Part shown: piece after piece, positions 1 through 64,000 of the stretch
Numbering within the stretch: the first letter of the stretch is position 1
How the letters are laid out: each line of letters opens with the position of its first letter
IMG/VR virus record: IMGVR_UViG_3300036760_000522
Coordinates: 186,001-250,000 of that record
Reading direction: 5' to 3' (one strand)
DNA: 64,000 nucleotides
Notes under the pieces: model-generated
The model's input: the letters and a program-made list of their open reading frames with translations, nothing else
Told to the model about the DNA's origin: nothing
Databases searched by the model: none
Position numbers and translations under genes: made by a program

Positions 1-1149
1 CTCTTGCGACAAACAAAGACGTCCTCCGGCCAGCTTTGTGAACGGCTGGGCATTCGCACCAGAAAATCTCTGCGATGTAACCATCCGCCAGCTCTGACCA
101 AAGTCCCTGCTCACAAACCACGTCGCAATAGAAGGCACCACAGTGCTGTAGGCATAAAGACCGATGATCCCAGACTCCACTACCAATGACATCAACACAT
201 ATGCCGTGCTGCCAGCCAAAGGATTCGTGGCTGACGCCAATTGCGTCCAAGCGCTACTCGCCGACGGACTCGACAAAATAACCAAACCCACACTCAAGTC
301 GTCACTGACGATATACCAGACGTCCTCAACTTTGTCGTACGCTGTGAGGCGCTTTCCGTAGTCTCCTGCAAGGACAGGAAACGGTGGCGTCGAACACTGC
401 ACAGGTACCGGCAAGCTGACAAGGCTGAACGTGCTGCCATTCGCACTATAAACTATCTGGCTGTTGGAGCCACCCAACAGACCAATGGTCTTCCCAAGCC
501 CTGTGGCTAGGGATCGGATGGGTACTGACGACCCGTACGACACGCTTGTCCAACTAGCCACACCTCCAAGGTTACGTTCCAAAGTCGCCGTGCTGCCCAT
601 GTCACTCCAAGACGCCAGGAACACGTCATTGACACTGTCGTAGACCAAAGCTTGACAGATTTCGTCTGCGCCTAAACCGGCTCGTGTTTGCAACGTGAAC
701 ACAGGTACCGCCGCCAATGTGCCTTGGATGTACCCGTCAGTGTTTCCTGTAAACTGACGCAGACCAACAATGAAGGGTCCTGTTCGAGGCTTGACTGCTA
801 CACGCAAACACTCAGTTTCGTTGCTTTGATATGCCCCTATCACGCTGTTTCCAGTATCGCCCAATCCCGTAGCCACAAAGATCTTGAACTCATCAGCGGG
901 GTACCCCAAGTACGCGTTGGCCGTGATGATCGTGTAATGTGCCAAGTCTTCATTTGTTACAAGCGTACGATCCGCGAACTCAATGTCGGAACAGTCGTCT
1001 GCGACACCAAGAGATCCGAATTTCGTGAAAGACAACCAGTTGATTTCTGCAAACGTCCGCAAGCTTTCCAACATCTTGTTGACGTGGTCGTCGTCAAAGT
1101 CTTCACCTGTAAAAAAAGTGCCGAAAGGTTTGGGGTCTTGGTAGCTCAT
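1..1149 (-). CDS. Partial CDS (runs off the left edge): probable beta-propeller/Asp-box virion protein
   Basis: Absent from the ORF track. Manual translation from ATG 1149 (MSYQDPKPFG...) stays open for 383 codons to position 1. Contains Asp-box-like SRDFGQSW; starts 3 nt after the stop of the 2162-aa gene. Confidence 0.8.
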   Translation of the reverse strand, partial: MSYQDPKPFGTFFTGEDFDDDHVNKMLESLRTFAEINWLSFTKFGSLGVADDCSDIEFADRTLVTNEDLAHYTIITANAYLGYPADEFKIFVATGLGDTGNSVIGAYQSNETECLRVAVKPRTGPFIVGLRQFTGNTDGYIQGTLAAVPVFTLQTRAGLGADEICQALVYDSVNDVFLASWSDMGSTATLERNLGGVASWTSVSYGSSVPIRSLATGLGKTIGLLGGSNSQIVYSANGSTFSLVSLPVPVQCSTPPFPVLAGDYGKRLTAYDKVEDVWYIVSDDLSVGLVILSSPSASSAWTQLASATNPLAGSTAYVLMSLVVESGIIGLYAYSTVVPSIATWFVSRDFGQSWRMVTSQRFSGANAQPFTKLAGGRLCLSQE

Positions 1150-1152
1150 GGC

Positions 1153-4100
1153 TCAACACAGAGGCGATCCTAGGGGTCCGCCGATCTTAAAACAGTACAA
1201 ATCAGCCGTCATTGAGATAGCGTCGGATACTCCGATATCGAACGATTGAGGTCCGGGATCCACGGATACGCGCACTACGCCAGCACCCGGATCCCGCTCA
1301 ATCCGGTAGGTGTGGTACCGACCGTCCAGATAGTCGAGACTGATGGCACCCAAATATTTCCCATCTTGCTGATCCGAGACAATCGCGAAGCGCTCTGCTA
1401 TCCCGGAAGTCAACAAAGCAATCGCGACTGTAAACCCTGGCGCAGAAATTCCGAACCGAATCTGTGTGTCCCCGACACCAAGTGTCGAATCTGCGGCAAC
1501 TCGCAGTCGGAAAACAGCCTCCGTGATGAGACCAGGAGCATCGAGCAGCGGTGTCGGATTACGATACACTGTTGCCCCACCGACCGTACCATAGGACAAC
1601 GCACCCCCAGCAACGCTCGCGGAAACATCCACAGGAACGTCGCTCACAAGCTCCCAAGGCGTCGGCGCCGTCGTGTCGTTCTCAGGCAGAACTGTGCCGT
1701 CGTATGTCAAACAGACTTCTCTAACGTACTGGAATCCTCCAAGCTCAGGTCCACACGAATCATCAGCCGGCGCGATCAGCGCCAGGGCCCCAGTCGATTG
1801 TTCGATGACATCCAAACACGAGTACAAAATGTCATCCGGCACTTCAAGTCGAATGCGTGTTGAACCGTCATTCAAAACGAAGTCACCGTCATTGTTGAGC
1901 ACGTCTTCGGGGTTGTTCAGGACCGAGACGAACTCTGTAACGACGTAAGGAGCACGCGTCTCAAAAGTCTGCGTACTCGGCACCAACGGCGTACCTTCAT
2001 TGAGTTGGGTCCAAGCAGGCAAGCCAGGGTCTGCTAAGAAGTCAGGGTCCTTCCTCGGAACAATGCCGGTCGAGCTAGACTTGAAACTTGTCAGCTCATG
2101 TGGCAAAACTGTGTAGAGGCGCTCAGGACTCTCCATCACGTTCCACTGGTTGATGACTTGATGATGTGGAGCAATACGGAGCTCGGTCGGGCTCCGAGTA
2201 ATCCCGTATCGAACGTAGTTCCAACTCGACTGACACAGGTTTTCTGGACTGAACGAACCAAACACGATCGCGGGTAACGCAGCTGACAACGTCAACACGA
2301 TCCCAGAACTGCTACCTGGCAAGTCAGTAGAACTGTAGCTGATCCTGATCAGCGGATTAGGATCAGAGTCGAGAAACAAATCGACTTCTCCTGTACTGTC
2401 CTTGGACAACCGATACTTGTGCGAAATTGACCAGTCAGTCTCGCGAAGAATGCGATAATCAACTAACGATGGAGCAAGAGGCCATGTTGACGGGATCGTC
2501 AGAGTTGTCGAGCTCCCAACGCCGGAAATTTCATAGACGCCCTTGTTGGCCCCCGCGTCGACAATCAACAAATCGCCTGCAACCACACCAGAACCAAAAA
2601 AGTCCGCTAGAGGGTCTCCCAAGGCGTTACCGTTGATAGCGACGTTCCGTCCTGTGATCTTGGTCGAGGTGTGGTAACCCGTTAAAGCGTTAGGGTCGTA
2701 ACCCTTCCAAATACCAACAAAGCGTTGTAGGTCCGACCGTACTCGCCAAGCGTTGCAGTAATGCCAGTCTGCGACCGAAATCGATCCAACACTTACAGGT
2801 GTTGCCGATCCGAACGAGACCATGGCGTCAGTCGGGACAGGAACAGTGAACGAACTGTAGGCAAGTGACCCTACAAAAGTCCCGTCAATAAACAATGACA
2901 CCAAATCACCTGTCGTACTCTTCGACAAACGATACGTGTGAGGGTCTCCGTCAAACCAATCGAATGCAAAACGTCCAGGGACAAAGGGAACACCATCCGA
3001 GCAAAACGTCACATAGCGTACTCCTGCCAAAATCTCGAATTGCACACCAACGGCTCTGGCCCCATCGTACGCTTGAGCAAAGACCCCCGCAAAGCCAGAG
3101 CCATCGACGGTGTAGGAAATTGCTTCAACTCGAAACTCGAAAATGTAATCGACTCCTGACGCAATCACCCGCTGGTCTGAGAGAACAGGTTCCAGGTCTT
3201 CAATGAAGTAGAGAACGCCATCTGCGACCGAAGCGTCCGTCAGTCGAAGAATTCGTCCCACCATTGCAACGGCACTGCCGCCCGTTCGGGTCCAAACATA
3301 GGGCGAGAAATCCTCAGGCAGAGAACGTCCTCCATAGCTCAGCTTCGGAACCGCAGCGTCAGCGAGAAAACAGACTTGTGTCAGACGTTGACTGTCATCT
3401 ACTGCGAACATCAAACCGTACGGGTCGACGCCGTGTGTTTGTGTTCGGCCTTGCACTTCAACATCCACCACGAACTGTGAGGCTGAAGTGAGCAGCGGTT
3501 CCAGGCGTACGAAGCCTCGGAAGTCACCACCTATCAAACCAACTTGTGTGGCAGTAGAGGTGTCAGTAGCGCTTGTTGAGTCAAGCAGCAGAGTGTTAGT
3601 CGCTAGGATTGTTTCCGTTCCGTGGAAACCAATTGGGATCCACGGCTTGGCGTCGACCTCAGGCTCAACATTCGCCTCGTAACTCACGAAGCTGGATGGT
3701 GCCGTCTGTAACGCATTGGTCGGCAGGACTAAATACCGAACGAAATCCCACGCAGACACACTCGCAGCAGGACGAGACACTGAACCAAAGAAAACGTCCT
3801 GAACTTCGTCGAATGGTGAAGCCAGCTCTTCCAGAAACGGGGCTTCAACAGCAAGGATACGCAGAGTCTCAACAACTTCACCATCGACATAGAGCCGGAC
3901 TGTCCCGGAAAGATCACGGTAGAATCTGTAGCTGTGCAACACCCCCCAATCAAAATTGGCAGGCAGATTGGTTGGGTTGCCGAGTGTATCGACTCCTCCT
4001 GTCCACGCAGACACTAAGGCAGGATTGTCAGCGGATCCGCGTTTCAAGAGTCCAATTTTCTTGACGCCGGCAACATCCAAAAACCCGATTACGAAAGCCG

Positions 4101-7100
4101 AGACATCTTCAGTGAAGCCAGCAGCCACTCCTGTAAAGACGCCGTCGAGCGTCGCAGAAGTGATCTGAAAGCGCCAAGAAAGAGCTAGGATGTGAGGGAA
4201 GGACGTGTCGACTGTTCGAGTCCAGAAAATTGGTTGTCCAAAAGGGAAAGCTCCCGTCGATGCATCGATCACCGTTAGGACGCCAGCAGACGTGCTCGTG
4301 GTGCCTGTTCCACGGCGTACCCAAGGGACAGAATCAAGCTCAGGTAGTGTCGTGGCTTCGTAACTTACGAACGACTCGTTGACAATTCGTGTTTCCGAAG
4401 GGTACGCGATCCGGTGCGTCGGGCTGTTGAGCAATAGAAGCGTCGGATCGTTCAGAACCGGAGTATAGGCTCTCTCATAAGCACGATAGTGCAATTCCCG
4501 AAGCTGAGGCGGGTCAAGAGGTGCCGAGATGTCGAGGGGTGTGTAGTCACTCGGACGAATCAAAACGTTTCGGTACTGGTAAACGTGAGCTGATCGTGGC
4601 GAGACGTTGTTGAGTCGAAACTCCTTCGAGTTCAAACGCCGGATCTCTACGGTTGGGTTGCAACACCAGCTGTAGTTCACAGACACGAAGTCGTCAGGGT
4701 CAGGAGTAGTAGGCAGGACCACCTGACCCAACAACCCAATCACAGCATCCGGCACAACAAGGTTGCCGTTGACGATGACTTCAACATCGGAAGGGTCATC
4801 TGCAATCTCACCGTTGCGCGGATCAAAGAGTTCCCAAAACAAGGTTCCGCTGGATGGTTCCGGAACAGTGAAACTTGCTTGCAAGCGTGCTTGCGTCGAA
4901 GACGGTACGGACAATATTTTGAAAGTACCGGAAACCGTCGAGTACACAGTTCGGCTACCCGAACCTGTAAACAGTTCCAGCTTCACACTGTCCGCCGCGG
5001 ACAGTGAATCGTTGATCTGAACAGCCAACCCGACCACGGACGAACTCGTTGTCGGTGGTAGCCCCAAAGATCCGAGACGTAAGTATAGACCAACATGTTG
5101 TGCTGTGAGTGTCGCACCAGGCAACGTTACCTGTGACACACTGGTGATCGAAGCCCCAGAGCCTCTTTGTAGAACCAGCGGAGGGCGGGCAATGGGACCG
5201 CGATCTGTGAAAACGCTGCGTACAGTCAAAGGAACAGAAGACGAGAAGATTGCGGTATTGAAAGTCGGATCGGTCGGGTTACCTGCCACGTCCGTAGGCG
5301 TACCCAAAATGTTGACCGCCAACTGATACGATCCACTTCCAAGTCCCAGTGTTTCTAGAGAAACGCTTTCTGGACTGGTCGACCACACACGCTTGATTGC
5401 AACGCTCGTAGGACCTGTGATCGAATACTCGACAGGCGTCGTGAGCACACCGTTGGTCCGCATCGGCTGGTCAAACACGACAGTCACAACGCCTTCGTCT
5501 GTGACCGTCGTAGACTGGACCTGAGGACCAAGAATACCTGATGTGTAAAACACGTGATCGAAATCAAACAACGTATCCGCTCGTGTGCGGAGACCTCGAA
5601 TCTCAAGCAAGTAGTTCGCTTGATTGGTCAGCTTGTTCGTCGTCTCAAAAGCTATCTGTTCGACGGCCGAGAGATGACGCCAGCTGAGCGATCCGTTCTG
5701 GGAGTCCACCAAAGGTAACCGACGATCGATCTGAACGTCAATTGTAGTTAGTCCAGCTGTCGAAGCAGAACCTGTTGTGACAGGAAAGTCTGTTCCGTTG
5801 ACGTTCACTTGGTCGGAAATACCGACGGTGTCTCCCGACACAATGATAGGACCGACCGAAACGATCCGATAGACCCCCGGCACACGACCATTAAGAATTT
5901 CAATGTAGGAACCAACATCGTGACCAATGAACCCCCCATCGAGACGCAAAGTGTCCGAAAGAAAGTTGAGGTCCTGTACGTTGACCAGTAACCCTGTACT
6001 GCCCGTTTGAAGCACGTTCGCGATAGGGTTCGCACGCTGAATGTGCGCGGGCACACCGCCAGGTAGTGCGAGAAGTCGGTAGTGCGTGAGATCTTGAACG
6101 CCTGCGAACATCAGCTCAGGCACGGTCAACGTGACCCCAAACCCGTCGCTCGAAACAACGACAGGCACAGGGGTCTCGAGTTCAACCGTTACAAATTCAA
6201 ATATTGTAACGACGTCTTCGAGAACTCGCACGTTATCGGAAACGCGTGTGACGCTGTCTGTGACCGTATCGGAATCAGACAGGATCCGATCGACCTCAGC
6301 ACGCTCGGCTAAGACAGTATCGCCGGCTGTGACGCTGTCTTCGAGGACACGTGCGTTGTCTGAGTCTCGAGCGATCTCGTCTGGAATGTCGAAAATCGTG
6401 TCGTCAACATCAATGTCTACATCGATCGACTCCGCCAAGACGGTGTCCGTCGGACTAGCTACAACATCCGACAAAGAGACATCGACCAGACGATTCAAGA
6501 GAACAGCCAGATCGTCAAAAACAACGAGTAGTTCGATGAACTCTCGTACCCAAGCGACATCGCGAAGAATCGTCTCCGTCAGCGCCAATGAATCTGAAAC
6601 AACGACGCCACGTTCAGCGGTAACAAAGACTTGATCGGTGACCGCCGCAGTATCCGCCAGTGAAATGGCAATGGCCACTGAAGCTGAAACTGAATCCAGT
6701 ACGGTATCTGTGTCGGTAGCGAATCGCTCGTAAGGGACATCGATCGAGAGTGTGTCGCCGATGGAAATTGTGTCGCTAGCAATACCTCCTAGAATCGTCT
6801 CTACAGTGGTTGTGTCAGCAGCAACAATCGCATCCGAAAATTCCCGCTCATACAAGTTCCCAGCACTAAGGAGTTCCGTCAGCGAGACAATGTCTGCGAC
6901 TACCCGCTCATAGAAGACGTCAAGGGCAGTCGAGTCCGCAGTCGAGTCAATATCTTCGGAACTTCGCTGAAACTCGGCAGTTCTCGTAAGTTCGTCAAAA
7001 ACCGAAATCGTGTCGGCAGGGAAGACTGTCTCAACCAACAAAGAGGTGTCCGAAACACTGATCGTGTCGGATGCTTCCCGGGCGGTATTAGCCTCGGTGC

Positions 7101-7641
7101 TGATCTGATCGGTAAAGCTTGGGGCGTCCGAAACATCTCGTACATAGTTAGTCGCAACTTCCAATTGGTCGGTGACGGAAATCGTGTCATCACCAGAAAC
7201 ATTGGGCTCTGAAGTGACCTGATCCGTGAGTGTCGCAGTGTCGCTCGCATCACGGACGTAATCCGTGCTTGCTGCGATCTCGTCAGTAAAGCTGACGTTG
7301 TCGTTTACTCCGTAGAATCCCTCGATGACCAGTTGGTCAGCGACACTGAAGACATCGCTGACGCTACGTACGTAGTTGGTTTCGGCGAGACGCTCATCAA
7401 CCGCGCCTAAAACATCCGGCGAAGGTGTTCTTTGGAAGTCTAGACTCGTAAGTGCCGTGTCAGCGACGGAATCTGAATCCGAAGCTGACCGGTCGTAAGC
7501 GCTGGCACTCGACCCTGTGTCTGTGGTCGAAACAACGGACTCGTCGATGGTCGCCGAGTAGAGCGTACCAGTCGACGTGACTTCGCTCAGCGTGTGCGGG
7601 TCCTCGACCGCAATGGAATCGCCTAGTGTAACGTCGATCAC
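1153..7641 (-). CDS. Giant virion structural protein (2162 aa): N-terminal Asp/Ser/Thr repeat stalk followed by Ig-like and repeated lectin-like beta-sandwich domains (baseplate/fibre associated)
   Basis: Long ORF with beta-rich composition; ~20-aa repeats in the first ~490 aa; four (S/T)YxxxxxPE ... HxYR modules. Confidence 0.8.
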   Translation of the reverse strand: MIDVTLGDSIAVEDPHTLSEVTSTGTLYSATIDESVVSTTDTGSSASAYDRSASDSDSVADTALTSLDFQRTPSPDVLGAVDERLAETNYVRSVSDVFSVADQLVIEGFYGVNDNVSFTDEIAASTDYVRDASDTATLTDQVTSEPNVSGDDTISVTDQLEVATNYVRDVSDAPSFTDQISTEANTAREASDTISVSDTSLLVETVFPADTISVFDELTRTAEFQRSSEDIDSTADSTALDVFYERVVADIVSLTELLSAGNLYEREFSDAIVAADTTTVETILGGIASDTISIGDTLSIDVPYERFATDTDTVLDSVSASVAIAISLADTAAVTDQVFVTAERGVVVSDSLALTETILRDVAWVREFIELLVVFDDLAVLLNRLVDVSLSDVVASPTDTVLAESIDVDIDVDDTIFDIPDEIARDSDNARVLEDSVTAGDTVLAERAEVDRILSDSDTVTDSVTRVSDNVRVLEDVVTIFEFVTVELETPVPVVVSSDGFGVTLTVPELMFAGVQDLTHYRLLALPGGVPAHIQRANPIANVLQTGSTGLLVNVQDLNFLSDTLRLDGGFIGHDVGSYIEILNGRVPGVYRIVSVGPIIVSGDTVGISDQVNVNGTDFPVTTGSASTAGLTTIDVQIDRRLPLVDSQNGSLSWRHLSAVEQIAFETTNKLTNQANYLLEIRGLRTRADTLFDFDHVFYTSGILGPQVQSTTVTDEGVVTVVFDQPMRTNGVLTTPVEYSITGPTSVAIKRVWSTSPESVSLETLGLGSGSYQLAVNILGTPTDVAGNPTDPTFNTAIFSSSVPLTVRSVFTDRGPIARPPLVLQRGSGASITSVSQVTLPGATLTAQHVGLYLRLGSLGLPPTTSSSVVGLAVQINDSLSAADSVKLELFTGSGSRTVYSTVSGTFKILSVPSSTQARLQASFTVPEPSSGTLFWELFDPRNGEIADDPSDVEVIVNGNLVVPDAVIGLLGQVVLPTTPDPDDFVSVNYSWCCNPTVEIRRLNSKEFRLNNVSPRSAHVYQYRNVLIRPSDYTPLDISAPLDPPQLRELHYRAYERAYTPVLNDPTLLLLNSPTHRIAYPSETRIVNESFVSYEATTLPELDSVPWVRRGTGTTSTSAGVLTVIDASTGAFPFGQPIFWTRTVDTSFPHILALSWRFQITSATLDGVFTGVAAGFTEDVSAFVIGFLDVAGVKKIGLLKRGSADNPALVSAWTGGVDTLGNPTNLPANFDWGVLHSYRFYRDLSGTVRLYVDGEVVETLRILAVEAPFLEELASPFDEVQDVFFGSVSRPAASVSAWDFVRYLVLPTNALQTAPSSFVSYEANVEPEVDAKPWIPIGFHGTETILATNTLLLDSTSATDTSTATQVGLIGGDFRGFVRLEPLLTSASQFVVDVEVQGRTQTHGVDPYGLMFAVDDSQRLTQVCFLADAAVPKLSYGGRSLPEDFSPYVWTRTGGSAVAMVGRILRLTDASVADGVLYFIEDLEPVLSDQRVIASGVDYIFEFRVEAISYTVDGSGFAGVFAQAYDGARAVGVQFEILAGVRYVTFCSDGVPFVPGRFAFDWFDGDPHTYRLSKSTTGDLVSLFIDGTFVGSLAYSSFTVPVPTDAMVSFGSATPVSVGSISVADWHYCNAWRVRSDLQRFVGIWKGYDPNALTGYHTSTKITGRNVAINGNALGDPLADFFGSGVVAGDLLIVDAGANKGVYEISGVGSSTTLTIPSTWPLAPSLVDYRILRETDWSISHKYRLSKDSTGEVDLFLDSDPNPLIRISYSSTDLPGSSSGIVLTLSAALPAIVFGSFSPENLCQSSWNYVRYGITRSPTELRIAPHHQVINQWNVMESPERLYTVLPHELTSFKSSSTGIVPRKDPDFLADPGLPAWTQLNEGTPLVPSTQTFETRAPYVVTEFVSVLNNPEDVLNNDGDFVLNDGSTRIRLEVPDDILYSCLDVIEQSTGALALIAPADDSCGPELGGFQYVREVCLTYDGTVLPENDTTAPTPWELVSDVPVDVSASVAGGALSYGTVGGATVYRNPTPLLDAPGLITEAVFRLRVAADSTLGVGDTQIRFGISAPGFTVAIALLTSGIAERFAIVSDQQDGKYLGAISLDYLDGRYHTYRIERDPGAGVVRVSVDPGPQSFDIGVSDAISMTADLYCFKIGGPLGSPLC
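6170..7641 (-). repeat. Protein-level tandem repeat, ~18-21 aa unit (x-D-x5-D-x7-Y-x-R), over 20 copies
   Basis: e.g. SDVFSVADQ, SDTATLTDQ, DDTISVTDQ, SDAPSFTDQ, SDTISVSDT; degenerate at DNA level. Confidence 0.85.
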
Positions 7642-7748
7642 ACACTACCGCCCAAATCCGAACACCTACTAACGAACCGGATCAAAAGTGTTTTCCAGCG
7701 GCATCAGAAGGGACCTCACGTCTCAAAAAACAGCTGTTTCATCTGTTT

Positions 7749-8096
7749 TTGAACTGGGTTAAGCAGGAGAAGCGAAGGGACACGCGGAAATTGAAACAAA
7801 ACCACCAACGGCTCGCACACGAGCTCATGCAGTCACTGGGAAGCTGCCTCAAGCAGCCATTTCAACTTGTCGCTTACACTTCACACACGTCCCGAAATCC
7901 AGGCGCCGTCACATCGCTGTACTTCGTTGTGAGTTGTAAGCAAACCGACGTACGCGTTGATGTGACCTCCGACGGATTCGAAATCCAGCCCAACCAGGGG
8001 AACGCCAAGACACACACTACGGAGAGGGAACGCCACGATCAGAAGTCGTTGGTCGTACGCTTGCAAAGCTTACTCGACGGTTTCGGCCCGAACTGA
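7749..8096 (+). CDS. Hypothetical protein
   Basis: 115-aa ORF filling the gap at the start of the plus-strand island; start uncertain. Confidence 0.5.
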   Translation: MNWVKQEKRRDTRKLKQNHQRLAHELMQSLGSCLKQPFQLVAYTSHTSRNPGAVTSLYFVVSCKQTDVRVDVTSDGFEIQPNQGNAKTHTTERERHDQKSLVVRLQSLLDGFGPN

Positions 8097-8124
8097 GCGA
8101 AAGTGTTTTTGCTCTGTCTAGGTA

Positions 8125-8436
8125 GTGACCGTCCGTCGAATTGTCTCTCGCTACAAAGAAGGGATCATCCCGGCTTCTTACTTCAAGTCGGGCACAATAG
8201 TTCTCTACGGCAAGTACAAAAATCACCGCGGGAGAGTTGCGGGCTTTGGTCAAGACAAGTGGGGAAATCCGACGATTGAAATCGAACCCATTCCCAAAGG
8301 GCGCAAGCAAAACAAGGTCATCGGGCTCTACAGGATCTGGCGGGCGGATGTAAAAGAAAAAGCTCTGGCCGCTGTTCGCAAGACCGTAGCTCAACGCATT
8401 GTTGAACGACACCGCCAAGCAAATGGGACGTCCTAG
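8125..8436 (+). CDS. Small basic protein with KOW/SH3-like core; candidate internal virion protein
   Basis: GTIVLYGKYKNHRGRV core; N-terminal RRIVSRYKEG and C-terminal QRIVERHRQA leader-like motifs. Confidence 0.7.
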   Translation: MTVRRIVSRYKEGIIPASYFKSGTIVLYGKYKNHRGRVAGFGQDKWGNPTIEIEPIPKGRKQNKVIGLYRIWRADVKEKALAAVRKTVAQRIVERHRQANGTS

Positions 8437-8456
8437 TCATTGGTGTTTCAGTATCC

Positions 8457-9515
8457 GTGAAAGCACCGTTCCCGTACTTCGGCGGCAAAAGCCGGGTCGC
8501 TCAGGCTGTCTGGAAGGCGTTCGGAGAAAACGTACCGAACTACATAGAACCGTTCTGCGGGTCCTGTGCAGTGCTTCTTGCTCGCCCCGGTGGGCCCGGA
8601 AAGATTGAAACTGTCAACGACGGTTGTTCCTACATTTGCAATTTCTGGAGATCAATCAAACACAACCCACAAAAAACTGCCGAGTGGTGCGACTGGCCTG
8701 TGTCCGAACTCGATTTGCATGCACGTCACGCATGGCTCATCAAGCAGTCGATCGATCTCCGCGAGAAGCTCCGAGCTGATCCCGACTACCACGACGCCAA
8801 AATCGCAGGATGGTGGGTCTGGGGGATCTGCCAATGGATCGGAGGGGGTTGGTGCAAAACCCCCTACCAACAAAGGCCGCACCTACATGATGGCGACCGA
8901 GGTGTGAACGCGGCAGAAAAACAGCTGAAGCAACAAATCCCTGGGATCCACGCTTCCGGTGTGCACAGCTTTGGAACACGTCTCCCAGCTATCGGCAACG
9001 ATCGGGCGCTCAATGGCCTGACTGCATCACCGGCACTCGAATGGTTTCAAATGCTCTCACAACGCCTCAGGAGAGTTCGATTGGTCCACGGCGACTGGAC
9101 CAGGGTACTCGGGTCTTCGACGCTTGGGAAGGGCAGGAACGTCGGAGGAAGACGGCCTACAGCTGTTTTTCTCGACGCCCCTTACGACGACGAGTTACGG
9201 GACCCTGGACTCTACACTGAGGATACAAAAAACCTCTCAGTGAAAGTCCGCATTTGGGCCCTTGAGCACGGTGATGATCCAGACCTCAGGATCGCACTTT
9301 GTGGGCTTGCGTCGGAGCACGACGGCCACATGCCGGCGACTTGGCGTGTCCATCGTTGGACGGGGGCTTCCGGCTACTCACGTGGAAAAAACCGAAGTCG
9401 TACACGCCACGAAGAAACAATTTGGTTCAGTCCGCACTGCCTCCATGCCGAAATGGACGAAACACTTTCGGCGCTCCACAACTTCGATTCAATTTCAGAA
9501 GCCTCTGATTCGTAG
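8457..9515 (+). CDS. DNA adenine methyltransferase (D12/Dam-like)
   Basis: PFPYFGGKSR, YIEPFCGSCAV (motif I), VND and FLDAPY (DPPY variant). Confidence 0.85.
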   Translation: MKAPFPYFGGKSRVAQAVWKAFGENVPNYIEPFCGSCAVLLARPGGPGKIETVNDGCSYICNFWRSIKHNPQKTAEWCDWPVSELDLHARHAWLIKQSIDLREKLRADPDYHDAKIAGWWVWGICQWIGGGWCKTPYQQRPHLHDGDRGVNAAEKQLKQQIPGIHASGVHSFGTRLPAIGNDRALNGLTASPALEWFQMLSQRLRRVRLVHGDWTRVLGSSTLGKGRNVGGRRPTAVFLDAPYDDELRDPGLYTEDTKNLSVKVRIWALEHGDDPDLRIALCGLASEHDGHMPATWRVHRWTGASGYSRGKNRSRTRHEETIWFSPHCLHAEMDETLSALHNFDSISEASDS

Positions 9516-9523
9516 GTACTAAC

Positions 9524-9841
9524 ATGGCTTCCAAAATCACGATCGGCTGTAGCCCTTGGGGAGAAAACTGTGCACAGCTCGGACAACCCGGCTACGTTGA
9601 GCTCGCCCAGAGAGAGCTCAAGGCTTTCAAGGCTCAGCTAGAGCGTCACTTTGCCGCCAAACACAACGGCGCAAAGCCGACATGTCATCTTGTCATTGTC
9701 GGCAACGAACACGATTACGGGACATACTACGACGTCCAAGCCAGTTACCGAAACGGGACGGAAGAGGTCGACGCATTCTGGCTCGAGAGCAACACACCAG
9801 AAAACTGGGATGCTACAGCCACAGCCGAGCTCAACGCATGA
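9524..9841 (+). CDS. Hypothetical phage protein (HDYGTYYDV motif)
   Basis: Clean ORF 8 nt after the methylase; ATGA overlap with the next gene. Confidence 0.75.
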   Translation: MASKITIGCSPWGENCAQLGQPGYVELAQRELKAFKAQLERHFAAKHNGAKPTCHLVIVGNEHDYGTYYDVQASYRNGTEEVDAFWLESNTPENWDATATAELNA

Positions 9842-10083
9842 CTTTCACAGAATGGAAGCAAGCCTGCCTCACGACACTAGAAGATATCGGGCTACTCATC
9901 GATGACTTGTGGGATTCAGACGATCCTTACGAAGTCTTCCACATGAGCAGAGAGGCTTACAAAGCGCAACAAAGCCCGCGAAGTTTTGTCGAGGACATCT
10001 TCTCAGAGGAGATTGCGCGAGCTGAGGGCGAAGCTCAAGAACGGCGCGACGCGAACGCACACTACGTGGACAGCGAAGAATGA
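9838..10083 (+). CDS. Small acidic protein (81 aa)
   Basis: Start reassigned to ATG 9838 (ATGA overlap); 21 of 81 residues are Asp/Glu. Confidence 0.7.
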   Translation: MTFTEWKQACLTTLEDIGLLIDDLWDSDDPYEVFHMSREAYKAQQSPRSFVEDIFSEEIARAEGEAQERRDANAHYVDSEE

Positions 10084-10085
10084 AT

Positions 10086-10781
10086 TTAGATGTCGGCGTA
10101 ACCCCGGCCTCTTCGGGCACGAGGTCGAACCAGGAAGAATTCAAAAGATCCGTGAGTAGGAGACGCTACAGGTGTTCCGTGGACACCTGCGATTCCAACG
10201 TCGCGAAGCGTAATACCGCTCAAAGAAGTTCCTGGCGAGCCGTGGTTGAGCTTCCACCGACTCTGTAGACCGTTGACGATGTGATCGCTACCACGAGCCG
10301 CGAACAAAGCCTGGATCTCGTTGTCTGACAGAACCCTGGTGTAGAGCCGAATGTCTTCCAGGTAGCCGCCAAATGGGCGTCCACTGTCAACTGGACTAGC
10401 CCCGATTAGCAGATCAGATGTGTTAGTCCCAACCGAAGTTGGGACACCTCCAGAGCCATCCTCCACACCATTCACGTAGACTCGATGTTCCGTAGTGCCA
10501 TCTCGAATCCCGACAACAAAGTACGTTGTACTAGCCGAGATGGTTGTAGCCCCCGCAGCGACGGGATAGGACCCATTAAAAGTACCGAACTCTAAGACAT
10601 TGGAAGAGAGAACGCTGAATTCCCACCCTGATCCTGATCCTAGACTACCCTCTTTGGAGATGATCTCGTCGCGCGTTCCAGTGCTGTCACGACGAACCCA
10701 CGCCGTAACCGTCATGTTGTTCGTCGTCTCGTGATTGTCTGAGCAGTTGACCCAATTGGATCCGTTCAACAGGATCGACAT
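10086..10781 (-). CDS. LamG/concanavalin-A-like lectin domain protein
   Basis: MTVTAWV, RVYVNG, LLIGA, FGGYLEDIRLYTRVLSDNEIQAL: typical LamG_3 signature. Confidence 0.88.
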   Translation of the reverse strand: MSILLNGSNWVNCSDNHETTNNMTVTAWVRRDSTGTRDEIISKEGSLGSGSGWEFSVLSSNVLEFGTFNGSYPVAAGATTISASTTYFVVGIRDGTTEHRVYVNGVEDGSGGVPTSVGTNTSDLLIGASPVDSGRPFGGYLEDIRLYTRVLSDNEIQALFAARGSDHIVNGLQSRWKLNHGSPGTSLSGITLRDVGIAGVHGTPVASPTHGSFEFFLVRPRARRGRGYADI

Positions 10782-10811
10782 TGGACGGCCCGCATAAAAT
10801 CACAAACTGTG

Positions 10812-10845
10812 AAACCCATCTGGTTGTGGAGAACCAGATGGGTTT
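10812..10845. terminator. Perfect 14-bp inverted repeat, probable intrinsic terminator
   Basis: AAACCCATCTGGTT-gtggag-AACCAGATGGGTTT in the intergenic gap. Confidence 0.6.
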
Positions 10846-10891
10846 GTTGTTACGCCAACAAAACTTGGAGGGTGGGTGCCGAAAGTCCCGA

Positions 10892-11380
10892 TCAGGTAAC
10901 TCGCGCTCTGTAGGTGATTCGGAGCTTGTCTGCCGTAGTCTTGTTTACTGCCGTGAACGTCGACCGAGACAAAGCCGAACCACCAGGGCTCGTGTTCTGG
11001 TTCAACACAACAACCTCACGGATGTTGGTCGCCGACTTCGTACCGCCGCCAGACGGATACGAGATCACCCACTGGAACGTTCTGGTGGCCGCCAGAAGGG
11101 TTTTGCTGTCGACGGTATTCAACGTACCGGTCACAGGTGTAACCACGTTGGTCTGACCGCTGTTGGCAGCAACGCCCGACGTTCCGATCCTCATCTGATC
11201 GAAGTCGTTGGTATTGAGGCCTGTGGCCTGGCGCCAGATTTGGCGCTTGCCTGTGTTGACGACCAAGTTCAACGCGGTCCGGCGTTGAACGACCTTTGGC
11301 CCGTGCTTTCCAGAACGAATGACTTCAACTGTGAAGATCCCGCGGGCCGTCAGGGTCTCCGTTGCTTCGATGGGCTGCAT
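10892..11380 (-). CDS. Thr-rich tail-collar/fibre subunit-like protein (162 aa)
   Basis: Start reassigned to ATG 11380 (GGAGG SD upstream); NLVVNTG and IREVVVLN...SRSTFTAVNKT...LRITY resemble tail-collar fibre domains. Confidence 0.65.
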   Translation of the reverse strand: MQPIEATETLTARGIFTVEVIRSGKHGPKVVQRRTALNLVVNTGKRQIWRQATGLNTNDFDQMRIGTSGVAANSGQTNVVTPVTGTLNTVDSKTLLAATRTFQWVISYPSGGGTKSATNIREVVVLNQNTSPGGSALSRSTFTAVNKTTADKLRITYRARVT

Positions 11381-13223
11381 TGAGTGTTTCCTCCAACAGT
11401 TTGATATTGGCTTGCGCCTCCTCGAACGCCACGGATTCGGCATCGTCTGGAAGCAGCTCTAACACTCTGCGAGCGTAATAAAGACTTTCGTCGAGCTTCC
11501 CCAATTCAGCAAAAACAGTGGTCAGCCGCTGGCACGGCAGCCAGGTATAGCTAGCCATGTCGATCCACCAGATTGTGAAGGGTGGTTGCCCTATCGTGGT
11601 CGAAGCGTAGAGGTAGAAAGAAAGGGCTTCCTCGTAACGCTCAGCAATGTAAGCCAAATCTCCGAGACGTAGCCAATGCTCAGTCCGGCTCCAATCGTCT
11701 TCAGTGGCACGAATCAACACCTCTCGGGCCTTCCCCCATTGCTGTTCCGCGGTGTAAAGCTTCGCAAGCACAAGTCGTGTGTGATACCTGAGAGGCCCAT
11801 TCTTGGGAGGCAACGACAAGAACTCTTCAAGTCGTGCAATCGCACGCTTCGGGTCGTGTTCGCGCCACTCAGCTCCCAAATAGTGTAGCGAGTTTTCGTT
11901 GCGATTCGTGATCCAGTCATCCATCAGTGATTTGCGGTTCTGGACTTTCCTCTGCTTCTGTCGTGCCAGCTCACGGTCCTTTGCTCGTTCGTGTAAAGTT
12001 TGAACCTGTGGAAGTGTGATCGCCAAGTAGTCCGGCGGATAGTCCAACGTATTGTGTGTACCACGTGTGTAGCGAATCTTCGGGTCATTACGGCAGAGCC
12101 AAGGAAACACCCACCGTTGACCTGTACCTGTACGAAAAACAACGCCAACTTTCGCGCCCTTCGGCATCTGATCAAGACCGAGCAATGCTTCGAAACCTGA
12201 AATCAGACGCTCATGACCTTCCGTCATGAAAATCCAGTCAGACGTGCAATGGTCCAGGCACTGATTGCGGACCCACGCAAAATGGATCTGCTTTTGGATT
12301 TTCTCCTCGTCAGAAACTATCTCACCCAGTTCAATGAGATCCATCTTCGGCGGACCTGAAGGCTGATCCAAATCAAATACGACATCCGCGTACTTCTCAG
12401 CAATCTCTCGCGTGTTGTCGACAGTTCTCGGATCGATTCCGATCACCATCTCATCAGCGACTCCGCGAAAGCTCGCAAGCGTTGCTTCAAGGTCCTCAGC
12501 CTCGTCACGGACAGGCATCGTCACAGACAATGTGAACGACTTAGGGAAACCGCAGACCGCCAACAAATACGGGCCGAGTACCTCGATCCGCACATCTTTG
12601 AAGTATTGTGCCAAGTCACGCTTGAAGCTCATGGCATTGTATTTCACTGTGTGCTGAGGTTCTTCATCAGGACCCAGACGATCATTCGGTACCGAGAGTA
12701 ACGCTCGTCCCTCTTGAGCCGCCAACTTGAAAATCAAAGCCCGCGTCTCAGCAGACATGTGTTCGACGAACTCTGTCGCTACTACTATTGCTGGGGACTC
12801 TTCGTGAATCAGGTCACCGTTGGTTCCAACTAAGGCACGATGCGACAGCGCACGACGTATTTCACTTTCCTGATTCAAATCCGCGACTACCGTCTCGAGG
12901 TCTTTTTCCTTCGCTTGTTGCAAAGCCTCCGTGCTGTGGTCAACAACCAGGACATTGGCCTTACGGGTGTCTCTGAGACGCGCTCCCAATACCCCAGTAC
13001 CTCCACCGAGATCTACGACACGGGCATGGTACGGGAGAATGCGTTCAATCCTCGTGTACACTTGGCTCAACGCTTGTTTACGCCATTCCTCTTGATCCTT
13101 GTCTTTCCAAAGACGATTCCAAAGATCCGGCGAGTTCGCCAGACGCGCCTGACGCTCTGCCATAGCTGCATCCAAGGCAGCCCTGTCCGCCGTGACCGTA
13201 CCGGTCACATCTGAGGTATCCAT
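11325..13223 (-). CDS. SAM-methyltransferase + GT2 glycosyltransferase + TPR fusion
   Basis: VVDLGGGTG and TEFVEH (class I MTase); LSVTMPVRDEAEDL...FAWVRN...DWIF (GT2); C-terminal TPR-like helices; AAGGAG SD. Confidence 0.85.
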   Translation of the reverse strand: MDTSDVTGTVTADRAALDAAMAERQARLANSPDLWNRLWKDKDQEEWRKQALSQVYTRIERILPYHARVVDLGGGTGVLGARLRDTRKANVLVVDHSTEALQQAKEKDLETVVADLNQESEIRRALSHRALVGTNGDLIHEESPAIVVATEFVEHMSAETRALIFKLAAQEGRALLSVPNDRLGPDEEPQHTVKYNAMSFKRDLAQYFKDVRIEVLGPYLLAVCGFPKSFTLSVTMPVRDEAEDLEATLASFRGVADEMVIGIDPRTVDNTREIAEKYADVVFDLDQPSGPPKMDLIELGEIVSDEEKIQKQIHFAWVRNQCLDHCTSDWIFMTEGHERLISGFEALLGLDQMPKGAKVGVVFRTGTGQRWVFPWLCRNDPKIRYTRGTHNTLDYPPDYLAITLPQVQTLHERAKDRELARQKQRKVQNRKSLMDDWITNRNENSLHYLGAEWREHDPKRAIARLEEFLSLPPKNGPLRYHTRLVLAKLYTAEQQWGKAREVLIRATEDDWSRTEHWLRLGDLAYIAERYEEALSFYLYASTTIGQPPFTIWWIDMASYTWLPCQRLTTVFAELGKLDESLYYARRVLELLPDDAESVAFEEAQANIKLLEETLNAAHRSNGDPDGPRDLHS

Positions 13224-13268
13224 GTATTCTCCTTTGCCGTGCTCTCTAGAACACCGGCTGAACAGTCG

Positions 13269-14093
13269 TCAGCGGTCTTCGCGCCGACGTGGAGGTGTGG
13301 GATTGACGACAAAATGCTCAATCGTCTCAGGTTGCGTTCGCGGGATCACTTGCGTTCGCGCAGGGGCTGCATTTGTGAATGCCGGGGGTGGTCGTCGCTT
13401 GACCAGGATCGCAGTCAAATCAGATTCGCCTGTAAGCGTCGCTGACAAGATCCCATTGACCCACGAATACGTCTCGTCCGAGGTCGTGAACACGTCGAGC
13501 ACTGGAGCCCGATCATAGGCAGCTGCTGTACTTGTTTCGTCTGACGCAGCAACTGAGTCTTGGGGAAAGACGTCTTTGGCAAGACCTGCGGCCAAAGACT
13601 CAGCGACAGTAATCGTGTCTGAAAGTGTCAACGCGACGTCGATCGCGTAAGCCACTGAATCCGCCAACAACGCAGAATCCGAAACAACGCGCCCTAGCTC
13701 TGTCGCCGCCGAAACAGTGTCGGTAGTCGACATGTTGTCTGTCGACGTACTTTCCTGAACGAGTCCTGCTGTGATGCTGTCGGCAACAACTGCTGCATCC
13801 CCTAACGTGTATTGGTACTCTGCGGCAAGGGCGACTAGGTCTGGGTCCAAAGACAGTACATCATCTGAGGATCTGCCGTACGCCAGGCTTCCTGCTGCGG
13901 TATCCGGATCCAAAGAAGCTGTGTCGCCGAAAACACGCTCGTAGCTCAAGTCATCCAACAATGTATCGGTTGACGTATCCTCATCTTCCGAAGGCTGGCG
14001 GTCAAACATCGATGTACCTGTCGACAACAAATCGAACGCGGGTTCGTCGAGAACGCCAACAAGTTCGTCCGAAGTCACATCAAAAAGTGCCAT
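13269..14093 (-). CDS. Acidic repeat structural protein (same ~20-aa D-x5-D repeat as the giant protein)
   Basis: GDAAVVADS, TDNMSTTDT, SDSALLADS, SDTITVAES and others; Pro/Arg-rich tail. Confidence 0.8.
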   Translation of the reverse strand: MALFDVTSDELVGVLDEPAFDLLSTGTSMFDRQPSEDEDTSTDTLLDDLSYERVFGDTASLDPDTAAGSLAYGRSSDDVLSLDPDLVALAAEYQYTLGDAAVVADSITAGLVQESTSTDNMSTTDTVSAATELGRVVSDSALLADSVAYAIDVALTLSDTITVAESLAAGLAKDVFPQDSVAASDETSTAAAYDRAPVLDVFTTSDETYSWVNGILSATLTGESDLTAILVKRRPPPAFTNAAPARTQVIPRTQPETIEHFVVNPTPPRRREDR

Positions 14094-14101
14094 AGTTCAC
14101 C

Positions 14102-14491
14102 TCACACACAAAAACTGGAACGCAAACCTTGTTCGACAAAGCTCGGCAAGTTCACAACATCGAACCCCAGTGTTATCCGTTGCGACGGAGATGGGGCAAA
14201 AGCAAAATCGAGGACCCAACGGCCAAGCGACGAAGGAAAAAAGCGGATGCCGTAGCTTGACGAAGGCATCTCCGCCCAGTAAACCGAACCTGCGACGATC
14301 AAGCCGTCCGCAACACCGACACCGTCGACCAGGGTCCAACCAACCGCCTGGTTGTTGACCGTCAATGTGAATCCAATGCTCGCCGGCAAGAGACCGGTGA
14401 CTGGATTGAAGAAGTCCGAATTGAAGATATCAACCTGATCGAAGACGACCTGGTTGATTTGTACCGACCGATTGCGAAACGTCGCAGCCAT
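14102..14491 (-). CDS. Hypothetical beta-rich structural protein
   Basis: 129-aa ORF tightly packed in the operon. Confidence 0.7.
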   Translation of the reverse strand: MAATFRNRSVQINQVVFDQVDIFNSDFFNPVTGLLPASIGFTLTVNNQAVGWTLVDGVGVADGLIVAGSVYWAEMPSSSYGIRFFPSSLGRWVLDFAFAPSPSQRITLGFDVVNLPSFVEQGLRSSFCV

Positions 14492-14502
14492 CTCGGCTCA
14501 GA

Positions 14503-14889
14503 TCACGTCTCGGCAATGCTGAAAAACCCAGCCGGGAAAAATACGACATTGCCAATGTCGATGTCCTTCGGGGTAGCCAGGTCACCAAAGTAGAGCATGT
14601 TGCCAGCCGTCAACGCGTCGTACACTTTGACACCTACGGCAGGATTACCCCAAGCTTCAAGAGGAGTCGGAAACGTGATCGGAGCCGAGATGCTCGACAC
14701 GTTCAACACAGGTACAGCAAACGCCATGAGTTGCCGCACGTAAGACGGAGCAGTGACTTCCAATCCACCGCCAGCGCTTGTCGGAGCGGTCGTCGTAAGA
14801 GCCAAATACCAAGCGGTCGGAGGCGTGAAAAGGATCCCCCGAAGATTGTGATTCAGGTTTGCGACTCGCAAATAATCGCTCTTGTTCAC
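14503..14889 (-). CDS. Small phage tail-fibre-type protein
   Basis: YLALTTTAPTSAGGGLEV...SYVRQ...ITFP...YDALTAGNMLYFG pattern common to small phage fibre proteins; GGAGG SD. Confidence 0.75.
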   Translation of the reverse strand: MNKSDYLRVANLNHNLRGILFTPPTAWYLALTTTAPTSAGGGLEVTAPSYVRQLMAFAVPVLNVSSISAPITFPTPLEAWGNPAVGVKVYDALTAGNMLYFGDLATPKDIDIGNVVFFPAGFFSIAET

Positions 14890-14913
14890 GGAAGGTCCTC
14901 CACTTTCAATCGA

Positions 14914-15195
14914 TCAGGCGTGACAGGCGGCTTTGAGGTTCTTCAACGTCGTTGCGTACGGGAGAGCTGCAACCTTGCCCTGACTCGAGTACCAACCGTT
15001 TCGCAAGGAGTCGAAGTTAGCCAGGCTCGTGTCGAGAACGAAAGTCGTTTTGTTGTTTGCCTTTTCCGTCCGCAGCAGCGGGCATCCAGCAACAGACAAG
15101 TAGGCCGCGAAATACAAGTCAGTAGTTTTGTACTGAGGAGAAGGCGTTGAGTTGGGTTCTGATTTTTGCGGTGAGTTGGGTTCTGATTTTTCCAT
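14914..15195 (-). CDS. DUF5659-like small protein
   Basis: YKTTDLYFAAYL...TTFVL motif. Confidence 0.7.
   Translation of the reverse strand: MEKSEPNSPQKSEPNSTPSPQYKTTDLYFAAYLSVAGCPLLRTEKANNKTTFVLDTSLANFDSLRNGWYSSQGKVAALPYATTLKNLKAACHA
15148..15191. repeat. 20-bp direct repeat, period 24 bp (KSEPNS x2)
   Basis: TGAGTTGGGTTCTGATTTTT at 15148 and 15172. Confidence 0.9.
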
Positions 15196-15288
15196 CTTGT
15201 TTTGGACCTAAAACGTCAATTGACGATAAAGGGATAGGGTTTCTGGATCGGAGGTCGAATCGGGATATTGATTTTGAGTGTGACGGTC

Positions 15289-16458
15289 CTACAAAATGTT
15301 GATCGTAGGAGCCGAGTCCGTCACTGCCATTGTATCCCCCAACACAACATCGAGTGAATTGATGGATACTTGTGAGGATACGTGTCCTCGAACTTGCACA
15401 CGAACCAGCGTGGCCAACGTAAGACCTGAAACCAACGAAGCCGGAACCACGATTGAAGTCGCCGAAACGGATCCACCTGCCTGCTCAATTCGAACCTGAT
15501 CAAGCCGAATGATCGTCTGTCCTGTAATCAACTGAACGACAGTTTCCTTGCTGTCGAACGAGCCAAGGCCTACACCCGTAATCGTCACGGTCCCAGCCAA
15601 AACCACGAGTGTGATGTTGGGCAGTGGCGCAGTGAAGAGCGAAACTCCGTCGTCTTGTATCACAGACACAGCAGCGCCATTGGGCAAACCGCGACGAGAA
15701 TCTGGGTTGAAAGCTGAACTCCGATAGCCAAAAATCTGGCCCACCATGAAGCTTTCAACTGCGACAGTGGTTTCGATAAACTGCGGCGCAATCGCGTCCG
15801 CCAAATTCTCATGCGTACCACGACTCGTTGGCACCAAAGACAAAGCAGATGAATTGGTGCTTGCGCCAACCCCACTGATCGTTGCGACCGACACGTCTAA
15901 AACTCCGGCAACCGGGTTCAAAGCCGTGATGTACGTCGCAGCAGCAGGCATCGTCCGAGCAAGAGCCGCAGCACCAAGACCGAGAGGTGTGTTCGCAACA
16001 GACCCGTTCGCAACAGAGTCAATTTCCACATAGGAAGAGACTCCATGTGGACCTTCCAGAGCGACTCTGGAACCGCTTCCTGTGCCTTGGCGTGCGGTGA
16101 CACCCAAGGCAGTCAAAACCGTGTTGAGAGCGGCCAGAAGCGTTGTCAGTGAAGCGTACGCCGCTTGCGGTACAAGTACGACGGTGAACGATGATGCTGA
16201 GCTCGTTCGAATCCGCAAGTCGTCGTTACCTGCATTGATCGTCAACGGAAAGGATCCGACAATGTCAGATCCTTGGATGGTAGCTCCCGCCCCTGTCGTG
16301 GCGTGTGCCAAGACAGCTTCAACTTCCGCCACCGTGGGCCGTCCCACATAACGCTCTTGACCACGAGGCTCAACAGGGGCTCGATGTTGTGAGATGGGTT
16401 CTACGTCTCCGATGAGAAGAGGCCCCGGTAGATCGCCACGAACAACTCCTAAACGCAT
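15289..16458 (-). CDS. Virion structural protein with C-terminal IPT/TIG-like Ig domain
   Basis: Ala/Gly/Ser/Thr/Val rich; TVTITGVGL...GGSVSATSIVV; paralogous ends with 16838..17443. Confidence 0.75.
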   Translation of the reverse strand: MRLGVVRGDLPGPLLIGDVEPISQHRAPVEPRGQERYVGRPTVAEVEAVLAHATTGAGATIQGSDIVGSFPLTINAGNDDLRIRTSSASSFTVVLVPQAAYASLTTLLAALNTVLTALGVTARQGTGSGSRVALEGPHGVSSYVEIDSVANGSVANTPLGLGAAALARTMPAAATYITALNPVAGVLDVSVATISGVGASTNSSALSLVPTSRGTHENLADAIAPQFIETTVAVESFMVGQIFGYRSSAFNPDSRRGLPNGAAVSVIQDDGVSLFTAPLPNITLVVLAGTVTITGVGLGSFDSKETVVQLITGQTIIRLDQVRIEQAGGSVSATSIVVPASLVSGLTLATLVRVQVRGHVSSQVSINSLDVVLGDTMAVTDSAPTINIL

Positions 16459-16473
16459 TGCTTTTGCTCCTTA

Positions 16474-16827
16474 CTAGAGACGGCCTCGAGCTTCATCGAA
16501 CTTCAAATTCTGTAGTATCTGACCGTAGTCAGTGAAAAACTTGCTGATTGACCGAATGAACTCAAGGTCATCTGTGTTCCAAGCAAACTTTGCTTTCCTG
16601 AAATCGATCCGCATCCGGTTGATGAGTTTGACGTAGAGGGGTGCACGATCAAGCTGCCTGAACTCTGGAATTGCAGCTACAACTTGGTTGAGTTTGGCTT
16701 CTGCGAACTTGAGTAGGTTTCTCCGGTACGGGTCGGGAATGAGGTTTTTTGGTTGCCACCGACGATCGGTTCGGTAAAAATTCTGGCCTTCTGCATCCAG
16801 AATTTGTGGGATGATACTGAACGCCAC
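16474..16827 (-). CDS. Hypothetical protein
   Basis: 117-aa ORF within the operon. Confidence 0.7.
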   Translation of the reverse strand: MAFSIIPQILDAEGQNFYRTDRRWQPKNLIPDPYRRNLLKFAEAKLNQVVAAIPEFRQLDRAPLYVKLINRMRIDFRKAKFAWNTDDLEFIRSISKFFTDYGQILQNLKFDEARGRL

Positions 16828-16837
16828 ACGACTTCAT

Positions 16838-17443
16838 TCAAACAAGTGTGAACTGGTTACTCAACTGACCGTCGGCACGAACTCGAACCACATCCCCTGG
16901 AGCAAGGCCCACGATCAGGGTCGAGTCGATCACGATCGACGTAGCGCCTACAGCGCCCGGTGGAACCGCAATGATTTGCGCTTGCGTCAACGTGACATTT
17001 CCAACTCCGGCTCCCGTCAACGTCACGCTGGTAATGTCAGGCGACGTTGAAACGAAACCTGTTCCTGTGATCGTCAAATCTCCGGCAGCCGGTGAGTTGA
17101 GCGTCAAGGCTGTGATGACAGGAGCTGTCAAATCACTCGGACTGAACGTGAGGCTGGTGATCAACCCTGCATTCAAGAGGCCACGAATCTTGCCACCATC
17201 ACGACTGTGTACGACACGCGTCGTGAGTCGCAAATCGATGTAGCCAGGAATCAACGGCTCACCGGCTTTCGTGCGTCGTACGTAGCACGGTTGCTTCGGC
17301 TCATTCGCATAGCCGTCGCGTTTGTAGGCTCGAGGATCCCCTGTACTACCTAGGCGGTGAGCGCCCTTATTTGGCAGACCGTCGTCGATGTCGTCGACAA
17401 GAATCGGACCCTGAACCGTTTGGGCGTGTATGAGTCGCAGCAT
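16838..17443 (-). CDS. Virion structural protein with IPT/TIG-like Ig domain
   Basis: APVITAL...GDLTITGTGF...GAVGATSIVI; AGGAG SD. Confidence 0.8.
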   Translation of the reverse strand: MLRLIHAQTVQGPILVDDIDDGLPNKGAHRLGSTGDPRAYKRDGYANEPKQPCYVRRTKAGEPLIPGYIDLRLTTRVVHSRDGGKIRGLLNAGLITSLTFSPSDLTAPVITALTLNSPAAGDLTITGTGFVSTSPDITSVTLTGAGVGNVTLTQAQIIAVPPGAVGATSIVIDSTLIVGLAPGDVVRVRADGQLSNQFTLV

Positions 17444-17448
17444 TTTGA

Positions 17449-17483
17449 GGCTCCTACGTTCAGGAGCCCAATAAAGGAACTAG
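17449..17483 (-). promoter_or_regulatory. Putative late promoter plus hairpin sequestering the SD of 16838..17443
   Basis: CTAGTTCCTTTAT-tg-GGCTCCT-gaacgt-AGGAGCC-tcaaa-ATG. Confidence 0.55.
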
Positions 17484-18127
17484 CGAGGCAAGTAGTTCAC
17501 AAGCGCAGCCGAGAACGCTACCGTGCCCCCAGAGCCTCTTACCAGGACAGTGTCCTGTGGACCTTCCTCGTAACTCAAAACTGTCTGGGGAGCCACCTGA
17601 CGTTCTGGACCGCCTCTTTGGACAGCCACGTACAAGTTGGTACCGCCTGAAGCTGCCTCGTTCTTGAGGTAGAGATCACGGGTACGGAACAGCCAAAGCT
17701 CGAGTGAGCCGGCCACAGTCGCAGCGTTTGGTGCTGTACCCGCGATTTGCACTCGAGCGTGCCCATAGCGTTCCGCATCTGTCAAAACGATAGTCGGAGG
17801 GCCTGCCGTGCCGGCAACCCCGACATAATCCACAGGGACAAATCTCAGCCAAAAGTGTTGCGTATCGGAGATCCCTGCTAACGCAGCAAACGACGTAGGA
17901 TCGAAAGCGATCCGAATCTCATCGCGCGAATTGCTAATCGCCTGCAAGACGGCTGAATTGAGATTTGGGTCCAAATACCCTGAGGAGATGTCTGCGGTCA
18001 AAATCGGCGTGAAAGCGGCATCGAAATTAGTAGCCGCTTCCAAACGGTACCCTTTGACGCCGGACCGCTTTGGTGTCAACAAGTCGACGAGGTGTGGCCG
18101 ACGGCGAAAGATCGAAAAGTCCCTCAT
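17480..18127 (-). CDS. Hypothetical (probably structural) protein
   Basis: 215-aa beta-rich ORF; ATGA overlap with the upstream gene. Confidence 0.75.
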   Translation of the reverse strand: MRDFSIFRRRPHLVDLLTPKRSGVKGYRLEAATNFDAAFTPILTADISSGYLDPNLNSAVLQAISNSRDEIRIAFDPTSFAALAGISDTQHFWLRFVPVDYVGVAGTAGPPTIVLTDAERYGHARVQIAGTAPNAATVAGSLELWLFRTRDLYLKNEAASGGTNLYVAVQRGGPERQVAPQTVLSYEEGPQDTVLVRGSGGTVAFSAALVNYLPR

Positions 18128-18525
18128 GAGGTCGCTTCCTTTGCAACAAGTGCGTCATAAGTAGAAGCGGCTTCGTTACCTTTTGTTGCCCGAACTTGCT
18201 CTCGAGCATCGGCCCAAGTTGCAGCTTCAGCCCCTGCTAGGTTGGGTACTAGACGTGGCTTTTCCACGTGGTCTCTCTCACGCTTAGCGAGAACGTTTCG
18301 ATGCTGGGCTCGATATTTGTTCTCCTTGCCAGCCTTCGACATCCAGCCACCGGAGACGCCATCTTTCAATACAGTGCGGAAGGACGCCGTCAGCACCAAC
18401 TTGAGCGGACGGTTTTCATCGTCGAGTATTTGTTTAGCACCAGACTTGACAGAGTCGAACTCTTCGAACGAGAGTCGACGAGACACCTGAACCCCGTTCT
18501 GATCTTGAAATGTGTAAACAGGCAT
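18124..18525 (-). CDS. FmdB-like (MPxY) protein lacking the zinc-ribbon cysteines
   Basis: Starts MPVYTFQD; later VLKDGVSGGW. Confidence 0.65.
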   Translation of the reverse strand: MPVYTFQDQNGVQVSRRLSFEEFDSVKSGAKQILDDENRPLKLVLTASFRTVLKDGVSGGWMSKAGKENKYRAQHRNVLAKRERDHVEKPRLVPNLAGAEAATWADAREQVRATKGNEAASTYDALVAKEATS

Positions 18526-19326
18526 TTATTTTTCCCGACGCGGGACAACCCACTGTCTGGTAGTAGCTAACACCGCGGCTACATGCTTACAGACACGATT
18601 GTCACGCTCAGGGTCTCGTATGTTGGGTGGAGAGGCGGTTCCACGAGCCTTGCCGAGCTGAAAAGTTTCTTGCCGAGCGTGAAACTCTGGACCCAGCCAC
18701 TGCCATGCAGGACAAGAGCACGAAAGCTCGAGGTCAAGTTTCGTGAAATGTACTGCCGATCCCCGACGAACGGCTCGAACCTTTACGGCTTTGGCTCCGT
18801 TGCCACAATTCACACTAAAGATCCAACGCAGGTTTCTGGGATCAAATCGCTTCAAGGCAGCGGAACATCCAAGTGATCGCTCTTGGAACTTCGTATCCAA
18901 ACCTTCCAAGATCTGCTCCAGAGTTGCAGATGTCCGAATGCTTGAATCCCCGGACAACAACAGTGTCGGGGCTCCTTCCAAGCGCCAAAGCTCGACAACA
19001 AATGTCGCAGCCTTGTAGGTGTTGTCGGTATCGTCGCGATACGGATACTGTGTTTTTGTCGGAGGGTTTGGCGTGCCGAGACCAAAGTAGCTCGTCTCAC
19101 CACCGACGTCCCGAACATCTACACGTGAATGCTCCTTGGTCTTATCCGTAGGGTTCGTGATCCGCCAAATGGGCTCATCACGATTAGGCCGACGACGAGT
19201 GTCGTCAACGGGCTTCGCATGTGTCGACTGACCAGGAATGTCAGCGGGTAACGCGAGTCCACGACCAGGCGGATCTCCTGTAGGAGTCTCCGAAACCGCA
19301 CGCTGTGTTGTGAGGGCCTGTGACAC
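18526..19326 (-). CDS. SWIM zinc-finger protein
   Basis: CSCPAW...VCKHVAAVL. Confidence 0.8.
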   Translation of the reverse strand: MSQALTTQRAVSETPTGDPPGRGLALPADIPGQSTHAKPVDDTRRRPNRDEPIWRITNPTDKTKEHSRVDVRDVGGETSYFGLGTPNPPTKTQYPYRDDTDNTYKAATFVVELWRLEGAPTLLLSGDSSIRTSATLEQILEGLDTKFQERSLGCSAALKRFDPRNLRWIFSVNCGNGAKAVKVRAVRRGSAVHFTKLDLELSCSCPAWQWLGPEFHARQETFQLGKARGTASPPNIRDPERDNRVCKHVAAVLATTRQWVVPRREK

Positions 19327-19329
19327 AAC

Positions 19330-19437
19330 TTACTTCAACTTGAGTGCCCAAGACTCCAAACTATGCATGACCTTCTTGAACTCCGCAAGTGTGCGCACAG
19401 GGACAAGTGCGGACCGTCGATCGTAGCTGTAGGACAT
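19330..19437 (-). CDS. 35-aa peptide with MSYSYDRR leader
   Basis: Below the ORF-track cutoff: MSYSYDRRSALVPVRTLAEFKKVMHSLESWALKLK; AGGAG upstream; fills the gap exactly. Confidence 0.65.
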   Translation of the reverse strand: MSYSYDRRSALVPVRTLAEFKKVMHSLESWALKLK

Positions 19438-19450
19438 GATCTGACGACTC

Positions 19451-19756
19451 CTACCGACCGAACGATCGAACGATCCACTTTGATTTGAAGTCCCTCTCGA
19501 GACGCTCTATATACCGAAAAGCTTCTCCAATCGTGTGGTCAAGTTCGTACAAGTCTTTTTCGACCTTCTCGATTTCTGGATTGTCGTAGTTATCTGTGTA
19601 CACTACGCCGCTAGCGTCTCGACGCACGTCACCCAAAGCCAGGTGCAGGTGGCGAACCATAACACGAGCATCCAAAAGCTTGTCCACGGACTGCTTCAGG
19701 TAACCGAGAAGCTTGTCTGGAGATACTGACGCCCGTCGATCGTAACTGTAAGGCAT
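19451..19756 (-). CDS. Helical small protein with MPYSYDRRA leader; candidate internal virion protein
   Basis: 101-aa ORF whose 5' end is nearly identical to that of 19330..19437. Confidence 0.75.
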   Translation of the reverse strand: MPYSYDRRASVSPDKLLGYLKQSVDKLLDARVMVRHLHLALGDVRRDASGVVYTDNYDNPEIEKVEKDLYELDHTIGEAFRYIERLERDFKSKWIVRSFGR

Positions 19757-19762
19757 GATCTG

Positions 19763-21031
19763 TCAAACCTTCCAAGCGAGAGCGGCTTCCTTCTTCTTGA
19801 ACTGATTTGCTTCCCACTTCTTCTTGTCCTCTTCGGACATGTTTTCAGTGGGGTCTCCCGCCTCTTTCTTCTTGAACTGATTCGCCTCCCACTTCTTCTT
19901 GTCCTCTTCGGACATGTTCTCAGTGGGGTCCCCTGCTTCCTTTGTGAAGTTGTCCTTGTTCTTCTCGTGTTCAATCTTCCACTTCTTGGCGTCGGCTTCG
20001 GACATGTTCTCGGTCGGATCAGCCGGCTTGCCTTCTTCGAAGCGAGAGCGTTTGGCGTCGTCGTCTGAACTCGCCAAAACCGAGGGATCCAAGGAAAGTT
20101 CATTCTTGAGAAAACCGCCTAACCCAAGACGTGTTCTCATGATCTCACGTTTGAAGGCTTCCGACTTCTGTGTATCGATTGATCCGAGATGCACTAAAAC
20201 CGTTGCAATGCCGTCGACCACTTCGAGCAAATTGGTCAAAGACAACCGATAACGTTTCGCGTTAGCCTGGCGCATAGCCACCACAAGGCTCTTCCGCATG
20301 GTCTCAAACGCGATCGCTATTTGCGCGTCATCTACCGCAGCCAATTTGTTGACAACAGCATCCGGGACTGTGTGGCTCAAAACTGTAGCGAGTTCACGAG
20401 GGCTAGGACGTGAAGACCGATCTTCCAAAGAGCTTGCCAAATGCTCTAGCTGATCAGCAACCTGTCCGATGTCAGGCATCGTCGAGGCAACCACCGTAGG
20501 AGTTGTTATCACTCCTTCCGGATCCAAGCTCTCAACCAACGAGGCCACACGATCCAATGCCAATGCACCGCTCTCACGAGCTAGTTTTGCGATCTCACGG
20601 AGTTCGTCCGCGGCTTGTTTTGGCTTCATAGACACTCTATTTTCTTGCATCTGACGGTCCTCCGAACGACGCTGCACATAACGAATCCTCACGTCTTTGA
20701 GAACCCGTTCCAACTCTTCCACTTTCTCAGGCAAAAGCCCTTGCTTGATTTCCTCGTAGTCAAGACGATCTGCCGCGAGAGCTGTCGCCTCTAGAGCCTT
20801 TTGAAGCTTGAAGGCTGTCTCAGGGATGCTATTGACGAGATGGCCAGCGGTTTCGAAAATGTGATCCTTGTGTGAAGACTTGTTGATCAACACAGTTGTG
20901 TCCGCGATGTAGCGAACCAGTTGATCACAACGAAGACGCGCATCACCTAACTCCTCCATCAAATAGAGAAGAGCCCCCGCCTCCTTGGTCTGGTGCGCAG
21001 TCCGTTGCAAGCAACTGGTAAATTCATTCAC
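19763..21031 (-). CDS. Helical protein with C-terminal DPTENMSEED repeats; candidate head/internal protein
   Basis: 422-aa ORF with several KEA/RTA/KQA/KLA motifs. Confidence 0.8.
   Translation of the reverse strand: MNEFTSCLQRTAHQTKEAGALLYLMEELGDARLRCDQLVRYIADTTVLINKSSHKDHIFETAGHLVNSIPETAFKLQKALEATALAADRLDYEEIKQGLLPEKVEELERVLKDVRIRYVQRRSEDRQMQENRVSMKPKQAADELREIAKLARESGALALDRVASLVESLDPEGVITTPTVVASTMPDIGQVADQLEHLASSLEDRSSRPSPRELATVLSHTVPDAVVNKLAAVDDAQIAIAFETMRKSLVVAMRQANAKRYRLSLTNLLEVVDGIATVLVHLGSIDTQKSEAFKREIMRTRLGLGGFLKNELSLDPSVLASSDDDAKRSRFEEGKPADPTENMSEADAKKWKIEHEKNKDNFTKEAGDPTENMSEEDKKKWEANQFKKKEAGDPTENMSEEDKKKWEANQFKKKEAALAWKV
19785..20022 (-). repeat. 75-bp (25-aa) tandem repeat: two near-identical copies plus one diverged
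   Basis: KEAGDPTENMSEEDKKKWEANQFKK x2 and ADPTENMSEADAKKW. Confidence 0.9.
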
Positions 21032-21431
21032 CTGATGGATCCAATTTCTTCCGAAGAGCTTTCAAGTACGCTAGGGCGTTGGTATTCTCTTTGAGAGAAT
21101 ACAATGTGGTTTGACGAACAACCGTGACTCCTCGCTCTAGATCGTAGCGACCCAGTCCCCAGAGACGTGACATTGGGTCGTCACAAATCTTCAAGTCTCC
21201 CCCCTGCCTTGCGAAGTCGACAAGCTCGAGAGCAGAGACAACCTTTCGCTCAGGTATCAAAGGGCCGTTGCCGAACATAGGGAACTCCTCGAGAGCTTCC
21301 TTGTATCCAGGGTTTTGGACGATGATTCCGAACATGCCACGTTCATGATCATCCGCCCGATAAACGGTCAAACCATCCTTCTGGAGAGCTGAAATCCTCT
21401 CCAGAAGGAGCTCCTCCGTCATGGGCTTCAT
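21024..21431 (-). CDS. Hypothetical protein
   Basis: 135-aa ORF overlapping both neighbours. Confidence 0.7.
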   Translation of the reverse strand: MKPMTEELLLERISALQKDGLTVYRADDHERGMFGIIVQNPGYKEALEEFPMFGNGPLIPERKVVSALELVDFARQGGDLKICDDPMSRLWGLGRYDLERGVTVVRQTTLYSLKENTNALAYLKALRKKLDPSGE

Positions 21432-22351
21432 ACGAAAATCTCCGGGAACTCAGACATGATCGCGTCACGAGTCTCGACAGAGGTCTCAGCAGCCACAGCG
21501 GCTCGAAGCACATCCTGACGATCTCCATAGTCCGCCACCAAACGAGCGACCTTGCGCTTCACTGGCTGATCGAAGTCGTAGTTGTCTGGAAAGTCTGGAG
21601 TAATGGATCTTGCAACTTTCCTGCGTGTGTCAGTCGTGGCAACACGCGGAGTTAACGGTTTCATCGATCCAGGGCCATTCGTGTTTGTGATCCGCACGCC
21701 GTCCTGGACCACGACATCGTCCCCAGGACGTGCAGAAGTCTTGGGAGTACCGAGTGTCAAAGTAGACGAGATTCCTTCTTCACTAGCAATGCGCTTTGAA
21801 ACTGCGTCACGCCCAACGCTCATACTAGATTGAAAAAACGCAGCCTCATCTGTAGGCATACCAAGCAAAGCTTCGTCAACTGTCTGACCCTCTGCGGGGT
21901 CAATCTGAACATTGTTGAGCTGATTGTTGATCTCGGAAAGGCTTTCCAAACCTAGATTTGTCGAACTCTTCGCTGATGTGCGAAGCGTTCGAACGGTGTT
22001 CACATTGCCCGTCTCGATTGGGGCTTCTGTACTCGCCAGGTTCTTCTGCTGGACCGTTGGATCCATGACATTGCCGCCTTGAGCTGGACCGACTCTGATC
22101 CCAGCCCTCGGTGAAGCATGTCTCTTCGCAGTTGCAGGAGCGAGACTTGATGTTTCAGTTGCAACTCGACTCTTTAGCCAACCAGCTTTGATGGCCCCAC
22201 GAAGCTGAGGCAAAACGACCGGATCTTGGCCGTCGATCATCACTCGAGTCCCATCAAATAGGATGGTGGTGTCTTTTTCAACTGGAACGTTTAACCCTCC
22301 CAACAGGAAGCGTTGGGTGACTGTGTACTCGACGTATTGTTGTGTTCCCAT
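21428..22351 (-). CDS. Hypothetical protein (307 aa)
   Basis: Start reassigned to ATG 22351 (AAGGAG SD), which removes the overlap with the upstream gene. Confidence 0.75.
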   Translation of the reverse strand: MGTQQYVEYTVTQRFLLGGLNVPVEKDTTILFDGTRVMIDGQDPVVLPQLRGAIKAGWLKSRVATETSSLAPATAKRHASPRAGIRVGPAQGGNVMDPTVQQKNLASTEAPIETGNVNTVRTLRTSAKSSTNLGLESLSEINNQLNNVQIDPAEGQTVDEALLGMPTDEAAFFQSSMSVGRDAVSKRIASEEGISSTLTLGTPKTSARPGDDVVVQDGVRITNTNGPGSMKPLTPRVATTDTRRKVARSITPDFPDNYDFDQPVKRKVARLVADYGDRQDVLRAAVAAETSVETRDAIMSEFPEIFV

Positions 22352-22407
22352 TTTGGATCTCCTTCTATTTGTTTTTTTGGCGGATCGTTCAAGATCCGTA
22401 GAGTGTC

Positions 22408-23034
22408 TCAGTGCCCGTGTCCGAATGCCGTTTGGTACTTGGGCTTTCCGTCCCACTTGCTGGCAGAGTGTCCATCGATGGTGAATGACTGCCCCGACGG
22501 ACGGACTCGTTTGGTCGGACCCGTGAACTTGCCAGGAACGGCTACTACATAGTCAGTAGCCTCGTGCCCGCCTGTGGTTTTCTCTGCGATCTTTCGAACA
22601 AGGAGTACCTTGCCTCGAACCTCGACCACTTCATAGAAGTCGATGTTTGTCTGATCGTAGCCCCAACTCGTGTAGTAGATATCGCCAACGTCGGCATCGT
22701 GTTTGAACTCACGCCGCTCCTGTTGACGGTCCTCTTTCATCTTGAGCCGGGTTCTCTGGCCCGCAATTGTTTCTTCAATCTTCCGAGTCCGATCGGCCTC
22801 GCTGAGGAAACGGTAATTCCAGAGTGGCTTGTTGGCTTTGCCGGAGAAAGCGATCCCGTACGGCTTACTATTCGACTCCCAAGTCCAAATCGCGAGATCT
22901 GTACCCTCAGGGGTGATGGGATCCTTATCTCGTACCTCGGGCGGAAGATGAAACGACCGAGGTACGTGAAATCGACCCGGGAGGCCTGCCTCACGAAATC
23001 GGGCGACTACGTTCGAGATGATGACGGAATCCAC
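22408..23034 (-). CDS. SWGYDQTN-motif protein with an N-terminal VVARFREA leader
   Basis: VGDIYYTSWGYDQTNIDFYEVV; probable leaderless GTG start at 23034, 14 nt after the late-promoter motif. Confidence 0.75.
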   Translation of the reverse strand: MDSVIISNVVARFREAGLPGRFHVPRSFHLPPEVRDKDPITPEGTDLAIWTWESNSKPYGIAFSGKANKPLWNYRFLSEADRTRKIEETIAGQRTRLKMKEDRQQERREFKHDADVGDIYYTSWGYDQTNIDFYEVVEVRGKVLLVRKIAEKTTGGHEATDYVVAVPGKFTGPTKRVRPSGQSFTIDGHSASKWDGKPKYQTAFGHGH

Positions 23035-23057
23035 ATACACACAAACTGACAAAAGCA

Positions 23058-23687
23058 TTAGAGTGAGGAGGCGATCACTGTGTGCAAGGACTCATCGACA
23101 AAACGCCGCTTCGCTTGCGCATAGCGGCCCCAAAGAACGAAGACGACGGGTCGGCCAAGAGCATTGATGGCTTGAAGGGTCGCGTCTGTAAACGTTTCCC
23201 AGCCGTGGTCTCGGTGCGAACCAGGCTCACTGTCACGAACTGTCAGCACCGAATTGAGAAGCAAGATCCCTTGGCGAGCCCACCCCCACAAGGAGCCGTT
23301 CTGTCTAGTAACTCCAACATCCTGCTCAAGCTCGACGTAGATGTTCTGTAGGCTCGGTGGTGAGGCGTAACCGTGGGGCACGGAGAAGCAGAGGCCGTGA
23401 GCCTGTCCGAGCTTGTGATAGGGGTCCTGCCCCAAGATCACCACGCGGACGTCTTCGAGATGTGCCGCCTTGTAGGCGTTGAATATTTTGTGAGTAGGTG
23501 GATAGACAGGTAGCTGCTTCCGTTCGCTGCGTACGAAAGCAACCAACTCACGGAAGTACGCCTTTCTCGCCTCAGTACGAAAGAGTTCCTCCCATGCACC
23601 CCACAAGTTGTTCGTGTCCGCCACTCCTGTGAGCGAACACTGCACAAACGAAAGAGCCAAGAACCCGTAGGCTCCTGGCTCTTTCAA
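23058..23687 (-). pseudogene. ung: Family-1 uracil-DNA glycosylase, C-terminally truncated
   Basis: VILGQDPYH, HGLCFSV, PPSLQNI, LLLNSVLTV and VFVLWG present; stops at IASSL* before the HPSPLS motif. Confidence 0.8.
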
Positions 23688-23788
23688 TCTTCAAGGAGGT
23701 GTACGTACTGACTAACAATGCAGCGGGTTCAAAAGTAGTTTCCGTCTCAGGTCCGTTTGATGGGATCGCTACCAGTGGAGGACTGTCA

Positions 23789-24157
23789 ATGATTTACGAG
23801 TACAACGCCAAGCTTCTACGCGTCGTCGACGGGGACACTATTTGGCTTGATGTCAACCTTGGCTTCGGGATCCATGCGACGCTAGACTTTCGACTTTACG
23901 GAATCAACACTCCGGAAGTGATCGGAACAACCAAGACCGCTGGGCTCGCCGCCAAGGCCGAGCTTGAACGGCTTCTTTCCGTAGCTGCACAACTTGGAAA
24001 TCCTCTGAAAATTGAGAGTACGAAATCTGACAAGTACGGTCGATATTTAGCTGTCATCCACGTCAAACAAGCCGACGGTACGGAGATCGACGTCAACGAG
24101 GAACTGATCAAGCAAGGCCATGCGACGCGGTACTTTGGAGTTGGGCCCAAGGTTTGA
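23789..24157 (+). CDS. Thermonuclease (SNase family)
   Basis: RVVDGDT, RLYGINTPE, DKYGRYLA, VNEELIKQGHA; start reassigned to ATG 23789 (GGAGG SD). Confidence 0.9.
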   Translation: MIYEYNAKLLRVVDGDTIWLDVNLGFGIHATLDFRLYGINTPEVIGTTKTAGLAAKAELERLLSVAAQLGNPLKIESTKSDKYGRYLAVIHVKQADGTEIDVNEELIKQGHATRYFGVGPKV

Positions 24158-24171
24158 TCGGAAGTGTGGCC

Positions 24172-26070
24172 TCACACAAAAACAAAAACCTGCTCAGTAG
24201 CTGGCACCTTTCCTATTCTACCAAGAGGTAGAACCAAGGTGCGCTGCAAACGAAACCCTGCGAGACCTGCCAGTCGCACCAACTCGTCCGCAATCGGGAA
24301 CCGTTGTGCCCCTCGTCGCACATTCTTTGTGTTCACACAAAACAAACCACCGTCACGTAAGTGTCGTTTGGACTTCAACACGAACGGTTGAAGAAACCCT
24401 TCCAGCCAAAGATCCCACGTTGAATACCTGACCCAACTCTGCGCCGCACTATCAGAGTACTTCTCGACCGAAAAGTACGGAGGACTCGTTAGTACAAGAT
24501 CCGCGCGCAAGTCTGCCAGGTCCACGTCTTCGAACGGGTATTCAAAAAAGTCAAAATGGCCAACCACCGATTGCAAAGCTGTGTATGACGCACCAGCTTT
24601 AGGATGAGGATCAACGCCAACGTATCGTCTACCGCTTGCCAGAGTCCCTACAGCACGACCACCATAACCAGCACACGGATCCAAGACGGTACCGCCAACA
24701 GGGCACAACGCCTCCACCAGAGCCTTTGCAAAACAAGGGCGAAAATTGGTCGGGCCACGAACAACGGCCTGCAAAGCGCGAAACACACGTACAGGCTGCA
24801 CAGGATCACCAACAGCCAATTGAAACTTCACGGCCCTACGCACATATTCCTGGTCGTACCACGCCGATCGCACTGAAGGACGATCTTGATATCTAGCGTC
24901 ATATCTGTGTGGAAAGAACCGCTGACACAGCTTCGATCCTGAACGTGTTTCACGCACCAATCTATCTTCCACTAGTTCAGTTTTGGACAACAACAGCTTA
25001 GACCAATCTATCTCCGCCTCCTCCATCGACGGCACAACCAAAGGCAGCACAGTTCTCGAAAGAACAGCGACGACGCTCTCTACATACGTTAGTGTGCGAG
25101 CGTCCAGCCTCTTGATCGCAAGACTCGCAGTTTCAACGTCCAACTCGACTTTGCTGCTACGTGAAGGACGACCTGTACATCCAGGGGCTAAACCGTGTTG
25201 TTTCCTCCAACGCGAAACACTTGTGCGGGACACTTGAAGTACATCAGCGATGTCGTCGGTATGGAGGCCCCGATCAAATAACGATCGCAAACGATCGTAG
25301 GTCAACAGATCTCGAGGCGCTAAACCAGCCTTGGGCGTCTTGACAGCGATCTTGTAACCGAGGCTAGGATGTAGATGTGGACGCACCAAATCCAAAAACC
25401 TGTTCAGCGCTGTGCGCCCTTGAATGTGGAGGGATCCGTCCTCGTAGACTTTGCTTCTGATACCCAGACTTGTCAGAATTCCAACCTGCACGCGTTGATC
25501 CTCTAGTGAGGGACCAACAGTGATCCTTACGTAATTACCTGAACGCGATCCATCATCCATGAACCAGACAGCCAGAGCTAAGCCGTCTACCCACTCTACT
25601 GGCAAGCGTGTAAACGTTTTGGGCCCTGAACCTGACGGGTAGAACAACTGCCAATAAGGAAAGAGGGCTCGACACGCATGTGTGAACAATCGATGACCCA
25701 GATACTCCCCTTTATCTGCTTTCCGAATGGCTACTGTAAACACCCCCCACTCCTCAGCTTTCCACAACAAATACTCATGTTGTTTGACGGAGTGGTGTTC
25801 TTGGTATCGTGCTGTATTTGTACCAGAACGCCGTAAGTTACCGTCACCTAACATTGATCCAACTAGAATTGACCTCAGACGATCGGTCAAAGTATCTGGG
25901 AGCCCAAAGCGATCACTCTTAGTCAGTGTCGGAATGCCGTACTTCTGGCGAAGACGACTAACGTGTGCTTGGGAAATACCAAACACACGACCAATTTCGG
26001 TCTCTGTCTTGTGCTGATCAAGATAAAGGTCCCGCAGAAATTGTTCCGTCAATCGTGTCGACACCTTCAC
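24172..26070 (-). CDS. HTH + double-motif LAGLIDADG endonuclease + HTH + amino-DNA methyltransferase fusion
   Basis: LVGSMLGDG and LAVWFMDDG (LAGLIDADG_2); IADVLQVSRTSVSRW (HTH); VLDPCAGYGGR and LTSPPY (MTase). Confidence 0.85.
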   Translation of the reverse strand: MKVSTRLTEQFLRDLYLDQHKTETEIGRVFGISQAHVSRLRQKYGIPTLTKSDRFGLPDTLTDRLRSILVGSMLGDGNLRRSGTNTARYQEHHSVKQHEYLLWKAEEWGVFTVAIRKADKGEYLGHRLFTHACRALFPYWQLFYPSGSGPKTFTRLPVEWVDGLALAVWFMDDGSRSGNYVRITVGPSLEDQRVQVGILTSLGIRSKVYEDGSLHIQGRTALNRFLDLVRPHLHPSLGYKIAVKTPKAGLAPRDLLTYDRLRSLFDRGLHTDDIADVLQVSRTSVSRWRKQHGLAPGCTGRPSRSSKVELDVETASLAIKRLDARTLTYVESVVAVLSRTVLPLVVPSMEEAEIDWSKLLLSKTELVEDRLVRETRSGSKLCQRFFPHRYDARYQDRPSVRSAWYDQEYVRRAVKFQLAVGDPVQPVRVFRALQAVVRGPTNFRPCFAKALVEALCPVGGTVLDPCAGYGGRAVGTLASGRRYVGVDPHPKAGASYTALQSVVGHFDFFEYPFEDVDLADLRADLVLTSPPYFSVEKYSDSAAQSWVRYSTWDLWLEGFLQPFVLKSKRHLRDGGLFCVNTKNVRRGAQRFPIADELVRLAGLAGFRLQRTLVLPLGRIGKVPATEQVFVFV

Positions 26071-26210
26071 ACGATTAGCATACTTCTGTGCAACGATTCA
26101 GTGCTGTAGTGATTTTTCTCAGCAAACAAACCTGTCGGTAACCAGACACAGTACGAACCAAACACGGTTGCAATCGGAAAAAACGACGACGACCCAACAA
26201 TGATTGAAAT

Positions 26211-26247
26211 AGAAAAAGGCCGCCAGGGGTCTCCCAGCGGCCTTTCT
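26211..26247 (-). terminator. Intrinsic terminator after the major capsid gene
   Basis: AAAGGCCGC-TGGGAGACCCCTG-GCGGCCTTTTTCT on the minus strand. Confidence 0.85.
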
Positions 26248-26289
26248 AGATCAACGATTACAGATTGCTCAACTACTCTGAATCACTGA

Positions 26290-27174
26290 TCAAACTCTGG
26301 TCACGACCAGGCGGCTGACAGCACGTGGGTTGAACGCGCCGATGCCGATATTTTCAAAGACCGAAAATCCGATCAGACGGTTCTTGGGATCGTCGGCGCT
26401 CAAAACCGTGAGTTCTGTACGAACCGGGAACCGGCCAAAGTTCTCGGCTTCCGCGCAGATGTAGATGAACCCAACCGGTACGATTCTGCTCGTGATGATC
26501 TGCGCTCCCCACAACACAGCTTGTAGGCCTGTGTTGAGAAGGACGGCCTGGCTTTCGATATCCAGGATGTCCCGACCGAACTTGCGGATGTCCGCATAGT
26601 CGGTCGCGTTCATGAAGATCCGGGCGACCCGAAGCCCGTGACGCTCGACCTCTGCGAATGCGTCGGCCAAGAACGACGGTGAGACCGGTGCGACCACAGC
26701 CAAGTCAGGGTTGGTCTGACCGGGTAGTGTGTCGAAGCCGCTGACAGCAACGCTGTCAACGATTGCGAAACCGCGCTCGTCTTCAGCTGCTGCAATCTGC
26801 GCTTTCGCCAGGTCCTGAGCACGCTCGATCATGTCGAACCTGCGCTCCTTGATCTGGGAGAGCGGGATCTCAGGATTCGAAGCAATCTCGAAGACCGGGA
26901 AGATCACACGACGTGACTTCTGGATCGACTGGATGTTGGCGCCTTCTTCACCGACGACGAACGCCGTGACTTCAGGATCCTTGTCGTAAACAGGCAAGGC
27001 GCCGTCAGGCAGCTCTTCCACGAGGAAGCTCTTCCGGATGACTGCCACGTAGTCGCGTCGTAGACGCAACGATTGAATCATCGAAGCCGCAAGCTTCTCA
27101 CGCCCTTGCGGTGTTCTGATGTGTTCGCCGATTAGGCGCTGTCGGATCTCGTTACTGATTATGGAAGCTGACAT
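26290..27174 (-). CDS. Major capsid protein (HK97 fold)
   Basis: GREKLAASM...RRDY...ELPDGALPVYD, IFMNATDYADIRKFG, LWGAQII, IGAFNPRAV; follows protease, scaffold and decoration genes; strong terminator. Confidence 0.88.
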   Translation of the reverse strand: MSASIISNEIRQRLIGEHIRTPQGREKLAASMIQSLRLRRDYVAVIRKSFLVEELPDGALPVYDKDPEVTAFVVGEEGANIQSIQKSRRVIFPVFEIASNPEIPLSQIKERRFDMIERAQDLAKAQIAAAEDERGFAIVDSVAVSGFDTLPGQTNPDLAVVAPVSPSFLADAFAEVERHGLRVARIFMNATDYADIRKFGRDILDIESQAVLLNTGLQAVLWGAQIITSRIVPVGFIYICAEAENFGRFPVRTELTVLSADDPKNRLIGFSVFENIGIGAFNPRAVSRLVVTRV

Positions 27175-27194
27175 GTTTCACCTCAAATCCGAGA

Positions 27195-27818
27195 TCAGAC
27201 CCGGAGATCCAGAACCAGTAGTGTGTTGTTAGCGTCTGGGGCGATTCGTACGATCCCCATGAGGGTGACGAAGTCCCGGTTGTTCTGACCGGCTACGTTC
27301 CACTCGTAGGCATCTTCAATACGATTCGTCAAAAGACCATTGACGCTCGCGTAGAGTTTGTCGCCCTGCGCATACGTGAGAGCCGCAGAGCCACCAACTT
27401 GTTGTTGTGTTTCCCACAGGCTCACAGCGTCTGTGCCGAAACCACAGAGGAATGGGCCTCGACCCGAAGCGACGCCAGGCGTGTTCTCGAATGGGTTTCC
27501 GAGAGCGTCGTTGATGAAGAGACCGAGGGGCTTCTGGCCAGCAACGTAGGCCGCAGCAATCTGCACGGGGCCGCCGATGTAGCCGTTACCACCATCGGGG
27601 CGTGTGAACGCCACCGTGGCTCCCAAAACACCAACTCTGGTGATCCCACTCAAAGTGGTTGACTTGTTGGCTACTGCGGTGACGACTGGGGGATTCGCTT
27701 GCGTGAACGCATCTACCGTCAGGATCCCAATTGAGTTGCGGATCCCAGAGTGTAGAATTTGTACACGACCAGAGGTTTCCCTGAAGTCACCCGAGCCTTG
27801 ACCGATACTCAAAGGCAT
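27195..27818 (-). CDS. Capsid decoration/cement protein
   Basis: Position immediately before the MCP; PLGLFIND, YAQGDKLYASVNGLLT, MGIVRIAP. Confidence 0.7.
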   Translation of the reverse strand: MPLSIGQGSGDFRETSGRVQILHSGIRNSIGILTVDAFTQANPPVVTAVANKSTTLSGITRVGVLGATVAFTRPDGGNGYIGGPVQIAAAYVAGQKPLGLFINDALGNPFENTPGVASGRGPFLCGFGTDAVSLWETQQQVGGSAALTYAQGDKLYASVNGLLTNRIEDAYEWNVAGQNNRDFVTLMGIVRIAPDANNTLLVLDLRV

Positions 27819-27901
27819 AGATTTCTCCTAGCTGGGGTGGATTCGTCCCAGAAGGTGCTGGGCCACGATTCATTCCATCTGAGGCGCTAGTCTGATTTGG
27901 A

Positions 27902-29071
27902 CTAACGAAAAGCGTGACTCACGTCGGGTGGGGCGTCCCACAGACCTGCGAGGTTGTCAGATCCCGTCGCCGGGAGGTCTGATCCTGGAGTGCCGCCTAT
28001 ACGGCTCACACCCGGAGGTTTTGTTCCAAGTGTGCGACTTGCGGTCTTGACCCTGGTACCCGGATCATCAGCACTGGCAGTGATGCCAAAAGCTGCTTGA
28101 GCATTCTGGGCTTCAGGTGCTGAAGCGAAGATCTGTTGCAGATCAGGGTCCACTGCCACGTCATCGACCATCATCGACGGGCCCATGTCCTGAAAGAAGC
28201 CCATGTCATCATTGGCCATCTGCGGCTGTTGTTGAACGGGTTGCTGCTGCTGCTGAGCTTGCTGCTGCGGAGGCTGTTGTTGCAGCTGCTGCACAGCTTG
28301 TTGCACCATATCTTGGAGCTGAGCTTCTAGCTGCTGCTGTGACTGTACCTGCTGTTGCTGGACTTGTTGCTGAGCCAATTGCTGCACCATCTGGTTAGCA
28401 GTGACTGTGTCCCCCTGCTGCATGGCTGCGATCGCTTTTGCAGCAAGCTTCGCACGAGCTTCCTTCTGCTGTTCCTTATCATCATCTTGCTGCTGATCCT
28501 GAGCTTGCTTGCTCTTGTCTTTGTCAGCGTCGTCTTGCTGCTGCTGATCCTGAGCTTGCTTGCTCTTGTCTTTGTCAGCGTCGTCTTGCTGCTGCTGCTG
28601 CTGATCCTGAGCTTGCTTGCTCTTGTCTTTGTCAGCGTCGTCTTGCTGCTCGTCATCAGAGGCGAGACGTCGAACGGTATCGATCAAAACGCTATCGGGT
28701 AGGTGCATGAACCCGAGGGCCTGATCCTCCAAGAGTTGTGTCGAAGCGTTCTTGAGGAGATGCTTGGAAAGCTGGAGGCAGACCTCAGCTTTCTTCTCGA
28801 GCTTCTCGTCGTCTTCTTGCTCTTCGGCGGCGGTCTTGAAAGTGTCAGGCCTGAACGCAGGCATCCCGATCTCGTTTACACGAGTGTAGCCAGTAGAGTC
28901 GTACTCGTCCTTCCACCGACTCGGTGATACATCTTCTGCAAAGTCTGAAGGCGTACCGGTCACGTATGCGTCGGCAGCGGGTTGGGCCTGCAAATTCTCA
29001 GGCCGCATCGAATCAGGATCAGCCGCCAACTTGGCAATTCTCTCGCGGTCCCATGTAGATCGTTCACGCAT
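27902..29071 (-). CDS. Scaffolding/core protein with polyQ and acidic repeats
   Basis: Position between protease and capsid genes; low complexity; many (K/R)xA motifs. Confidence 0.75.
   Translation of the reverse strand: MRERSTWDRERIAKLAADPDSMRPENLQAQPAADAYVTGTPSDFAEDVSPSRWKDEYDSTGYTRVNEIGMPAFRPDTFKTAAEEQEDDEKLEKKAEVCLQLSKHLLKNASTQLLEDQALGFMHLPDSVLIDTVRRLASDDEQQDDADKDKSKQAQDQQQQQQDDADKDKSKQAQDQQQQDDADKDKSKQAQDQQQDDDKEQQKEARAKLAAKAIAAMQQGDTVTANQMVQQLAQQQVQQQQVQSQQQLEAQLQDMVQQAVQQLQQQPPQQQAQQQQQPVQQQPQMANDDMGFFQDMGPSMMVDDVAVDPDLQQIFASAPEAQNAQAAFGITASADDPGTRVKTASRTLGTKPPGVSRIGGTPGSDLPATGSDNLAGLWDAPPDVSHAFR
28485..28650 (-). repeat. Three tandem copies of DDADKDKSKQAQD(Q)n with n = 6, 4, 3
   Basis: Near-identical DNA units differing in CAG number. 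Confidence 0.92.
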
Positions 29072-29147
29072 AACTAAACTTCTCCGTCCGTTTTCGTCCC
29101 CGCAGAAAACTTGGTCACCTTCACCCAGATCACCGATAAAAAAGGAA

Positions 29148-30566
29148 TCACGTAGTTCCTAGGTCAAAGAGCTGACCTTTCTCGATCAAAGCTTTTTGCT
29201 CCGCCGCTGTGAGCACATGACCCAAAACCCTCTGACAAACCGCTAAAAATGCGGTATTTCCGCCATGTCGACGTGGACCTCCCACCTCAAGAACGGTTCG
29301 GTAAACCCGATCAGTCCCCGCCTGCTTGATTCGACCCATTTGGTCCAAAACCCTAGATATTACAAGTACTTCCGCTCCTGACAAAGATTTGTTGTTCGCA
29401 ACACGACGCCAACCACCAAGTCGATGCAAGACAAAACCTGTCAAGATTCGTTGCACACAGTCCGGATTCCGTATTCGAGCAGACAAGTAGCGCTCGACTG
29501 ATCTGAACTCGGGGATCTTAGAAGCTTCGTGTGTGAGGCCTCCATTCGTGTCATCTCGCAGAGTTGAACGAGGTGGAACAGGCCCGTTCAAGTCACTTCG
29601 AACCTTCTCCAAAGCCTTCTGCCGAATCAATTTAGCGACCTCATCAACAGCGGTATCAATATCGCTCGGGGAGCCAGAAGGCGTCACCTCGTTTGACGGA
29701 TCAACGAAGGGGTTCTGATCTTGTGCTGCTTTAAGCGAAGCACCAAGAGTCGCCGTTGGTGGACGTAAAGGCAAAACTTGGTTGAGCTGTGATGCGGCAG
29801 CTTCGCCTGGAAAAAGGTTACGAACAACTGCACCCTTGAATGCCGGATTCGCAACCCAAGATGCCTCGATGAATTTTACGCTGTCATTTTCTGAGGCGTT
29901 GCCACACAACTCTGCCACTTTGTGTGTCTTCCCAAAAGCGTCTTTGAACGTGTTTCCCTTCGCGTATTTTATGTGGCTGCAAAGCTCTGTGTCGTCAGTG
30001 GCCACGTTTCCGCAGAACGAACACTGGCTGTAGAGAATTGAACAACCCATGCTGAGAGAATTGATCTTCCCTGACTCGATCCCAGCAATCAAAGCTCGGT
30101 GCTTCCGATCAGTCGCCACCAAAATGTCAATGTAGACACTCGGGCCCGTGTCCCGGGCCACAGCGTCAATGATCCGTCCCTTGGAGAGCTCCTTGACCTG
30201 TAGGTGCTCCATGAAATTGTTGGCACCAATGAACGTACGATACGTTGCCAACAACAACGGACGGGACCACGCGTCGTTGTTGTTATTTATAAAACGAGAC
30301 GTCTCCGACGTGATGTAGTAATCAAGGAAACGCCGGTTGACTTCAAAGCTGCCTTGTAAGTGACGACCCAGTGGACCTGGACCATTTTCGGTATCCACTG
30401 ACGCCATGATCGTGGCGTGACTCAACAAGTACTGTGCCGGATCGTATTTCTGTAACACAGTGCTCTGTGTAGCAACCTTGCGCCCAGCGGTGACATGACG
30501 CTGCCAAGCATCAACTGAAGCCAAAGGCTCCGCGACTACTGCGTTGGCGTACTTAAGAAAGGCCAT
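29148..30566 (-). CDS. Prohead (maturation) protease with zinc-finger insertion
   Basis: NNNDAW, FMEH...SKGRIIDA, SLSMGC...CSFCG...CSH, FIEASWVANPAF. Confidence 0.8.
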   Translation of the reverse strand: MAFLKYANAVVAEPLASVDAWQRHVTAGRKVATQSTVLQKYDPAQYLLSHATIMASVDTENGPGPLGRHLQGSFEVNRRFLDYYITSETSRFINNNNDAWSRPLLLATYRTFIGANNFMEHLQVKELSKGRIIDAVARDTGPSVYIDILVATDRKHRALIAGIESGKINSLSMGCSILYSQCSFCGNVATDDTELCSHIKYAKGNTFKDAFGKTHKVAELCGNASENDSVKFIEASWVANPAFKGAVVRNLFPGEAAASQLNQVLPLRPPTATLGASLKAAQDQNPFVDPSNEVTPSGSPSDIDTAVDEVAKLIRQKALEKVRSDLNGPVPPRSTLRDDTNGGLTHEASKIPEFRSVERYLSARIRNPDCVQRILTGFVLHRLGGWRRVANNKSLSGAEVLVISRVLDQMGRIKQAGTDRVYRTVLEVGGPRRHGGNTAFLAVCQRVLGHVLTAAEQKALIEKGQLFDLGTT

Positions 30567-30750
30567 TTCTTTCCTGTTGCGTCACATGGCCGTCGACAGG
30601 GCACTTGTACATGTCTCGAGCCACACAAAACATCTCCGCACCGCACTCTGGACAAATCACGCGAAGCGTCGGACGAAGCACTGCACCTGTCTGCCCACCG
30701 GGGTAGACAGGTTTGACTTCAACGACATCTCCATACTTCACGAACGGCAC
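30553..30750 (-). CDS. Small zinc-ribbon protein
   Basis: CPECG...CPVDGH; starts PFVKYG, like the AFLKYA start of the protease. Confidence 0.65.
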   Translation of the reverse strand: MPFVKYGDVVEVKPVYPGGQTGAVLRPTLRVICPECGAEMFCVARDMYKCPVDGHVTQQERNGLS

Positions 30751-30752
30751 AA

Positions 30753-31013
30753 TCAGCCTTCCAGCAATTTGATTGTCGAACGAAGTGTTTGACCGTGGCC
30801 GCTTACCAACAGCGTTTCGCAGAGATACCGAGCCGCAACGTGCCCCTTGAAGCTGTCGAGAAAGGTCTTCAAACGTTGCTTGTCATCAGTCTTGAGGATC
30901 TGTTGCAAGTCATTGAGAACCTCTGGACGGATACTGCCTGCGGTTACACACTCCTGATAGGCGTGTGCCGCTTGTAACAAGGCTTGTTTGTTCGTCATCA
31001 CACCAATCACCAC
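30753..31013 (-). CDS. Hypothetical protein
   Basis: Fills the gap; start uncertain. Confidence 0.6.
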   Translation of the reverse strand: MVIGVMTNKQALLQAAHAYQECVTAGSIRPEVLNDLQQILKTDDKQRLKTFLDSFKGHVAARYLCETLLVSGHGQTLRSTIKLLEG

Positions 31014-31669
31014 CCAACAGGGGCGCCTTCCGGTCCCAAAATATCAGCTTGTCGAATCAAGTAGAGGTCTCGGGGACAAGCGAACAGTTTGACCTTCTGT
31101 CCTTTGCTCATCTTGTACGTGGTACGTCGCATGCTCGTCCCACACCTCGGACAATTCGGGCGGCCAATCTCAACTTCCGAACGTGTTGCACGATGTTGTC
31201 GATTCTGTGAAAACCAATACGTGGCTTGCTTGTCAGCAAGACCGGACCAGTAGAGGGACTCCGCAAGAGCCGCAAATCTGTAGAACTTCGCAGTTTCCTG
31301 TCGTATGGTTCTGTCCCCAATTTCAGACCCGTACCGCCTCCATTGATCATCGTAAGAGGCAACTTCAGACAGACCTGCATGAAACGATCTGGCCAGCTCG
31401 CGGTAGAACTCCGGGTTCTCGACCAACCACCAAACTGCGGCTGACTTCGTGCCGAACCCATTCACCGAAGACGGAAGACACACCGCGAACGTGATTCCTA
31501 CCTTAGCTAGAGACTCCTCCGTCGACTGTTGGTCGAATGGCCACGCAACCTTGATGTTAGGAGAGACCTCTACGATTCGCCCAACGTAGGGCGACAAACC
31601 GTGCGACCCGAACTTCTGAACCAAGTCACCGGGGCCGAACGAGCGATCGTAGTCCCAGTAGTTGGACAT
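31007..31669 (-). CDS. Hypothetical head-module protein with C-terminal zinc ribbon
   Basis: CPRCG...ACPRD. Confidence 0.75.
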   Translation of the reverse strand: MSNYWDYDRSFGPGDLVQKFGSHGLSPYVGRIVEVSPNIKVAWPFDQQSTEESLAKVGITFAVCLPSSVNGFGTKSAAVWWLVENPEFYRELARSFHAGLSEVASYDDQWRRYGSEIGDRTIRQETAKFYRFAALAESLYWSGLADKQATYWFSQNRQHRATRSEVEIGRPNCPRCGTSMRRTTYKMSKGQKVKLFACPRDLYLIRQADILGPEGAPVGW

Positions 31670-31674
31670 TCATT

Positions 31675-32610
31675 TCACGGTGCGAGAGCGCGCCCTGTAG
31701 ATGACTTGCCGTCCTGAACCGCCTGTGTTTGGTCGTCAGCGTAAGCCGCCATGTAGGGCTCATCAGCGTCGGTCTGTATGGGCCTCGAAGGAGAATTGAA
31801 CGTCGACATGTACGACTCGTCGGAATCGCTCTTCAAAACCTTGGCGTTCTTCAGGGTCTCAACTTGACGTTTAGCCAACGAGCCCTGTCCGTACATACCG
31901 GCTTCGACACGATCCGCGATCTTGTCCAAATGGTTGACAAGCCCCTTGGCTGTGTCAAACGGCATGCCCCAAGACGCGTGTCGCTCCTGAATTGTGTTTG
32001 CAGCTGTATCGAGGTTGCTCAAAACCGTATCGACTGCTGTCTTCTGTTCTTTCGTCATAACTGTTCCTCTCGTACTTGACTGAATTGTCAAAAGAGTATT
32101 CCCAACCCCTGGCTCAGACCGACCAGATAACTTGGCAAGCAAGCGGTTGTAGACCATGGGATCCAGGTCCGTGGTGGTCGTAGGCCCGGCACCGCGTATC
32201 GCCAGATCCAAAGCTGCTCGATACTTGGTCTCAGGATCCATCAGACGCAGAAGCTCAGAATTCAAGCGTTCACGAGCAAGCCTAAGTATCAAGCTCTCAT
32301 CGTGGTCACGACGTTGCGTCCACATAGCTCCGGCCGGAGGCTTGTGATCCTTGGGATCGACGCCGTGGTAAACAGCTTCAACCAACTTCGACATCGATTT
32401 TCGGAAATCATAAGAAGATCCGCCAATCGATTTGTAGTTCTTGCTACGGTCCGGATCGTTGTCTGTATCTGGGTCCCGCTCGGGTTCAGGATCGACTTGG
32501 TTGCGCTGCCTGTCGTGCCGTGGAGGCTTGGATCGAGGGGACTCCCTGACCAGACGAGTCTCTTCGTCCTCTTCACGCTCACCGACAGTTTTAGTCGCCC
32601 ACAACTCCAC
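31675..32610 (-). CDS. Hypothetical head-module protein
   Basis: 311-aa ORF; twin C-terminal motifs SDSDESYM and TDADEPYM. Confidence 0.75.
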   Translation of the reverse strand: MELWATKTVGEREEDEETRLVRESPRSKPPRHDRQRNQVDPEPERDPDTDNDPDRSKNYKSIGGSSYDFRKSMSKLVEAVYHGVDPKDHKPPAGAMWTQRRDHDESLILRLARERLNSELLRLMDPETKYRAALDLAIRGAGPTTTTDLDPMVYNRLLAKLSGRSEPGVGNTLLTIQSSTRGTVMTKEQKTAVDTVLSNLDTAANTIQERHASWGMPFDTAKGLVNHLDKIADRVEAGMYGQGSLAKRQVETLKNAKVLKSDSDESYMSTFNSPSRPIQTDADEPYMAAYADDQTQAVQDGKSSTGRALAP

Positions 32611-32641
32611 AAAAGAGACGGGCGAACAAACAGTTCACTGG

Positions 32642-33727
32642 CTACGCAGAGCGTGGCGCCAGCTGTTCGTGCAGGTATCCCGCGGGACCTTGCTGCCTCA
32701 GGTTCGTCGGATCAGGCACAAGACCCCACTTAGGCGGGTACCACTGAGGTATCGGAAATGGCTTAGGGCGGTAGCGCTTCTTGATCCTGACGCGCTTGAG
32801 CATCCCTTTGAAAGCGGAATGTGAAGCCCGGGAGTACTTACCGATCTCGCAGAACAAGTTCTGACAATCGATCAGTTTCAGGGGACGTCCCCACAAGCCC
32901 TTCCAGAGTAGTCCTCGAGAGTGGAACTCCTCTTCGGCTCTATCACAGACAACCTTGATGACGTCTGCTTCCGACAAGTCGCCGATATCCGTGAAGCACT
33001 TCCGGATCCCGTCTTTGGCACCAAGACCTGCAACGACGTAGTCGTTCTCCGAAAAATTACAGATCGGGCTATAGTTGATATCGACTGCCAACTGAAAAGC
33101 GAGGAACGGACCAAACGACGGGATCGCATGAATCCTGTGGTAAAGGGTCTCGTACGTGTCAGCCGTGTACACAAGCATCGGCAGCTCACCCAACATCGAC
33201 TGCTCCAACAGGCGTAAATGTGCGTGGTGCTTGCTCCTCAAGTTGTCAATGTTTGGACACGGGAGTACGTAAGCGCTGTTGTAGATGGCCTCTCCATAGA
33301 CCTTCAACAGGTCCAGCGACCTTGCGTACAATGCGTATGAGAAGGTTTTCCACGTCAACTCGCCATGTTGTGAAGTCAACCATTCCCAAGTCTCGATCTT
33401 GTTGAACATACGAAAAAGCATGATCCGGAAAAGGATTTCCTCAGGCGATTGGATCCCTTCGTAGATCACGTGGCGAACCAGGTACTGGCTCACACGATCC
33501 GACACCCGGTACACATTCGTGAAACGGTACCCGTTGAGAATCGGATTCGTAGTCCACGGAGGATCCTCTCCGTGGAATCGACGATAGAAAACGTCCTGAC
33601 GAGCGTACGCGAAAGACCAATACAGGTCGTAAATGTCTGTTACAACGAGATGTCGGTTACCAGAGATACGTATGGCCCTCTTGGCCATCGACTTCGGCGC
33701 TAAGATCTTACCCAACTTACCTGTCAC
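32642..33727 (-). CDS. aGPT-PPase1 / 5-hmdU DNA kinase helical-domain family protein (thymidine hypermodification)
   Basis: YWSFAYARQDVF...PPWTTNPIL...RFTNVYRVSDRVSQYL, LFRMFNKIETW, GPFLAFQLAVD, DCQNLFCEIGKY. Confidence 0.8.
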   Translation of the reverse strand: MTGKLGKILAPKSMAKRAIRISGNRHLVVTDIYDLYWSFAYARQDVFYRRFHGEDPPWTTNPILNGYRFTNVYRVSDRVSQYLVRHVIYEGIQSPEEILFRIMLFRMFNKIETWEWLTSQHGELTWKTFSYALYARSLDLLKVYGEAIYNSAYVLPCPNIDNLRSKHHAHLRLLEQSMLGELPMLVYTADTYETLYHRIHAIPSFGPFLAFQLAVDINYSPICNFSENDYVVAGLGAKDGIRKCFTDIGDLSEADVIKVVCDRAEEEFHSRGLLWKGLWGRPLKLIDCQNLFCEIGKYSRASHSAFKGMLKRVRIKKRYRPKPFPIPQWYPPKWGLVPDPTNLRQQGPAGYLHEQLAPRSA

Positions 33728-35565
33728 CCGAACCGACCTTCTTCCTGTTGTTGGGCTTCATCTTTGTGATTCATCTCGAGCTTCAGGTACTTGGAAATAC
33801 GTTCCAAGACATCCGTCTTGTCAACCAAGAGACGCCCCACCTCGTTGTAGAGCGAGCGCAAAACCTCATTGAATATAGCGTCGTTGACAGTGAAAAGGTC
33901 ACGTTCGATTTTGGACTTTGTATCACTCGGGTCGATATTCAACGTCTCAAGAATGAGGTCGATTGAGATCGATCCCTTCGAGTACAGATTGTACAGATCG
34001 TTGAATGTATCTTGGCTGTCTCTCAGCGGCAAGCGTGTGAAAGACAGCTTCGGATGCAACACGACTTCCTGTCCCCACTCGTCCTCCTCGATGAACCCCA
34101 TACGTCTTGCTATCGGGCGGAAAAGGTACTCCTCGACGTACTCCTGCAAGATCTCCCGAAGATGCAAGTAACGTTGATTGATGACCTCAAGCTTGAGACG
34201 GTCACCGGAGTACAAAGACTCCCCAGACATCAAACTTTCCGTCACGCCGAGACCTGCCAAGATTCTACGTTGGACTTGCTCATACTCCGCTGACAAATCC
34301 AGGAGACGATCTCGGGCCCCCATCTCCTCCCAGTGAACTTCATAGTTGGCGACAATCGAGTAGTCAGGATCGACAAGCGCCAGATCCACCTGCTCACGCA
34401 ACGCGTCAGTATCGATATCGCTCAACCCTTCGGCCCACACGATGCGCTTAGGAGTCATTGCCCGAGACGCGATGGACGTCTGAGCCTGCCGAAGTTTATC
34501 AACGTAGATCAGCGACCTAAGGCATCTCCCCAATATAGGTTGACCTATACTGATGTCAGCGTCTTTGCTGCCTGTCAAAATGTAACCGAACGATCCTGCG
34601 TCTGGATCGGTACCAAGGGGTATTGTCTTGCCTGCTTCGAGACATGTGCGAACTTCATTCGGAATCTGTTCGACCAATTTTTTCGCGTCTACATCTCCGG
34701 TTTTCGCACGCTCAATCATTTGACGGTCGCGCTCAGACGGAATCAACTCAATGAGAGGACGGTCACTGTAGCTGAACGTGGTGATTTTTACTTTATCAAT
34801 AGGTATTACTATCAGTCGATCCCACCCTGCATAGTGTTTCTTGTAGTAAGCTGATTCGGCCGCGTCCGTCTCGGGGGTGTCTTCCCAAATTGTCTTGTCT
34901 TGATCGACTGTAGTTCCGTCCTCACGCAAGACGGCTTCCTTGATCGTCTTCTTCGTGCGACCCAAGTCTTCCGGGACTTCAACTGAAGAGTCCTCCGCAA
35001 AAATGCACGTGACGCCGTCGAGCCAGTAATGATGTACGATCGTGATCAGTCGTTGGAACAACTTGATCTTCTTACACATCCGCTCGAAGCGAGACAGAAT
35101 GTACTTTCCGTAATTCTCCGGTGAGCTGAAACCCTCTGGTGCTCTGAGCGGTTTCGGGGCAGTCAGTCGAACTTTCGAGAGAGGAAGCTCTGTGTGGATG
35201 TCAATGGCTTGTCCGACGATCTCATCCGAGTTGTAGAAGTGCCGGAAAATCTCTCGTCGCTCACGAACGCTTTGCGGCAGCTCGAGAAAGTCCGTGGATA
35301 GCTGGGGGCTGTAGAAATTGCTCTGGGAGCTTTGCATGGTCCCACCAGCAGCACCCAAACCAATCCCCGTCCCGCCTCCAAGGCCCATGCTGCTGAGTCC
35401 GAACCCACCCAAAGCACCACTCGACTGAACACGACGAGCAAGACGCTCCTTGAACGTCAGCTGGCTACTGTACGCCCCAGACACGTAAGGCTTGGTTAAT
35501 CTGCGCGGATCTGGAACCTGAATCGCAGCGGAATACCGTCCCGGAAAATTTGAGTAAGCCATCAA
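33724..35565 (-). CDS. Portal protein
   Basis: FYNSDEIVGQAIDIHTELP, ILGRCLRSL, ILAGLGVTESLMSGE, IARRMGF; lies between terminase and head genes. Confidence 0.8.
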   Translation of the reverse strand: MMAYSNFPGRYSAAIQVPDPRRLTKPYVSGAYSSQLTFKERLARRVQSSGALGGFGLSSMGLGGGTGIGLGAAGGTMQSSQSNFYSPQLSTDFLELPQSVRERREIFRHFYNSDEIVGQAIDIHTELPLSKVRLTAPKPLRAPEGFSSPENYGKYILSRFERMCKKIKLFQRLITIVHHYWLDGVTCIFAEDSSVEVPEDLGRTKKTIKEAVLREDGTTVDQDKTIWEDTPETDAAESAYYKKHYAGWDRLIVIPIDKVKITTFSYSDRPLIELIPSERDRQMIERAKTGDVDAKKLVEQIPNEVRTCLEAGKTIPLGTDPDAGSFGYILTGSKDADISIGQPILGRCLRSLIYVDKLRQAQTSIASRAMTPKRIVWAEGLSDIDTDALREQVDLALVDPDYSIVANYEVHWEEMGARDRLLDLSAEYEQVQRRILAGLGVTESLMSGESLYSGDRLKLEVINQRYLHLREILQEYVEEYLFRPIARRMGFIEEDEWGQEVVLHPKLSFTRLPLRDSQDTFNDLYNLYSKGSISIDLILETLNIDPSDTKSKIERDLFTVNDAIFNEVLRSLYNEVGRLLVDKTDVLERISKYLKLEMNHKDEAQQQEEGRFG

Positions 35566-35984
35566 GCTTCGATTTCACCGAACAAGTCGTCTAAGGTGTC
35601 AGGCGTGGAAACAGGAGCCAAGCGGCGTGTGGGTTTCTGTTGCTTCTCTCTAGACTGCTGCTCTTTTCGCACACGGTCCTCTTCAGCCTCTGCCCTAGCG
35701 CGTTCTACAATTCTCTCCACCACACTGGTTCGACGAAGACCTTGAGCGACTGCCCCGGCAAACCTCAGGTAAGCGTTGGCAAAAATAAGGTATCCAGACG
35801 CCACAGACGATGAGGGAGACGATCTACGTGCCGTCTCCCGCAAATTCACCGACGATTGGTACACGTCGCGAGTCACACGCTCCAAATCCGCCACCAAACC
35901 CTTGTGGGTATCGTGCATCGAAAGCAACTCCCGATCAGAGTCAACTTCGGCATTGGGCGCGGTAGGTGTGGGCACGGTCGGCAT
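35562..35984 (-). CDS. Hypothetical helical protein
   Basis: 140-aa ORF. Confidence 0.7.
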   Translation of the reverse strand: MPTVPTPTAPNAEVDSDRELLSMHDTHKGLVADLERVTRDVYQSSVNLRETARRSSPSSSVASGYLIFANAYLRFAGAVAQGLRRTSVVERIVERARAEAEEDRVRKEQQSREKQQKPTRRLAPVSTPDTLDDLFGEIEA

Positions 35985-35986
35985 AG

Positions 35987-36505
35987 CTAGATAGACACCT
36001 GTATCCCGAGAAACTCACTGTTCACAGATTTTGGCAATTGTGCAACATGTCCAACCACCGCTGCCGGGGCAAATAAGCTGCCTGACAGTGTCAATTCGTC
36101 TTCAGGTGTCCAGAAACCACGACTTGAAAAATACAAGAGTTGGTTGACTGTGTAGATCAACAGAACCAACGGACCGCCACCAATGCGTGAGGCGTAGGTG
36201 TAGCGCTCGTAAGTAGACGTAGAAATAAGACACCCACCAAAAAGCATGGTTGCGTATCGATAGACAAGCTGTTGGCGAGTCGTCGAAGCAAAGTCGTCCC
36301 CTGGTTCATCTGATCCCCAGATCAAAAACCCACAAGCTCGCCCGTCAGAATAGTCCACCGTCCGATCATCAATCGGCACATCGGCCCAACGAATCCCTTG
36401 GCCCCCAGGCCATCCTCCAACAACCATGGTTGGCTGAATGGTAACGGTCGTCGAGTCTTCCTTGTAGAAGACGACACAATCCCGTGTACGAAGCGTGTCC
36501 AACAT
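35987..36505 (-). CDS. Decoration-protein paralog 3 (172 aa)
   Basis: Start reassigned to ATG 36505 (MLDTLRTRDCVVF) to match the paralogs. Confidence 0.8.
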   Translation of the reverse strand: MLDTLRTRDCVVFYKEDSTTVTIQPTMVVGGWPGGQGIRWADVPIDDRTVDYSDGRACGFLIWGSDEPGDDFASTTRQQLVYRYATMLFGGCLISTSTYERYTYASRIGGGPLVLLIYTVNQLLYFSSRGFWTPEDELTLSGSLFAPAAVVGHVAQLPKSVNSEFLGIQVSI

Positions 36506-36510
36506 GAAGA

Positions 36511-37032
36511 TCACATAATCGTTTGAAGGGTCAAATAGTTGGCCGTAATGACGGTTGGTGCTTGAACAACAAGGCCTGTGTAGTTTGTGTTTGGAGCTCG
36601 AGGGTCGGCTGACAAGGTCCACTCGTCTTCCACTGTCCAAAAACCACGAAGAGAGAAACGCAGCTTTGAACCTTCCACGTAGACCAAGGGGACCAAAGGG
36701 CCGCCCCCTGTACGAGAGGTGTAAGTGTACTGCTCAAAAGTTGTCGTAGCGATCAGCCAACTGCCAATGCACAAAATGACAGCGCCGTATCTAACCTGGT
36801 TGCCGACAAGCGAGATGTACTGATCCGAGGATTCATCTGATCCCCAGAGGGCAAAACCTCCGAACGAACCGTCTGAGTACGTCGTAAGAAATTCGTCTTG
36901 CGGAGAATCCTGCCACTGAAATCCTTGACCACCAGGCCATCCTCCAACCTGAGCCACAGGCGTGATCGCAACTGGATAGGCGTCGCTTCGGTGGAAAACG
37001 ACACAATCCCGAGTCCTGAAAAGTTCGGCCAT
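36511..37032 (-). CDS. Decoration-protein paralog 2 (173 aa)
   Basis: RTRDCVVF, GGWPGGQG, GFALWGSDE, SLRGFWTVEDE. Confidence 0.85.
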   Translation of the reverse strand: MAELFRTRDCVVFHRSDAYPVAITPVAQVGGWPGGQGFQWQDSPQDEFLTTYSDGSFGGFALWGSDESSDQYISLVGNQVRYGAVILCIGSWLIATTTFEQYTYTSRTGGGPLVPLVYVEGSKLRFSLRGFWTVEDEWTLSADPRAPNTNYTGLVVQAPTVITANYLTLQTIM

Positions 37033-37550
37033 TACAAAGTCGTCTGGATGGTCAAGTAGTTCTCGGTCACCGCGGTTGGTGCTTGAACAACAAGGCCTGT
37101 GTAGTTTGTGTTTGGGGCCCGTGGATCAGCCGAGAGCGTCCACTCGTCTTCCACTGTCCAAAAACCACGAAGAGAGAAACGCAAACGGTCTGAAGCGTTG
37201 TACGTCAGTGGTACAAGGGGACCTGCTGTTCGAGATGCGTAGGTGTAGCGCTCGTAAGTCGAGGTCATGATAAGCCACGACCCTACAGCCATTGTCGAAA
37301 CTCGGTAAAACGGCTGGTTACGTGTCATCGATGTGAACTGATCCGAGATCTCGTTAGAACCCCAAAGAATGAAGCCGCCCGGCTCACCATCAGAGTAGGA
37401 AACTAAAAACTCATCCCGCGTAGAAAGAACCCAACGAATCCCTTGGCCCCCAGGCCATCCTCCCGCGGCCAACGCTTCAGACACAGTGACGGGGTACTCA
37501 TCACTGCGAAACAAGATCACGCAGTCTCGTGTGCGAAATTGCTCTGACAC
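37032..37550 (-). CDS. Decoration-protein paralog 1 (172 aa)
   Basis: RTRDCVIL, GGWPGGQG, GFILWGSNE, SLRGFWTVEDE. Confidence 0.85.
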   Translation of the reverse strand: MSEQFRTRDCVILFRSDEYPVTVSEALAAGGWPGGQGIRWVLSTRDEFLVSYSDGEPGGFILWGSNEISDQFTSMTRNQPFYRVSTMAVGSWLIMTSTYERYTYASRTAGPLVPLTYNASDRLRFSLRGFWTVEDEWTLSADPRAPNTNYTGLVVQAPTAVTENYLTIQTTL

Positions 37551-37553
37551 GTC

Positions 37554-37802
37554 TCAGTCCTTGGGTGTTCGAGTACGTGTTGGCATCTTGCTCCACGCAG
37601 CTATTACTTTTTCCAACAAGCTGAGCTGTAACAGGGATCCACTAACCAGCGCCTCCCAGTTTCCTCGACACCTCCGAAACACATTTCGAATCGCAGCAAA
37701 GTCCTGTGGAGAAGTCACCAGGTCTTCTCCACATAAGTGGTCCACGAACTGACGAATCACACGATTCGCAAAGATCACGTCTGGTATCTCAACAGAATCC
37801 AT
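37554..37802 (-). CDS. Hypothetical protein
   Basis: 82-aa ORF; GAGG SD. Confidence 0.7.
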   Translation of the reverse strand: MDSVEIPDVIFANRVIRQFVDHLCGEDLVTSPQDFAAIRNVFRRCRGNWEALVSGSLLQLSLLEKVIAAWSKMPTRTRTPKD

Positions 37803-37808
37803 GCAACC

Positions 37809-39794
37809 TCAGAATCTGGCACGTCGAGGAACGAACCGCGGCGAAACCCCGTGGCGACGTGCCCGCATCATCTGGTATCGACGAGGCGTCATAGTTGTAT
37901 AGGTAGGGTCTCGCGAAAACAATGAGCCGTTGGCCGCATGTTTCTGATTTGCGAGAAACTCTGAAGAGAGGGACACAGCTCGTACGTATGCATCAGCAGA
38001 GTCGTCGAAAGAACCGTGCTTCTGAGGTGCTTGGACATTCACCATATACTTCGTCTTCAAAGTAGCCTGCAAAGCAAACAACTCCAGGATGAAATCCGAG
38101 TGCCGCTCTCCGTCACGAGCCCGCTCTGGAATAGGGAAGTCGTAGAGCCGAAGTCGACCGTCGTACATCAACATCTTGGTGTTTTGAAACATCTTGCTAC
38201 GTTGATCAGGTGTGAAAAACTGTGATGTGAATTGCTTGAGACCCTTCTTGTGCAACGCCTGCTCCAGAGGCAAACCGTTCCACCGGTCGAACAAGCCAGC
38301 TGTGACGTGAAACCACGAACAAACTAGCTCAATCCACTTGGCGATCTCGTCAAAATCTAGCCGTTCCACATCCTGCAAAGACTTTGCAAACTCTGTCGAA
38401 TAGCGACCTTCCAAATGTGGGTTTAGGTCTTTCCACTGACACCCTGCACGCCAAACCTCATGATAGTCCAGGACGACGCTGTCGCGCTCCGGGTGCGTGA
38501 TACAAATCACTGTACCGTCATTGACCAAACCTACGTCTAACCCCATCTGGTGAGGTTCACGAGGACGTGCACGAGACTTAGGTCTCAAGTCACGGTCGAC
38601 GCAAGCCAACAAGTCCGGCTTGCGTTCAATCCACCCAACGCTTTGATCGGAAAACCGGGCACCGTACTCCGTCATGAACACGACGGGGTTTTTGTGGTAC
38701 TCAGTCCGAAAGTAGGCGCCCGAGACTGTGGGGTTGACTTCCCAGGTCGGGGCTTGAATCGCCAAGGTGTAAGCCGCACCAGGATCGTTACGCATCGCCA
38801 AATCGTACTGGTCGAAAAACTTCCCTGACTTTCCTAAAGGTGATGAGATCAGGATGATTCTCGATTCAACGAGGGCTTCCTGTTGTGTCACGGAATCAAC
38901 GAGTATTCGTTTTGTGACTGGATCCTTTCGTGTGTAGGCCGCAGTCGAAGGCGTCAATGCCGAGTAAATCTCTTCAGCCGATCTTCCACCCTTAGTCAAG
39001 TAATGAGCGACCTCATCCAACACGATCAATATATTACCGGGACCACGCAAACTTCGTGCAACACAAGGTTTGAACGTCACACGAATCGACGCTTTACCGG
39101 AAAACGTCGTGTACTTACCGTCACTCTCTCGAGTAGAGACCCCGTGTTTCTCGAGATCACGCGGTGTACGAAAATTCATGAACGTGAGGTTGTTGTTGGC
39201 AATGAACGGCTTGAAATATGAACATCTCCCAACATGAGTTGCCACCTCATTGAACAACAATCCGGCTTGTTCCTTGTCCGTGCCAATGGACGTCAGCTGA
39301 ATCCGACTGCCATCAATGAGTCCGTAGTAAGCTTGAGGGTCATACAAATTCAGTAGCCGATAGACCTCATAGCTTGCAAAGATCCCTGCCATGGCAGTCT
39401 TGCCAGACCGTCGACCAACAGCCAAAACCAATTCACGTCGATCATATGAGGGCTCGTTGATGTTACAGCGACCCTCATTGTACAAATAGTGGAGGTACTC
39501 CACCTCCGTGAACTCGTACAACGTACGAGTTTTGAACATGTCCGTGATGATGATCCGATCTGTCAGATCATCCGGCAAACGATCCAACAGATCGAGTCCG
39601 TAGTAGAGCTTGATGATGAATCGCTGAACCGGGTAGAGCTTCATGCCGAGTCCCCAGGAACTCTCGGCATACGTGAGCACATCAAAAATCGGTGCTATTA
39701 CGTTGTTGTCACCATCTGCCTTGGCAATATCCCGACCAGCTTGTCGAATGAGTGATGCAAGCGACCCAGCGGGAGTCTCGATATTCGCAGCCAT
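37809..39794 (-). CDS. terL: Terminase large subunit
   Basis: Walker A GRRSGKT, Walker B LIVLDE, coupling motif ISSP, nuclease GLDVG, DRWN, DDSADA. Confidence 0.92.
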   Translation of the reverse strand: MAANIETPAGSLASLIRQAGRDIAKADGDNNVIAPIFDVLTYAESSWGLGMKLYPVQRFIIKLYYGLDLLDRLPDDLTDRIIITDMFKTRTLYEFTEVEYLHYLYNEGRCNINEPSYDRRELVLAVGRRSGKTAMAGIFASYEVYRLLNLYDPQAYYGLIDGSRIQLTSIGTDKEQAGLLFNEVATHVGRCSYFKPFIANNNLTFMNFRTPRDLEKHGVSTRESDGKYTTFSGKASIRVTFKPCVARSLRGPGNILIVLDEVAHYLTKGGRSAEEIYSALTPSTAAYTRKDPVTKRILVDSVTQQEALVESRIILISSPLGKSGKFFDQYDLAMRNDPGAAYTLAIQAPTWEVNPTVSGAYFRTEYHKNPVVFMTEYGARFSDQSVGWIERKPDLLACVDRDLRPKSRARPREPHQMGLDVGLVNDGTVICITHPERDSVVLDYHEVWRAGCQWKDLNPHLEGRYSTEFAKSLQDVERLDFDEIAKWIELVCSWFHVTAGLFDRWNGLPLEQALHKKGLKQFTSQFFTPDQRSKMFQNTKMLMYDGRLRLYDFPIPERARDGERHSDFILELFALQATLKTKYMVNVQAPQKHGSFDDSADAYVRAVSLSSEFLANQKHAANGSLFSRDPTYTTMTPRRYQMMRARRHGVSPRFVPRRARF

Positions 39795-39799
39795 GGCAT

Positions 39800-40396
39800 T
39801 TAACGAGCCAGACTGTCGACGCGTTCCTCCCAGCCTACCAACCTGTTCTCCAGGGCATTGAAAAACACGTTTACCTGTTCAGGTGCCAAGGTCGCTTGTG
39901 CCGCGTCGCGGATAACGTCAATAAAGTGTGAGAACACCTTCTGGAATTTCTCTCCACGCAAGTTGATAGACCCGCCATTCATGCGTTGCAGCTCGACTTC
40001 CAATCGCATCAGCTCGCGTAACGCGATAACACGAGTTCGTGAAACCGTCGTCGAGTCGTAGCCGTTCCTGTCCAACAGCTCTCGATTGAAATGCATAGCC
40101 GAAACCTCTTCGGCTATCTCACGACGGACCGTGTACAACAAATCGAGGGTCGCCCCACCCTTGCGTTCTTCAGCGTAACGTATCAGATCGTTGTTTTTCA
40201 GATAGAGCTTGCGTTGGACGTCTACCTGCTCATTTGTAGAATCTTGATCAAGAATCTTTTTTGCCGCCGTGCGAAGACCGTGTTGTCGACGACCCCGAGC
40301 AATTGGGATGAGATCACCACCAGCCGCCGCCCGAGCAGCTTCCAAAGCCTCGGGTGTTCCAACTACGTCATTTGGCTGGTCGTCTAACGGCTTCAC
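39800..40396 (-). CDS. Probable terminase small subunit
   Basis: Helical 198-aa protein directly upstream of terL (positional inference). Confidence 0.5.
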   Translation of the reverse strand: MKPLDDQPNDVVGTPEALEAARAAAGGDLIPIARGRRQHGLRTAAKKILDQDSTNEQVDVQRKLYLKNNDLIRYAEERKGGATLDLLYTVRREIAEEVSAMHFNRELLDRNGYDSTTVSRTRVIALRELMRLEVELQRMNGGSINLRGEKFQKVFSHFIDVIRDAAQATLAPEQVNVFFNALENRLVGWEERVDSLAR

Positions 40397-40761
40397 AAAT
40401 CCTCCGTCTTGATCAAATACTGAGACAAGTTGTAAACAGAGTCGTACCCACGATCCTTTGGAACTTGTTTCTCAATCGCCCGTTCCAAATCACGCCCTGT
40501 CTCGTACAAGTTTTGTACCGCGAGGTTCTTTGGTGACGGAGAGAACACATCCTTTGGGCGTATGTCCCGACGATCGGGCTCAACAGCTTCCGGATTGTTA
40601 CCTGCCAAATCAGCCCCCTGTTCACGCTGCAAAGGGACCGTGATCCCCTTTGGTTTGTTGACAGGTTGTGTATTCTTCCGCGCACGAGAGCGTCCGCCTG
40701 GCAATTGATCCGCCAAACGTAAATACGCCTGTACAACTCTCCGTGCAGATTCCGAACTCAC
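40393..40761 (-). CDS. Small protein with RRVVQAYLRLA leader; candidate internal virion protein
   Basis: 122-aa ORF overlapping both neighbours. Confidence 0.75.
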   Translation of the reverse strand: MSSESARRVVQAYLRLADQLPGGRSRARKNTQPVNKPKGITVPLQREQGADLAGNNPEAVEPDRRDIRPKDVFSPSPKNLAVQNLYETGRDLERAIEKQVPKDRGYDSVYNLSQYLIKTEDL

Positions 40762-42044
40762 AAGTTTTGTCTACCTATTTGTATCGAGGCACTCGACACA
40801 CACGAGTCTTTTTCCGCCGTGATCGTGATTGGCTTTTGTGTCAACCCGTATTCCTTCACAATCGAAGGGGGTGCAGAAGCCCCGGAAGCGACCTTCTGAA
40901 CAAGTACAGGTTCTGGCCTTGGGGGATCAGCTGAAATTCGCTTGTTGAGGACTGAACAGAGATCCGTTCCTGTGGCTCGGTGAACACAGGAAGCGCACTT
41001 CGGTCCTTGTTTCACACGCACGACTTCTGTCTTTGCTCGAAACTGACGAGCAGCCGTACGGCAAGACCCGTAATCGTCGTAGACAGTAGGATCAATGAAG
41101 GTCCTTCCTTGACCAGACGCGAGCAACTCACGCAACGCAACAGCCTCCGCCTTCAATTCCGCGGGCAAAAACTTCGTCTGCAAAGAAGACAACAGCGCAT
41201 TGCCTTGCATCCCAGTGTTCACCAACTGAGACGCAACACGAACTACTGGTGTCAGACGTGGAAGATCTTTGCGGATCAAACGATCCGGAGAGATCAGAGC
41301 GCTTCCCTCTACCACTTTCGGAAAACTAGTACGTGGAGGCGCGGAAGGAGGCGTAGGTAGGAATGCATTTCGTATACGAGTTTTTGGGTCTGCCTCAGCA
41401 CTTCCTCGGACCCCACGAGACTGCTCCACGCTCTCTGCCAAGGCGGGAGTGTAAGGAACGTCGAGAACGAGCTGTTTGTGAAAAACACCACAATGGTTGT
41501 TGTGTTTGTGACAACAGTCTTGACACGCGGTCTTTGCAACCAAGTACCTACTAGTGCTCGCAAAACGGTGCACGAAATCGATCTCATTGGCAGATCGATT
41601 GGCACAGTTGGGGAAGTCTTCAGCTGCGATATAGAGACGGCCCAAAAGTCCTCGCTCTGCAAGTGTCTGTAACACTTCGTTCTTCGCGAGCAGCAGACTT
41701 GTCGTATCATGGTGTGACAGCAAGGCGGTCCGGATCTCTTGTGAATTCGCTGTGCGCATGACAGCCAAACGTGCTGTGCGAACAACTTCACGAATCGTCG
41801 CCTCTGGTGAGGACCGCAGCTTCCCATGAGCTGTAGAAAGATCCCCCATCGTTTTAGGTTCACCCCGATTGGGAACCAAGCGCTCCGAAGGTCCGTCTTC
41901 CAAACCCCACAAAACTTGCAGATCCGGAACCGTGTCCAGATTCTGTTTCGGAAGCACAGTGTCTCGACTCCTCAGCCAGGACAAATCCACCAGGCTGCTA
42001 TCTTTGATCATGCGCGAGAGGTTCATCAGGTCTCCTGGGGCCAA
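40758..42044 (-). CDS. Cys-cluster protein (two CxxC...C modules)
   Basis: ACQDCCHKHNNHCGVFHKQL and KCASCVHR...CSVLNKRI; RVA/RTA/KVA motifs. Confidence 0.78.
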   Translation of the reverse strand: MAPGDLMNLSRMIKDSSLVDLSWLRSRDTVLPKQNLDTVPDLQVLWGLEDGPSERLVPNRGEPKTMGDLSTAHGKLRSSPEATIREVVRTARLAVMRTANSQEIRTALLSHHDTTSLLLAKNEVLQTLAERGLLGRLYIAAEDFPNCANRSANEIDFVHRFASTSRYLVAKTACQDCCHKHNNHCGVFHKQLVLDVPYTPALAESVEQSRGVRGSAEADPKTRIRNAFLPTPPSAPPRTSFPKVVEGSALISPDRLIRKDLPRLTPVVRVASQLVNTGMQGNALLSSLQTKFLPAELKAEAVALRELLASGQGRTFIDPTVYDDYGSCRTAARQFRAKTEVVRVKQGPKCASCVHRATGTDLCSVLNKRISADPPRPEPVLVQKVASGASAPPSIVKEYGLTQKPITITAEKDSCVSSASIQIGRQNL

Positions 42045-43003
42045 TCGTAGAGTGGATCTGGCCGGTATTCGACGGTAGTCGGTGAAAAACGCACGTAAGG
42101 AGTTGTCACGTCTTGCTCGCTGTAACTCGTGTTCATCAAACCCCGATCAATAACCGACAGACTGGGCTCGTGATCCGGCAGCTGAGATTGTGTGTTGACC
42201 AGATTACCTCCGTCACCCCGATAGTAATCAGCCCGCGCAACAGGACTCTCGCTGTCGTTCGGAAGAAAGCCAAACGAATGCCGACTGTCACTCATGGGTG
42301 AAGACTCGTGTGTCGGAGGGACATCTTGCCCCGGCTGCTGCGACACAGGGCCCCAGTACCCGTAATCAATTCCTTGTCCTCGGGCACCATAGCCCATACC
42401 AAAATCCCACGCGTCAGTTGGAGTTTCGTCCCACGCGTCATCAGGAACGGTCGATGTGGCAAAATCCAAACTGGACCAAACCTGATCGTCTTCCGAAAGA
42501 GGATCCCCACAACAACCGGCTGTCCAATCGTAACGGTACGAAGCCTCCTTAGGTCTCGACTTGTTGTTGGAATTCTCCGTGTCCTGCAAAACTTTCTCGG
42601 ATCTTTCAGGTCGGTTACGAAGGTCTTCAGACTCTTCTACGAAAAGCTCAATGTCCTTCTGATCATCCGATGGAAGCTCCTTCAGTTCAGCCTTCCAATG
42701 AGGTGCATTGATTTCGTCGTGTAGGACGTCCGTAGCAGCACTCAAATTCTCACACGCCTGGTTCAACATGCGCCGGACGTCTTGCACGCTCGAGACGTAG
42801 CCACGTCCACCAATCAGCCCATCTGGACTGACTGTGGAGCTCTTGATTCGACTAAAATGGCGATACGCCGACAGTGCGTGGCCTAGACCCACGCTGGCCG
42901 CCCACAACGTCCTTGCAAGAGGTTTGAGAGATCGCGAAGCAAACGGGTAATCCTTTGGGATCTGTCGTTTCAACGCTGTCGGAGGCGGAGGTTGCTCAGG
43001 CAT
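42026..43003 (-). CDS. Hypothetical protein with acidic low-complexity C-terminal half
   Basis: 325-aa ORF. Confidence 0.75.
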   Translation of the reverse strand: MPEQPPPPTALKRQIPKDYPFASRSLKPLARTLWAASVGLGHALSAYRHFSRIKSSTVSPDGLIGGRGYVSSVQDVRRMLNQACENLSAATDVLHDEINAPHWKAELKELPSDDQKDIELFVEESEDLRNRPERSEKVLQDTENSNNKSRPKEASYRYDWTAGCCGDPLSEDDQVWSSLDFATSTVPDDAWDETPTDAWDFGMGYGARGQGIDYGYWGPVSQQPGQDVPPTHESSPMSDSRHSFGFLPNDSESPVARADYYRGDGGNLVNTQSQLPDHEPSLSVIDRGLMNTSYSEQDVTTPYVRFSPTTVEYRPDPLYDWPQET

Positions 43004-43235
43004 TCGACTCCTTCAGTGGGGCTCCGTTGTCCTGAAATAGGCGCTCAATATACAGGTCTCCGCCGTCACGTCGGATCCCCCATAAATCTCGTGATGCTAA
43101 ATTGACTAGCGTGTCGGCTGATACTCGCCGAAAACCGTTCAAGTCAGGGATCGTTGCGACCTTTACACGTGTTGTCACACGTGTTGGGGCACTAAGAAAG
43201 CTGTCGAAGCTTGTAGTCGAAAATTCGATCCTCAT
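42996..43235 (-). CDS. Small hypothetical protein
   Basis: RDLWGI...YIERLF; overlaps both neighbours. Confidence 0.7.
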   Translation of the reverse strand: MRIEFSTTSFDSFLSAPTRVTTRVKVATIPDLNGFRRVSADTLVNLASRDLWGIRRDGGDLYIERLFQDNGAPLKESNA

Positions 43236-44137
43236 GTAACCACCAGTCGAACCAAAACGTCCACGTAGTTGTTCAAACTGTACCCAGAAACACGAAGTGT
43301 CTCCTCGTACGTCCCAGGCAACAACCCATCAACAGGCTCAACCAAAATACTCACGGCCTGTACCCCTGCCGTCACTGTACCAGACACAGGCGTGAACGAA
43401 GAAAGCCACGAGAGCGACAGGCCCGTCAATCGAGCTACTTGAAACTCGAGAACCGAGCCCGAAGCCCCGGTGTTCGACACATTGAACTGCTGACTAGGAA
43501 CTACCGGGAACGGTCCGCTTATTGGACGTACGACGCTGAATTGAACCAACGGCGTCGACAACACAATGACAGCCTTGGGCCTCACAGTGATGAGCACAGG
43601 AACCGCCTGTGGAGTGTTCAGAGCTGTTGGGTCCTGCACAGTAATCATCCCGGAATAGGGGCTACTGGAGGCCACCAAGTCCGTGGAATCGACGGCCACA
43701 CTGAACGACCCTGACTCATTGGATGCTAAATTTCCTACCGAGCCTGGCGTAGCTTGAATGTACGGTGCCGACGAAGTTAGGACGGCGTTCAACAACGAAC
43801 CAAATGTGCCACTGTTGGCGACCGAGACCGTTTGGGCCACTGACAGTCCGCGACCTTCATCAACAGCGAACCCTAGAGACGTTGGAGGTCCAACCAAGAT
43901 CTTCGGTTTGTAGGTCGCCTTGAGTGTGTCAATAGACTCGCTCATCGCTTGAACCACCTCACCAGGCAAAGGTGTCGTATCGCGAAACAACCCAAACGGC
44001 GTCACGATCTCAACAACGGAGTACACAGGGTACGCGCCCGTGACATCCAGTCTGGTCTTCCAACGCCAGACGCGTCCTGCGACAGTAGTGCTAAATCCTA
44101 CGTCCTGAACGCTGATACTGGCTGCCGAGATCGCCAC
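43232..44137 (-). CDS. Structural protein with two BACON/Ig-like domains
   Basis: Repeated QTVSVANSG...L / QQFNVSNTG...L and YSGMITV / YEETLRV. Confidence 0.75.
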   Translation of the reverse strand: MAISAASISVQDVGFSTTVAGRVWRWKTRLDVTGAYPVYSVVEIVTPFGLFRDTTPLPGEVVQAMSESIDTLKATYKPKILVGPPTSLGFAVDEGRGLSVAQTVSVANSGTFGSLLNAVLTSSAPYIQATPGSVGNLASNESGSFSVAVDSTDLVASSSPYSGMITVQDPTALNTPQAVPVLITVRPKAVIVLSTPLVQFSVVRPISGPFPVVPSQQFNVSNTGASGSVLEFQVARLTGLSLSWLSSFTPVSGTVTAGVQAVSILVEPVDGLLPGTYEETLRVSGYSLNNYVDVLVRLVVT

Positions 44138-44168
44138 AAACTCGGCAAATGAACAAACGAATTAGTGA

Positions 44169-44438
44169 TTACGCAACGGCGTCAGCCGGGCAGCCCTCAC
44201 AGGGCGTGACCGGCAAGGGTCCAAATTCTGGAGCGTTACGGTCGTCGTCAGTCGTCTCGAACCACATCTGACCAACCCCAAGCGCACCCAAACCACCCCT
44301 GAGAATGTGCTTACCTGTCTTGCACTTAGCGTGAACGAAATGTCCTTGTCCGTAAAAGATGCGCGGACCATTCACTTCAACGTCGAGGGCTTTCGCAACT
44401 CGAATACTGGAGGCTTCCAAAGAATCAGCAGTAATCAT
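44169..44438 (-). CDS. Small Cys/His-containing protein (89 aa)
   Basis: Start reassigned to ATG 44438, 1 nt after the upstream stop. Confidence 0.55.
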   Translation of the reverse strand: MITADSLEASSIRVAKALDVEVNGPRIFYGQGHFVHAKCKTGKHILRGGLGALGVGQMWFETTDDDRNAPEFGPLPVTPCEGCPADAVA

Positions 44439-44439
44439 G

Positions 44440-45102
44440 TCACTCACAGACGTTTCCACCCCTATTTGCCCACTGGGGCAAAGAGACGGCGCGCAAGATA
44501 TTAAAATTTTTCGCAGCAATAGTGCTGAAAATCTTCTCATACGGAACGTACTTTGAATCTTCTTCGGCCGCGCCTTTCAAGCGATCAACAGCACGAAAAA
44601 AATAGTGACGCACACCACTCTGTGGGATGCTCAGGCGCAAAGCCACTTCAGACTGACAGGTAGTCTGCCACATGCCCACCAAAATGTTGACGTCTCGAGA
44701 ACTGAACAGCGATGACAAGTCAGTACGCATGTCCTCTTCCGTGACCTGCGGTATGCTCAACAAGAATTTTAGCCGCTTGATCCCGCGAGCAAGTCGGTAG
44801 CTGACAGCCGCTTGTGTCACTTCGAAGATCGCTGCAATGTCGGCCTGCTTCTTCCGCAAAATGTAGTAGAGCAAAATCAAATCGGCCTCACGCCCCGGGA
44901 TACGATCCAACAAAGGCATGATTTTCTCTTCATACGAACTGGTGGCAAAGAACGCTTCCAAATCCTCGGTACTGACGCCCTCGATAGAATCAGCGTCGAC
45001 ACTGTCACCTGTGTCGTCAGCAAAAAAGGCGTCGTCTTCAGACGAGAATCGGGTAGCCAATCTCATCGGATCAATCGGGATCACATATCCGGCAGTACTC
45101 AC
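44440..45102 (-). CDS. Tandem sigma-70 region-4-like HTH protein (phage transcription factor)
   Basis: LDRIPGREADLILLYY...KQADIAAIFEVTQAAVSYRLARG plus a second HTH CQSEVALRLSIPQSGVRHYFFRA; GGAGG SD. Confidence 0.75.
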   Translation of the reverse strand: MSTAGYVIPIDPMRLATRFSSEDDAFFADDTGDSVDADSIEGVSTEDLEAFFATSSYEEKIMPLLDRIPGREADLILLYYILRKKQADIAAIFEVTQAAVSYRLARGIKRLKFLLSIPQVTEEDMRTDLSSLFSSRDVNILVGMWQTTCQSEVALRLSIPQSGVRHYFFRAVDRLKGAAEEDSKYVPYEKIFSTIAAKNFNILRAVSLPQWANRGGNVCE

Positions 45103-45122
45103 GTGCTTACCTCCACGAAGAA

Positions 45123-46973
45123 TTAAATCGCAAGTGACGACATGTAGTCTTGCGAGTCGTTACCAACCACAACATCCGACTGCGGAAAGAACGCAGACAA
45201 CAAACCTTCAAACTGTATGCCAATGGACTGCAAACGTTTGGTGGCGGAGGCCTGATCAGGCTCCGCAGAGATCGTTGTTACGTCCACATCCTGTAGGGAC
45301 ATCAGTTCCAGATTCAACTTGACGGTCGACTCCGCAGTCTGCAAACGAGCGTACTGTGCCTTGGTCACAGACGCCAGCCCGGACTGATAGATCCTGTCAA
45401 CAGAGCCATAGGCCTTCAAGAGATCCGTGAGTACTTTCTTCGGCACTCGACAGACTCCGCTCAAATTATCACTCGTGTCGCCAAACATGGCTCGCAATTC
45501 GAGCATTTTTCCGGGAGGTACACCAAAACGACGAGATACCTCCGCAGAATCAAAGAGCACTTCATTACGTGCGCCCGTAGCTGGCACCAAAACGTGTGTA
45601 CGGTCAGTAACCAACTGTAGAAAATCCCGGTCCGATGAAAAGATGAGGTTGTTTTGATCAACCAGATCGCGCCTCACCAAAGTCGCAATCACGTCATCCG
45701 CCTCCTCAGCAGGGTTCCAGTGTTGTCTGACCCCTACAACGGGTAGCAGCGTGCGCAGCGTAGCAACCACCCACGAGATGTCCTGGGACTTCCTCGTGGC
45801 CTTGTAGGCAGCATATCGGGCCTTGCGACGTGCTGAGGACCCGTCCCACGCCACCCGCAAGGCTGCGGTCGAGTAACGCTTTCGAAGGGAATCCAAGCTG
45901 CGCAAAAATCCAAGGACGGCTCCGGACGGCTCCCCTTGATGAGTCAGGGTGTTCAGCCCTTTAGCGTAGAAGCAACGGTACGCCAAGGCGTGACCGTCTA
46001 CGATGACGTTGTGTATCAACTTCCCTCCATCCTCTTGTTGTGACGAGAACTGTCGTGACAAGTTGTCGACCTCTTCCCAAAGTTTCTGCAAACGATCAAC
46101 TATGCTCGCCACGTGTTTTAGGTGGCGCCACCACTGACGTATCGTTCGCAAGCCAGTATCAGACAAGCGATACGCGACGACAAACGTGCACAACAAATGT
46201 CCACGACTCTCCAGACGATGGAGACGGTTGTAGTCATCGCAATCACGATGCAACGACTGCCATTGCTGTCGAATCGTGGTATCAAAAGCCAGGAATCCGC
46301 ACAAATAACGCCCAGAAACGTACCACTGATTGACGGATCGGTAATCCCTATAAACATTCACCAGAAAATCTGGCGTCAAAGAGTTCCAACAGAAAATCGC
46401 TCGGGTGTCACGAGTCCACTTCAGCAAAACATCAATACGATCGCGCTGATTGGACCACGTGGCTCGCTCCACAACTTGCAAGGCAGAACGAGGGATCGTC
46501 AACAAGGCTTCCTTGGACCTCAACTTGAGACGAACTTGCACCATGTCGCGTTCCGGTATCTCCTCGTGAACGTCAGCTTGCAAGCCATGATATATGCCTG
46601 TAGTGATCACGACGACGTCGCCGATGCCTATGCCCTGATCCGTGAAAGTGCGGATCTGATTTTGCAATTTCTCTACAGCGTCATCACTTACAGTTGATAG
46701 AGTTCTATTATGTCCTGGTTTCACCAGAACAGAAGTCACGAATTTGGTGCCCTCGAGTTTGAAAAAATCATCAGTTCGACGACGCCCGTCAAGTCTGACA
46801 AATGCGTAGCCGTCCACCAAATACTGATAGGTTCGGCTGCCGCCGACTACAGACACAGCAGCCGGAACAAATACCTCAGCACCCTTCAGTGATCGTGTAA
46901 TAGCGTCCGAAAGGATCTTGGGGTCCTCTTGCTCACCACGAGCGCTCAACTCCAGGACTACCCACTCGCCCAC
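45123..46973 (-). CDS. NusG-family (NGN + KOW) domain fused to a Pol I-type 5'-3' exonuclease/flap endonuclease
   Basis: EWVVL...EVFVP...LVDGYAFV and IGDVVVITTGIYHGLQA (NusG/KOW); IVDGHALAYR, EADDVIA, SSDRDFLQL, GDTSDNL (5'-3' exonuclease). Confidence 0.85.
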   Translation of the reverse strand: MGEWVVLELSARGEQEDPKILSDAITRSLKGAEVFVPAAVSVVGGSRTYQYLVDGYAFVRLDGRRRTDDFFKLEGTKFVTSVLVKPGHNRTLSTVSDDAVEKLQNQIRTFTDQGIGIGDVVVITTGIYHGLQADVHEEIPERDMVQVRLKLRSKEALLTIPRSALQVVERATWSNQRDRIDVLLKWTRDTRAIFCWNSLTPDFLVNVYRDYRSVNQWYVSGRYLCGFLAFDTTIRQQWQSLHRDCDDYNRLHRLESRGHLLCTFVVAYRLSDTGLRTIRQWWRHLKHVASIVDRLQKLWEEVDNLSRQFSSQQEDGGKLIHNVIVDGHALAYRCFYAKGLNTLTHQGEPSGAVLGFLRSLDSLRKRYSTAALRVAWDGSSARRKARYAAYKATRKSQDISWVVATLRTLLPVVGVRQHWNPAEEADDVIATLVRRDLVDQNNLIFSSDRDFLQLVTDRTHVLVPATGARNEVLFDSAEVSRRFGVPPGKMLELRAMFGDTSDNLSGVCRVPKKVLTDLLKAYGSVDRIYQSGLASVTKAQYARLQTAESTVKLNLELMSLQDVDVTTISAEPDQASATKRLQSIGIQFEGLLSAFFPQSDVVVGNDSQDYMSSLAI

Positions 46974-46976
46974 AAG

Positions 46977-48404
46977 TTACACGCCTGTTGCCAGAGTGGT
47001 GTGGAACTGCCAAAATTTCAGACGCCATTCCGGAGGCGTCAAAAATCCTTCTCGTGAGAGGACTTTAGGCTTCGGCACTGGATCCGTCTTCTGTCCTCGT
47101 GACGCTTCTCGAGGAACAGCCACTACATCCATGGATGTCAACGCCTGCACATCAGGGGATCCCAAATTTCCGATCCCGTCTGCACGCAACCCAGTCACTG
47201 TAGGCGCCGCCACGACAAGCTTGGCCGGATTGTGTTGTGGCAGTGCTGGCGTCGACTCTTTAGCTGTCGGTTCCTTAGCTGTCGACATTGCTGTAGGTGC
47301 AGCTGTCGACACAGGAGCAGGTATTGTAGGTGCAGCCACAAAAAACACAGGAGCCTGTTGCTGCGCTGGTCTGTCAGGAGCGCCAGAAGCACACAAGACT
47401 GCATCGCAGATCAAACTTGATCGTGTAACACGTCCAGGCTTCATCAAGTATTCAACCAAACGGATCACGCCGGCTTGATACTTAGTCCAAACACGAGCCG
47501 CCAAGTCACGATCGACGCGTGAGTAGTCAGCTACCATATTGTTGGCCAGACGAAAGCTATTCATCGCAGCCTCAGCCAAGCCCTCAGAAACTGCGTCCGG
47601 AGAAACACGGTCACAGATCTCCTCAATCAACTGTACCGCTGTGGAGGTGTCGCCAAGAGCCAGTAGGATCTCATAGTACCGTGTAACATCCGACAGATTC
47701 AAGTGCTCACGTGCCGAAGTCAGTGTGACAGGACCCAACTGGGCTAGCATCTCCAACGTGTTTAGAGCGTCACGCACATGCCCCAAGGAGTGGTCCACCA
47801 CCGTCCACACAGCGTCGTCTTCGTACGTCACACCCTCTTGAGTAAGAACCCACGTAAGACGTGCAAACACGTGTTCCCGAGTGATCCTCCGAATCTGATG
47901 CTCCTCACAGCGGGAACGGATCGGTGCCCGTATCTTGTCAGGTTCCGTAGTGCAGAAAATACCTACTAGTAGTTTGTCTTCCAACGGCTTCAGCAAAACG
48001 TCCTGGGCATCCCGACTCATGCGATGAACTTCGTCGAAAATGTAAATTCGTTTTGACGCGCCTGCGACCAGAAACGGCAGACTATCGACAATGGCTCTGA
48101 CATTGTCGATAGTGCCTCGACTAGCAGCGTCCATCTCCTGCAAAGCCGGGGCAGTCTCATTCAGTGTATCGAGGCAGTTTTCACACTGATTGCACGGCTC
48201 AGAGTCCTCAGTTAGGGCCTGACACAACAAAGCGCGGGCCAGGATGCGGGCCAGGGTTGTTTTGCCGCGTCCAGCTCCTCCACTGAAAATGTAGCTCGTG
48301 TCGAGCCCTGTGCCTCGACGCAAACGCGACTTCAGGACTTGGACGGCTCCCTCTTGGCCGAGCACGTCGCTGAACCGCAGCGGCCTGTACCTAACATCCC
48401 ACAT
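46977..48404 (-). CDS. dnaX: DNA polymerase III gamma/tau clamp loader
   Basis: RYRPLRFSDVLGQ, GGAGRGKTT, CNQCENC, DEVH, IRSRC. Confidence 0.92.
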   Translation of the reverse strand: MWDVRYRPLRFSDVLGQEGAVQVLKSRLRRGTGLDTSYIFSGGAGRGKTTLARILARALLCQALTEDSEPCNQCENCLDTLNETAPALQEMDAASRGTIDNVRAIVDSLPFLVAGASKRIYIFDEVHRMSRDAQDVLLKPLEDKLLVGIFCTTEPDKIRAPIRSRCEEHQIRRITREHVFARLTWVLTQEGVTYEDDAVWTVVDHSLGHVRDALNTLEMLAQLGPVTLTSAREHLNLSDVTRYYEILLALGDTSTAVQLIEEICDRVSPDAVSEGLAEAAMNSFRLANNMVADYSRVDRDLAARVWTKYQAGVIRLVEYLMKPGRVTRSSLICDAVLCASGAPDRPAQQQAPVFFVAAPTIPAPVSTAAPTAMSTAKEPTAKESTPALPQHNPAKLVVAAPTVTGLRADGIGNLGSPDVQALTSMDVVAVPREASRGQKTDPVPKPKVLSREGFLTPPEWRLKFWQFHTTLATGV

Positions 48405-48416
48405 CGCTGGCAGTGG

Positions 48417-48926
48417 TCAGGAAGACTGTAAGAGGTCGCTGCTGCCGTTTGTCTCTTGATCGGCTTCCTGTAAGCTATCAGTCGACAAGAACGAAATGTC
48501 GATCTTCTGTGCAACGCTCACAAACCCTGTCAGCTGATCATGCCAGGCACCGTGCCGCTCCAGGATCTTTTGGAACTCGGCGATGTCTGGCTCACGAAGC
48601 TTCCAGGTCATCTCCCCTGTTTCTTCGTCTTCTTCACCTGTACAGCGTTCCAAGTAGTGGTCAACTAACGCGGTGCGTTGATCTGCATCAAGAGTTTTCC
48701 AGACGTCCGCCGCGATCTCGATGACGAAATCACAATCCAGAGCCCATTCCAAGAAGCCACTGATCCGCCGGGATTTTCCCGGGATCGGGCGGCCATTCTT
48801 ATCGGTCGATGCCTCACTTACAAAAACGTACATCAAACGGGCATCTGCCAACTCAGAGTGGTATTTTGGAATCAACGCCACCGCAACCTTCTCCACAGCT
48901 TCACCTTCAGACCAAACTTTCGACAT
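48417..48926 (-). CDS. Putative phage metallopeptidase-like protein (degenerate metal site)
   Basis: DFVIEI...W...QRTALVDHYLERC...PDIAEF...ERHG; AAGGAGG SD. Confidence 0.7.
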   Translation of the reverse strand: MSKVWSEGEAVEKVAVALIPKYHSELADARLMYVFVSEASTDKNGRPIPGKSRRISGFLEWALDCDFVIEIAADVWKTLDADQRTALVDHYLERCTGEEDEETGEMTWKLREPDIAEFQKILERHGAWHDQLTGFVSVAQKIDISFLSTDSLQEADQETNGSSDLLQSS

Positions 48927-48941
48927 AATTTGAGACCTCCT

Positions 48942-49637
48942 TCAAATCGACACAACACCAGCACCAGCAAAAAGTCGTCGCAATTCGGCGTCACCAAGTT
49001 CCTCCCACAGCTCGCCGGGATCTTTGGTCATCCCGCCTCGTTTTCTGGCCACGCGCAAACAGACGTCGTGTATCCGGAACTCCGAGCCGTAATGATCCTG
49101 AAATCTCCGCACAGCCCGCCTACCCTCCAAATCCGCATCAGCTAGGAGGACTATGTCCGAAACCATGCGTCGGAGAAATCTGAGCATCAGGCGCGACGGA
49201 GACAAGCCAAGGACCGCAGCTGTCTCCGGGAACACGCGCTCAACAGGGAAGAAATCAAAGACACCCTCAACCAACACAGCGCGTTGTGCTGCCCAAATTA
49301 TCGGAGCCGTAACCCCTAAGCCAAACGAGCACAACACGTTGCGATCCACCACATAGTCGTGGTACCCGCGAACAGCTTGGTCGATGCTTCGAAACTGAAA
49401 TCCTCGCACACACCCAAGAGCATCCGTTAGGGGAAAGAGGAAAGCGTTGTCCAGCTTTCGACCCGCCCACCACAGCTGAAACTCCTTCGGCACGAAAGAG
49501 GGCAGAGGGGAATTCAAAAATCCCACTTGATGCCGAACGATCTGATCGTTTGACGCACCTCGTGCCCACAGGGCTTCCTGTGCCTGTGTTCCATCTAAGC
49601 CCTGAGCATGGTGAACAAGATCATCTAGCCAGGTCAT
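48942..49637 (-). CDS. DnaG-like primase catalytic/Toprim domain without zinc-binding domain
   Basis: FLFPL...GFQFR, LVEGVFD, ADAD, KDPGE. Confidence 0.8.
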   Translation of the reverse strand: MTWLDDLVHHAQGLDGTQAQEALWARGASNDQIVRHQVGFLNSPLPSFVPKEFQLWWAGRKLDNAFLFPLTDALGCVRGFQFRSIDQAVRGYHDYVVDRNVLCSFGLGVTAPIIWAAQRAVLVEGVFDFFPVERVFPETAAVLGLSPSRLMLRFLRRMVSDIVLLADADLEGRRAVRRFQDHYGSEFRIHDVCLRVARKRGGMTKDPGELWEELGDAELRRLFAGAGVVSI

Positions 49638-50244
49638 GAATCACAACCACAGCGCGATCCGCCTTGATCAAGCACACAGACACATGATCATCAGAACGAA
49701 AATAGAAGCCTGCATCCTTCGGATCCGCGAACAGGAGAGCGACGTTGTCAGCCAAAGCATCCCCAGCACAGACTACTTTGAGAGATTGAACCGTCGTGAC
49801 ACAGCCACGCGTCAGCATCAAATGATCAGCATCGCTCTCGGATAGACCTCCTTCGCAAACGAGGTGCAAGAGTTTGTATGGCAAAACGAGAGAACTCGGG
49901 TACAGGCCTGCTTCTCTGACTCTGTCGTACGCTGATCGAAAAGAAGTGCAGCGATTTCCCCACGAGTAAAAAGTCGACAGCTTGTCCAGCTCACTGTACA
50001 ACGCACTCAAAAGAGAGGCTTCTTTTTCCATCTCACAAACAGCGAAAGCGTGACGCACCATCCCCTCCAAAGGTCGAGTTAAGGTGAACCTTCCACTAGT
50101 CAATGAAGCGACGACAGGGGTGTCATTCTCACGAACCTGACGGGCCCCACAAATAGGAGCCACGAAATCACCATCGGGCCCCATCCGACGCCCAATACGC
50201 TCAAACTGCAAGCAGCATCGAAGAGCGGACACCAACATTTTCAC
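49621..50244 (-). CDS. Hypothetical protein
   Basis: 207-aa ORF within the operon. Confidence 0.7.
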   Translation of the reverse strand: MKMLVSALRCCLQFERIGRRMGPDGDFVAPICGARQVRENDTPVVASLTSGRFTLTRPLEGMVRHAFAVCEMEKEASLLSALYSELDKLSTFYSWGNRCTSFRSAYDRVREAGLYPSSLVLPYKLLHLVCEGGLSESDADHLMLTRGCVTTVQSLKVVCAGDALADNVALLFADPKDAGFYFRSDDHVSVCLIKADRAVVVIHDLAR

Positions 50245-50768
50245 TCACCCAATCGTTGCAAGCTCAAGCGTCTGGACACTGCCCTCAACCACTTGCTCCG
50301 TCTGGTCCTCCACACTAAAATAAGGCTTTGCCACCAAGTCAGGGTTGGTGCAGAAACAGCTTGCAGTATCCACACAAGTTCAAATACTTGGGGCAAGTTT
50401 TGCTCAAGCCAAGCAAGGTCTTGTAGTTGGTCGCGATATGTTGTTAAAACATCACCCCTGGTTGTTTTCGAAGTGTAGTACGGACACGCTAGTGCCATCT
50501 CAACGTCTTCACAAATCGTGCCGGGCCACGACACAACATCCTCCGACCCTAACATACACAAACCGATCGTCGCTTCACCCGCCAACGCAATCCTGTTGTA
50601 GTTGGGATTGTCGATCTCACCGATCCGACGGCGAGTGTCAAGAGGATGCCGGTAGTTGTGTTTACAATGGTGCGGCTGCCGCTGCTCGATCTCAGCTAGT
50701 CGTCTGACCAACTCCTCGTTCACAAGGTAGCGGACACGAGCCTCGACTTCTTGTCGTGATCGCATCAC
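50241..50768 (-). CDS. Hypothetical Cys-containing protein
   Basis: 175-aa ORF within the operon. Confidence 0.7.
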   Translation of the reverse strand: MMRSRQEVEARVRYLVNEELVRRLAEIEQRQPHHCKHNYRHPLDTRRRIGEIDNPNYNRIALAGEATIGLCMLGSEDVVSWPGTICEDVEMALACPYYTSKTTRGDVLTTYRDQLQDLAWLEQNLPQVFELVWILQAVSAPTLTWWQSLILVWRTRRSKWLRAVSRRLSLQRLGE

Positions 50769-50771
50769 TAA

Positions 50772-51455
50772 CTACGCTCGACGCAAAACGAGATGGGTAC
50801 CATCAGAGACCTCTTCCTCTTGACACCGGTAAGCCGAGTGTGCGTGATCCAGAAAAGCGGTCTTCTGTGTGACCAGAAGGACGTCGAAACCAAGACGGTC
50901 CGCTAAATCTCGAATGAAACGCCCCGCGGCGTCAACGTAGTCGTCAGACACAGCTGCCAACGACTCATCTAAGATCAGAAATGGCCAAAGCTTCAATTTC
51001 TTGATCGCCAAGATTCTCAAGATCAAAGATACCACGGAACTAGGGCCTCCTCCGAAGGAGTCCAAAGGGGGTCCGACATGTGAAAAAGGGTCGTCTAGAG
51101 TACCTCGACGTATAGCGAACTCGACTGAAATCTTGTTGTACTTCGGACCAACATCCGACTCCAAACTGAGATTCAGGTCGTGGAACACTGTGTGTAAGCC
51201 TTCCGTCGCCACACGCTCTACAGAGCGAACTTGTTGGTTGACGAGCTGATCCATCAAAATGTGGAACAGCTCACCGACCTTGGACAGAATCTCGATCTCT
51301 GCGTCCAAATCGCGGATTTTTTTCGCACAAGAATCTGCATCAGATTGTACGGAGTCACGCAAAGTGTGTAGCTTGACGGCTTTCTGTACGACCAGATCTG
51401 TGCGCCGCGTGAGATCCGCTACGTCATGGACGTTGTGAAGCGCGACACTTGACAC
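50772..51455 (-). CDS. sbcC: SbcC/Rad50 C-terminal half (signature motif + Walker B)
   Basis: Coiled coil, then SFGGG, FLILDESLAAVS, LLVTQ. Confidence 0.8.
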   Translation of the reverse strand: MSSVALHNVHDVADLTRRTDLVVQKAVKLHTLRDSVQSDADSCAKKIRDLDAEIEILSKVGELFHILMDQLVNQQVRSVERVATEGLHTVFHDLNLSLESDVGPKYNKISVEFAIRRGTLDDPFSHVGPPLDSFGGGPSSVVSLILRILAIKKLKLWPFLILDESLAAVSDDYVDAAGRFIRDLADRLGFDVLLVTQKTAFLDHAHSAYRCQEEEVSDGTHLVLRRA

Positions 51456-52693
51456 AGGTGTGCTCCCTCTTGTCCTTCAGTAGGAACCACCAATTTTCCT
51501 GACTCCGTCAAGTGATACTCATCCACTGTACAAAAGGCCAAACGAGTCGAACTTTTTTTCTCCTCAGTGCCGGTGGTAGCAGCAGCCTTGGACGGTATCA
51601 GCAATGCACGAAGCTCCACCAAATGGCTCTTGGACTTGTCAAATAGAGACAAAAAACTACGAATGTTGATGTTAGAAGCAAACGTGGGTTTCTCTGCCTG
51701 CCGGACAGGATCTGTCTCGACGGGCATGCTCGTCACAACATCCGAATCCAAACTGCAACGAAACAGCAGCTTTGAATCTTCGTACGTGACTCGCACCTTG
51801 TCTTGTGGACGGTCCCCGAACTCTGCAATCATCTGCCGCAGCACTCGAACAATCTGGTCCCGAGGCACACGCAGAATGAACTTGGCGTATTCGTCCGGCG
51901 GATAGCCGTAGCGACTATGCTCTTGAACGTGCCTCGTCCAACCAAACACTGACTTGATCTCGGACGAGCCGGGGACCTGGTCTTTCGCGAAACACATCCG
52001 CTCTTCAACCTGAACACGGACTGTCGGAGAACACTTGGACAAGTAACTGATCAACATAGGGACATGGTGCGCATGGATGCCAAACCCTTTGTCCTTCAGT
52101 GACGGACTGTGAAAATGACAAACACGTTGTCCGTCCGCTGCAAAAAAAGTGCCGTTACCAGATGCGTACTCTGCACGAGCACTGTCGAACAACTGTGCAA
52201 CACGCAACGGATTCGACTCATCGGTGCCGTCAGGTGCCAAGTAGTCCGCCACCTGTGACAAGGCTTCCCGCAAGAGTACTGTCGAGAACACGTAATCCGT
52301 ATCCTGTGCGCTTCTCTTGATACTCGTAAATGCAGATTTATAGAAATCTGGATCATGTGACGATCTATCAGCGGTGACGCCCTCCTCGGTACGATACTTC
52401 ACCCAATGGCGGTCTCCGTCCTTGCCAGGCTCAATCTCAATCCAACCGTTCAAATGCTTCAAAGCTTCGACACGATCAGCCGGCCACGAAAACATCATGG
52501 CGCCTTCACCATCAACCATTTCGCACGGTATGGACACTCGAGAGTAGTGAAAGCGGTCCTGAGAATGCACCAACATCTGGTCATCCTGTGTAGTAAACAG
52601 GTAGGCTTTCTCGTGGTCCACACTCAAAGGCTTGACTACCGAGACACGGTTCAAAGCCTCATTCAGATCCTTCAGCTGTACCCTGACCTTCAT
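51419..52693 (-). CDS. DNA polymerase III beta sliding-clamp-like protein
   Basis: Starts MKVRVQLKDLNEALNRV; FFAADGQRV; three-domain size; DnaX nearby. Confidence 0.65.
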   Translation of the reverse strand: MKVRVQLKDLNEALNRVSVVKPLSVDHEKAYLFTTQDDQMLVHSQDRFHYSRVSIPCEMVDGEGAMMFSWPADRVEALKHLNGWIEIEPGKDGDRHWVKYRTEEGVTADRSSHDPDFYKSAFTSIKRSAQDTDYVFSTVLLREALSQVADYLAPDGTDESNPLRVAQLFDSARAEYASGNGTFFAADGQRVCHFHSPSLKDKGFGIHAHHVPMLISYLSKCSPTVRVQVEERMCFAKDQVPGSSEIKSVFGWTRHVQEHSRYGYPPDEYAKFILRVPRDQIVRVLRQMIAEFGDRPQDKVRVTYEDSKLLFRCSLDSDVVTSMPVETDPVRQAEKPTFASNINIRSFLSLFDKSKSHLVELRALLIPSKAAATTGTEEKKSSTRLAFCTVDEYHLTESGKLVVPTEGQEGAHLCQVSRFTTSMT

Positions 52694-52968
52694 TTCATTT
52701 CTCCTTCAAACGCAGCTAGCGCCTTCTCTACTTCTTGTAGTTTGCCTTCAAAGTCTTTCAATCGCTCCTCGAGATCCGCTTGTAGCTTCTCCCGTGTCTC
52801 CTTCAGGGTCTTCGGGTTGTACCCCGCCTTCTCGATTTCCTGAGTCAGAGCAATCAGCTCCTGTTTCTTGGCGGCTAAGAGTCCACCCAAGGTGCTCCGC
52901 TTCTCCGAAGCAGCAGCATAACGTTTACTCAGCTCATCGACCTTGGCTTGAATCAGTTCTGGCGTCAT
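52690..52968 (-). CDS. Pure coiled-coil protein (92 aa)
   Basis: Start reassigned to ATG 52968 (10 nt after GGTGT); heptad pattern. Confidence 0.75.
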   Translation of the reverse strand: MTPELIQAKVDELSKRYAAASEKRSTLGGLLAAKKQELIALTQEIEKAGYNPKTLKETREKLQADLEERLKDFEGKLQEVEKALAAFEGEMK

Positions 52969-53836
52969 ATTTTTTCTTACACCCAAACGAGTAGTCACAA
53001 AACTGGCACTGCTGACGCGTCGGCTTAGGCACGAAGACCTGATCAGGGTCCTCTCCGTCGGCTAGATGGCGTAACAGTCCACGAATCTCTACAACAACAC
53101 CAAGAGTGGCCTCGTAGAGGTCGTCTAGATCATTTTTTACAGGCTCGTACCAATCAACGCTTTCTGGTGGCCAATATCTCCAGAAAACAAAACCCACACG
53201 ATCTGGCACGTAACCATAGCGACGCTCACAGAGCATTGCGTACCAAGCTAGCTGTTTGGGGTCTTCGTACTTCTCACGCCAGCGAGACCCCTTACCATCC
53301 AAGATCACACGATCGTTGTTGGGCCGGGTCCTGTGCATCATGAAGTCAGACCGTCCTGCAAGAGTTGCGGCCGGGAGACGCAAATCCAACTTGTGCTCAA
53401 CGCGAACTTTTTTGCCGAGTAACCTGTAGTGTCGAATTATCTGGAGACCACGAGCGACTGTGGCCCGCACATCCGACATAAGTTCATTCAGGTCAACGTA
53501 GAGCGCTTTGGGATGCTCAGCGTCCCGCCAACCTAAGTACGCCTTAGGACTCCCGTCCTTGTCCTGTGTGCGATAACGTATCGTGCGCGTCACGGTCTCG
53601 TCGACACGTGCCAATAGCCAAGCTGTGGCGTCAGCGTCCCGCCAACCCTCATCGACATAAAATCTGCCGAACAGGTTCCCCACGGCGTCCCCATAAAGGG
53701 TCGCAAGTGTATCTGGCAACCCGGGCAAAATCGTACCGTTCACGTAACGATGCCAATAAGCGTAGGGACAGTTCCCGTACAGCCTTCGACCGGAATACGA
53801 GATGTACCCGTCCCAAAGACCGTCAACTCTGATCAT
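52934..53836 (-). CDS. PD-(D/E)XK (RecB/AddB/Cas4-like) nuclease with 4-Cys cluster
   Basis: ISYS...CPY, GRSDF, ILDGK, QLAWYA, CQFCDYSFGC. Confidence 0.85.
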   Translation of the reverse strand: MIRVDGLWDGYISYSGRRLYGNCPYAYWHRYVNGTILPGLPDTLATLYGDAVGNLFGRFYVDEGWRDADATAWLLARVDETVTRTIRYRTQDKDGSPKAYLGWRDAEHPKALYVDLNELMSDVRATVARGLQIIRHYRLLGKKVRVEHKLDLRLPAATLAGRSDFMMHRTRPNNDRVILDGKGSRWREKYEDPKQLAWYAMLCERRYGYVPDRVGFVFWRYWPPESVDWYEPVKNDLDDLYEATLGVVVEIRGLLRHLADGEDPDQVFVPKPTRQQCQFCDYSFGCKKKYDARTDSSQGR

Positions 53837-54804
53837 GAAGCAATGCGAGCCCGTTCCAGATAGGCCAACGCACGTACCCGTACCTCTGGTGCAAAATCTA
53901 GCTTCTCGACACTCGTCACGAAGTCATCATCCGCGGATGTTTCAAGCTCCGTCTCAAGCTGTTTCACAAACTGATTGATCACAACAACCTGTTGGTCTTC
54001 TCTGGTCTTCCGATCGAAGTCAAAGACTTCTTCAGGCGGAGCCACAGTAAGAGGAATGTCCTCCACCTCAATGCCGTCCTGTGTGATCGTCAGGACAGCT
54101 ACCTTCGGCACGCGATTGATGTTCTCGTGCGTCAATGCTCCTCGAGACACAGCGCCTTGATTGACGAAGATTCGACCATTCAAACTTACAATGCCTTGAT
54201 CCCGATGCCAATGACCGAAACAAAATACATCCGGACCGCCTTCGTAGATGAGAGTCTGATACCGGAAGACTGGCTCGCCAAAGAACTCCTCGACGTGTGC
54301 CGGCGGATTCTCGCCGGCCAACGCGTGGACCACCGCAATCAAATGTGTGTCCCCCGGTTGCTTTCGTATTGCCTGGATCTCTTCCACCGTCCGATGAGCA
54401 CTATACGGAACGCCCACTACACGCACTCTCAAACCACCGTCCTCGAAGACGACGTCACGGAGATGGCGAAAACAGGTCTGATACAAGACACCCAACGGTT
54501 GCTGAGATATCGTATCCAAATTATCCCCGACGACATCGTGGTTACCCTCAACGCACCAGACAGGGCACGGGTAGTTCGCGTGTAGCTCCAACACCTTCAC
54601 AACAAGTGCGTGAGATGTCCTGGACGCGGTCTTAACGTGAATAAAGTCTCCGCCATCCAAAACAGCCACAGCGCGACGTGCCTTAGCAATCTCTCCGATT
54701 TGTGTGAGGCTAGACAGAATCTCGGCCAGATAGTCCCCCTTCCAACTAGGAGGTGAGCGGTCAGCGGCGTGTACGTCAGTACGGTAAACAAAAACCAGAC
54801 TCAT
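53833..54804 (-). CDS. sbcD: SbcD/Mre11 metallophosphoesterase nuclease
   Basis: TDVH, GGDF, GNHD, VVH, GHWH, NQGAVSR. Confidence 0.88.
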   Translation of the reverse strand: MSLVFVYRTDVHAADRSPPSWKGDYLAEILSSLTQIGEIAKARRAVAVLDGGDFIHVKTASRTSHALVVKVLELHANYPCPVWCVEGNHDVVGDNLDTISQQPLGVLYQTCFRHLRDVVFEDGGLRVRVVGVPYSAHRTVEEIQAIRKQPGDTHLIAVVHALAGENPPAHVEEFFGEPVFRYQTLIYEGGPDVFCFGHWHRDQGIVSLNGRIFVNQGAVSRGALTHENINRVPKVAVLTITQDGIEVEDIPLTVAPPEEVFDFDRKTREDQQVVVINQFVKQLETELETSADDDFVTSVEKLDFAPEVRVRALAYLERARIAS

Positions 54805-56156
54805 GCGACCTCGCTATGGACGTGCACGACCGTAATGATTTGTCCGCACGTCGGACAAACTCCGAGTTCCTTCATCTCCTGATCAAGCCGACGAAACTCC
54901 GACTCGTGGTTAGACAGGTCTTGTGACAGTTTATGGATCGTTCCAGTAAACTCGGTAAACTTGATCAACATGCGACCAATAGCTTGCAATTGTCTGGCTT
55001 CAGCTACCAAAGCCGACGGTTCCGGAGGAATGGCCAGATTCGATGTGGACAACAATCGGCGATAAGTCTGTGCACGCAGACTCAACGTTTCCAAGAACCT
55101 GCCAACTTGGGTCAATTCTCGCGCCTGCTGTTGAACACCGTCGTAAACCGGCAAATCACACGTAGCTGGACCCTCGGCCGCAGCAACTGTCGACGTCAGA
55201 GTCCTATGAAGAGCTTCGAAAACCACCACGAGACGCAAACACCTTGAAGCTTCTCGTATAGTGTCTGGAACCTCGATGCGAGGAGACAGTGCGCGTTCAA
55301 CGTTGCCAACGAAACTGTTCAAGCGCTCTGAGCTAACCGAGTAACCGTGGACCTGTCGAACCGCCTGATCAAGATCTCGAACCTGATAGTAATGAGGGAC
55401 CTTGGGTCTCAAAGCTTTCGTGATCGCTTCGTACCAACGCTTCAAAATCAAGGCGCGGTCCAGAAACGAAACTACGACCCCGACACGTTCACGTGCAGTA
55501 TTTACTGCCTGCTGCTGTTCTCGCACAGCTTCAACAGGTACTTGATCGAGGCCTACATAGCGTGTGAGTCTTCCGTTGTAGTCCGCAAGATCCTCGCATC
55601 GGACACGTCGTTCTGAAACTGCCGACTTGCGATCCTTAGAAACCAAAGATGACGCCGAGTTGATTCCGTCCAAACGAGCCACGTCACTCAAGACATCCGC
55701 GACCACAGGTCCAGACTGGTCCAGTAAGAAGACAGGCTCGAACTGTTTGGCAATCTGGATCAGCTCCTTGCTGGTCCCGATACGAACGGTGCGAAAGTCT
55801 GGCAACAGAAAGTCAGGTGTTCCGCGCTCCAAGCCCTCATACACATCCGTCCGACCGTTCCGCGTCACCGTATAGCGGTTCTCTGAATCTCCCTTGGCCC
55901 AAACCACTTCGATCTGAGAGGTCTTGACTCGAACCGACGCAAAGCAGCGGCACTTCTTGGCTCCACGTAGGCGACGTTCACACGTCAGGCCATGTCTGAC
56001 GAAGGAGGTCCCCACCGCGCCTGTCAACGCGTATCGTAAGGCCCGAGCAATCGCACTCTTGCCGGTGTTGCTGCGACCAACGATCGAAACGAATCCTTGT
56101 ACCACCAAACGGACATGTGTGATGGACTGGAAGTTGTTGACCTCGACTTCGATCAA
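54801..56156 (-). CDS. sbcC: SbcC/Rad50 N-terminal half (Walker A to zinc hook)
   Basis: VNNFQS, GRSNTGKS, Q-loop, terminal CPTCGQ. Confidence 0.85.
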   Translation of the reverse strand: MIEVEVNNFQSITHVRLVVQGFVSIVGRSNTGKSAIARALRYALTGAVGTSFVRHGLTCERRLRGAKKCRCFASVRVKTSQIEVVWAKGDSENRYTVTRNGRTDVYEGLERGTPDFLLPDFRTVRIGTSKELIQIAKQFEPVFLLDQSGPVVADVLSDVARLDGINSASSLVSKDRKSAVSERRVRCEDLADYNGRLTRYVGLDQVPVEAVREQQQAVNTARERVGVVVSFLDRALILKRWYEAITKALRPKVPHYYQVRDLDQAVRQVHGYSVSSERLNSFVGNVERALSPRIEVPDTIREASRCLRLVVVFEALHRTLTSTVAAAEGPATCDLPVYDGVQQQARELTQVGRFLETLSLRAQTYRRLLSTSNLAIPPEPSALVAEARQLQAIGRMLIKFTEFTGTIHKLSQDLSNHESEFRRLDQEMKELGVCPTCGQIITVVHVHSEVA

Positions 56157-57613
56157 GTTTCCTCTAGAGGCGCTAACAGATCATCCTCGTCAACTGCGTC
56201 CGCAACCTCTTCAACTTCCACCTCCACATCTGACCCATCGTCCCCATCTGCATCCATGCCAAGGCTCGACAAGAGGGCGTCATCCTCGCTCACAACAGTG
56301 TCTTCCGGTTCAGGCACTAACATGTTGTCACTGTCGTCACGAATCGCTGTAAGAACCAGAGTTTTCAGTTTCTCGAAAGATGCAGAATTCTGAATCAGGT
56401 ATTCTCGCAACTGCTCGCGTCCCCTGAAAGTATGGTCGGCGTACACGTAAGAAGATCCCGCCTTCTTGACAAGGCGATTGACCACCGCGGCTTCAATCAA
56501 ACTGTAGTGGTCGTCGTAACCATGGTTGAATCGAATGAAGACTCCTGCGACGCGCCCCTCCATAGCGTCTAGCTTCGACTTAACCACACGCACCCGTGTG
56601 TGGTTTCCGTACGGATAGTACACGTCCTTGCCAGTCACCTTGTCTCGGCGTTTGATACGCTCTGATTTCGTGCGGTTAAAACTCAAGCGCAAATAGGCGT
56701 AGAACTTCAACGCTTTCCCGCCAGCTGTGTTGGTATCCATCTGCGGGGCCCCGTAGCTACCGCCCCCAATCAACGATCTGGTTTGGTTTACCAGGATGAG
56801 TGCCATGCCCGTTGGAGACAACTTAGTGCTGCCCAACAACGCCGCAAGTTTTGGTAACGTATCTGAAAGTCCTCTCGCGCGAGCACCGATGGTAGCGTGT
56901 TCGTCGAGTCCCTTCTCGAGTTCGGACCTCGGAACCATGGCTGCAACAGAGTCAATCACGGCCAAATCACAACCCTGACGCATGGCCATTGCCAACAACT
57001 TCCAGCTCTCTTCCATCGAAGTCGGTTCGTAGTGCAGGAGTCGCTCCTCGAGATTGACGCCTATTTTTCGAGCATACCTGGGATTGAGAGCATGCTCGTG
57101 ATCCAGATACAGGCACCAACCCCCCTGTCGTTGACACGCAGCAATAGCTTCGAGGGCAGCGGTTGTCTTACCGCTCGCCTCAGGCCCAAAGATCTCAGTG
57201 ATCTTGCGTCGCGGATACCCGAGACAAATGGGCTTTCCGTTTTCCGCTAGCGTGCCGCCAATCAAGTGATCCAGAAGAAATGAACCAGAAGAAACAGAAG
57301 CGTAATTGTCACTGTGTTTGACTACTGCCTTAACCCCTGTTCGACGTTGTATTTCAGTGCGTGCAGCAGCAACCTGCTTCGCGGATTCCGCAGCACGCTT
57401 ACGTTGATCCGTCAATACCACCTGATCGGACAACGGTGAACGTGTGTTTTTGGGCTTAGCAGGCACAGGTTTCTTGTCGACTACCTCCTGCACTGCGGCT
57501 TTCACAGGTTTCTTCGCAGCATTTACTGATTCCAATTTCACTTCCTTATGGGGAACGGTCTCAACAGGGACCGACGAACTCCTCACAGAGCTGAACAACT
57601 TCCTAGCAGCCAT
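56153..57613 (-). CDS. recA: RecA recombinase with basic N-terminal and acidic C-terminal extensions
   Basis: EIFGPEASGKTT, VIDSVAAM, ILVNQ, GGKALKFYA. Confidence 0.95.
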   Translation of the reverse strand: MAARKLFSSVRSSSVPVETVPHKEVKLESVNAAKKPVKAAVQEVVDKKPVPAKPKNTRSPLSDQVVLTDQRKRAAESAKQVAAARTEIQRRTGVKAVVKHSDNYASVSSGSFLLDHLIGGTLAENGKPICLGYPRRKITEIFGPEASGKTTAALEAIAACQRQGGWCLYLDHEHALNPRYARKIGVNLEERLLHYEPTSMEESWKLLAMAMRQGCDLAVIDSVAAMVPRSELEKGLDEHATIGARARGLSDTLPKLAALLGSTKLSPTGMALILVNQTRSLIGGGSYGAPQMDTNTAGGKALKFYAYLRLSFNRTKSERIKRRDKVTGKDVYYPYGNHTRVRVVKSKLDAMEGRVAGVFIRFNHGYDDHYSLIEAAVVNRLVKKAGSSYVYADHTFRGREQLREYLIQNSASFEKLKTLVLTAIRDDSDNMLVPEPEDTVVSEDDALLSSLGMDADGDDGSDVEVEVEEVADAVDEDDLLAPLEET

Positions 57614-58272
57614 TGCTTGAGACCCTCTTCATTTGGATCGACTGGAACCTTGGAGAACCTGAAAAAGCGCTGTCCCTCCTTAGACACCAAACCTCGATGA
57701 TGGGGCCGCAGATCCTGCTCTTGAGGGCCCATACGAAAAAACGAACTCTTCTCAGACGGCGTCAGGTCCGCCACCTCCAAAGAGCCGTCGAGAACAGACC
57801 AAAACCAAGCCGCGGAACGCGCTATCAAATAGGCATCAGCTTCATCATGAGTCCAGCGTCGTACACCTGTATCGGCCTTCGCGGCTTCTTTCATGTCCTG
57901 TTTATCCATCTTGCCGCGTCGCACGGAAGGATCCAACTTGGCTAGCATCTTGACTGTCGAAGGATCGAAAAAAACAACATCTCGGCGGCACAAATAAACA
58001 GCTTCGTTGACGTACACGAACAATGCGTAGAGGCCCGGACTCCAGGACTCACCAAAAGGCGGGGACTCGACACCGACAGCTTCGATCTCCGGGTGATCGC
58101 AAATCAACTTGACCAACAAAGATCGAAGCTGAAGGTACCGAACAAGGAACACTTCTCGTGCCGAAGTACGAAAGACTCCCTTGGCACGTACACGATCTGC
58201 ACCCAACATCCTCGAATCGTGTACGCACCAACCGAAGCCGGTCAACGACGGATCAACACCTAGTGTGATCAA
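57583..58272 (-). CDS. ruvC: RuvC-like Holliday junction resolvase
   Basis: LGVDPSLTGFGW, VGVE, DEADAYLIA. Confidence 0.85.
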   Translation of the reverse strand: MITLGVDPSLTGFGWCVHDSRMLGADRVRAKGVFRTSAREVFLVRYLQLRSLLVKLICDHPEIEAVGVESPPFGESWSPGLYALFVYVNEAVYLCRRDVVFFDPSTVKMLAKLDPSVRRGKMDKQDMKEAAKADTGVRRWTHDEADAYLIARSAAWFWSVLDGSLEVADLTPSEKSSFFRMGPQEQDLRPHHRGLVSKEGQRFFRFSKVPVDPNEEGLKQWLLGSCSAL

Positions 58273-59153
58273 ACGTTGTCAATCAAATCTGAGAAGTCAT
58301 CAGACCCCGTGTCAGCAGCTACAGAAGAAGAGGCGTCGAGCCCCAACTTTTCGCTCAACTCCAGAGTCGTCATTGTACGGAACGGTATCAGTTTCTTCCC
58401 GTAGAACGCGTAGGCCTTCTCCAAAATCTCGTAATGCAAGTCCGGCCAACGAAGTTTTCCGCTCTCGTCACGAGCTGTCCAAAAGGCCTTACCGGCAGGA
58501 TCCACGTTGAAGTTCTGGTACCCACTATTTGTGCACACCAACATCAGATCTTGTGTGGCTAACGACAGGTCATTCTCCTTCAATGACTTTTGCAGCTCAT
58601 TGAGCCGTTGATACACCGCGGAGCTAGGCCGCCATGGGACAACATACCAATCCTTCTGCACGCGTTCCTTCATGAGATTGCCTTGTCGATCCGTCGGATA
58701 GACCACCAAGACTGTCGTGAAGTAGACCTTCGAGTCTCCCATCTTCTCCCAAATTTTGTCGGCTTCCGGGCCCTCTTTGCCCGTACGCATAGCGTACCCG
58801 ACGCCTTCCTTGTAGTACGCTGTGGTCGGCACGAATCTAACCTGAGAAGTGTCCAGCACCTCATGGGGCTGCAACTGCCCGACTGGCTTGTTGCGTTCCT
58901 CAGCGCGTCGTGTGAGTGCCTTAACAATTCCAGTCTTCAGCTCAGCATCGGTGATATCCGGCTTTTTCAGCTTCAATGCACGCGTCACCGCTACCTTGAG
59001 CGGGCTGAAGTACAGCAAAGCCACGCGGTAGCGGTGATCTTTTTCGCCCTTGAACCATGAAGACCGTGTTGTGTACTTGGACACCTCGTCATCGGACAAG
59101 CCAATATCTGCGTCACCAACATCCGGAACTTCTACCTCAAATTCTTCTGACAT
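58269..59153 (-). CDS. T4 gp32-like single-stranded DNA-binding protein
   Basis: WFK...YRV, acidic tail DDFSDLIDNV, position next to recA/ruvC; AGGAG SD. Confidence 0.65.
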   Translation of the reverse strand: MSEEFEVEVPDVGDADIGLSDDEVSKYTTRSSWFKGEKDHRYRVALLYFSPLKVAVTRALKLKKPDITDAELKTGIVKALTRRAEERNKPVGQLQPHEVLDTSQVRFVPTTAYYKEGVGYAMRTGKEGPEADKIWEKMGDSKVYFTTVLVVYPTDRQGNLMKERVQKDWYVVPWRPSSAVYQRLNELQKSLKENDLSLATQDLMLVCTNSGYQNFNVDPAGKAFWTARDESGKLRWPDLHYEILEKAYAFYGKKLIPFRTMTTLELSEKLGLDASSSVAADTGSDDFSDLIDNV

Positions 59154-59163
59154 TTTTCACTCC

Positions 59164-59239
59164 TAGAGGGGTTTAGTGGGGAGCGGAGAACTGACAAGGG
59201 GTTTGTTTCAAGGACAGTCTCCACCACCCCGATCCTCTA
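59164..59239 (-). promoter_or_regulatory. Long imperfect stem-loop in the 5' leader of the SSB gene
   Basis: TAGAGG..GGGG..GGAGA.CTG / CAG.TCTCC..CCCC..CCTCTA, ending at the SD. Confidence 0.55.
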
Positions 59240-60019
59240 CTACACCAAGTCATCCAAAAACTTTTGCATGGCAATTTCGTCAGGATCAGTAGGCGCGTCC
59301 TCCGCCTCTTTAAGTTCAGACGCCGCAAACAAGTCGTCGAACGCCTCTTCTGCGGTTTGCGGTTTTTCAATTTCAGGTGTCGCTTCTTCCGTTTCAACCT
59401 CTCCGTCACCTTCATTTTGTGGCGGAGAGGTTGAAACAGGACCACCTTCCAGCCAATTCAAGAGACTCTCGTCGTCATCTGGCATAGTCTTCGACGATCT
59501 AGTATCCTTTCGCGGCTCCTCCCCCTCGTCACCGTAAAACGCTCCTGTTTTGAGCGAAGAAACTATCAAGCTGCGTTGCATCCGAATAGACGACACTGTG
59601 CTTTCTAGTTCCTGATGCCGATGTCGGATCACCCGATTAACAAGTTTGAGTTCCTTGATCGCGAGACTGCATATCGAGATCTTGGAACGATCCTCTTTCA
59701 AAATGTGGTTGATCATGGCTACCCGATCTCGGAGATTGGGCAGCATGGTTACACGCCTATCAGTCGACAGAAGATCGTCGCTTGAGACTTGGTACGCAGC
59801 CTCGTACGCAGCCAGGTCCATCTCGAGTTGGTGGAGTTCCCGGTAGACTTCGGACGAAAAGAGGCTCACACGGTTCAGGAAACCGCGCGTTTTGAAAATC
59901 AGGTCCTGTAAATACGGAGGACCGAGGGACGCTGGATCAGAAACCAGATCGACCGTCAGTGTCGCAAGCTCTTTGTAGATCTGCTCAATTCGCTCGGGGC
60001 TCACCGGTGGATACAACAC
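59240..60019 (-). CDS. Coiled-coil protein with acidic tail (possible recombination mediator)
   Basis: Helical N-half and acidic C-tail; start may be GTG 60004. Confidence 0.7.
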   Translation of the reverse strand: MLYPPVSPERIEQIYKELATLTVDLVSDPASLGPPYLQDLIFKTRGFLNRVSLFSSEVYRELHQLEMDLAAYEAAYQVSSDDLLSTDRRVTMLPNLRDRVAMINHILKEDRSKISICSLAIKELKLVNRVIRHRHQELESTVSSIRMQRSLIVSSLKTGAFYGDEGEEPRKDTRSSKTMPDDDESLLNWLEGGPVSTSPPQNEGDGEVETEEATPEIEKPQTAEEAFDDLFAASELKEAEDAPTDPDEIAMQKFLDDLV

Positions 60020-62213
60020 CGGTGAGTGCAGACTCCAAAACCGAGGACAAAACCGTGTTCCTATTGACCACTTGGTTGTTGTCTACAGCCCGCTGAACAG
60101 CTTGCACCGAGCCGATCAACCAAACGCGTTTCCGAGCCCTCGTCACTGCCGTGTACAGGAGATTGCGCTGCAACATGATGCCCTGTGAAGGCATGATCGG
60201 CAAAATAATGTGATCGAATTCCGAGCCTTGACAGCGATGCACGGTGACTGCGTAAGCCAGCTTCAATTTCTTCGCAGCCTCATGAGGCTCAAAGTCAACC
60301 AAGAAAACAGGGCCATCAGGATTTGTGTCGTGTATGCGAACCGACATCGTACCGTCACGACCAATCGTTCTCAATGTTCCGACATCCCCATTGTAAACGT
60401 TGAGACGGTAGTCATTCGCGATCACCATTACTCGATCGCCCTCTCGAAATCGTGTAGCTCCGTGTTTGTACTCGGGCGGTCCTTCAGGATTCAAAGCATC
60501 CCGCAAACTCATATTCAAACTGTCGACGCCTATTGTGCCTTTGTACTTGGGCGACAGGATCTGAAAATTGGCATGCTGATTCTTCAGTTTCACAGCCATA
60601 TCCACAATCAGCTTCAGGATTGCGTCTTCGCTCTCGAGGGGTTTGAACCGAAACTCTGAAGTGGCCGCCTGCTGCAAGTTAGGCAATTGCCCACCATGAA
60701 TCGCGTGTGCCGCCGAGACGATCTCCCCTTTCACAGACTGGCGAAACACCTCCGTGAGTCTGACCTGTGGAATTTTACTGCAACGAAGCAGCTCACACAA
60801 AACGTGGCCCGGTCCGACACTCGGCAACTGGGCGTCGTCGCCGACCAAAATCAGCCGTGTTCCAGGGTGCAATGCAACCAAGAGTCGATACAGCAATTCT
60901 TGGTCGACCATGGACATCTCGTCCAAAATAACGGCGTCGGCGGTGTAGCGACGAAAGGCATTGAAACCCCAGGACTCGCCGTCATAACCAAGAGCTCTGT
61001 GTACCGTAGAGGCTGGACGGCCAGTCATCGCTGACAACCGTTTAGCCGCGATCCCTGTAGGAGCCATCAATTTCACATTGAGCTTGGCTTCCTCGAGTAA
61101 GTGCACAATCGCTCGAGTCGTCTGTGTTTTTCCTGTTCCAGGCAACCCTGTGATGACCAGTACGTGTTCACGGGCCAAGGTCTCGACTGCTTGTCGTTGT
61201 GACGCCGACAACGTCATGTGAGACTTTTCGTAAGCAATCAAAAATGGATCGAGGTCCACCTTGATCGTCGAGGATGTAACCAGCGATACCAAGTGCTTCG
61301 CGGTATCCCGCTCATATCTGTACAAATCGTTCAAGTAGAGACCCGCACGATCAATCGTCACCGCCTTTTGACGTGACAAGGCCTTCACCGCTTCGTCAAT
61401 CGCGCCCTTCTCGTCGGGCTTGTACTCCAACGGTTCCACATCTTCTTGCCGTGGGAGAGTCTCCAGAATCCGGAGCAACCCTGTTCGACCTAAGTAGAGA
61501 TGTCCCCGTCGAGAGCCCTCCTGCAAGGCCCACAGAATGGCTCCTTGCACACGTCGAGGATCTGATAGTGCAACCCCTAAATGTAAAGCTACACGGTCAA
61601 CCCGTGCGAAAGGCAGGAAGCCGATCTCCGTCAACCGATACGGGTTTCCCAAGATCACTCCAGGGGCTTCAGACCCAAAACGGATCATAGCCGCTTGAGT
61701 TTCCGTAGGACTGAGCCCTCCATCCCTCAGCAACACAGACAGGTCTCGTCGTTGTAGCGCTAGATCCCAAGCCAGTGTGGCGCCGGACAAGGCCTCACGC
61801 GTGACAACGTTGTTGGCCAAGTCTGAGATCTCGGATGCTTTTTCGGACAAAGCGTCAAACGTCTCTTCTTTGTACCGCTCTGCAATCAGACTGACGACGC
61901 GATAATCTGCCAACCCGTCGATGCAGCGCAGGAAAAGCACGATCTCTTGCAAATTCGGCGTGCTCAAGTAATCCCACGTACGAAACGAAAACGCGTCACC
62001 GTAGCGCTTGTTACGTGTCCACCTACCAACCAAACGAATCGGGATCCCCTCGTAAACTGTGGCAAGCCCGTACAGATTGCCCTTGGCTTTTACGGGTCTC
62101 CCAGTACCTGCGTCTAGCGACAAAATGTAGTAAGACTCTCGATTGAAAATGATCGAGTTGACAACGCCATCAATGACGCTGTCTTCCTTCTTCGACGACT
62201 CGTCCTCGAACAC
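59985..62213 (-). CDS. recD2: RecD2-type SF1B helicase
   Basis: NPYRL, GLPGTGKT, DEMSM, GDDAQLPSVGPG, LTEVFRQ, TVHRCQGSE, YTAVTRA. Confidence 0.93.
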   Translation of the reverse strand: MFEDESSKKEDSVIDGVVNSIIFNRESYYILSLDAGTGRPVKAKGNLYGLATVYEGIPIRLVGRWTRNKRYGDAFSFRTWDYLSTPNLQEIVLFLRCIDGLADYRVVSLIAERYKEETFDALSEKASEISDLANNVVTREALSGATLAWDLALQRRDLSVLLRDGGLSPTETQAAMIRFGSEAPGVILGNPYRLTEIGFLPFARVDRVALHLGVALSDPRRVQGAILWALQEGSRRGHLYLGRTGLLRILETLPRQEDVEPLEYKPDEKGAIDEAVKALSRQKAVTIDRAGLYLNDLYRYERDTAKHLVSLVTSSTIKVDLDPFLIAYEKSHMTLSASQRQAVETLAREHVLVITGLPGTGKTQTTRAIVHLLEEAKLNVKLMAPTGIAAKRLSAMTGRPASTVHRALGYDGESWGFNAFRRYTADAVILDEMSMVDQELLYRLLVALHPGTRLILVGDDAQLPSVGPGHVLCELLRCSKIPQVRLTEVFRQSVKGEIVSAAHAIHGGQLPNLQQAATSEFRFKPLESEDAILKLIVDMAVKLKNQHANFQILSPKYKGTIGVDSLNMSLRDALNPEGPPEYKHGATRFREGDRVMVIANDYRLNVYNGDVGTLRTIGRDGTMSVRIHDTNPDGPVFLVDFEPHEAAKKLKLAYAVTVHRCQGSEFDHIILPIMPSQGIMLQRNLLYTAVTRARKRVWLIGSVQAVQRAVDNNQVVNRNTVLSSVLESALTGVVSTGEPRAN

Positions 62214-62216
62214 TGT

Positions 62217-63149
62217 CTATCGATCTATGCTAGGAACCGCGGCCATCGCCAGCGTATGAAAATGTGTGGGGTCCTTAGCGGTCGTCAAATCCAAATCAAA
62301 ATTTGGAATCACAGCCTGGGCAATGAGCTTGGCCTTGAACTCGCCAACTTCACGGTCGGACAAACCGTACACGGCTATCTCCTTGTCGGACATCGAGGCC
62401 ACTCGTCCCATATTTCCGATAAGGCAATTCATCTCCATGCGACTGAATGTGACGGCACAACGGGCGTAATCGACCCAAGCCTCGAAGGCCAGCGGTGCAA
62501 CACAACGAGCTAAACCAGCCTTGACCCGAGCGAATTCCTGTATCTCCCACTGAGCGTGTGAGTCCGTCCGCAGAGTCAGGAAATGGAGCAGATTGTGGAG
62601 ATCAATCTTCCAGTACCACTCCGTATACAAGCCTAGACTGAGAGGAACACGAGCAAGCTCCCGAGCGATCTCCTCGGTTAGAGCATCAACGTACCCAGAA
62701 CTAACGTGGCTGTAGAGCACTTTCCACGTCGACATCCAACGATCATAGGTTTCACGGTCGGTCTGTTCACTGCGCCCCTGGCGGTTCGCACTGCTCTGTT
62801 TTCGGAAGACTTCAAACTCCGGAACGTAGAATTGTAAAGGAGCCAACGAATACCGCATTGAGAATTCGTTCACATTTGCCGTGCGATGTCGGATCAACTG
62901 ACGCGCAACGAAAATCGGCAGTTTCACGTGAAACTTCAACTCCACCATTTCTAGTGGTGTGGTGTGGTGCTGACGAACCAAATACCGGATTAGGCCACGA
63001 TCGTCACTTACGGTCTTCGTGCCCGGTCCATAGGAAACCCGAGCAGCCTGTACGATCGAGGCGTCCCCGCCCATATAGTCGACGAGAGCAACGAACCCGT
63101 GATTCAAAACCGGAAAGTACTTGCCTTTGACTTCGTCTGCGGTGGGCAT
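62217..63149 (-). CDS. thyX: Flavin-dependent thymidylate synthase
   Basis: AARVSY, HTTPLE, RHRTANVNEFSMRY, ELARVPL, AQWEI. Confidence 0.95.
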   Translation of the reverse strand: MPTADEVKGKYFPVLNHGFVALVDYMGGDASIVQAARVSYGPGTKTVSDDRGLIRYLVRQHHTTPLEMVELKFHVKLPIFVARQLIRHRTANVNEFSMRYSLAPLQFYVPEFEVFRKQSSANRQGRSEQTDRETYDRWMSTWKVLYSHVSSGYVDALTEEIARELARVPLSLGLYTEWYWKIDLHNLLHFLTLRTDSHAQWEIQEFARVKAGLARCVAPLAFEAWVDYARCAVTFSRMEMNCLIGNMGRVASMSDKEIAVYGLSDREVGEFKAKLIAQAVIPNFDLDLTTAKDPTHFHTLAMAAVPSIDR

Positions 63150-63182
63150 GGGAGCCCTAACACCGGCTCAGAAACCAAGGAT

Positions 63183-63962
63183 TTAGCACAAATCTACGAA
63201 AGCAATCTCAGAGATACACGCTGTACCGAGCTTGCGAGCCGCCTGAGCCTTCGACGACGTTGACTCCGGATCCGACATAACCAAGTACGTGAGACCGCGC
63301 ACAACGGACGATTTGACCGATGCGCCTGCCTGCTCAGCCAAACGTTCAAGCTCAGCTCTAGGTCGCGACGACTTGCCTGTGAAGCACACCGACTTGCCTG
63401 TGAGCTTACCTGAAGAACGTTCCCGCAAAGAAACTCCAGCCTCCAAAATGTCATCCACCATGGCGTGGTTCTTTGTCAGCCAAGCGACCAAAGCCTCAGC
63501 TCGAGAAGGACCGACGCTTGGCACAGTACACAGCTGATTCGATCGCGCTGTCCGAAGCTTTTCCACAGTGTAGAAACCCGCCAACACGAGTGCTTCGAAT
63601 GTGATCTCCCCACAAAGCGGAACACAAAGTGACCCAAGGAACTTGGGTAAGGAAACAGGTAGCGGGCGACGCAGCTCCGACAATAACTTCCTCGCAGATA
63701 CCTCTCCCAAGCCAGAAATCCCGACCAAGTCCTCGTACCGAAGCCGGTACAGGTCCGCAACAGACTCCACGTGTTTTCCGACGACGAGTTTCTCGATCAC
63801 GACCTCGCCCCATTCCAAGATCCCAAGCCCTTTGACCCAGCGACGAATTCGGCCCACCGTTTGAGCCGGGCAATTTTCGACATTGGTGCAGACAAGATGC
63901 TCTCCTTCCCAGTGGACAGCGGACTGACACGCTGGACACACTTCAGGAAACAATGCCAACAC
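63183..63962 (-). CDS. ligA: NAD-dependent DNA ligase, C-terminal part only (Zn finger, HhH, BRCT)
   Basis: CPAC...CTN...CPAQ, HhH motifs, LTGKSVCFTG...SSKAQAARKLG; in-frame TAA at 63995-63993 upstream. Confidence 0.85.
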   Translation of the reverse strand: MLALFPEVCPACQSAVHWEGEHLVCTNVENCPAQTVGRIRRWVKGLGILEWGEVVIEKLVVGKHVESVADLYRLRYEDLVGISGLGEVSARKLLSELRRPLPVSLPKFLGSLCVPLCGEITFEALVLAGFYTVEKLRTARSNQLCTVPSVGPSRAEALVAWLTKNHAMVDDILEAGVSLRERSSGKLTGKSVCFTGKSSRPRAELERLAEQAGASVKSSVVRGLTYLVMSDPESTSSKAQAARKLGTACISEIAFVDLC

Positions 63963-64000
63963 CCCTTTCGAAAAAACACAACAACTGATAGTTTACCCAC

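What the first reader, a model, noticed from the sequence alone, without database searches (positions are those of the whole stretch)
10086..14889. Candidate virion-fibre glycosylation system: MTase-GT2-TPR enzyme embedded among Ser/Thr-rich fibre genes
Seen: a three-domain enzyme sits between an Asp/Ser/Thr repeat protein and a Thr-rich fibre-like subunit whose start overlaps its 3' end, followed by a LamG gene. The usual GT2 DxD (WILxLDADE) is replaced by WIFMTEGHE. Known: GT2+TPR architectures act on proteins (flagellin glycosyltransferases, SunS-type peptide glycosyltransferases), and some actinobacteriophages glycosylate virion proteins. Inference: the phage adds a possibly methylated glycan to its own appendages, for shielding, adhesion or stability, using a non-canonical active site.
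Basis: partly seen in the sequence, partly recalled or inferred. Interest (0 to 1): 0.8.

Follow-up and report, generated by a model that had tools for sequence, protein, structure and literature searches.

The report
Phage fibre-linked protein glycosyltransferase–methyltransferase
A large uncultured sediment phage carries, inside its fibre gene cluster, a three-part enzyme related to bacterial enzymes that put sugars on proteins. The gene almost always sits directly in front of one small conserved fibre-like gene, so the phage probably sugar-coats (and methylates) part of its own particle, though nobody has shown this.

Summary
On the minus strand lie a Gp80-type fibre gene, a small ORF, an Asp/Ser/Thr-repeat protein, a 632-aa methyltransferase–GT2–TPR enzyme (11325..13223), a 162-aa Thr-rich protein "p183" (10892..11380, overlapping the enzyme's end by 56 nt) and a LamG gene.

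The window is part of a 301.5-kb phage contig from sediment. The enzyme models confidently (pLDDT 90.7). Its GT2+TPR part is homologous to protein glycosyltransferases: Listeria GmaR, a flagellin O-GlcNAc transferase (profile E 3e-13), and SunS/ThuS (Foldseek E ~1e-14).

The missing DxD is not a dead site. E335-x-H337-E338 is invariant in the family, aligns with the DxD of GmaR and SunS, and a D-G-H-E version is common in related GT2-TPR proteins.

The strongest new result is synteny. In 49 of 50 metagenomic loci the enzyme is directly followed by a p183 homologue, even at 31% enzyme identity. A repeat-rich fibre protein usually lies nearby. p183 also occurs without the enzyme.

Virion-protein glycosylation is therefore well motivated but unproven. 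p183 is the likeliest substrate. A link between p183's N-K-T motif and enzyme presence is only a lead.

The parts
11325..13223 (-). 632-aa soluble three-domain enzyme: class I SAM methyltransferase (aa ~1-225), GT-A/GT2 glycosyltransferase (aa ~230-415), TPR/helical domain (aa ~416-621)
   Evidence: Pfam hits. AF2 model with pLDDT 90.7 and pTM 0.88. Profile vs PDB: GmaR E 2.9e-13, SunS 2e-5. Foldseek: SunS/ThuS E ~1e-14. No hydrophobic segment, max KD19 1.33.
12549..13223 (-). Methyltransferase domain with an intact SAM-binding motif (VVDLGGGTG; D71, G73, G77 invariant) and invariant T150-E151..E154-H155, P179-N180, E188, Q190, H191
   Evidence: Alignment A1 of 53 family members. Foldseek and PDB sequence matches to small-molecule and NDP-sugar methyltransferases: CysG, BelI, SibL, KijD1, MtmC.
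11979..12536 (-). GT2 (GT-A) domain
   Evidence: Profile A4 vs PDB: GmaR E 1.6e-10, SunS 5e-3. Invariant E241, D244, D264, D269, R319, H390-N391, T409, H411.
12210..12221 (-). E335-G-H337-E338, the family's replacement for the DxD metal/nucleotide-sugar motif
   Evidence: Aligns with IDADE (GmaR) and IDADN (SunS, ThuS). Invariant in 53/53 family members. D-G-H-E occurs in many related GT2-TPR proteins.
11361..11978 (-). TPR/helical domain, presumed substrate-binding
   Evidence: Pfam TPR_14/TPR_19. Foldseek matches to TPR proteins, the GmaR TPR region 7x9r and the OGT TPR.
10892..11380 (-). p183: 162-aa Thr-rich all-beta protein, the conserved downstream partner and likeliest substrate. Start ATG 11380 with RBS GGAGGA at 11394..11389. 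Overlaps the enzyme's 3' end by 56 nt.
   Evidence: phrog_5417, E 4e-12. Present directly downstream of the enzyme in 49/50 loci. 65-87% identity across relatives. AF2 pLDDT 80. Fold matches to phage 'tail fiber' and 'tail collar fiber' proteins and to a chain of the HFTV1 tail.
10943..10945 (-). Asn146 of p183 within V-N-K-T-T (an N-X-T motif at the turn between the last two strands); candidate site that tends to be lost where the enzyme is absent (a lead only)
13269..14093 (-). 274-aa Asp/Ser/Thr-repeat protein, related to the N-terminal repeat region of the giant fibre protein
   Evidence: Composition. Clusters with the 182-1509-aa repeat proteins found near the enzyme in 13 of 16 viral loci.
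14503..14889 (-). Gp80-type small fibre monomer
   Evidence: PF23140, E 2.5e-29. Gp80-type monomers build chain-like fibres in GP4, VP1 and A1002 (PMC13730344).
14102..14491 (-). 129-aa protein of unknown function, co-conserved with the module in closer relatives
10086..10781 (-). LamG/concanavalin-like lectin-fold protein
   Evidence: PF13385, E 1.6e-27. Present only in the closest relatives L001 and L002. A LamG domain occurs in an 888-aa downstream protein in L136.
1153..7641 (-). 2162-aa giant fibre-like protein. The N-terminal ~480 aa carry a ~19-20-residue repeat (Y-x-R-x-x-S-D...v-x-D).
   Evidence: Relatives lie 1-4 kb downstream of p183 in most loci, including enzyme-less ones.

Best explanation
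The 632-aa protein is a soluble, late-expressed, bifunctional protein-modifying enzyme of the GmaR/SunS lineage of TPR-bearing GT2 glycosyltransferases, fused to a SAM-dependent methyltransferase.

Proposed mechanism (inferred, not shown):
1. The TPR/helical domain holds a folded or nascent virion fibre subunit.
2. The GT-A domain transfers a sugar from a nucleotide-sugar onto that subunit. It would use a metal site built from E335, H337 and H390 in place of DxD.
3. The N-terminal methyltransferase methylates that sugar, or a nearby residue.

The most likely acceptor is the 162-aa Thr-rich fibre-like protein encoded immediately downstream (10892..11380). Its gene is translationally coupled to the enzyme gene. 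The Asp/Ser/Thr-repeat fibre proteins of the same cluster are secondary candidates.

The modified subunit would then assemble into a virion appendage. What the glycan does there (shielding, adhesion, stability) is open.
For: Shown here:
- Three-domain architecture with a confident model.
- Homology of the GT2+TPR part to enzymes with protein or peptide acceptors: GmaR E 2.9e-13, SunS 2e-5; SunS/ThuS Foldseek E ~1e-14. GmaR's role as a flagellin GlcNAc transferase is stated in PMC9638930.
- All catalytic-type residues are invariant in 53 family members down to 37% identity, including SAM motif I, E335/H337/E338 and H390. H390 aligns with the His of GmaR's 'RAIHEQL'.
- No membrane segment.
- The gene lies in a gap-free run of structural genes, with no promoter or terminator signal above chance.
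- Gene pair: 48/50 enzyme loci with enough downstream sequence have a p183 homologue 0-400 nt downstream by tblastn, and one more was found by eye. The genes often overlap. The pair persists at 31-32% enzyme identity (L016, L055).
- p183 has tail-fibre or collar-fibre-like fold relatives. In enzyme-less elements it sits in a tail-fibre cluster after baseplate J.
- An Asp/Ser/Thr-repeat fibre gene accompanies the pair in most loci.
- The nearest ESM Atlas clusters with MTase+GT2 domains are labelled 96-100% viral.

Precedents from the literature:
- Glycans on the capsid and tail-tube subunits of mycobacteriophages (Freeman et al. 2023, as summarised in PMC12619734).
- The chlorovirus GT-GT-MTase protein A064R, which builds a methylated capsid glycan (PMC9614988).
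Against: - No direct evidence of any modification.
- No RNA run was listed for this sequence.
- No cultured phage carries the enzyme or p183.
- No nucleotide-sugar synthesis gene was found in the ORFs of the 64-kb window that were scanned.
- Adjacency shows a functional link, not an enzyme-substrate relation.
- p183 works without the enzyme in at least three or four lineages, so modification is not needed for its basic role.
- The literal DxD is absent, and activity of an E-x-H site in a GT2 enzyme is, to my knowledge, untested.
- The methyltransferase's nearest structures act on small molecules or NDP-sugars, which does not fix its target.
Confidence: 0.5

Rival explanations
1. The enzyme glycosylates and/or methylates a different virion protein, and p183 is only a neighbour. 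Candidates are the Asp/Ser/Thr-repeat fibre or 'rope' proteins, the Gp80-type monomer, or the capsid or a decoration protein.
For: Asp/Ser/Thr-repeat proteins accompany the enzyme in 13/16 viral loci, and one lies directly upstream in the closest relatives. In L010-L012-type phages the module lies just after capsid-type genes and before the head-tail adaptor and tail sheath. Mycobacteriophage glycans are on capsid and tail-tube subunits.
Against: The repeat protein's position and size vary (182-1509 aa, upstream or 1-4 kb downstream), and it is missing within 8 kb in some loci. The p183 pairing is nearly invariant and often overlapping.
Confidence: 0.17
2. The enzyme modifies a host target during infection rather than the virion. 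The target could be flagellin, pilin, another surface protein or an envelope glycan, and the effect could be takeover or superinfection exclusion.
For: Its closest characterised relative, GmaR, modifies flagellin. Phage glycosyltransferases that alter host surfaces are well known (background summarised in PMC12619734).
Against: It has no membrane segment. It is embedded in the late structural operon, not in a moron or early region. It is tightly and almost universally coupled to a virion-type gene. Serotype-converting GT2 enzymes are typically membrane-associated (own knowledge).
Confidence: 0.12
3. The protein is mainly a fibre assembly factor or chaperone. The TPR scaffold does the work, and the GT and MTase domains bind ligands without transferring them.
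For: TPR domains are protein-binding scaffolds. GmaR itself moonlights as an anti-repressor through non-catalytic domains. The canonical DxD is missing. Fibre genes are often accompanied by assembly chaperones (own knowledge).
Against: SAM motif I, E335/H337/E338, H390 and some 70 other positions across both catalytic domains are invariant over deep divergence. That is hard to explain without catalysis. The [D/E]-x-H-E variant is shared with many GT2-TPR proteins.
Confidence: 0.08
4. The enzyme acts on phage DNA or on a nucleotide or nucleotide-sugar pool.
For: The phage encodes a 5-hmdU DNA kinase (32642..33727, PF18723, E 6e-96) and a ThyX-type protein, so it probably hypermodifies its thymidines. 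Some phage glycosyltransferases decorate DNA.
Against: The DNA-modification genes lie about 20 kb away among packaging and replication genes. The enzyme's relatives with known function act on proteins or peptides, and it carries a TPR domain. Its invariant neighbour is a fibre-like protein.
Confidence: 0.05

Closest known systems
GmaR of Listeria monocytogenes (flagellin beta-O-GlcNAc transferase and MogR anti-repressor; PDB 22ao GT domain, 7x9r TPR part)
   Same: Best sequence-profile match of the GT domain (E 2.9e-13 / 1.6e-10). It has an N-terminal GT2 domain followed by TPR repeats, is a soluble cytoplasmic enzyme, and its acceptor is a subunit of an extracellular filament (PMC9638930).
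   Different: GmaR has a canonical D-A-D-E motif, no methyltransferase domain and an extra anti-repressor domain. It is bacterial, not viral. Identity is low (about 20-25% in the aligned GT region).
SunS / ThuS glycocin S-glycosyltransferases (PDB 7msn, 7msp, 7msk)
   Same: Top structural matches of the whole model (Foldseek E 8.5e-15 to 1e-13). They have a GT-A domain plus a C-terminal helical/TPR-like domain. They glycosylate a specific ribosomal peptide encoded next to the enzyme gene, and SunS is encoded on the SPbeta prophage.
   Different: They have a D-x-D motif (IDADN), no methyltransferase, Cys/Ser acceptors on small secreted bacteriocins, and 12-13% identity.
Mycobacteriophage virion glycosylation (Freeman et al. 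2023, Cell Host Microbe; known here only through PMC12619734 and PMC11256854)
   Same: Phage-encoded glycosyltransferases placed beside structural genes decorate the phage's own virion proteins.
   Different: Those glycans sit on the C-termini of capsid and tail-tube subunits. No MTase-GT2-TPR fusion is reported, the hosts are Actinobacteria, and no homologue of this enzyme was found in 50,697 phage records.
Chlorovirus PBCV-1 A064R (GT-GT-methyltransferase)
   Same: A virus-encoded, soluble, roughly 640-aa three-domain protein that combines glycosyltransfer with SAM-dependent O-methylation of the sugar it adds, acting on a virion protein's glycan (PMC9614988).
   Different: The domain order is GT-GT-MTase. 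It has no TPR domain, extends an existing N-glycan rather than acting on the protein, is a eukaryotic virus protein, and shows no detectable sequence relation.
Chain-like fibres of podophages GP4, VP1 and A1002 (Gp80-type monomers on a 'rope' protein)
   Same: The cluster contains a bona fide Gp80-type monomer (14503..14889, PF23140, E 2.5e-29). It also holds other 130-160-aa beta proteins and repeat-rich long proteins that could act as ropes. An enzyme-less relative has p183, then an Ig_3/repeat protein, then a Gp77-type gene.
   Different: p183 itself shows no sequence-profile similarity to Gp80; only Atlas neighbours hint at a shared fold. No glycosylation is reported for those fibres, and the phage here is a jumbo phage related to phage G, not a podophage.
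D-x-H metal sites of GT-A enzymes such as polypeptide GalNAc-transferases (GT27); own knowledge, not tested here
   Same: A carboxylate-x-His motif plus a downstream His replaces DxD for metal binding. Here the corresponding residues would be E335, H337 and H390.

Membership tests
GT2 / GT-A glycosyltransferases of the GmaR-SunS (TPR-bearing, protein-directed) type | GT-A nucleotide-binding fold with the N-terminal beta-strand/acidic motifs | tested here: met
   The PF00535 hit is marginal on its own (23.2 bits vs cutoff 23.3). Profile vs PDB gives GmaR E 2.9e-13. The AF2 model matches SunS/ThuS at E ~1e-14. The motifs LSVTMPVRDE and GIDPRTxD are conserved.
GT2 / GT-A glycosyltransferases of the GmaR-SunS type | DxD motif at the end of beta-4 | tested here: not met
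   The aligned position reads E335-G-H337-E338, invariant in the family. Related GT2-TPR proteins often carry D-G-H-E. This is a conserved variant, not decay, but the literal feature is absent.
GT2 / GT-A glycosyltransferases of the GmaR-SunS type | C-terminal TPR/helical domain following the GT domain | tested here: met
   Pfam TPR_14, E 9.6e-7. Helical repeats at aa 415-621 in the model. Foldseek alignments to SunS/ThuS span about 410-450 columns, beyond the ~190-aa GT domain.
GT2 / GT-A glycosyltransferases of the GmaR-SunS type | Transfers a sugar to a protein or peptide acceptor | not testable with these tools
   Needs biochemistry or mass spectrometry.
Class I SAM-dependent methyltransferases | Rossmann-like fold with motif I (E/D-x-G-x-G-x-G) and an acidic residue after beta-2 | tested here: met
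   VVDLGGGTG, with D71/G73/G77 invariant and D95 nearly invariant. Methyltransf_23, E 4e-7, above cutoff. Foldseek matches to SAM/SAH-bound methyltransferases.
Class I SAM-dependent methyltransferases | Identified methyl acceptor (sugar O, protein N or O, other) | not testable with these tools
   The nearest structures are small-molecule and NDP-sugar methyltransferases, which does not decide the acceptor.
Phage virion glycosylation systems | Glycosyltransferase gene embedded among virion structural genes, with conserved position | tested here: met
Phage virion glycosylation systems | Glycan demonstrated on a virion protein | not testable with these tools
   There is no cultured representative, and no RNA or protein data.
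Gp80-type chain-like fibre monomers (PF23140), asked for p183 | Sequence or profile match to PF23140 / Gp80 relatives | tested here: not met
   No Pfam hit for any of 36 members. hhalign against the window's own Gp80-type family gives probability 0.2%. Only ESM Atlas neighbour clusters include some PF23140 members.
Gp80-type chain-like fibre monomers (PF23140), asked for 14503..14889 | Match to PF23140 above the gathering score | tested here: met
   102.6 bits vs cutoff 27, E 2.5e-29.

The most novel reading that the evidence does not exclude
The pair is a self-contained virion-protein modification module of a new chemical type. In this reading, a GT-A enzyme with an E-x-H metal site modifies Asn146 in the conserved V-N-K-T turn of the fibre subunit, and the fused methyltransferase caps the modification. 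That would mean cytoplasmic N-linked glycosylation, or Asn methylation plus O-glycosylation nearby, by an enzyme unrelated to the known HMW1C-type N-glycosyltransferases. It would be the first phage-encoded N-glycosylation system and a new class of protein N-glycosyltransferase.
Probability: 0.08. Interest if true: 0.85.

Novelty: new variant of a known kind. Interest (0 to 1): 0.6.

Why it matters
Virion glycosylation by phage-encoded enzymes has so far been documented in mycobacteriophages, where it affects antibody recognition. Evidence for it elsewhere is scarce.

This family would extend the phenomenon to large soil, sediment and freshwater phages. The window's capsid protein is closest, among cultured phages, to an Acidobacteria phage and to Bacillus phage G. 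The family would also tie the phenomenon to fibre-type appendages, the parts that meet the host surface.

The nearly invariant two-gene unit (enzyme plus a 160-aa partner) is small, soluble and easy to express. A clean enzyme-substrate test is therefore possible without culturing the phage.

If the enzyme is active, the invariant E-x-H-E site and the common D-G-H-E relatives would define a metal-site variant for a large, uncharacterised branch of TPR-bearing GT2 enzymes. The enzyme could also become a tool for site-specific protein glycosylation with a methyl cap.

Tried and rejected
1. **Close relatives among cultured phages.** None were found by blastn or tblastn for the region, the enzyme or p183. 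The only tblastn hits were three short 'Listeria phage' records, which I suspect are gmaR-like host sequence (not checked).
2. **p183 as a Gp80-family member.** This fails by sequence.
3. **NCBIfam.** It gave only generic methyltransferase hits far below cutoffs.
4. **Asn146 (N-K-T) of p183 as the acceptor.**
   - The naive count is striking. With an adjacent enzyme, 46 sequences have N and 5 do not. Without one, 1 has N and 5 do not (Fisher p 3e-4).
   - It is the only column where all four enzyme-less sequences analysed differ from the consensus.
   - A phylogenetically independent-pairs test finds only 3-4 contrasts and is not significant (median p 0.5).
   - Five loci with an intact enzyme have S or T at that position, and one enzyme-less locus keeps N.
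   - I keep this as a lead only.
5. **Dead-enzyme reading of the missing DxD.** Rejected because of the family-wide invariance and the D-G-H-E relatives.
6. **Promoter and terminator scan.** It showed nothing above shuffled expectation.
7. **Expression evidence.** No RNA run was listed; only sediment and soil DNA runs hold the sequence.
8. **Bacterial genomes.** They yielded only one distant partial hit, in an Acidimicrobiales MAG, so no host could be assigned.
9. **Metal-site geometry.** The distances between E335, H337 and H390 could not be measured because model coordinates are not exposed to scripts.


Full report
**What is there.** Between 14889 and 10086 the minus strand carries six tightly packed ORFs:
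- a 128-aa protein that matches Pfam PF23140, 'Podophage GP4 fiber I protein gp80', at E 2.5e-29;
- a 129-aa protein with no family;
- a 274-aa protein with 12% Asp and 22% Ser+Thr;
- a 632-aa protein with methyltransferase, GT2 and TPR hits;
- a small protein here called p183;
- a LamG-fold protein (PF13385, E 1.6e-27).

For p183 the ORF finder's first start is 11443. However, ATG 11380 is preceded by GGAGGA at 11394..11389, and homologues align from about that point. The product is therefore 162 aa (10892..11380; 16% Thr) and overlaps the enzyme's last 56 nt. Gaps between the genes are 8-110 nt, and a consensus scan finds no promoters or terminators above shuffled expectation. The genes read as one late operon. 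The motif WIFMTEGHE is at aa 330-338, with E335-G-H337-E338 encoded at 12221..12210.

**Genome context.** The window is part of IMG/VR contig UViG_3300036760_000522, which is 301,550 bp long. DNA runs holding it are sediment and soil metagenomes, and no RNA run was listed. Reading right to left, the window encodes:
- replication and recombination genes (RecA, RecD-type helicase, clamp loader, exonuclease, ThyX-type protein);
- terminase (37809..39794) and portal (33724..35565);
- a 5-hmdU DNA kinase (32642..33727);
- a protease-like protein and the major head protein (26290..27174);
- about 11 kb of unassigned structural-region genes;
- the fibre cluster, ending in a 2162-aa protein (1153..7641).

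The head protein is 72% identical to one in an uncultured 485-kb phage, 47% to Tunturiibacter phage Tunturi_5 (309 kb) and 37% to Bacillus phage G. No cultured phage has the enzyme or p183.

**The enzyme.** With a 53-sequence alignment, AlphaFold2 gives a confident three-domain model (pLDDT 90.7, pTM 0.88).
- *Structural matches.* A Foldseek search of the PDB puts the glycocin S-glycosyltransferases SunS and ThuS first (E 8.5e-15 to 1e-13), over about 410-450 alignment columns that extend beyond the GT-A domain into the helical region. TPR proteins, SAM-dependent methyltransferases of the small-molecule and NDP-sugar kind, and the TPR part of GmaR follow.
- *Sequence matches.* A sequence-profile search of the PDB gives GmaR's glycosyltransferase domain as the best non-TPR hit (E 2.9e-13), with SunS at 2e-5. 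A GT-only profile repeats this: GmaR 1.6e-10, SunS 5e-3.
- *What the relatives do.* GmaR attaches GlcNAc to flagellin (PMC9638930). SunS-type enzymes glycosylate ribosomal peptides.
- *Solubility.* The protein has no membrane-spanning segment.

**The active site.** In all three PDB alignments the DxD of the solved enzymes (IDADE in GmaR, IDADN in SunS and ThuS) falls on M-T-E335-G-H337-E338. Across 53 family members, down to 37% identity, E335, H337 and E338 are invariant. So are H390-N391, where H390 aligns with the His of GmaR's 'RAIHEQL', and the SAM-binding D71/G73/G77 of the methyltransferase domain.

A profile search of 1.84 billion representative proteins finds 184 hits at E<=1e-30. About 25 of these are full-length three-domain clusters. 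There is also a long tail of GT2-TPR proteins. Among the 148 best hits retrieved, D-A-D-E/D is common. A large subset carries D-G-H-E, including more distant three-domain relatives, and the core family carries [TS]-E-[GA]-H-E.

The motif is therefore a conserved [D/E]-x-H-E variant of a sizeable subclade, not a decayed site. From general knowledge, carboxylate-x-His plus a downstream His binds the metal in some GT-A enzymes, such as polypeptide GalNAc-transferases. I could not check the geometry because model coordinates are not exposed.

**Distribution and synteny.** The family is large. In the 90%-clustered database, 279 proteins passed E<=1e-3 among the 8,000 candidates scored, and the best 120 all score below 1e-174. 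The nearest ESM Atlas clusters with MTase+GT2 domains are labelled 96-100% viral.

I fetched 16 viral loci and 78 metagenome loci.
- Of 50 loci that contain the enzyme's C-terminus and at least 550 nt downstream, 48 have a p183 homologue. In 47 it lies within 0-400 nt on the same strand, often overlapping; in one (L062) it is 775 nt away and inverted.
- One more (L056) has a divergent homologue visible by eye.
- The single exception (L050) has a degenerate methyltransferase domain.
- The pair persists at 31-32% enzyme identity (L016, L055).
- p183 is more conserved than the enzyme: about 65-75% against about 49% in the same loci.

Starting from p183 instead, 29 of 35 loci with upstream room have the enzyme. 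The enzyme-less cases are a prophage-like element, L117, L120, L134, P0225 and L135.
- The prophage-like element has tape measure, baseplate J, a beta-helix protein, p183, a 954-aa Ig_3/repeat protein and a Gp77-type gene (L017-19/L103).

So the enzyme implies p183, but p183 does not imply the enzyme. That is what one expects of a modifier and its target.

Asp/Ser/Thr-repeat proteins related to 13269..14093 and to the N-terminus of the 2162-aa protein lie near the pair in 13 of 16 viral loci and in the enzyme-less loci too. They lie directly upstream only in the closer relatives.

In L011-type phages the order is: portal, Mu-F-like protein, protease, two capsid-region proteins, four small genes, enzyme, p183, two small genes, a 965-aa repeat protein, head-tail adaptor, tail sheath. 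The appendage may therefore be attached at the head or neck in some lineages and at the baseplate in others.

**p183.** The model (pLDDT 80) is an all-beta protein with one helix. It has a long conserved Ser/Thr-rich coil at residues 67-91 and two Gly/Ser/Thr loops.
- The only significant PDB match is a 953-aa chain of the Haloferax tailed virus 1 tail (E 1e-4).
- Among predicted viral structures it matches many small uncharacterised phage proteins and proteins named tail fibre or tail collar fibre (34 hits at E<=1e-3).
- ESM Atlas neighbours are viral clusters, a few of which include PF23140 or PF12571 members.
- By sequence it is not a Gp80-family member.

Recent structures show that Gp80-type monomers of 140-170 aa form dimers strung on a repeat-bearing 'rope' protein to make chain-like fibres (PMC13730344). 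The present cluster has one true Gp80-type gene, other small beta proteins, and long proteins with a ~19-20-residue repeat (Y-x-R-x-x-S-D...). It could build something similar. That is an inference.

**A lead on the site.** Asn146 of p183 (V-N-K-T-T, codon 10945..10943) lies at the turn between the last two strands.
- Among distinct sequences with an adjacent enzyme, 46 have N and 5 have S or T. Among those without, 1 has N and 5 have T or S (Fisher p 3e-4).
- It is the only column where all four enzyme-less sequences in that analysis differ from a >=75% consensus.
- A tree places the enzyme-less sequences in at least three well-supported separate positions, next to N-bearing, enzyme-linked sisters.
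- An independent-pairs test has only 3-4 contrasts and is not significant.
- The five S/T exceptions have enzymes with every invariant residue intact.

I therefore report this as a lead, not a finding.

**Mechanism and rivals.** The best-supported reading (confidence about 0.5) is a soluble, late, bifunctional enzyme that glycosylates and methylates a virion fibre component, most likely p183.
- Shown: homology, conservation of catalytic-type residues, solubility, operon position, and the gene pair.
- Inferred: activity, the acceptor, the order of reactions, and the biological role.

The rivals are:
- another virion acceptor, namely the repeat proteins or the capsid (0.17);
- a host target (0.12);
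- a non-catalytic assembly factor (0.08);
- DNA or nucleotide modification (0.05), raised by the 5-hmdU kinase but disfavoured by its distance and by the enzyme's relatives.

**Comparison and novelty.** The thing works like GmaR or SunS: a TPR-guided GT2 enzyme acting on a specific protein encoded nearby. At the level of biology it resembles mycobacteriophage virion glycosylation and the chlorovirus GT-GT-MTase protein A064R (PMC9614988). It is not a textbook member of the GT2 family because the literal DxD is absent. The fusion to a methyltransferase, the near-exclusive viral distribution and the fixed pairing with a fibre-like gene were not described in the papers returned by my full-text searches. 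I rate it a new variant of a known kind, of moderate to high interest. The two-gene unit makes the hypothesis directly testable without culturing the phage.

Noticed in passing
window 32642..33727 (-), also 62217..63149 (-): A 5-hmdU DNA kinase (PF18723, E 6e-96) sits between the portal and protease genes, and a ThyX-type protein (PF02511, E 1.5e-48) lies in the replication region. The phage probably hypermodifies its thymidines.
   Followed up: no
window 24172..26070 (-): A 632-aa ORF next to the major head gene combines LAGLIDADG endonuclease, HTH and N6/N4 DNA methylase pieces. It looks like a homing endonuclease fused to, or inserted into, a methylase.
   Followed up: no
window 8457..10083 (+): A Dam-type DNA methyltransferase and two small ORFs form an opposite-strand island between the LamG gene and the giant fibre gene. 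The island is present in L001 and L002 but not in the 62%-identity relative L003, so it looks like an inserted cassette.
   Followed up: partly
window 1153..7641 (-), first ~480 aa; also 13269..14093 (-): A ~19-20-residue repeat (Y-x-R-x-x-S-D...v-x-D) fills the N-terminus of the 2162-aa protein, and related proteins of 182-1509 aa accompany p183 in most loci. It may be a 'rope' with docking repeats for small fibre subunits, as in the GP4 and A1002 chain-like fibres.
   Followed up: partly
L017/L018/L019 10001..10489 (L018 is from a 1.65-Mb contig): A p183 homologue 72% identical to the window's sits without the enzyme in a tail module: tape measure, baseplate J, beta-helix protein, p183, a 954-aa Ig_3/repeat protein, and a Gp77-type gene. 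A TIR-domain gene lies next to it. It is a prophage-like element in a bacterial-size contig.
   Followed up: partly
window 10943..10945 (Asn146 of p183); loci L017, L117, L120, L134, L135: The N-K-T motif is kept in 46/51 p183 proteins with an adjacent enzyme but in only 1/6 without. Only 3-4 independent contrasts exist, so the association is not significant once phylogeny is considered.
   Followed up: partly
L050 90..1832: This enzyme relative (40% identity) has lost SAM-binding motif I and many other invariant residues of the methyltransferase domain, while the GT site (FMTEAHE) is intact. It is the only locus with no p183 homologue downstream.
   Followed up: no
proteins P0271, P0276, P0283, P0288 and many others: A large set of GT2-TPR proteins outside the phage family carries D-G-H-E where GmaR and SunS have D-A-D-E/N. 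This [D/E]-x-H-E branch of TPR-bearing GT2 enzymes appears uncharacterised.
   Followed up: partly
L011 72..16794: In 47-100-kb relatives the enzyme-p183-repeat-protein module lies between capsid-region genes and the head-tail adaptor and tail sheath genes. This suggests a head- or neck-attached appendage in those phages.
   Followed up: partly
window 18526..19326 (-) and 44440..45102 (-): A SWIM zinc-finger protein lies in the middle of the structural region, and a sigma-70 region-4 protein (a possible phage sigma factor) lies in the replication region.
   Followed up: no

What the first reader, a model, noticed from the sequence alone, without database searches (positions are those of the whole stretch)
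17441..17483. T4-style translational switch: SD hidden in a hairpin that the late promoter would bypass
Seen: GGCTCCT-gaacgt-AGGAGCC places the AGGAG SD in the 3' arm of a perfect 7-bp stem. The late-promoter motif ends 2 nt before the 5' arm. Applying the 14-15-nt spacing seen at the leaderless genes puts +1 at about 17455-17457, past the anti-SD arm. Known: T4 soc, e and I-TevI use this arrangement to silence read-through transcripts. Inference: the same logic operates here, and it independently supports the promoter motif.
Basis: partly seen in the sequence, partly recalled or inferred. Interest (0 to 1): 0.62.

Follow-up and report, generated by a model that had tools for sequence, protein, structure and literature searches.

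The report
Promoter-bypassed hairpin hiding a ribosome site
In a 301-kb uncultivated sediment phage, a strong RNA hairpin hides the ribosome-binding site of a virion gene, and a conserved promoter-like motif is placed so that its own transcripts would lack the blocking arm, much as in phage T4; this rests on sequence comparison only, and only this phage and its near-identical strain have the hairpin.

Summary
GGCTCCT (17468-17462) pairs with AGGAGCC (17455-17449). The stem extends to 9 bp with two G·U pairs, at -14.4 kcal/mol. It holds the AGGAG ribosome-binding site 7 nt before the ATG (17443) of a 201-aa ORF with an Ig-like TIG domain, inside the head/packaging and virion gene block.

28 non-redundant orthologous upstream regions from related huge phages share TTCCTTTTAT-N12-AC|GAGGAC. 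In three unrelated gene families, ORFs without a ribosome-binding site start at the 15th or 16th nt after TAT. That places +1 at 17457-17455, past the 5' arm.

Complementarity between promoter spacer and ribosome-binding site is exceptional here (p about 0.001). The cost of opening this site ranks first of 84 genes in the genome.

Three things limit the claim:
- The hairpin occurs only in this phage and a 97%-identical strain. 27 other orthologues lack it, so no covariation test is possible.
- No RNA data exist.
- The motif is a rare, gene-specific element (about 3-10 copies per genome). It was not shown to be late.

Verdict: a plausible T4-like, promoter-dependent translational gate. It is analogous to T4, not homologous, and is unproven. 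It is a new member of a known kind and of moderate interest.

The parts
17480..18127 (-). Upstream 215-aa ORF, function unknown. Its stop codon TAG is at 17482-17480. Transcripts running through it would carry both arms of the hairpin.
   Evidence: ORF list. A same-strand ORF of about 210-217 aa sits in this position in most relatives. Its start overlaps the preceding ORF (ATGA). It has no promoter of this class of its own: the CTTATG at 18161 encodes a conserved T-Y-D.
17471..17479 (-). Conserved promoter-like motif TTCCTTTAT. The family consensus is TTCCTTTTAT.
   Evidence: Present upstream of the orthologous gene in 28 non-redundant loci. It is rare elsewhere in those genomes. No hairpin consistently precedes it, so it is not a terminator U-tract.
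17462..17468 (-). 5' arm GGCTCCT (the anti-SD), lying in the otherwise variable promoter spacer. With G·U pairs it extends to 17469-17461.
   Evidence: Spacer sequences differ freely among orthologues.
17456..17461 (-). Loop GAACGT. It contains the AC|G box that matches the family's -1/+1 position.
17455..17457 (-). Predicted transcription start (+1), the 14th-16th nt after TAT.
   Evidence: Leaderless ORFs begin at the 15th or 16th nt after TAT in the 412-aa family (own genome, L090, L091, L092), in L081 and in the own-genome ORF at 63794. Orthologues place AC|G at the same distance. This is inference; no start site was mapped.
17449..17455 (-). 3' arm AGGAGCC, which contains the Shine-Dalgarno AGGAG (17455-17451). 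It sits in the same position as the conserved initial transcribed box GAGGAC of the relatives.
16838..17443 (-). 201-aa ORF (ATG 17443-17441) with a C-terminal Ig-like IPT/TIG domain; probably a virion protein.
   Evidence: Pfam TIG, E = 4.8e-6. AlphaFold model with pLDDT 79; residues 105-201 match Ig-like domains, including those of phage tail and fibre proteins. 37 homologous loci found.
17410..17416 (-). GTTCAGG inside the ORF. It is complementary to CCTGAAC (17464-17458) and competes for the 5' arm.
29136..29147 (-). Possible second copy of the motif (TTCCTTTTTTAT). It lies directly after the stop codon of the head-maturation protease ORF and 65 nt upstream of a Q/D/E-rich 389-aa scaffold-like ORF.
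   Evidence: Uncertain: in the 87%-identical relative L118 the TAT reads TAC.

Best explanation
A conserved, gene-specific promoter sits in the 36-nt gap in front of a virion gene whose product carries an Ig-like domain. Its consensus is TTCCTTTTAT, about 14 nt of free spacer, then +1 followed by a purine-rich GAGGAC-type box. In this phage lineage the leader has shrunk to about 12-14 nt, so the purine-rich first transcribed bases (AGGAGCC) serve as the Shine-Dalgarno sequence. The free promoter spacer has become its exact complement (GGCTCCT).

RNAs that read through from the upstream ORFs carry both arms and fold into a -14 kcal/mol hairpin that buries the SD. The upstream stop codon lies 11 nt before the stem, too far for a terminating ribosome to melt it. 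RNAs that start at the gene's own promoter begin in the loop or at the first base of the 3' arm. They lack the anti-SD, and their SD is free.

Translation of this ORF is therefore tied to firing of its own promoter, as for T4 e, soc, 49 and I-TevI.

Shown: the sequence anatomy, the conservation of the motif, the motif-to-start spacing and the thermodynamics. Inferred: that the motif is a promoter, the position of +1, that read-through RNA exists, and that the hairpin blocks initiation in vivo.
For: - Hairpin geometry and stability.
- SD opening cost ranks 1st of 84 genes when only upstream sequence is folded.
- It is the only perfect stem of at least 7 bp in 301 kb with an SD in its 3' arm next to a start codon.
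- Spacer-SD complementarity is -15.9 kcal/mol, p about 0.001, in a spacer that varies freely among 28 orthologues.
- The motif is conserved upstream of the orthologous gene in 28 non-redundant loci, with AC|GAGGAC at a fixed distance.
- SD-less ORFs start at the 15th or 16th nt after TAT in several families. In L092 an in-frame stop lies two codons before the ATG; in the own-genome ORF at 63794 it lies four codons before.
- Three other lineages (L111, L114, L002/L096) also place AGGAG or GAGGAG at the predicted +1, so a 5'-terminal SD is a recurrent and presumably working design.
- There is no sigma-70-like promoter, terminator-like site or Rfam family in the gap, so read-through is likely.
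- A strain about 94% identical has 44 differences in 788 nt but none in 17421-17500, about 1% likely at a uniform rate.
- The T4 precedent is documented (PMC3014915).
Against: - No RNA run holds this sequence, so there is no start site and no proof of read-through.
- The hairpin exists only here and in the 97%-identical L001/X4 strain. 27 other orthologous regions show no significant spacer-SD pairing, and relatives with short leaders manage without it.
- With 40 nt of ORF included, an alternative pairing of the 5' arm competes. The long-minus-short difference in opening energy is then only 1.8 kcal/mol, about 33rd of 84.
- No phage RNA polymerase or clear sigma factor was found that would explain a promoter with TAT at about -15.
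- The motif is rare: 0-2 strict copies per related genome and about 3 strong copies here. Its timing is unknown.
- The upstream genes belong to the same structural block, so an early-versus-late purpose is not evident.
- Genome-wide, one SD-sequestering 7-bp stem by chance is not very unlikely. My estimate is an expectation of 0.1-0.2, based on the counts.
Confidence: 0.45

Rival explanations
1. The hairpin is a neutral by-product. The promoter is real, but when the leader shrank in this lineage the spacer came to match the SD by chance. The pairing has no selected regulatory role, and its effect on read-through RNA is irrelevant.
For: - The hairpin is absent from 27 of 28 orthologous regions, including three other short-leader lineages.
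- Stems of at least 7 bp are common: 312 in the genome.
- My estimated chance expectation of one SD-sequestering stem per genome is 0.1-0.2.
- GGCTCC or GCTCC also follows TTATG in L004, L015, L012, L103 and at own-genome position 182105, so part of the arm may be a common spacer variant.
Against: - Perfect 7-bp complementarity (9 bp with G·U) at exactly this gene has p about 0.001 against shuffled spacers.
- The SD opening cost ranks 1st of 84.
- The gap is invariant between strains that differ by 5.6% in the flanks.
- Whatever its origin, a -14 kcal/mol helix over an SD would physically inhibit initiation. The T4 e structure reduces lysozyme synthesis about 100-fold (PMC3014915).
Confidence: 0.25
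2. Transcription starts upstream of the stem, for instance at or next to the TAT as at phiKZ-type TATG promoters (from my own recollection), or the motif is an RNA-processing site. Every mRNA then carries the hairpin. It would act as a constitutive damper of translation or as a 5'-proximal stabilising stem-loop, opened if at all by a trans-acting factor.
For: - The start site is not mapped.
- TAT at about -15 fits no standard sigma-70 geometry, and no polymerase or sigma factor was identified.
- The motif is AU-rich, as RNase E sites are (general knowledge).
Against: - SD-less ORFs begin at a fixed 15th-16th nt after TAT in several unrelated families. A start at TAT would give them 14-15-nt leaders without an SD and with no reason for a constant length.
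- The conserved AC|G(A) pyrimidine/purine step lies at that distance in 28 orthologues.
- Even a -10-like reading (start about 7 nt after TAT, near 17464) would remove most of the 5' arm.
Confidence: 0.1
3. The inverted repeat works at the DNA level. GGCTCCT-N6-AGGAGCC spans about -13 to +7 of the promoter and is an operator for a dimeric DNA-binding regulator that switches this promoter.
For: - It is a perfect 7-6-7 inverted repeat centred just upstream of the predicted +1.
- L016 and L010 also carry modest inverted repeats across the predicted +1.
Against: - Inverted repeats across +1 are not a general feature of this promoter class (mean z = -0.07 over 26 instances).
- No full second copy of the repeat turned up in the motif-context listings of the genome; a dedicated search for the half-sites was not run.
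- The 3' half-site coincides with a well-spaced SD, which the RNA reading explains without further assumptions.
Confidence: 0.08
4. The hairpin mediates translational coupling. Ribosomes finishing the upstream 215-aa ORF open the hairpin, or reinitiate, so the two proteins are made in a fixed ratio.
For: - The ORFs are on the same strand with only 36 nt between them.
- The genome holds a second SD hairpin (GATCCTCC/GGAGGATC, -14.9 kcal/mol) whose 5' arm starts 1 nt after a stop codon, which is the classical coupling layout.
Against: - Here the stem base (17469) lies 11 nt beyond the stop codon. From general knowledge, a ribosome with the stop in its A site covers about 12 nt 3' of the first A-site base and unwinds less, so it reaches about 17470 and leaves the helix intact (inference).
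- The conserved promoter motif fills the whole space between stop codon and stem.
Confidence: 0.07

Closest known systems
T4 genes e (lysozyme), soc, 49 and I-TevI: translation-initiation regions closed in read-through mRNAs and open in transcripts from late promoters
   Same: The SD lies in the 3' strand of a stable local helix. A promoter is placed so that its transcripts lack the 5' strand. The gene sits downstream of co-directional genes with no terminator between them. One of the T4 cases (soc) is also a capsid-surface protein (PMC3014915).
   Different: - The promoter motif (TTCCTTTTAT with +1 about 15 nt after TAT) bears no resemblance to the T4 late promoter TATAAATA.
- No polymerase or sigma factor is identified.
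- The timing classes are unknown, and the upstream genes appear to be structural as well.
- The structure is not conserved among relatives, whereas related T4-type phages are predicted to keep similar e leader structures.
- Nothing here is tested experimentally.
Aeromonas phage Aeh1 mobE and other phage homing-endonuclease genes whose RBS is sequestered in a hairpin
   Same: A local hairpin over the ribosome-binding site limits translation from upstream-initiated transcripts (cited in PMC3014915).
   Different: Those genes are selfish endonucleases embedded in essential genes. Here the gene is a conserved virion-module gene with its own conserved promoter.
Translational coupling through SD-sequestering hairpins, as in RNA-phage MS2 and many bacterial operons (general knowledge)
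   Same: The SD of a downstream cistron is base-paired in the polycistronic RNA.
   Different: In coupling, the upstream ribosome melts the helix. Here the stop codon is 11 nt from the stem and a promoter motif lies between them. A better candidate for coupling is at own-genome 117091-117119, outside the window.
Leaderless and short-leader phage or bacterial promoters
   Same: Several ORFs start exactly at the inferred +1 of this motif.
   Different: The motif geometry (pyrimidine tract plus TAT ending at about -15) fits no promoter class I know. I found no description of it; one full-text search returned nothing relevant.

Membership tests
T4-type promoter-bypassed translational hairpin (e, soc, 49, I-TevI) | The SD and/or AUG is sequestered in a stable intramolecular helix in the longer transcript. 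| tested here: met
   In silico only. The stem is 7 bp perfect (9 bp with G·U) at -14.4 kcal/mol, and the SD bases are at most 2% unpaired in a 130-nt context. The opening cost ranks 1st of 84. A competing fold appears when more of the ORF is included.
T4-type promoter-bypassed translational hairpin (e, soc, 49, I-TevI) | A promoter whose start site lies within or 3' of the 5' strand of the helix. | tested here: inconclusive
   The motif is conserved in 28 orthologous loci, and leaderless ORFs start at the 15th-16th nt after TAT. That puts +1 at 17457-17455, 3' of the arm, which ends at 17462. No 5'-end data exist.
T4-type promoter-bypassed translational hairpin (e, soc, 49, I-TevI) | Read-through transcription from upstream promoters of an earlier temporal class. 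| not testable with these tools
   No RNA run holds the sequence. The gap has no terminator-like site. The upstream genes lie in the same structural block, so an earlier class is not indicated.
T4-type promoter-bypassed translational hairpin (e, soc, 49, I-TevI) | A T4 late promoter (TATAAATA) read with gp55/gp33, which would indicate homology with the T4 system. | tested here: not met
   The motif is TTCCTTTAT with a different spacing. No clear sigma factor was found: the Sigma70_r2 matches are sub-threshold. gp55 itself was not searched for. The resemblance is by analogy only.
T4-type promoter-bypassed translational hairpin (e, soc, 49, I-TevI) | The inhibitory structure is retained in related phages. 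| tested here: not met
   Only the window and its 97%-identical strain have it. The 27 other orthologous regions do not.
Intrinsic (rho-independent) terminator | A GC-rich hairpin followed directly by a U-tract. | tested here: not met
   The stem is followed by TCAAAATG. The terminator scan finds nothing in the gap on either strand. The pyrimidine tract of the motif is not consistently preceded by a hairpin in 27 loci (mean z = 0.01).
Translational-coupling hairpin | The upstream stop codon lies within or a few nt from the helix, so a terminating ribosome melts it. | tested here: not met
   The stop is at 17482-17480 and the stem base at 17469, leaving an 11-nt gap. The reach of the ribosome is taken from general knowledge, so this is an inference from geometry.
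Known structured RNA family (Rfam) | A match to a curated covariance model. | tested here: not met
   No match with E up to 1 in 17000-18000 on either strand.

The most novel reading that the evidence does not exclude
A clade of uncultivated huge phages uses a previously undescribed promoter class: a pyrimidine tract plus TAT ending at about -15, a free 14-nt spacer, then +1 followed by GAGGAC. It produces leaderless mRNAs or mRNAs whose very first bases are the Shine-Dalgarno sequence. In this lineage the free spacer has been recruited as an anti-SD, so that one 40-nt element encodes both a promoter and a translational lock that only that promoter can open. This would be an independent re-invention of the T4 device with unrelated parts.
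Probability: 0.3. Interest if true: 0.6.

Novelty: new member of a known kind. Interest (0 to 1): 0.4.

Why it matters
If it is true, gating translation by choice of promoter is a convergent solution in phages unrelated to T4. It would also give a concrete, testable handle on gene expression in huge phages known only from metagenomes. That handle is a conserved promoter motif with an inferred start site, several candidate leaderless genes, and one locus where long and short leaders should behave differently. None of these needs the unknown host to be tested in reporters. The practical gain for annotation is modest: the motif marks true starts of some SD-less ORFs. If the hairpin is a by-product, what remains is the conserved promoter-like element, which is still a useful but small result.

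Tried and rejected
- **Close phage relatives.** Megablast and tblastn of the locus against the phage collection found nothing.
- **Function of neighbouring ORFs.** PHROGs and Pfam gave no function for them.
- **Collection-wide pattern scan.** A scan for the motif plus the CCGWCG box returned 55 loci. These are mostly chance hits in unrelated contigs and were not used.
- **Profile search.** An nhmmer profile of the 37-nt promoter region has no power: all E-values exceed 1, and the window copy is missed because it has one T fewer.
- **RNA evidence.** None. All five runs holding the sequence are DNA (sediment metagenomes). Laying them gave no variant in the hairpin.
- **Intrinsic terminator.** Rejected.
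- **Rfam family.** None.
- **Inverted repeat across +1 as a general promoter feature.** Rejected (mean z = -0.07).
- **Pairing between the pyrimidine tract and the initial transcribed box.** It looked like covariation by eye, but matched pairs (-5.18 kcal/mol) are not better than mismatched pairs (-4.80), permutation p = 0.15.
- **A promoter of the same class before the upstream 215-aa ORF (CTTATG at 18161).** Rejected. It encodes a conserved T-Y-D, and the tract is not conserved.
- **Second motif copy at 29147-29136.** Left as uncertain, because TAT reads TAC in the 87%-identical relative.
- **Phage RNA polymerase or sigma factor.** Rpb2, Rpb1 and T7-type polymerase searches found nothing. 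The T7-type control also rang nowhere, so that blank is uninformative. Sigma70_r2 gave only sub-threshold matches.
- **Function of the 201-aa protein.** Structure searches resolved only the Ig-like C-terminal domain. The N-terminal half is unassigned.
- **Relatives of the own-genome ORF at 63794.** None found.
- **Large protein searches.** Not used. The viral and metagenome scans already gave 37 loci, and the closest relatives appear to be withheld.

Full report
**What is there.** The feature lies on the minus strand.
- A 215-aa ORF ends with TAG at 17482-17480.
- TTCCTTTAT follows at once (17479-17471), then TG.
- The 5' arm GGCTCCT is at 17468-17462, the loop GAACGT at 17461-17456, and the 3' arm AGGAGCC at 17455-17449.
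- TCAAA follows, then the ATG at 17443-17441 of a 201-aa ORF (16838-17443).
- AGGAG sits 7 nt before the ATG, a textbook Shine-Dalgarno (SD) position.
- ViennaRNA extends the helix to 9 bp with two G·U pairs around an AACG tetraloop, at -14.4 kcal/mol. In a 130-nt context the SD bases are at most 2% unpaired.

**Genome context.** The window is bases 186001-250000 of a single 301,550-bp virus record with direct terminal repeats and 53% G+C. Runs holding it are sediment metagenomes. On the same strand, upstream, PHROGs identifies four head and packaging genes:
- large terminase (37809-39794);
- portal (33724-35565);
- head-maturation protease (29148-30566);
- major head protein (26290-27174).

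The ORFs around the finding have no family match, except that the 201-aa protein carries an IPT/TIG domain. An AlphaFold model from 14 homologues (pLDDT 79) shows an Ig-like C-terminal domain. It matches Ig-like domains that include those of phage tail and fibre proteins. The N-terminal half matches nothing. The gene is therefore probably a virion gene, but "late" is an inference from position only.

**Is the motif real?** Yes, and this is the strongest result.
- Homologues of the 201-aa protein were found in 17 viral and 20 metagenome loci. Where a large contig is held, it runs from tens to 529 kb.
- In 28 non-redundant upstream regions the same element appears: TTCCTTTTAT, then 12 variable nt, then AC, then a purine-rich GAGGAC-like box.
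- A same-strand ORF of about 210-217 aa lies upstream in most loci, so the element is truly intergenic.
- No hairpin consistently precedes it, so it is not a terminator U-tract.
- It is rare, with 0-2 strict copies per related genome and about three strong copies in this genome.

It is thus a gene-specific conserved element rather than a general late promoter.

**Where would transcription start?** Several ORFs without an SD begin at a fixed distance from the motif.
- The own-genome 412-aa ORF (GTG at 118360) starts at the 16th nt after TAT.
- Its 80% homologue L090 has the same spacing with a different spacer.
- Its 34% homologue L092 starts at the 16th nt and has an in-frame stop two codons upstream.
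- L091 starts at the 15th nt.
- An unrelated 240-aa ORF in another genome (L081) starts at the 15th nt.
- An own-genome ORF at 63794 starts at the 16th nt, with an in-frame stop four codons upstream.
- The orthologous promoters place a pyrimidine/purine step (AC|G) at the same distance.

Read as leaderless mRNAs, these cases put +1 at the 15th-16th nt after TAT. In the window that is 17456-17455, or G17457 if the AC|G box is followed. It lies 3' of the 5' arm, which ends at 17462. Even a -10-like reading of the motif would start near 17464 and remove most of the arm. Only a start at the TAT itself would keep the hairpin.

**Is the hairpin more than chance?**
- Perfect stems of at least 7 bp are common: 312 in the genome against 105-140 in shuffles.
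- Only this one ends next to a start codon with an SD in its 3' arm.
- With upstream sequence alone, the cost of opening this SD (13.9 kcal/mol) is the highest of 84 SD-bearing genes.
- The 14-nt spacer varies freely among orthologues. Only here is it complementary to the SD region: -15.9 kcal/mol, p about 0.001. The other 27 are not significant; the best are about 0.06.
- A strain about 94% identical has 44 differences in 16801-17588 but none in 17421-17500. At a uniform rate that would happen about 1% of the time.

**What weakens the claim.**
- The hairpin exists only in this phage and its near-identical strain (L001/X4), so there is no covariation.
- Three other lineages (L111, L114, L002/L096) have the same short leader, with AGGAG or GAGGAG at the predicted +1, but no anti-SD.
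- When 40 nt of the ORF are included, the 5' arm can instead pair with GTTCAGG (17416-17410). The ensemble difference between long and short RNAs drops to 1.8 kcal/mol, which is unremarkable. Co-transcriptional folding should favour the local tetraloop hairpin, but that is an inference.
- No RNA data exist.
- No polymerase or sigma factor that could explain the unusual geometry was found.
- The upstream genes belong to the same virion block, and the 215-aa ORF has no promoter of this class of its own. An early-versus-late logic like that of T4 is therefore not evident. A gate that ties translation to the gene's own promoter is the most that can be argued.

**Rivals.**
- *Terminator:* rejected, because there is no U-tract and no scan hit.
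- *Translational coupling:* unlikely on geometry. The stop codon is 11 nt from the stem base, at the edge of a terminating ribosome's reach (general knowledge). A second SD hairpin elsewhere in the genome (117091-117119) does have the coupling layout, with its arm starting 1 nt after a stop.
- *DNA operator:* possible but unsupported, since inverted repeats across +1 are not a feature of the class.
- *Neutral by-product of leader shortening:* this remains the main rival.

**Comparison with known systems.** A T4 review confirms that e, soc, 49 and I-TevI have SD/AUG-sequestering helices. [quoted passage not shown] The window matches that layout in anatomy. It differs in the following:
- the promoter sequence;
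- the transcription machinery, which is unknown here;
- timing, which was not shown;
- conservation, which is lacking.

It works like the T4 device, if it works at all, but is not a member by descent.

**Verdict.** My confidence that promoter-initiated RNAs are translated while read-through RNAs are blocked is about 0.45. The finding is a new member of a known kind and of moderate interest.

Noticed in passing
Own genome outside the window: G000 about 5,058-10,715 (locus L075): The phage carries CRISPR-Cas parts: a Cas7 ORF (Pfam Cas_Cas7, E = 5e-56), an adjacent 793-aa helicase-like ORF, and an array of at least 11 copies of a 36-nt repeat with a period of about 71 nt at about 8,500-9,300. 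A short second array lies at about 10,570-10,715.
   Followed up: partly
Own genome outside the window: G000 117091-117119, minus strand: A second SD-sequestering hairpin (GATCCTCC / GGAGGATC, 11-nt loop, -14.9 kcal/mol) ranks 2nd of 84 in SD opening cost. Its 5' arm starts 1 nt after the stop codon of the 412-aa ORF, which is a classical translational-coupling layout. In the 80% relative L090 this gap instead carries a TTTTTATTG motif.
   Followed up: partly
Window 17464-17458 and 17416-17410, minus strand: CCTGAAC in the 5' arm and loop is complementary to GTTCAGG at codons 10-12 of the ORF. This gives an alternative long-range fold that competes with the SD hairpin in ensemble predictions.
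   Followed up: partly
Window 63166 and 13257 (minus strand), and about 16 further genome sites: A second recurrent upstream motif, CCGGTGTT, lies 8-10 nt before SD-less ATGs. Examples are the thymidylate-synthase-like ORF 62217-63149 and own-genome sites 166398 and 97837. It may be another promoter class with leaderless or very short leaders.
   Followed up: no
Own genome outside the window: upstream of the gene starts at 1762, 66721 (two copies), 123347 and 266053: A third recurrent intergenic motif, CGTCAGATGTTGAGAG, lies upstream of genes on either strand. It is possibly another promoter class.
   Followed up: no
Window 24172-26070, minus strand: A 632-aa ORF combines LAGLIDADG endonuclease, HTH and N6/N4 DNA-methylase domains. 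It lies just downstream of the major head gene and looks like a mobile insertion in the structural block.
   Followed up: no
Window 29147-29136, minus strand: TTCCTTTTTTAT lies directly after the protease stop codon and 65 nt upstream of a Q/D/E-rich, scaffold-like 389-aa ORF. It may be a second promoter of the class, but TAT reads TAC in the 87% relative L118.
   Followed up: partly
Window 10798-10781 and 32414-32394, minus strand: TTTAT plus 12 nt precedes the ATG of ORF 10086-10781. CTTAT plus 15 nt precedes an internal in-frame ATG of ORF 31675-32610. Neither was verified against homologues.
   Followed up: no
Own genome outside the window: about 119,700-125,000: Intergenic stretches here look like tRNA genes by eye (for example GGTTCGATTCC-type T-arms). 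They were not scanned with ARAGORN.
   Followed up: no

What the first reader, a model, noticed from the sequence alone, without database searches (positions are those of the whole stretch)
18526..43235. (K/R)-x-A motif is frequent in head-module proteins: predicted prohead protease cleavage code
Seen: scaffold (KLA-A, KTA-A, RLA-S, KQA-Q x3, KEA-R, KTA-S), protease (KVA-T, KAA-Q, RVA-N, KQA-G), 422-aa protein (RTA-H, KEA-G x3, KQA-A, KLA-A, KEA-A), 428-aa protein (RTA, RVA-S, KVA-S), 31007 (KSA-A, KQA-T), 42026 (KEA-S), 42996 (KVA-T) and 18526 (KAA-T). Many fall at domain or repeat boundaries, and each tandem repeat unit carries one. Known: T4 gp21 and phiKZ gp175 cut many head proteins at short motifs ending in Glu, and herpesvirus assemblin cuts after Ala. 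Inference: this protease cuts after (K/R)xA, so the motif could predict the virion-internal proteome.
Basis: partly seen in the sequence, partly recalled or inferred. Interest (0 to 1): 0.68.

Follow-up and report, generated by a model that had tools for sequence, protein, structure and literature searches.

The report
Predicted prohead-protease cleavage motif (K/R)-x-A↓S
In this 301-kb jumbo phage and dozens of uncultivated relatives, the scaffold, the head protease and a few neighbouring head-module proteins are packed with a short (K/R)-x-Ala(-Ser) motif. It is most likely the cutting site of a herpesvirus-like head-maturation protease, but no cleavage has been measured.

Summary
In the finding region, [KR]xA[SAG] occurs 38 times against 17.0 expected from composition (p 8e-6). 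The replication block gives 19/14.8 and the rest of the genome 174/172.

Seven proteins carry the excess: scaffold, protease, and the 220-, 311-, 342-, 422- and 428-aa proteins. The other 17 ORFs sit at chance, including 18526, 42026 and 42996.

Relatives give the strongest evidence. In 43 non-redundant positional scaffold orthologs, KxA is the most over-represented gap-1 pair (z 20.8). [KR]xA is 2.4x and [KRH]xAS 10.9x expectation. All 43 are enriched, and reversed or re-spaced controls are flat.

Sites are conserved inside otherwise unalignable sequence: near the scaffold C-terminus, and just after the protease domain. The decoration protein is depleted.

The protease model has the T4 gp21 / herpesvirus assemblin fold (Z 10.5 and 7.7). 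His121, Ser172 and His198 are conserved.

Two other full-length relatives repeat the head-block enrichment.

Verdict: the enrichment is real, and a cleavage code, refined to (K/R)-x-A↓S, is the best explanation. It remains unproven. A bare [KR]xA match is too common to predict substrates.

The parts
29148..30566 (-). Prohead protease, 472 aa. The catalytic domain covers about residues 39-252. A C-terminal domain of about 190 aa follows a linker.
   Evidence: It hits phrog_18299 'head maturation protease' (E 7e-13) and phrog_2774 (E 4e-23). The AF2 model built with alignment A1 has pLDDT 73.5. Its best PDB matches are T4 gp21 5jbl (Z 10.5, rmsd 2.8 A over 141 aa) and herpesvirus proteases (Z 5.7-7.7). 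His121, Ser172 and His198 are conserved out to phage G gp19, Tunturi_5 gp331 and Myrna gp97.
29721..29732 (-). KAA|Q, protease residues 279-282: candidate self-release site just after the catalytic domain.
   Evidence: [KRH]xA stands at this column in 26 of 33 orthologs, and a variable acidic linker follows. Phage G gp19 has KIA|S at the aligned place. The site lies in the low-confidence linker of the model.
30543..30554 (-). KYA|N, protease residues 5-8: conserved N-terminal candidate site.
   Evidence: Conserved in 29 of 33 orthologs. It lies in the disordered N-terminus of the model.
27902..29071 (-). Scaffolding protein, 389 aa. It has a conserved N-terminal domain of about 140 aa, an acidic and Q-rich variable middle, and a conserved C-terminal tail.
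   Evidence: It has no family hit. An ORF stands in the same place in 66 loci, between protease and decoration protein where both are present. It holds 12 [KR]xA against 4.6 expected (shuffle p 0.0005) and 3 [KRH]xAS against 0.28.
28037..28048 (-). KTA|S, scaffold residues 342-345: candidate cut 45 residues from the C-terminus that would detach the conserved tail.
   Evidence: Conserved at the exact column in 35 of 42 orthologs and within 6 columns in 41 of 42. The acidic sequence upstream is unalignable. The conserved tail R-P-Q-P-R-K-A-S-x-G-V-K-T-L-G follows. In 36 of 43 scaffolds the last [KRH]xA[SAG] lies 15-31 residues from the C-terminus.
29024..29032 (-). KLA|A, scaffold residues 14-16: conserved N-terminal site. 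The clade consensus is R/K-K-A-S-x-P-P.
   Evidence: Conserved in 32 of 42 orthologs, 22 of them with Ser next.
28742..28795 (-). KKA (residues 93-95) and KNA|S (107-110), inside the conserved N-terminal scaffold domain.
   Evidence: Conserved in 31 of 42 and 25 of 42 orthologs.
28488..28650 (-). Three tandem repeat units (DDADKDKSKQAQDQQQQ), each carrying KQA|Q.
   Evidence: Tandem Repeats Finder reports period 51/57 with 3 copies. These sites are not independent and are poorly conserved in orthologs.
40758..42044 (-). Cys-rich 428-aa protein upstream of the large terminase: the strongest candidate substrate outside scaffold and protease.
   Evidence: It holds 12 [KR]xA against 5.4 expected (p 0.002) and 4 [KRH]xAS against 0.53. 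All 13 orthologs are enriched. RTA|R at 89 and RVA|S at 269 are invariant in 13 of 13, with about 30-45% identity in the flanks. Its ortholog is the most enriched of 271 ORFs in record G002 (24/8.4; [KR]xAS 10/0.70).
19763..21031 (-). 422-aa protein with C-terminal KEA|G-bearing repeats: candidate substrate.
   Evidence: It holds 11 [KR]xA against 7.1 expected. Its ortholog family has 17 [KRH]xAS against 3.5 expected.
31007..31669 (-). 220-aa protein immediately upstream of the protease: candidate substrate.
   Evidence: Across 8 orthologs the family gives [KR]xA 50/22.3 and [KRH]xAS 14/1.5. KQA|T at 147 is conserved in 6 of 8.
21428..22456 (-). 342-aa protein: enriched in [KR]xA, but a weak candidate.
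   Evidence: It holds 12 against 4.2 expected (p 0.0005). The family is 1.9x enriched, has no Ser preference, and only two sites are conserved.
27085..27096 (-). KLA|A, MCP residues 27-30: possible N-terminal trimming site. Unresolved.
   Evidence: K-L-A is conserved in the clade, in Tunturi_5 and in Myrna despite N-termini of variable length. Phage G has A-L-A here. The MCP family as a whole is not enriched.
26290..27174 (-). Major capsid protein, 294 aa, HK97 fold, no delta domain.
   Evidence: It matches PF05065 (E 5e-6) and phrog_2522 (E 9e-51).
27195..27818 (-). 207-aa protein in the position of the phage G decoration protein gp26. The motif is depleted here.
   Evidence: In 35 non-redundant orthologs, [KR]xA is 21 observed against 40.8 expected and [KR]xA[SAGT] is 3 against 16.5. 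The gene order is that of phage G, where gp26 is annotated as capsid decoration.
33724..35565 (-). Portal protein, not enriched.
   Evidence: It hits phrog_16240 (E 7e-26). The window protein has 4 [KR]xA against 4.4 expected, and the family gives 22/19.3 with no [KRH]xAS.
37809..39794 (-). Large terminase, not enriched.
   Evidence: It hits phrog_2 (E 3e-19). It has 5 [KR]xA against 6.6 expected.

Best explanation
The 472-aa protein at 29148-30566 is a serine prohead protease of the T4 gp21 / HK97 gp4 / herpesvirus assemblin fold. Its predicted catalytic triad is His121-Ser172-His198. Its substrate code has the P3-x-P1 form typical of this fold, here basic-x-Ala, with Ser preferred at P1': (K/R)-x-A↓S.

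Inside the prohead it would do the following.
(a) Cut itself at KAA|Q (residue 279), freeing the catalytic domain from its C-terminal domain.
(b) Cut the scaffold at KTA|S (residue 342), detaching the conserved C-terminal tail, which presumably holds the scaffold to the shell.
(c) Chop the rest of the scaffold at its many further sites, so the pieces can leave before DNA enters.
(d) Process a few other head-module proteins: the 428-aa protein most clearly, then the 422-, 220- and possibly the 311- and 342-aa proteins.

Shown here:
- the enrichment, its specificity and its conservation;
- its restriction to the head block;
- the protease fold and the conserved His/Ser/His.

Inferred:
- that the motif is a cleavage site;
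- that the cut falls after Ala;
- what the released pieces do.
For: 1. [KR]xA[SAG] is 38/17.0 in the head region, 19/14.8 in the replication block and 174/172 in the rest of the genome.

2. An unbiased scan of 43 non-redundant scaffold orthologs ranks KxA as the top gap-1 pair (504/206, z 20.8), followed by RxA (z 12.6) and the adjacent pair AS (z 16).

3. The signal is specific. [KR]xA is 2.36x and [KRH]xAS 10.9x (226/20.8). Controls are flat: Ax[KR] 1.15x, [KR]A 1.26x, [KR]xxA 0.98x, [DE]xA 0.70x. All 43 scaffolds are enriched.

4. Motifs of the T4 and phiKZ type are not enriched: [LIV]xE 1.20x and [SAG]xE 0.93x.

5. The excess persists in the unalignable middle of the scaffolds, at 2.2-6x in 8 of 8 clusters. 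This points to turnover of sites with a maintained density.

6. Sites are positionally conserved in variable surroundings: near the scaffold C-terminus and N-terminus, and after the protease domain.

7. Protease orthologs are 4.3x enriched for [KRH]xAS. The decoration protein is depleted, and MCP and portal are flat.

8. Two further full-length records replicate the result. In G002 the head block gives [KR]xAS 30/4.6 (p 4e-15) and the rest 2.07x. In G001 the head block is 3.0x and the rest 1.34x. In G002, five of the ten ORFs most enriched in [KR]xA lie in the head block.

9. Distant cultured relatives show the same excess. Tunturi_5 gp332 gives 20/8.6 (p 5e-4). Myrna gp97, a protease-scaffold fusion, gives 34/19 (p 5e-4) and has RTA|S 20 residues from its end. 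Phage G gp19 gives 10/3.8.

10. The protease model has the expected fold, and H121, S172 and H198 are conserved out to phage G and Myrna.

11. From established knowledge, every characterised member of this fold reads P3-x-P1. T4 gp21 cuts after L/I-x-E, phiKZ gp175 after S/A/G-x-E, and herpesvirus assemblin after V/L/I-x-A↓S. Assemblin has a release site after the protease domain and a maturation site near the scaffold C-terminus.

12. The genome shows no Pkinase and no ClpP.
Against: - No proteomic or biochemical data exist for this phage or its clade, so both the cleavage and the scissile bond are inferred.
- In the window phage the Ser preference is weak: only 3 of the 12 scaffold sites have Ser next.
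- Several enriched sites sit inside folded, conserved regions and are probably structural, for example KVA at protease residue 216, where A218 is invariant.
- A 134-residue Q-rich stretch of the window scaffold has no site.
- The portal is enriched in one relative (G001, 12/4.2) but not in the others.
- In G002 the rest of the genome also shows a 2x excess of [KR]xAS, which is unexplained.
- Orthologs are phylogenetically related, so z-scores overstate independence.
- The set of '7 enriched proteins' in the window was picked after seeing the counts.
- Co-folding of the protease with the scaffold tail gave no verdict.
Confidence: 0.65

Rival explanations
1. The motif is functional and head-specific but is not a scissile site. 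It could be a docking or exosite motif for the protease, the shell or the portal. It could also be a target of another modification, since K/R-K-A-S resembles a basophilic kinase site.
For: The conservation and enrichment show selection, not cleavage. Lys is 3.4x enriched at P2 and Ser 4.3-4.5x at P1', which resembles R/K-x-S kinase sites.
Against: Ala at the middle position is near-obligatory: 226 of 312 [KRH]x?S matches have it, which is unusual for a kinase site. No protein kinase domain was found in the genome. The same motif sits at the two places where assemblin-type proteases are known to cut: after the protease domain and near the scaffold C-terminus. The density of about one site per 30 residues in scaffolds fits degradation better than docking.
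Confidence: 0.2
2. The excess comes from composition, helical periodicity, low-complexity sequence and tandem repeats, and has no sequence-specific function.
For: K, R and A are common, and about 900 [KR]xA matches are expected by chance in this genome. A non-head 1337-aa repeat protein scores as highly as the scaffold.
Against: Reversed, adjacent and gap-2 controls on the same proteins are flat (0.98-1.26x) while [KR]xA is 2.36x and [KRH]xAS 10.9x. All 43 scaffolds are enriched. The result is repeated in the variable middle regions, in two further genomes and in distant cultured relatives.
Confidence: 0.05
3. The motif marks cleavage by a different protease, of the host or of the phage, and not by the product of 29148-30566.
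For: Nothing links the motif to this enzyme except adjacency, fold analogy and the motif's presence in the protease itself.
Against: No ClpP-type protease was found in the genome. The hosts of the clade appear diverse: Tunturiibacter, Bacillus/Lysinibacillus and Mycobacterium for the cultured relatives. Yet the motif follows the protease family. The P3-x-P1 form matches this fold.
Confidence: 0.07

Closest known systems
Herpesvirus assemblin (UL26/UL80 protease) with its release (R) and maturation (M) sites, consensus V/L/I-x-A↓S
   Same: - The protease model matches VZV, PRV, HSV-2, HCMV and KSHV proteases at Z 5.7-7.7.
- A His-Ser-His set is conserved.
- Ala is inferred at P1 and Ser preferred at P1'.
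- One conserved site lies just after the protease domain, and one lies about 15-45 residues from the scaffold C-terminus.
- In Myrna the protease and scaffold are fused in one 1211-aa protein, as in UL26.
   Different: - P3 is basic (K/R), not aliphatic. [LIV]xAS is only 2.2x enriched against 10.6x for [KR]xAS.
- There are many sites per scaffold, about one [KR]xA per 30 residues, where herpesviruses have one or two.
- In this phage the protease and scaffold are separate genes.
- No sequence-level similarity was detected.
T4 gp21 and phiKZ gp175 / SPN3US gp245 prohead proteases (motifs L/I-x-E and S/A/G-x-E)
   Same: T4 gp21 is the best structural match (5jbl, Z 10.5). The code has the same P3-x-P1 logic. 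Many head proteins, and multiple sites per propeptide, would be processed, as described for SPN3US (PMC10052503).
   Different: P1 is Ala, not Glu. Glu-type motifs are not enriched here. The MCP has no long propeptide.
HK97 gp4-type protease (Pfam Peptidase_S78) with a delta-domain MCP
   Same: The protease gene stands upstream of an HK97-fold MCP.
   Different: The protease has no Pfam hit at E 0.01. A separate 389-aa scaffold takes the place of a delta domain. A conserved CxxC...C insert lies between the catalytic Ser and the second His.

Membership tests
Assemblin / gp21 / gp4-fold prohead serine proteases | Characteristic beta-barrel fold | tested here: met
   The AF2 model has pLDDT 73.5, with the core at 85-97. 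VIA-align gives Z 10.5 to T4 gp21 (rmsd 2.8 A over 141 of 164 residues) and Z 5.7-7.7 to five herpesvirus proteases. The top three Foldseek hits are chains of 5jbl (E 3e-3). MCE-domain chains at Z 6-7 are background.
Assemblin / gp21 / gp4-fold prohead serine proteases | Catalytic Ser and His (His-Ser-His in herpesviruses) | tested here: inconclusive
   H121 and S172 are invariant, and H198 nearly invariant (90% or more), in 22 clade members. All three are conserved in phage G gp19, Tunturi_5 gp331 and Myrna gp97, whereas H50, S128 and H156 are not. An intein interrupts the gene at the SMGC motif in a relative. The three-dimensional proximity of the three residues was not checked.
Assemblin / gp21 / gp4-fold prohead serine proteases | Sequence membership in a curated family (Peptidase_S78, S77 or S21) | tested here: not met
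   There is no Pfam hit at E 0.01 and no PDB profile hit. Only PHROG families match: phrog_18299 'head maturation protease' and phrog_2774.
Assemblin / gp21 / gp4-fold prohead serine proteases | Gene next to the scaffold and major capsid protein genes | tested here: met
   The order protease, scaffold, 207-aa protein, MCP holds in the window and recurs across the IMG/VR loci that carry these genes.
Assemblin / gp21 / gp4-fold prohead serine proteases | Cleaves itself and the scaffold during head maturation | not testable with these tools
   This needs mass spectrometry or an in vitro assay.
Herpesvirus-type A↓S specificity | Ala at P1 and Ser at P1' | tested here: inconclusive
   The statistics fit: 226 [KRH]xAS against 20.8 expected, Ala obligatory, Ser 4.3x enriched. 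The scissile bond itself is inferred by analogy.
Herpesvirus-type A↓S specificity | Aliphatic residue (V/L/I) at P3 | tested here: not met
   At P3 of xAS, K is 4.2x, R 6.1x and H 3.3x enriched, while L and V are about 1x and I 1.6x.
T4/phiKZ-type specificity | Motif ending in Glu at P1 | tested here: not met
   In scaffolds, [SAG]xE is 0.93x and [LIV]xE 1.20x.

The most novel reading that the evidence does not exclude
A whole lineage of large and huge phages may share an assemblin-fold protease that reads basic-x-Ala↓Ser. The lineage would run from cluster C mycobacteriophages through phage G and Tunturi_5 to hundreds of uncultivated 290-620-kb genomes. On this reading, the P1-Ala/P1'-Ser preference and the two-site logic of herpesviruses are ancestral to the phage-herpesvirus protease family and did not arise within herpesviruses. 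The two sites are release after the protease domain and maturation near the scaffold C-terminus. Motif density together with conservation would then identify scaffolds and internal head proteins in uncultivated huge phages, where these proteins have no detectable homologs.
Probability: 0.4. Interest if true: 0.72.

Novelty: new variant of a known kind. Interest (0 to 1): 0.56.

Why it matters
Scaffolds and internal head proteins of huge phages evolve too fast for homology searches. The scaffold here has no family hit, and BLAST often fails even between relatives. A conserved cleavage code would give a sequence-only handle on them.

It would also add a third specificity class, basic-x-Ala, to the two known for phage proteases of this fold. 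That class is closest to the herpesvirus A↓S rule, which bears on the shared ancestry of tailed-phage and herpesvirus capsid maturation.

The prediction is directly testable, because relatives with the same protease family are in culture: Tunturi_5, phage G and cluster C mycobacteriophages.

Tried and rejected
- Megablast of the protease-scaffold DNA against the phage collection found nothing.
- The single-sequence AF2 model of the whole protease was unusable (pLDDT 36.6). It was replaced by an alignment-based model of residues 1-300.
- A profile of the protease against PDB sequences gave no hit.
- Pfam gave nothing for the protease, the scaffold, or the 207-, 220-, 311-, 342-, 422- and 428-aa proteins. 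PHROGs gave nothing for the scaffold or the 207-, 220-, 311-, 342-, 422- and 428-aa proteins.
- The protein atlas search gave no usable hit for the 428-aa protein.
- Co-folding the protease domain with scaffold residues 320-389 gave no verdict, which is evidence neither for nor against binding.
- Literature searches found no earlier description of a (K/R)-x-A motif for phage G, the Tunturi phages, cluster C mycobacteriophages or other phages. The library lacks most subscription-journal papers, so this is weak evidence of absence.
- Including His at P3 is doubtful. Much of the HxA excess in scaffolds comes from one conserved H-P-A motif near the N-terminus.
- A kinase-site reading and a ClpP alternative were considered. 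No such domains were found in the genome.
- The reads tools were not used.

Full report
**Context**

The window is bases 186001-250000 of a single 301,550-bp virus record with direct terminal repeats. Nearly all its genes run on the minus strand.

Family scans give this map:
- large terminase, 37809-39794
- portal, 33724-35565
- a 5-hmdU DNA kinase, 32642-33727
- two unknown proteins, 31675-32610 (311 aa) and 31007-31669 (220 aa)
- prohead protease, 29148-30566
- a 389-aa protein with no family hit, in the scaffold position, 27902-29071
- a 207-aa protein in the decoration position, 27195-27818
- an HK97-fold MCP, 26290-27174

From 43232 onwards lie a sigma factor, an exonuclease, a clamp loader and a primase. 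So the 'head module' of the finding is a mixed block, not purely structural.

The nearest records by MCP are an uncultured 485-kb phage (72%), Tunturiibacter phage Tunturi_5 (47%), Bacillus phage G (37%) and cluster C mycobacteriophages (26%). IMG/VR holds at least 287 relatives, and 80 loci were fetched.

**Observation**

Counts corrected for each protein's own composition:

| Set | Motif | Observed / expected | Ratio |
|---|---|---|---|
| Finding region | [KR]xA | 109 / 77.4 | 1.41x |
| Rest of genome | [KR]xA | 788 / 742.2 | 1.06x |
| Finding region | [KR]xA[SAG] | 38 / 17.0 | 2.23x (p 8e-6) |
| Replication block | [KR]xA[SAG] | 19 / 14.8 | 1.29x |
| Rest of genome | [KR]xA[SAG] | 174 / 172.3 | 1.01x |

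Seven proteins carry the excess: the scaffold, the protease, and the 220-, 311-, 342-, 422- and 428-aa proteins. The other 17 ORFs of the region are at 0.92x. The single hits in 18526, 42026 and 42996 are what chance gives.

A caution comes from a 1337-aa protein far from the head genes. It scores as highly as the scaffold because RxA(SD) is part of its 20-residue repeat.

**Comparative evidence**

A scaffold-position ORF was found in 66 loci, though BLAST often fails to link these ORFs.

In 43 scaffolds non-redundant at 70% identity, an unbiased scan of all residue pairs puts KxA first among gap-1 pairs (504/206, z 20.8). RxA follows (z 12.6), and AS ranks second among adjacent pairs (z 16).

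Shuffle tests give [KR]xA 2.36x and [KRH]xAS 10.9x (226/20.8). Controls on the same sequences are flat: Ax[KR] 1.15x, [KR]A 1.26x, [KR]xxA 0.98x, [DE]xA 0.70x. All 43 scaffolds are individually enriched.

Ala is obligatory in the middle position, in 226 of 312 [KRH]x?S matches. Ser is 4.3x enriched after Ala. K and R are 4-6x enriched at P3 of xAS. Glu-type motifs of T4 and phiKZ are not enriched.

The excess persists in the unalignable middle of the scaffolds. This fits selection for site density and not for particular positions.

Some positions are nevertheless conserved in variable surroundings:
- R/K-K-A-S near the scaffold N-terminus (32 of 42).
- K-x-A-S ahead of the conserved C-terminal tail (35 of 42 at the exact column, 41 of 42 nearby). 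In 36 of 43 scaffolds the last site is 15-31 residues from the end.
- K-A-A just after the protease domain (26 of 33), followed by a variable acidic linker.

Results by family:
- Protease orthologs are 4.3x enriched in [KRH]xAS, and the decoration protein is depleted.
- MCP, portal and the 18526 family are flat.
- The 428-aa family is enriched in all 13 orthologs and has two invariant sites.
- The 220- and 422-aa families are 9x and 5x enriched in [KRH]xAS.
- The 342-aa family is weaker and shows no Ser preference.

**Replication**

Two relatives were fetched whole. The head block is defined from the 428-aa ortholog to the MCP.

| Record | Size | Head block [KR]xAS | Rest of record |
|---|---|---|---|
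| G002 | 290 kb | 30 / 4.6 (p 4e-15) | 2.07x |
| G001 | 323 kb | 15 / 5.0 (p 2e-4) | 1.34x |

In G002 the three most enriched of 271 ORFs are the 428-aa ortholog, the scaffold and a small head-block ORF.

Cultured distant relatives show the same excess:
- Tunturi_5 gp332, 20/8.6.
- Tunturi_5 gp328, 26/14.9.
- Myrna gp97, 34/19. It is annotated as a tape measure but is a protease-scaffold fusion by its phrog_2774-type N-terminus.
- Phage G gp19, 10/3.8, with KIA|S aligned to the window's KAA|Q.

**The enzyme**

An alignment-based AF2 model of residues 1-300 has pLDDT 73.5. It matches T4 gp21 best (Z 10.5) and then five herpesvirus proteases (Z 5.7-7.7).

His121, Ser172 and His198 are conserved out to phage G and Myrna, while other His and Ser residues conserved within the clade are not. 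The spacing is 51 and 26 residues. A conserved CxxC...C insert lies between Ser172 and His198.

The candidate sites at residues 5, 30, 244 and 279 fall in low-confidence, presumably flexible, parts of the model. KVA at 216 is buried in the fold and is probably structural.

**Mechanism**

From established knowledge, all characterised members of this fold read P3-x-P1. T4 cuts after L/I-x-E, phiKZ and SPN3US after S/A/G-x-E, and herpesviruses after V/L/I-x-A↓S. Herpesviruses have a release site after the protease domain and a maturation site near the scaffold C-terminus. The cleavage-site work of DiIanni et al. 1993 is cited in PMC12474303, and the SPN3US data are in PMC10052503.

The motif found here has the same form and sits at the same two landmark places. 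I therefore take (K/R)-x-A↓S to be the cleavage code of this protease, with confidence 0.65.

The scissile bond, the actual substrates and the role of the released scaffold tail are all inferred. The main rival is a functional motif that is not cut (0.2). A composition or repeat artefact is largely excluded at clade level (0.05).

**Limits**

- There are no proteomic data.
- Orthologs are related, so z-scores overstate independence.
- The Ser preference is weak in the window phage itself.
- The list of seven proteins was chosen after seeing the counts.
- The portal is enriched in one relative only.
- The genome-wide 2x excess of [KR]xAS in G002 is unexplained.
- As a predictor of the internal proteome, a bare [KR]xA match is useless (978 matches against 896 expected). 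Only density combined with conservation carries information.

**Novelty**

No description of this motif was found in the searchable literature.

It is a new specificity variant of a well-known kind of system, and it applies to a large and mostly uncultivated phage lineage.

Noticed in passing
L005:5103-7928 and L060:4614-7424 (also L012, L016, L038, L058, L068): In seven relatives the prohead protease ORF is 919-1008 aa long. Two were scanned, and each carries an intein (Hint plus LAGLIDADG domains). There are two insertion points: at the SMGC motif next to the predicted catalytic Ser172, and near the invariant N94-D98 stretch.
   Followed up: partly
window 32642-33727 (-): A 5-hmdU DNA kinase (PF18723, E 6e-96) sits between the portal and the head protease genes. 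This suggests the phage carries hypermodified thymidine in its DNA.
   Followed up: no
window 24172-26070 (-): A 632-aa ORF directly downstream of the MCP combines a LAGLIDADG endonuclease domain, HTH domains and only the start of an N6/N4 DNA methylase domain. It may be a mobile element or a fusion.
   Followed up: no
G000:C1:52539-56552 (+), outside the window; window 1153-7641 (-): A 1337-aa protein is built of about 20-residue repeats of the form ...D-R-x-A-S-D-x-I-x-V-x-D. The 2162-aa window protein has three copies of the same R-x-A-S-D motif near its N-terminus. These proteins are probably fibre or surface proteins. Any cleavage-motif scan will report them as false positives.
   Followed up: partly
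L084:4701-8336 (Mycobacterium phage Myrna gp97): gp97 is annotated 'tape measure', but its N-terminus is the prohead protease domain (H, S and H conserved). It lies just upstream of gp98 and the MCP. It looks like a 1211-aa protease-scaffold fusion, as in herpesvirus UL26.
   Followed up: partly
G002 (record of L024), ORFs outside 141525-159409: Outside the head block, [KR]xAS is still 2.07x over expectation (87/42.1). This is unlike the window genome (1.0x once the repeat proteins are removed) and is unexplained.
   Followed up: no
window 28950-28970 region (scaffold residues ~35-45) and orthologs: Scaffold N-termini share a conserved ...D-H-P-A motif and an R-x-R-x-T-W start. The H-P-A motif inflates the apparent HxA enrichment and may not be a cleavage site.
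   Followed up: no
L085 and L098 (IMGVR_UViG_3300037424_001177, 159 kb): This contig is a very close relative of the window phage: 96% and 90% amino-acid identity for the 428- and 342-aa proteins. It could be used to look at repeat-number variation in the scaffold.
   Followed up: no
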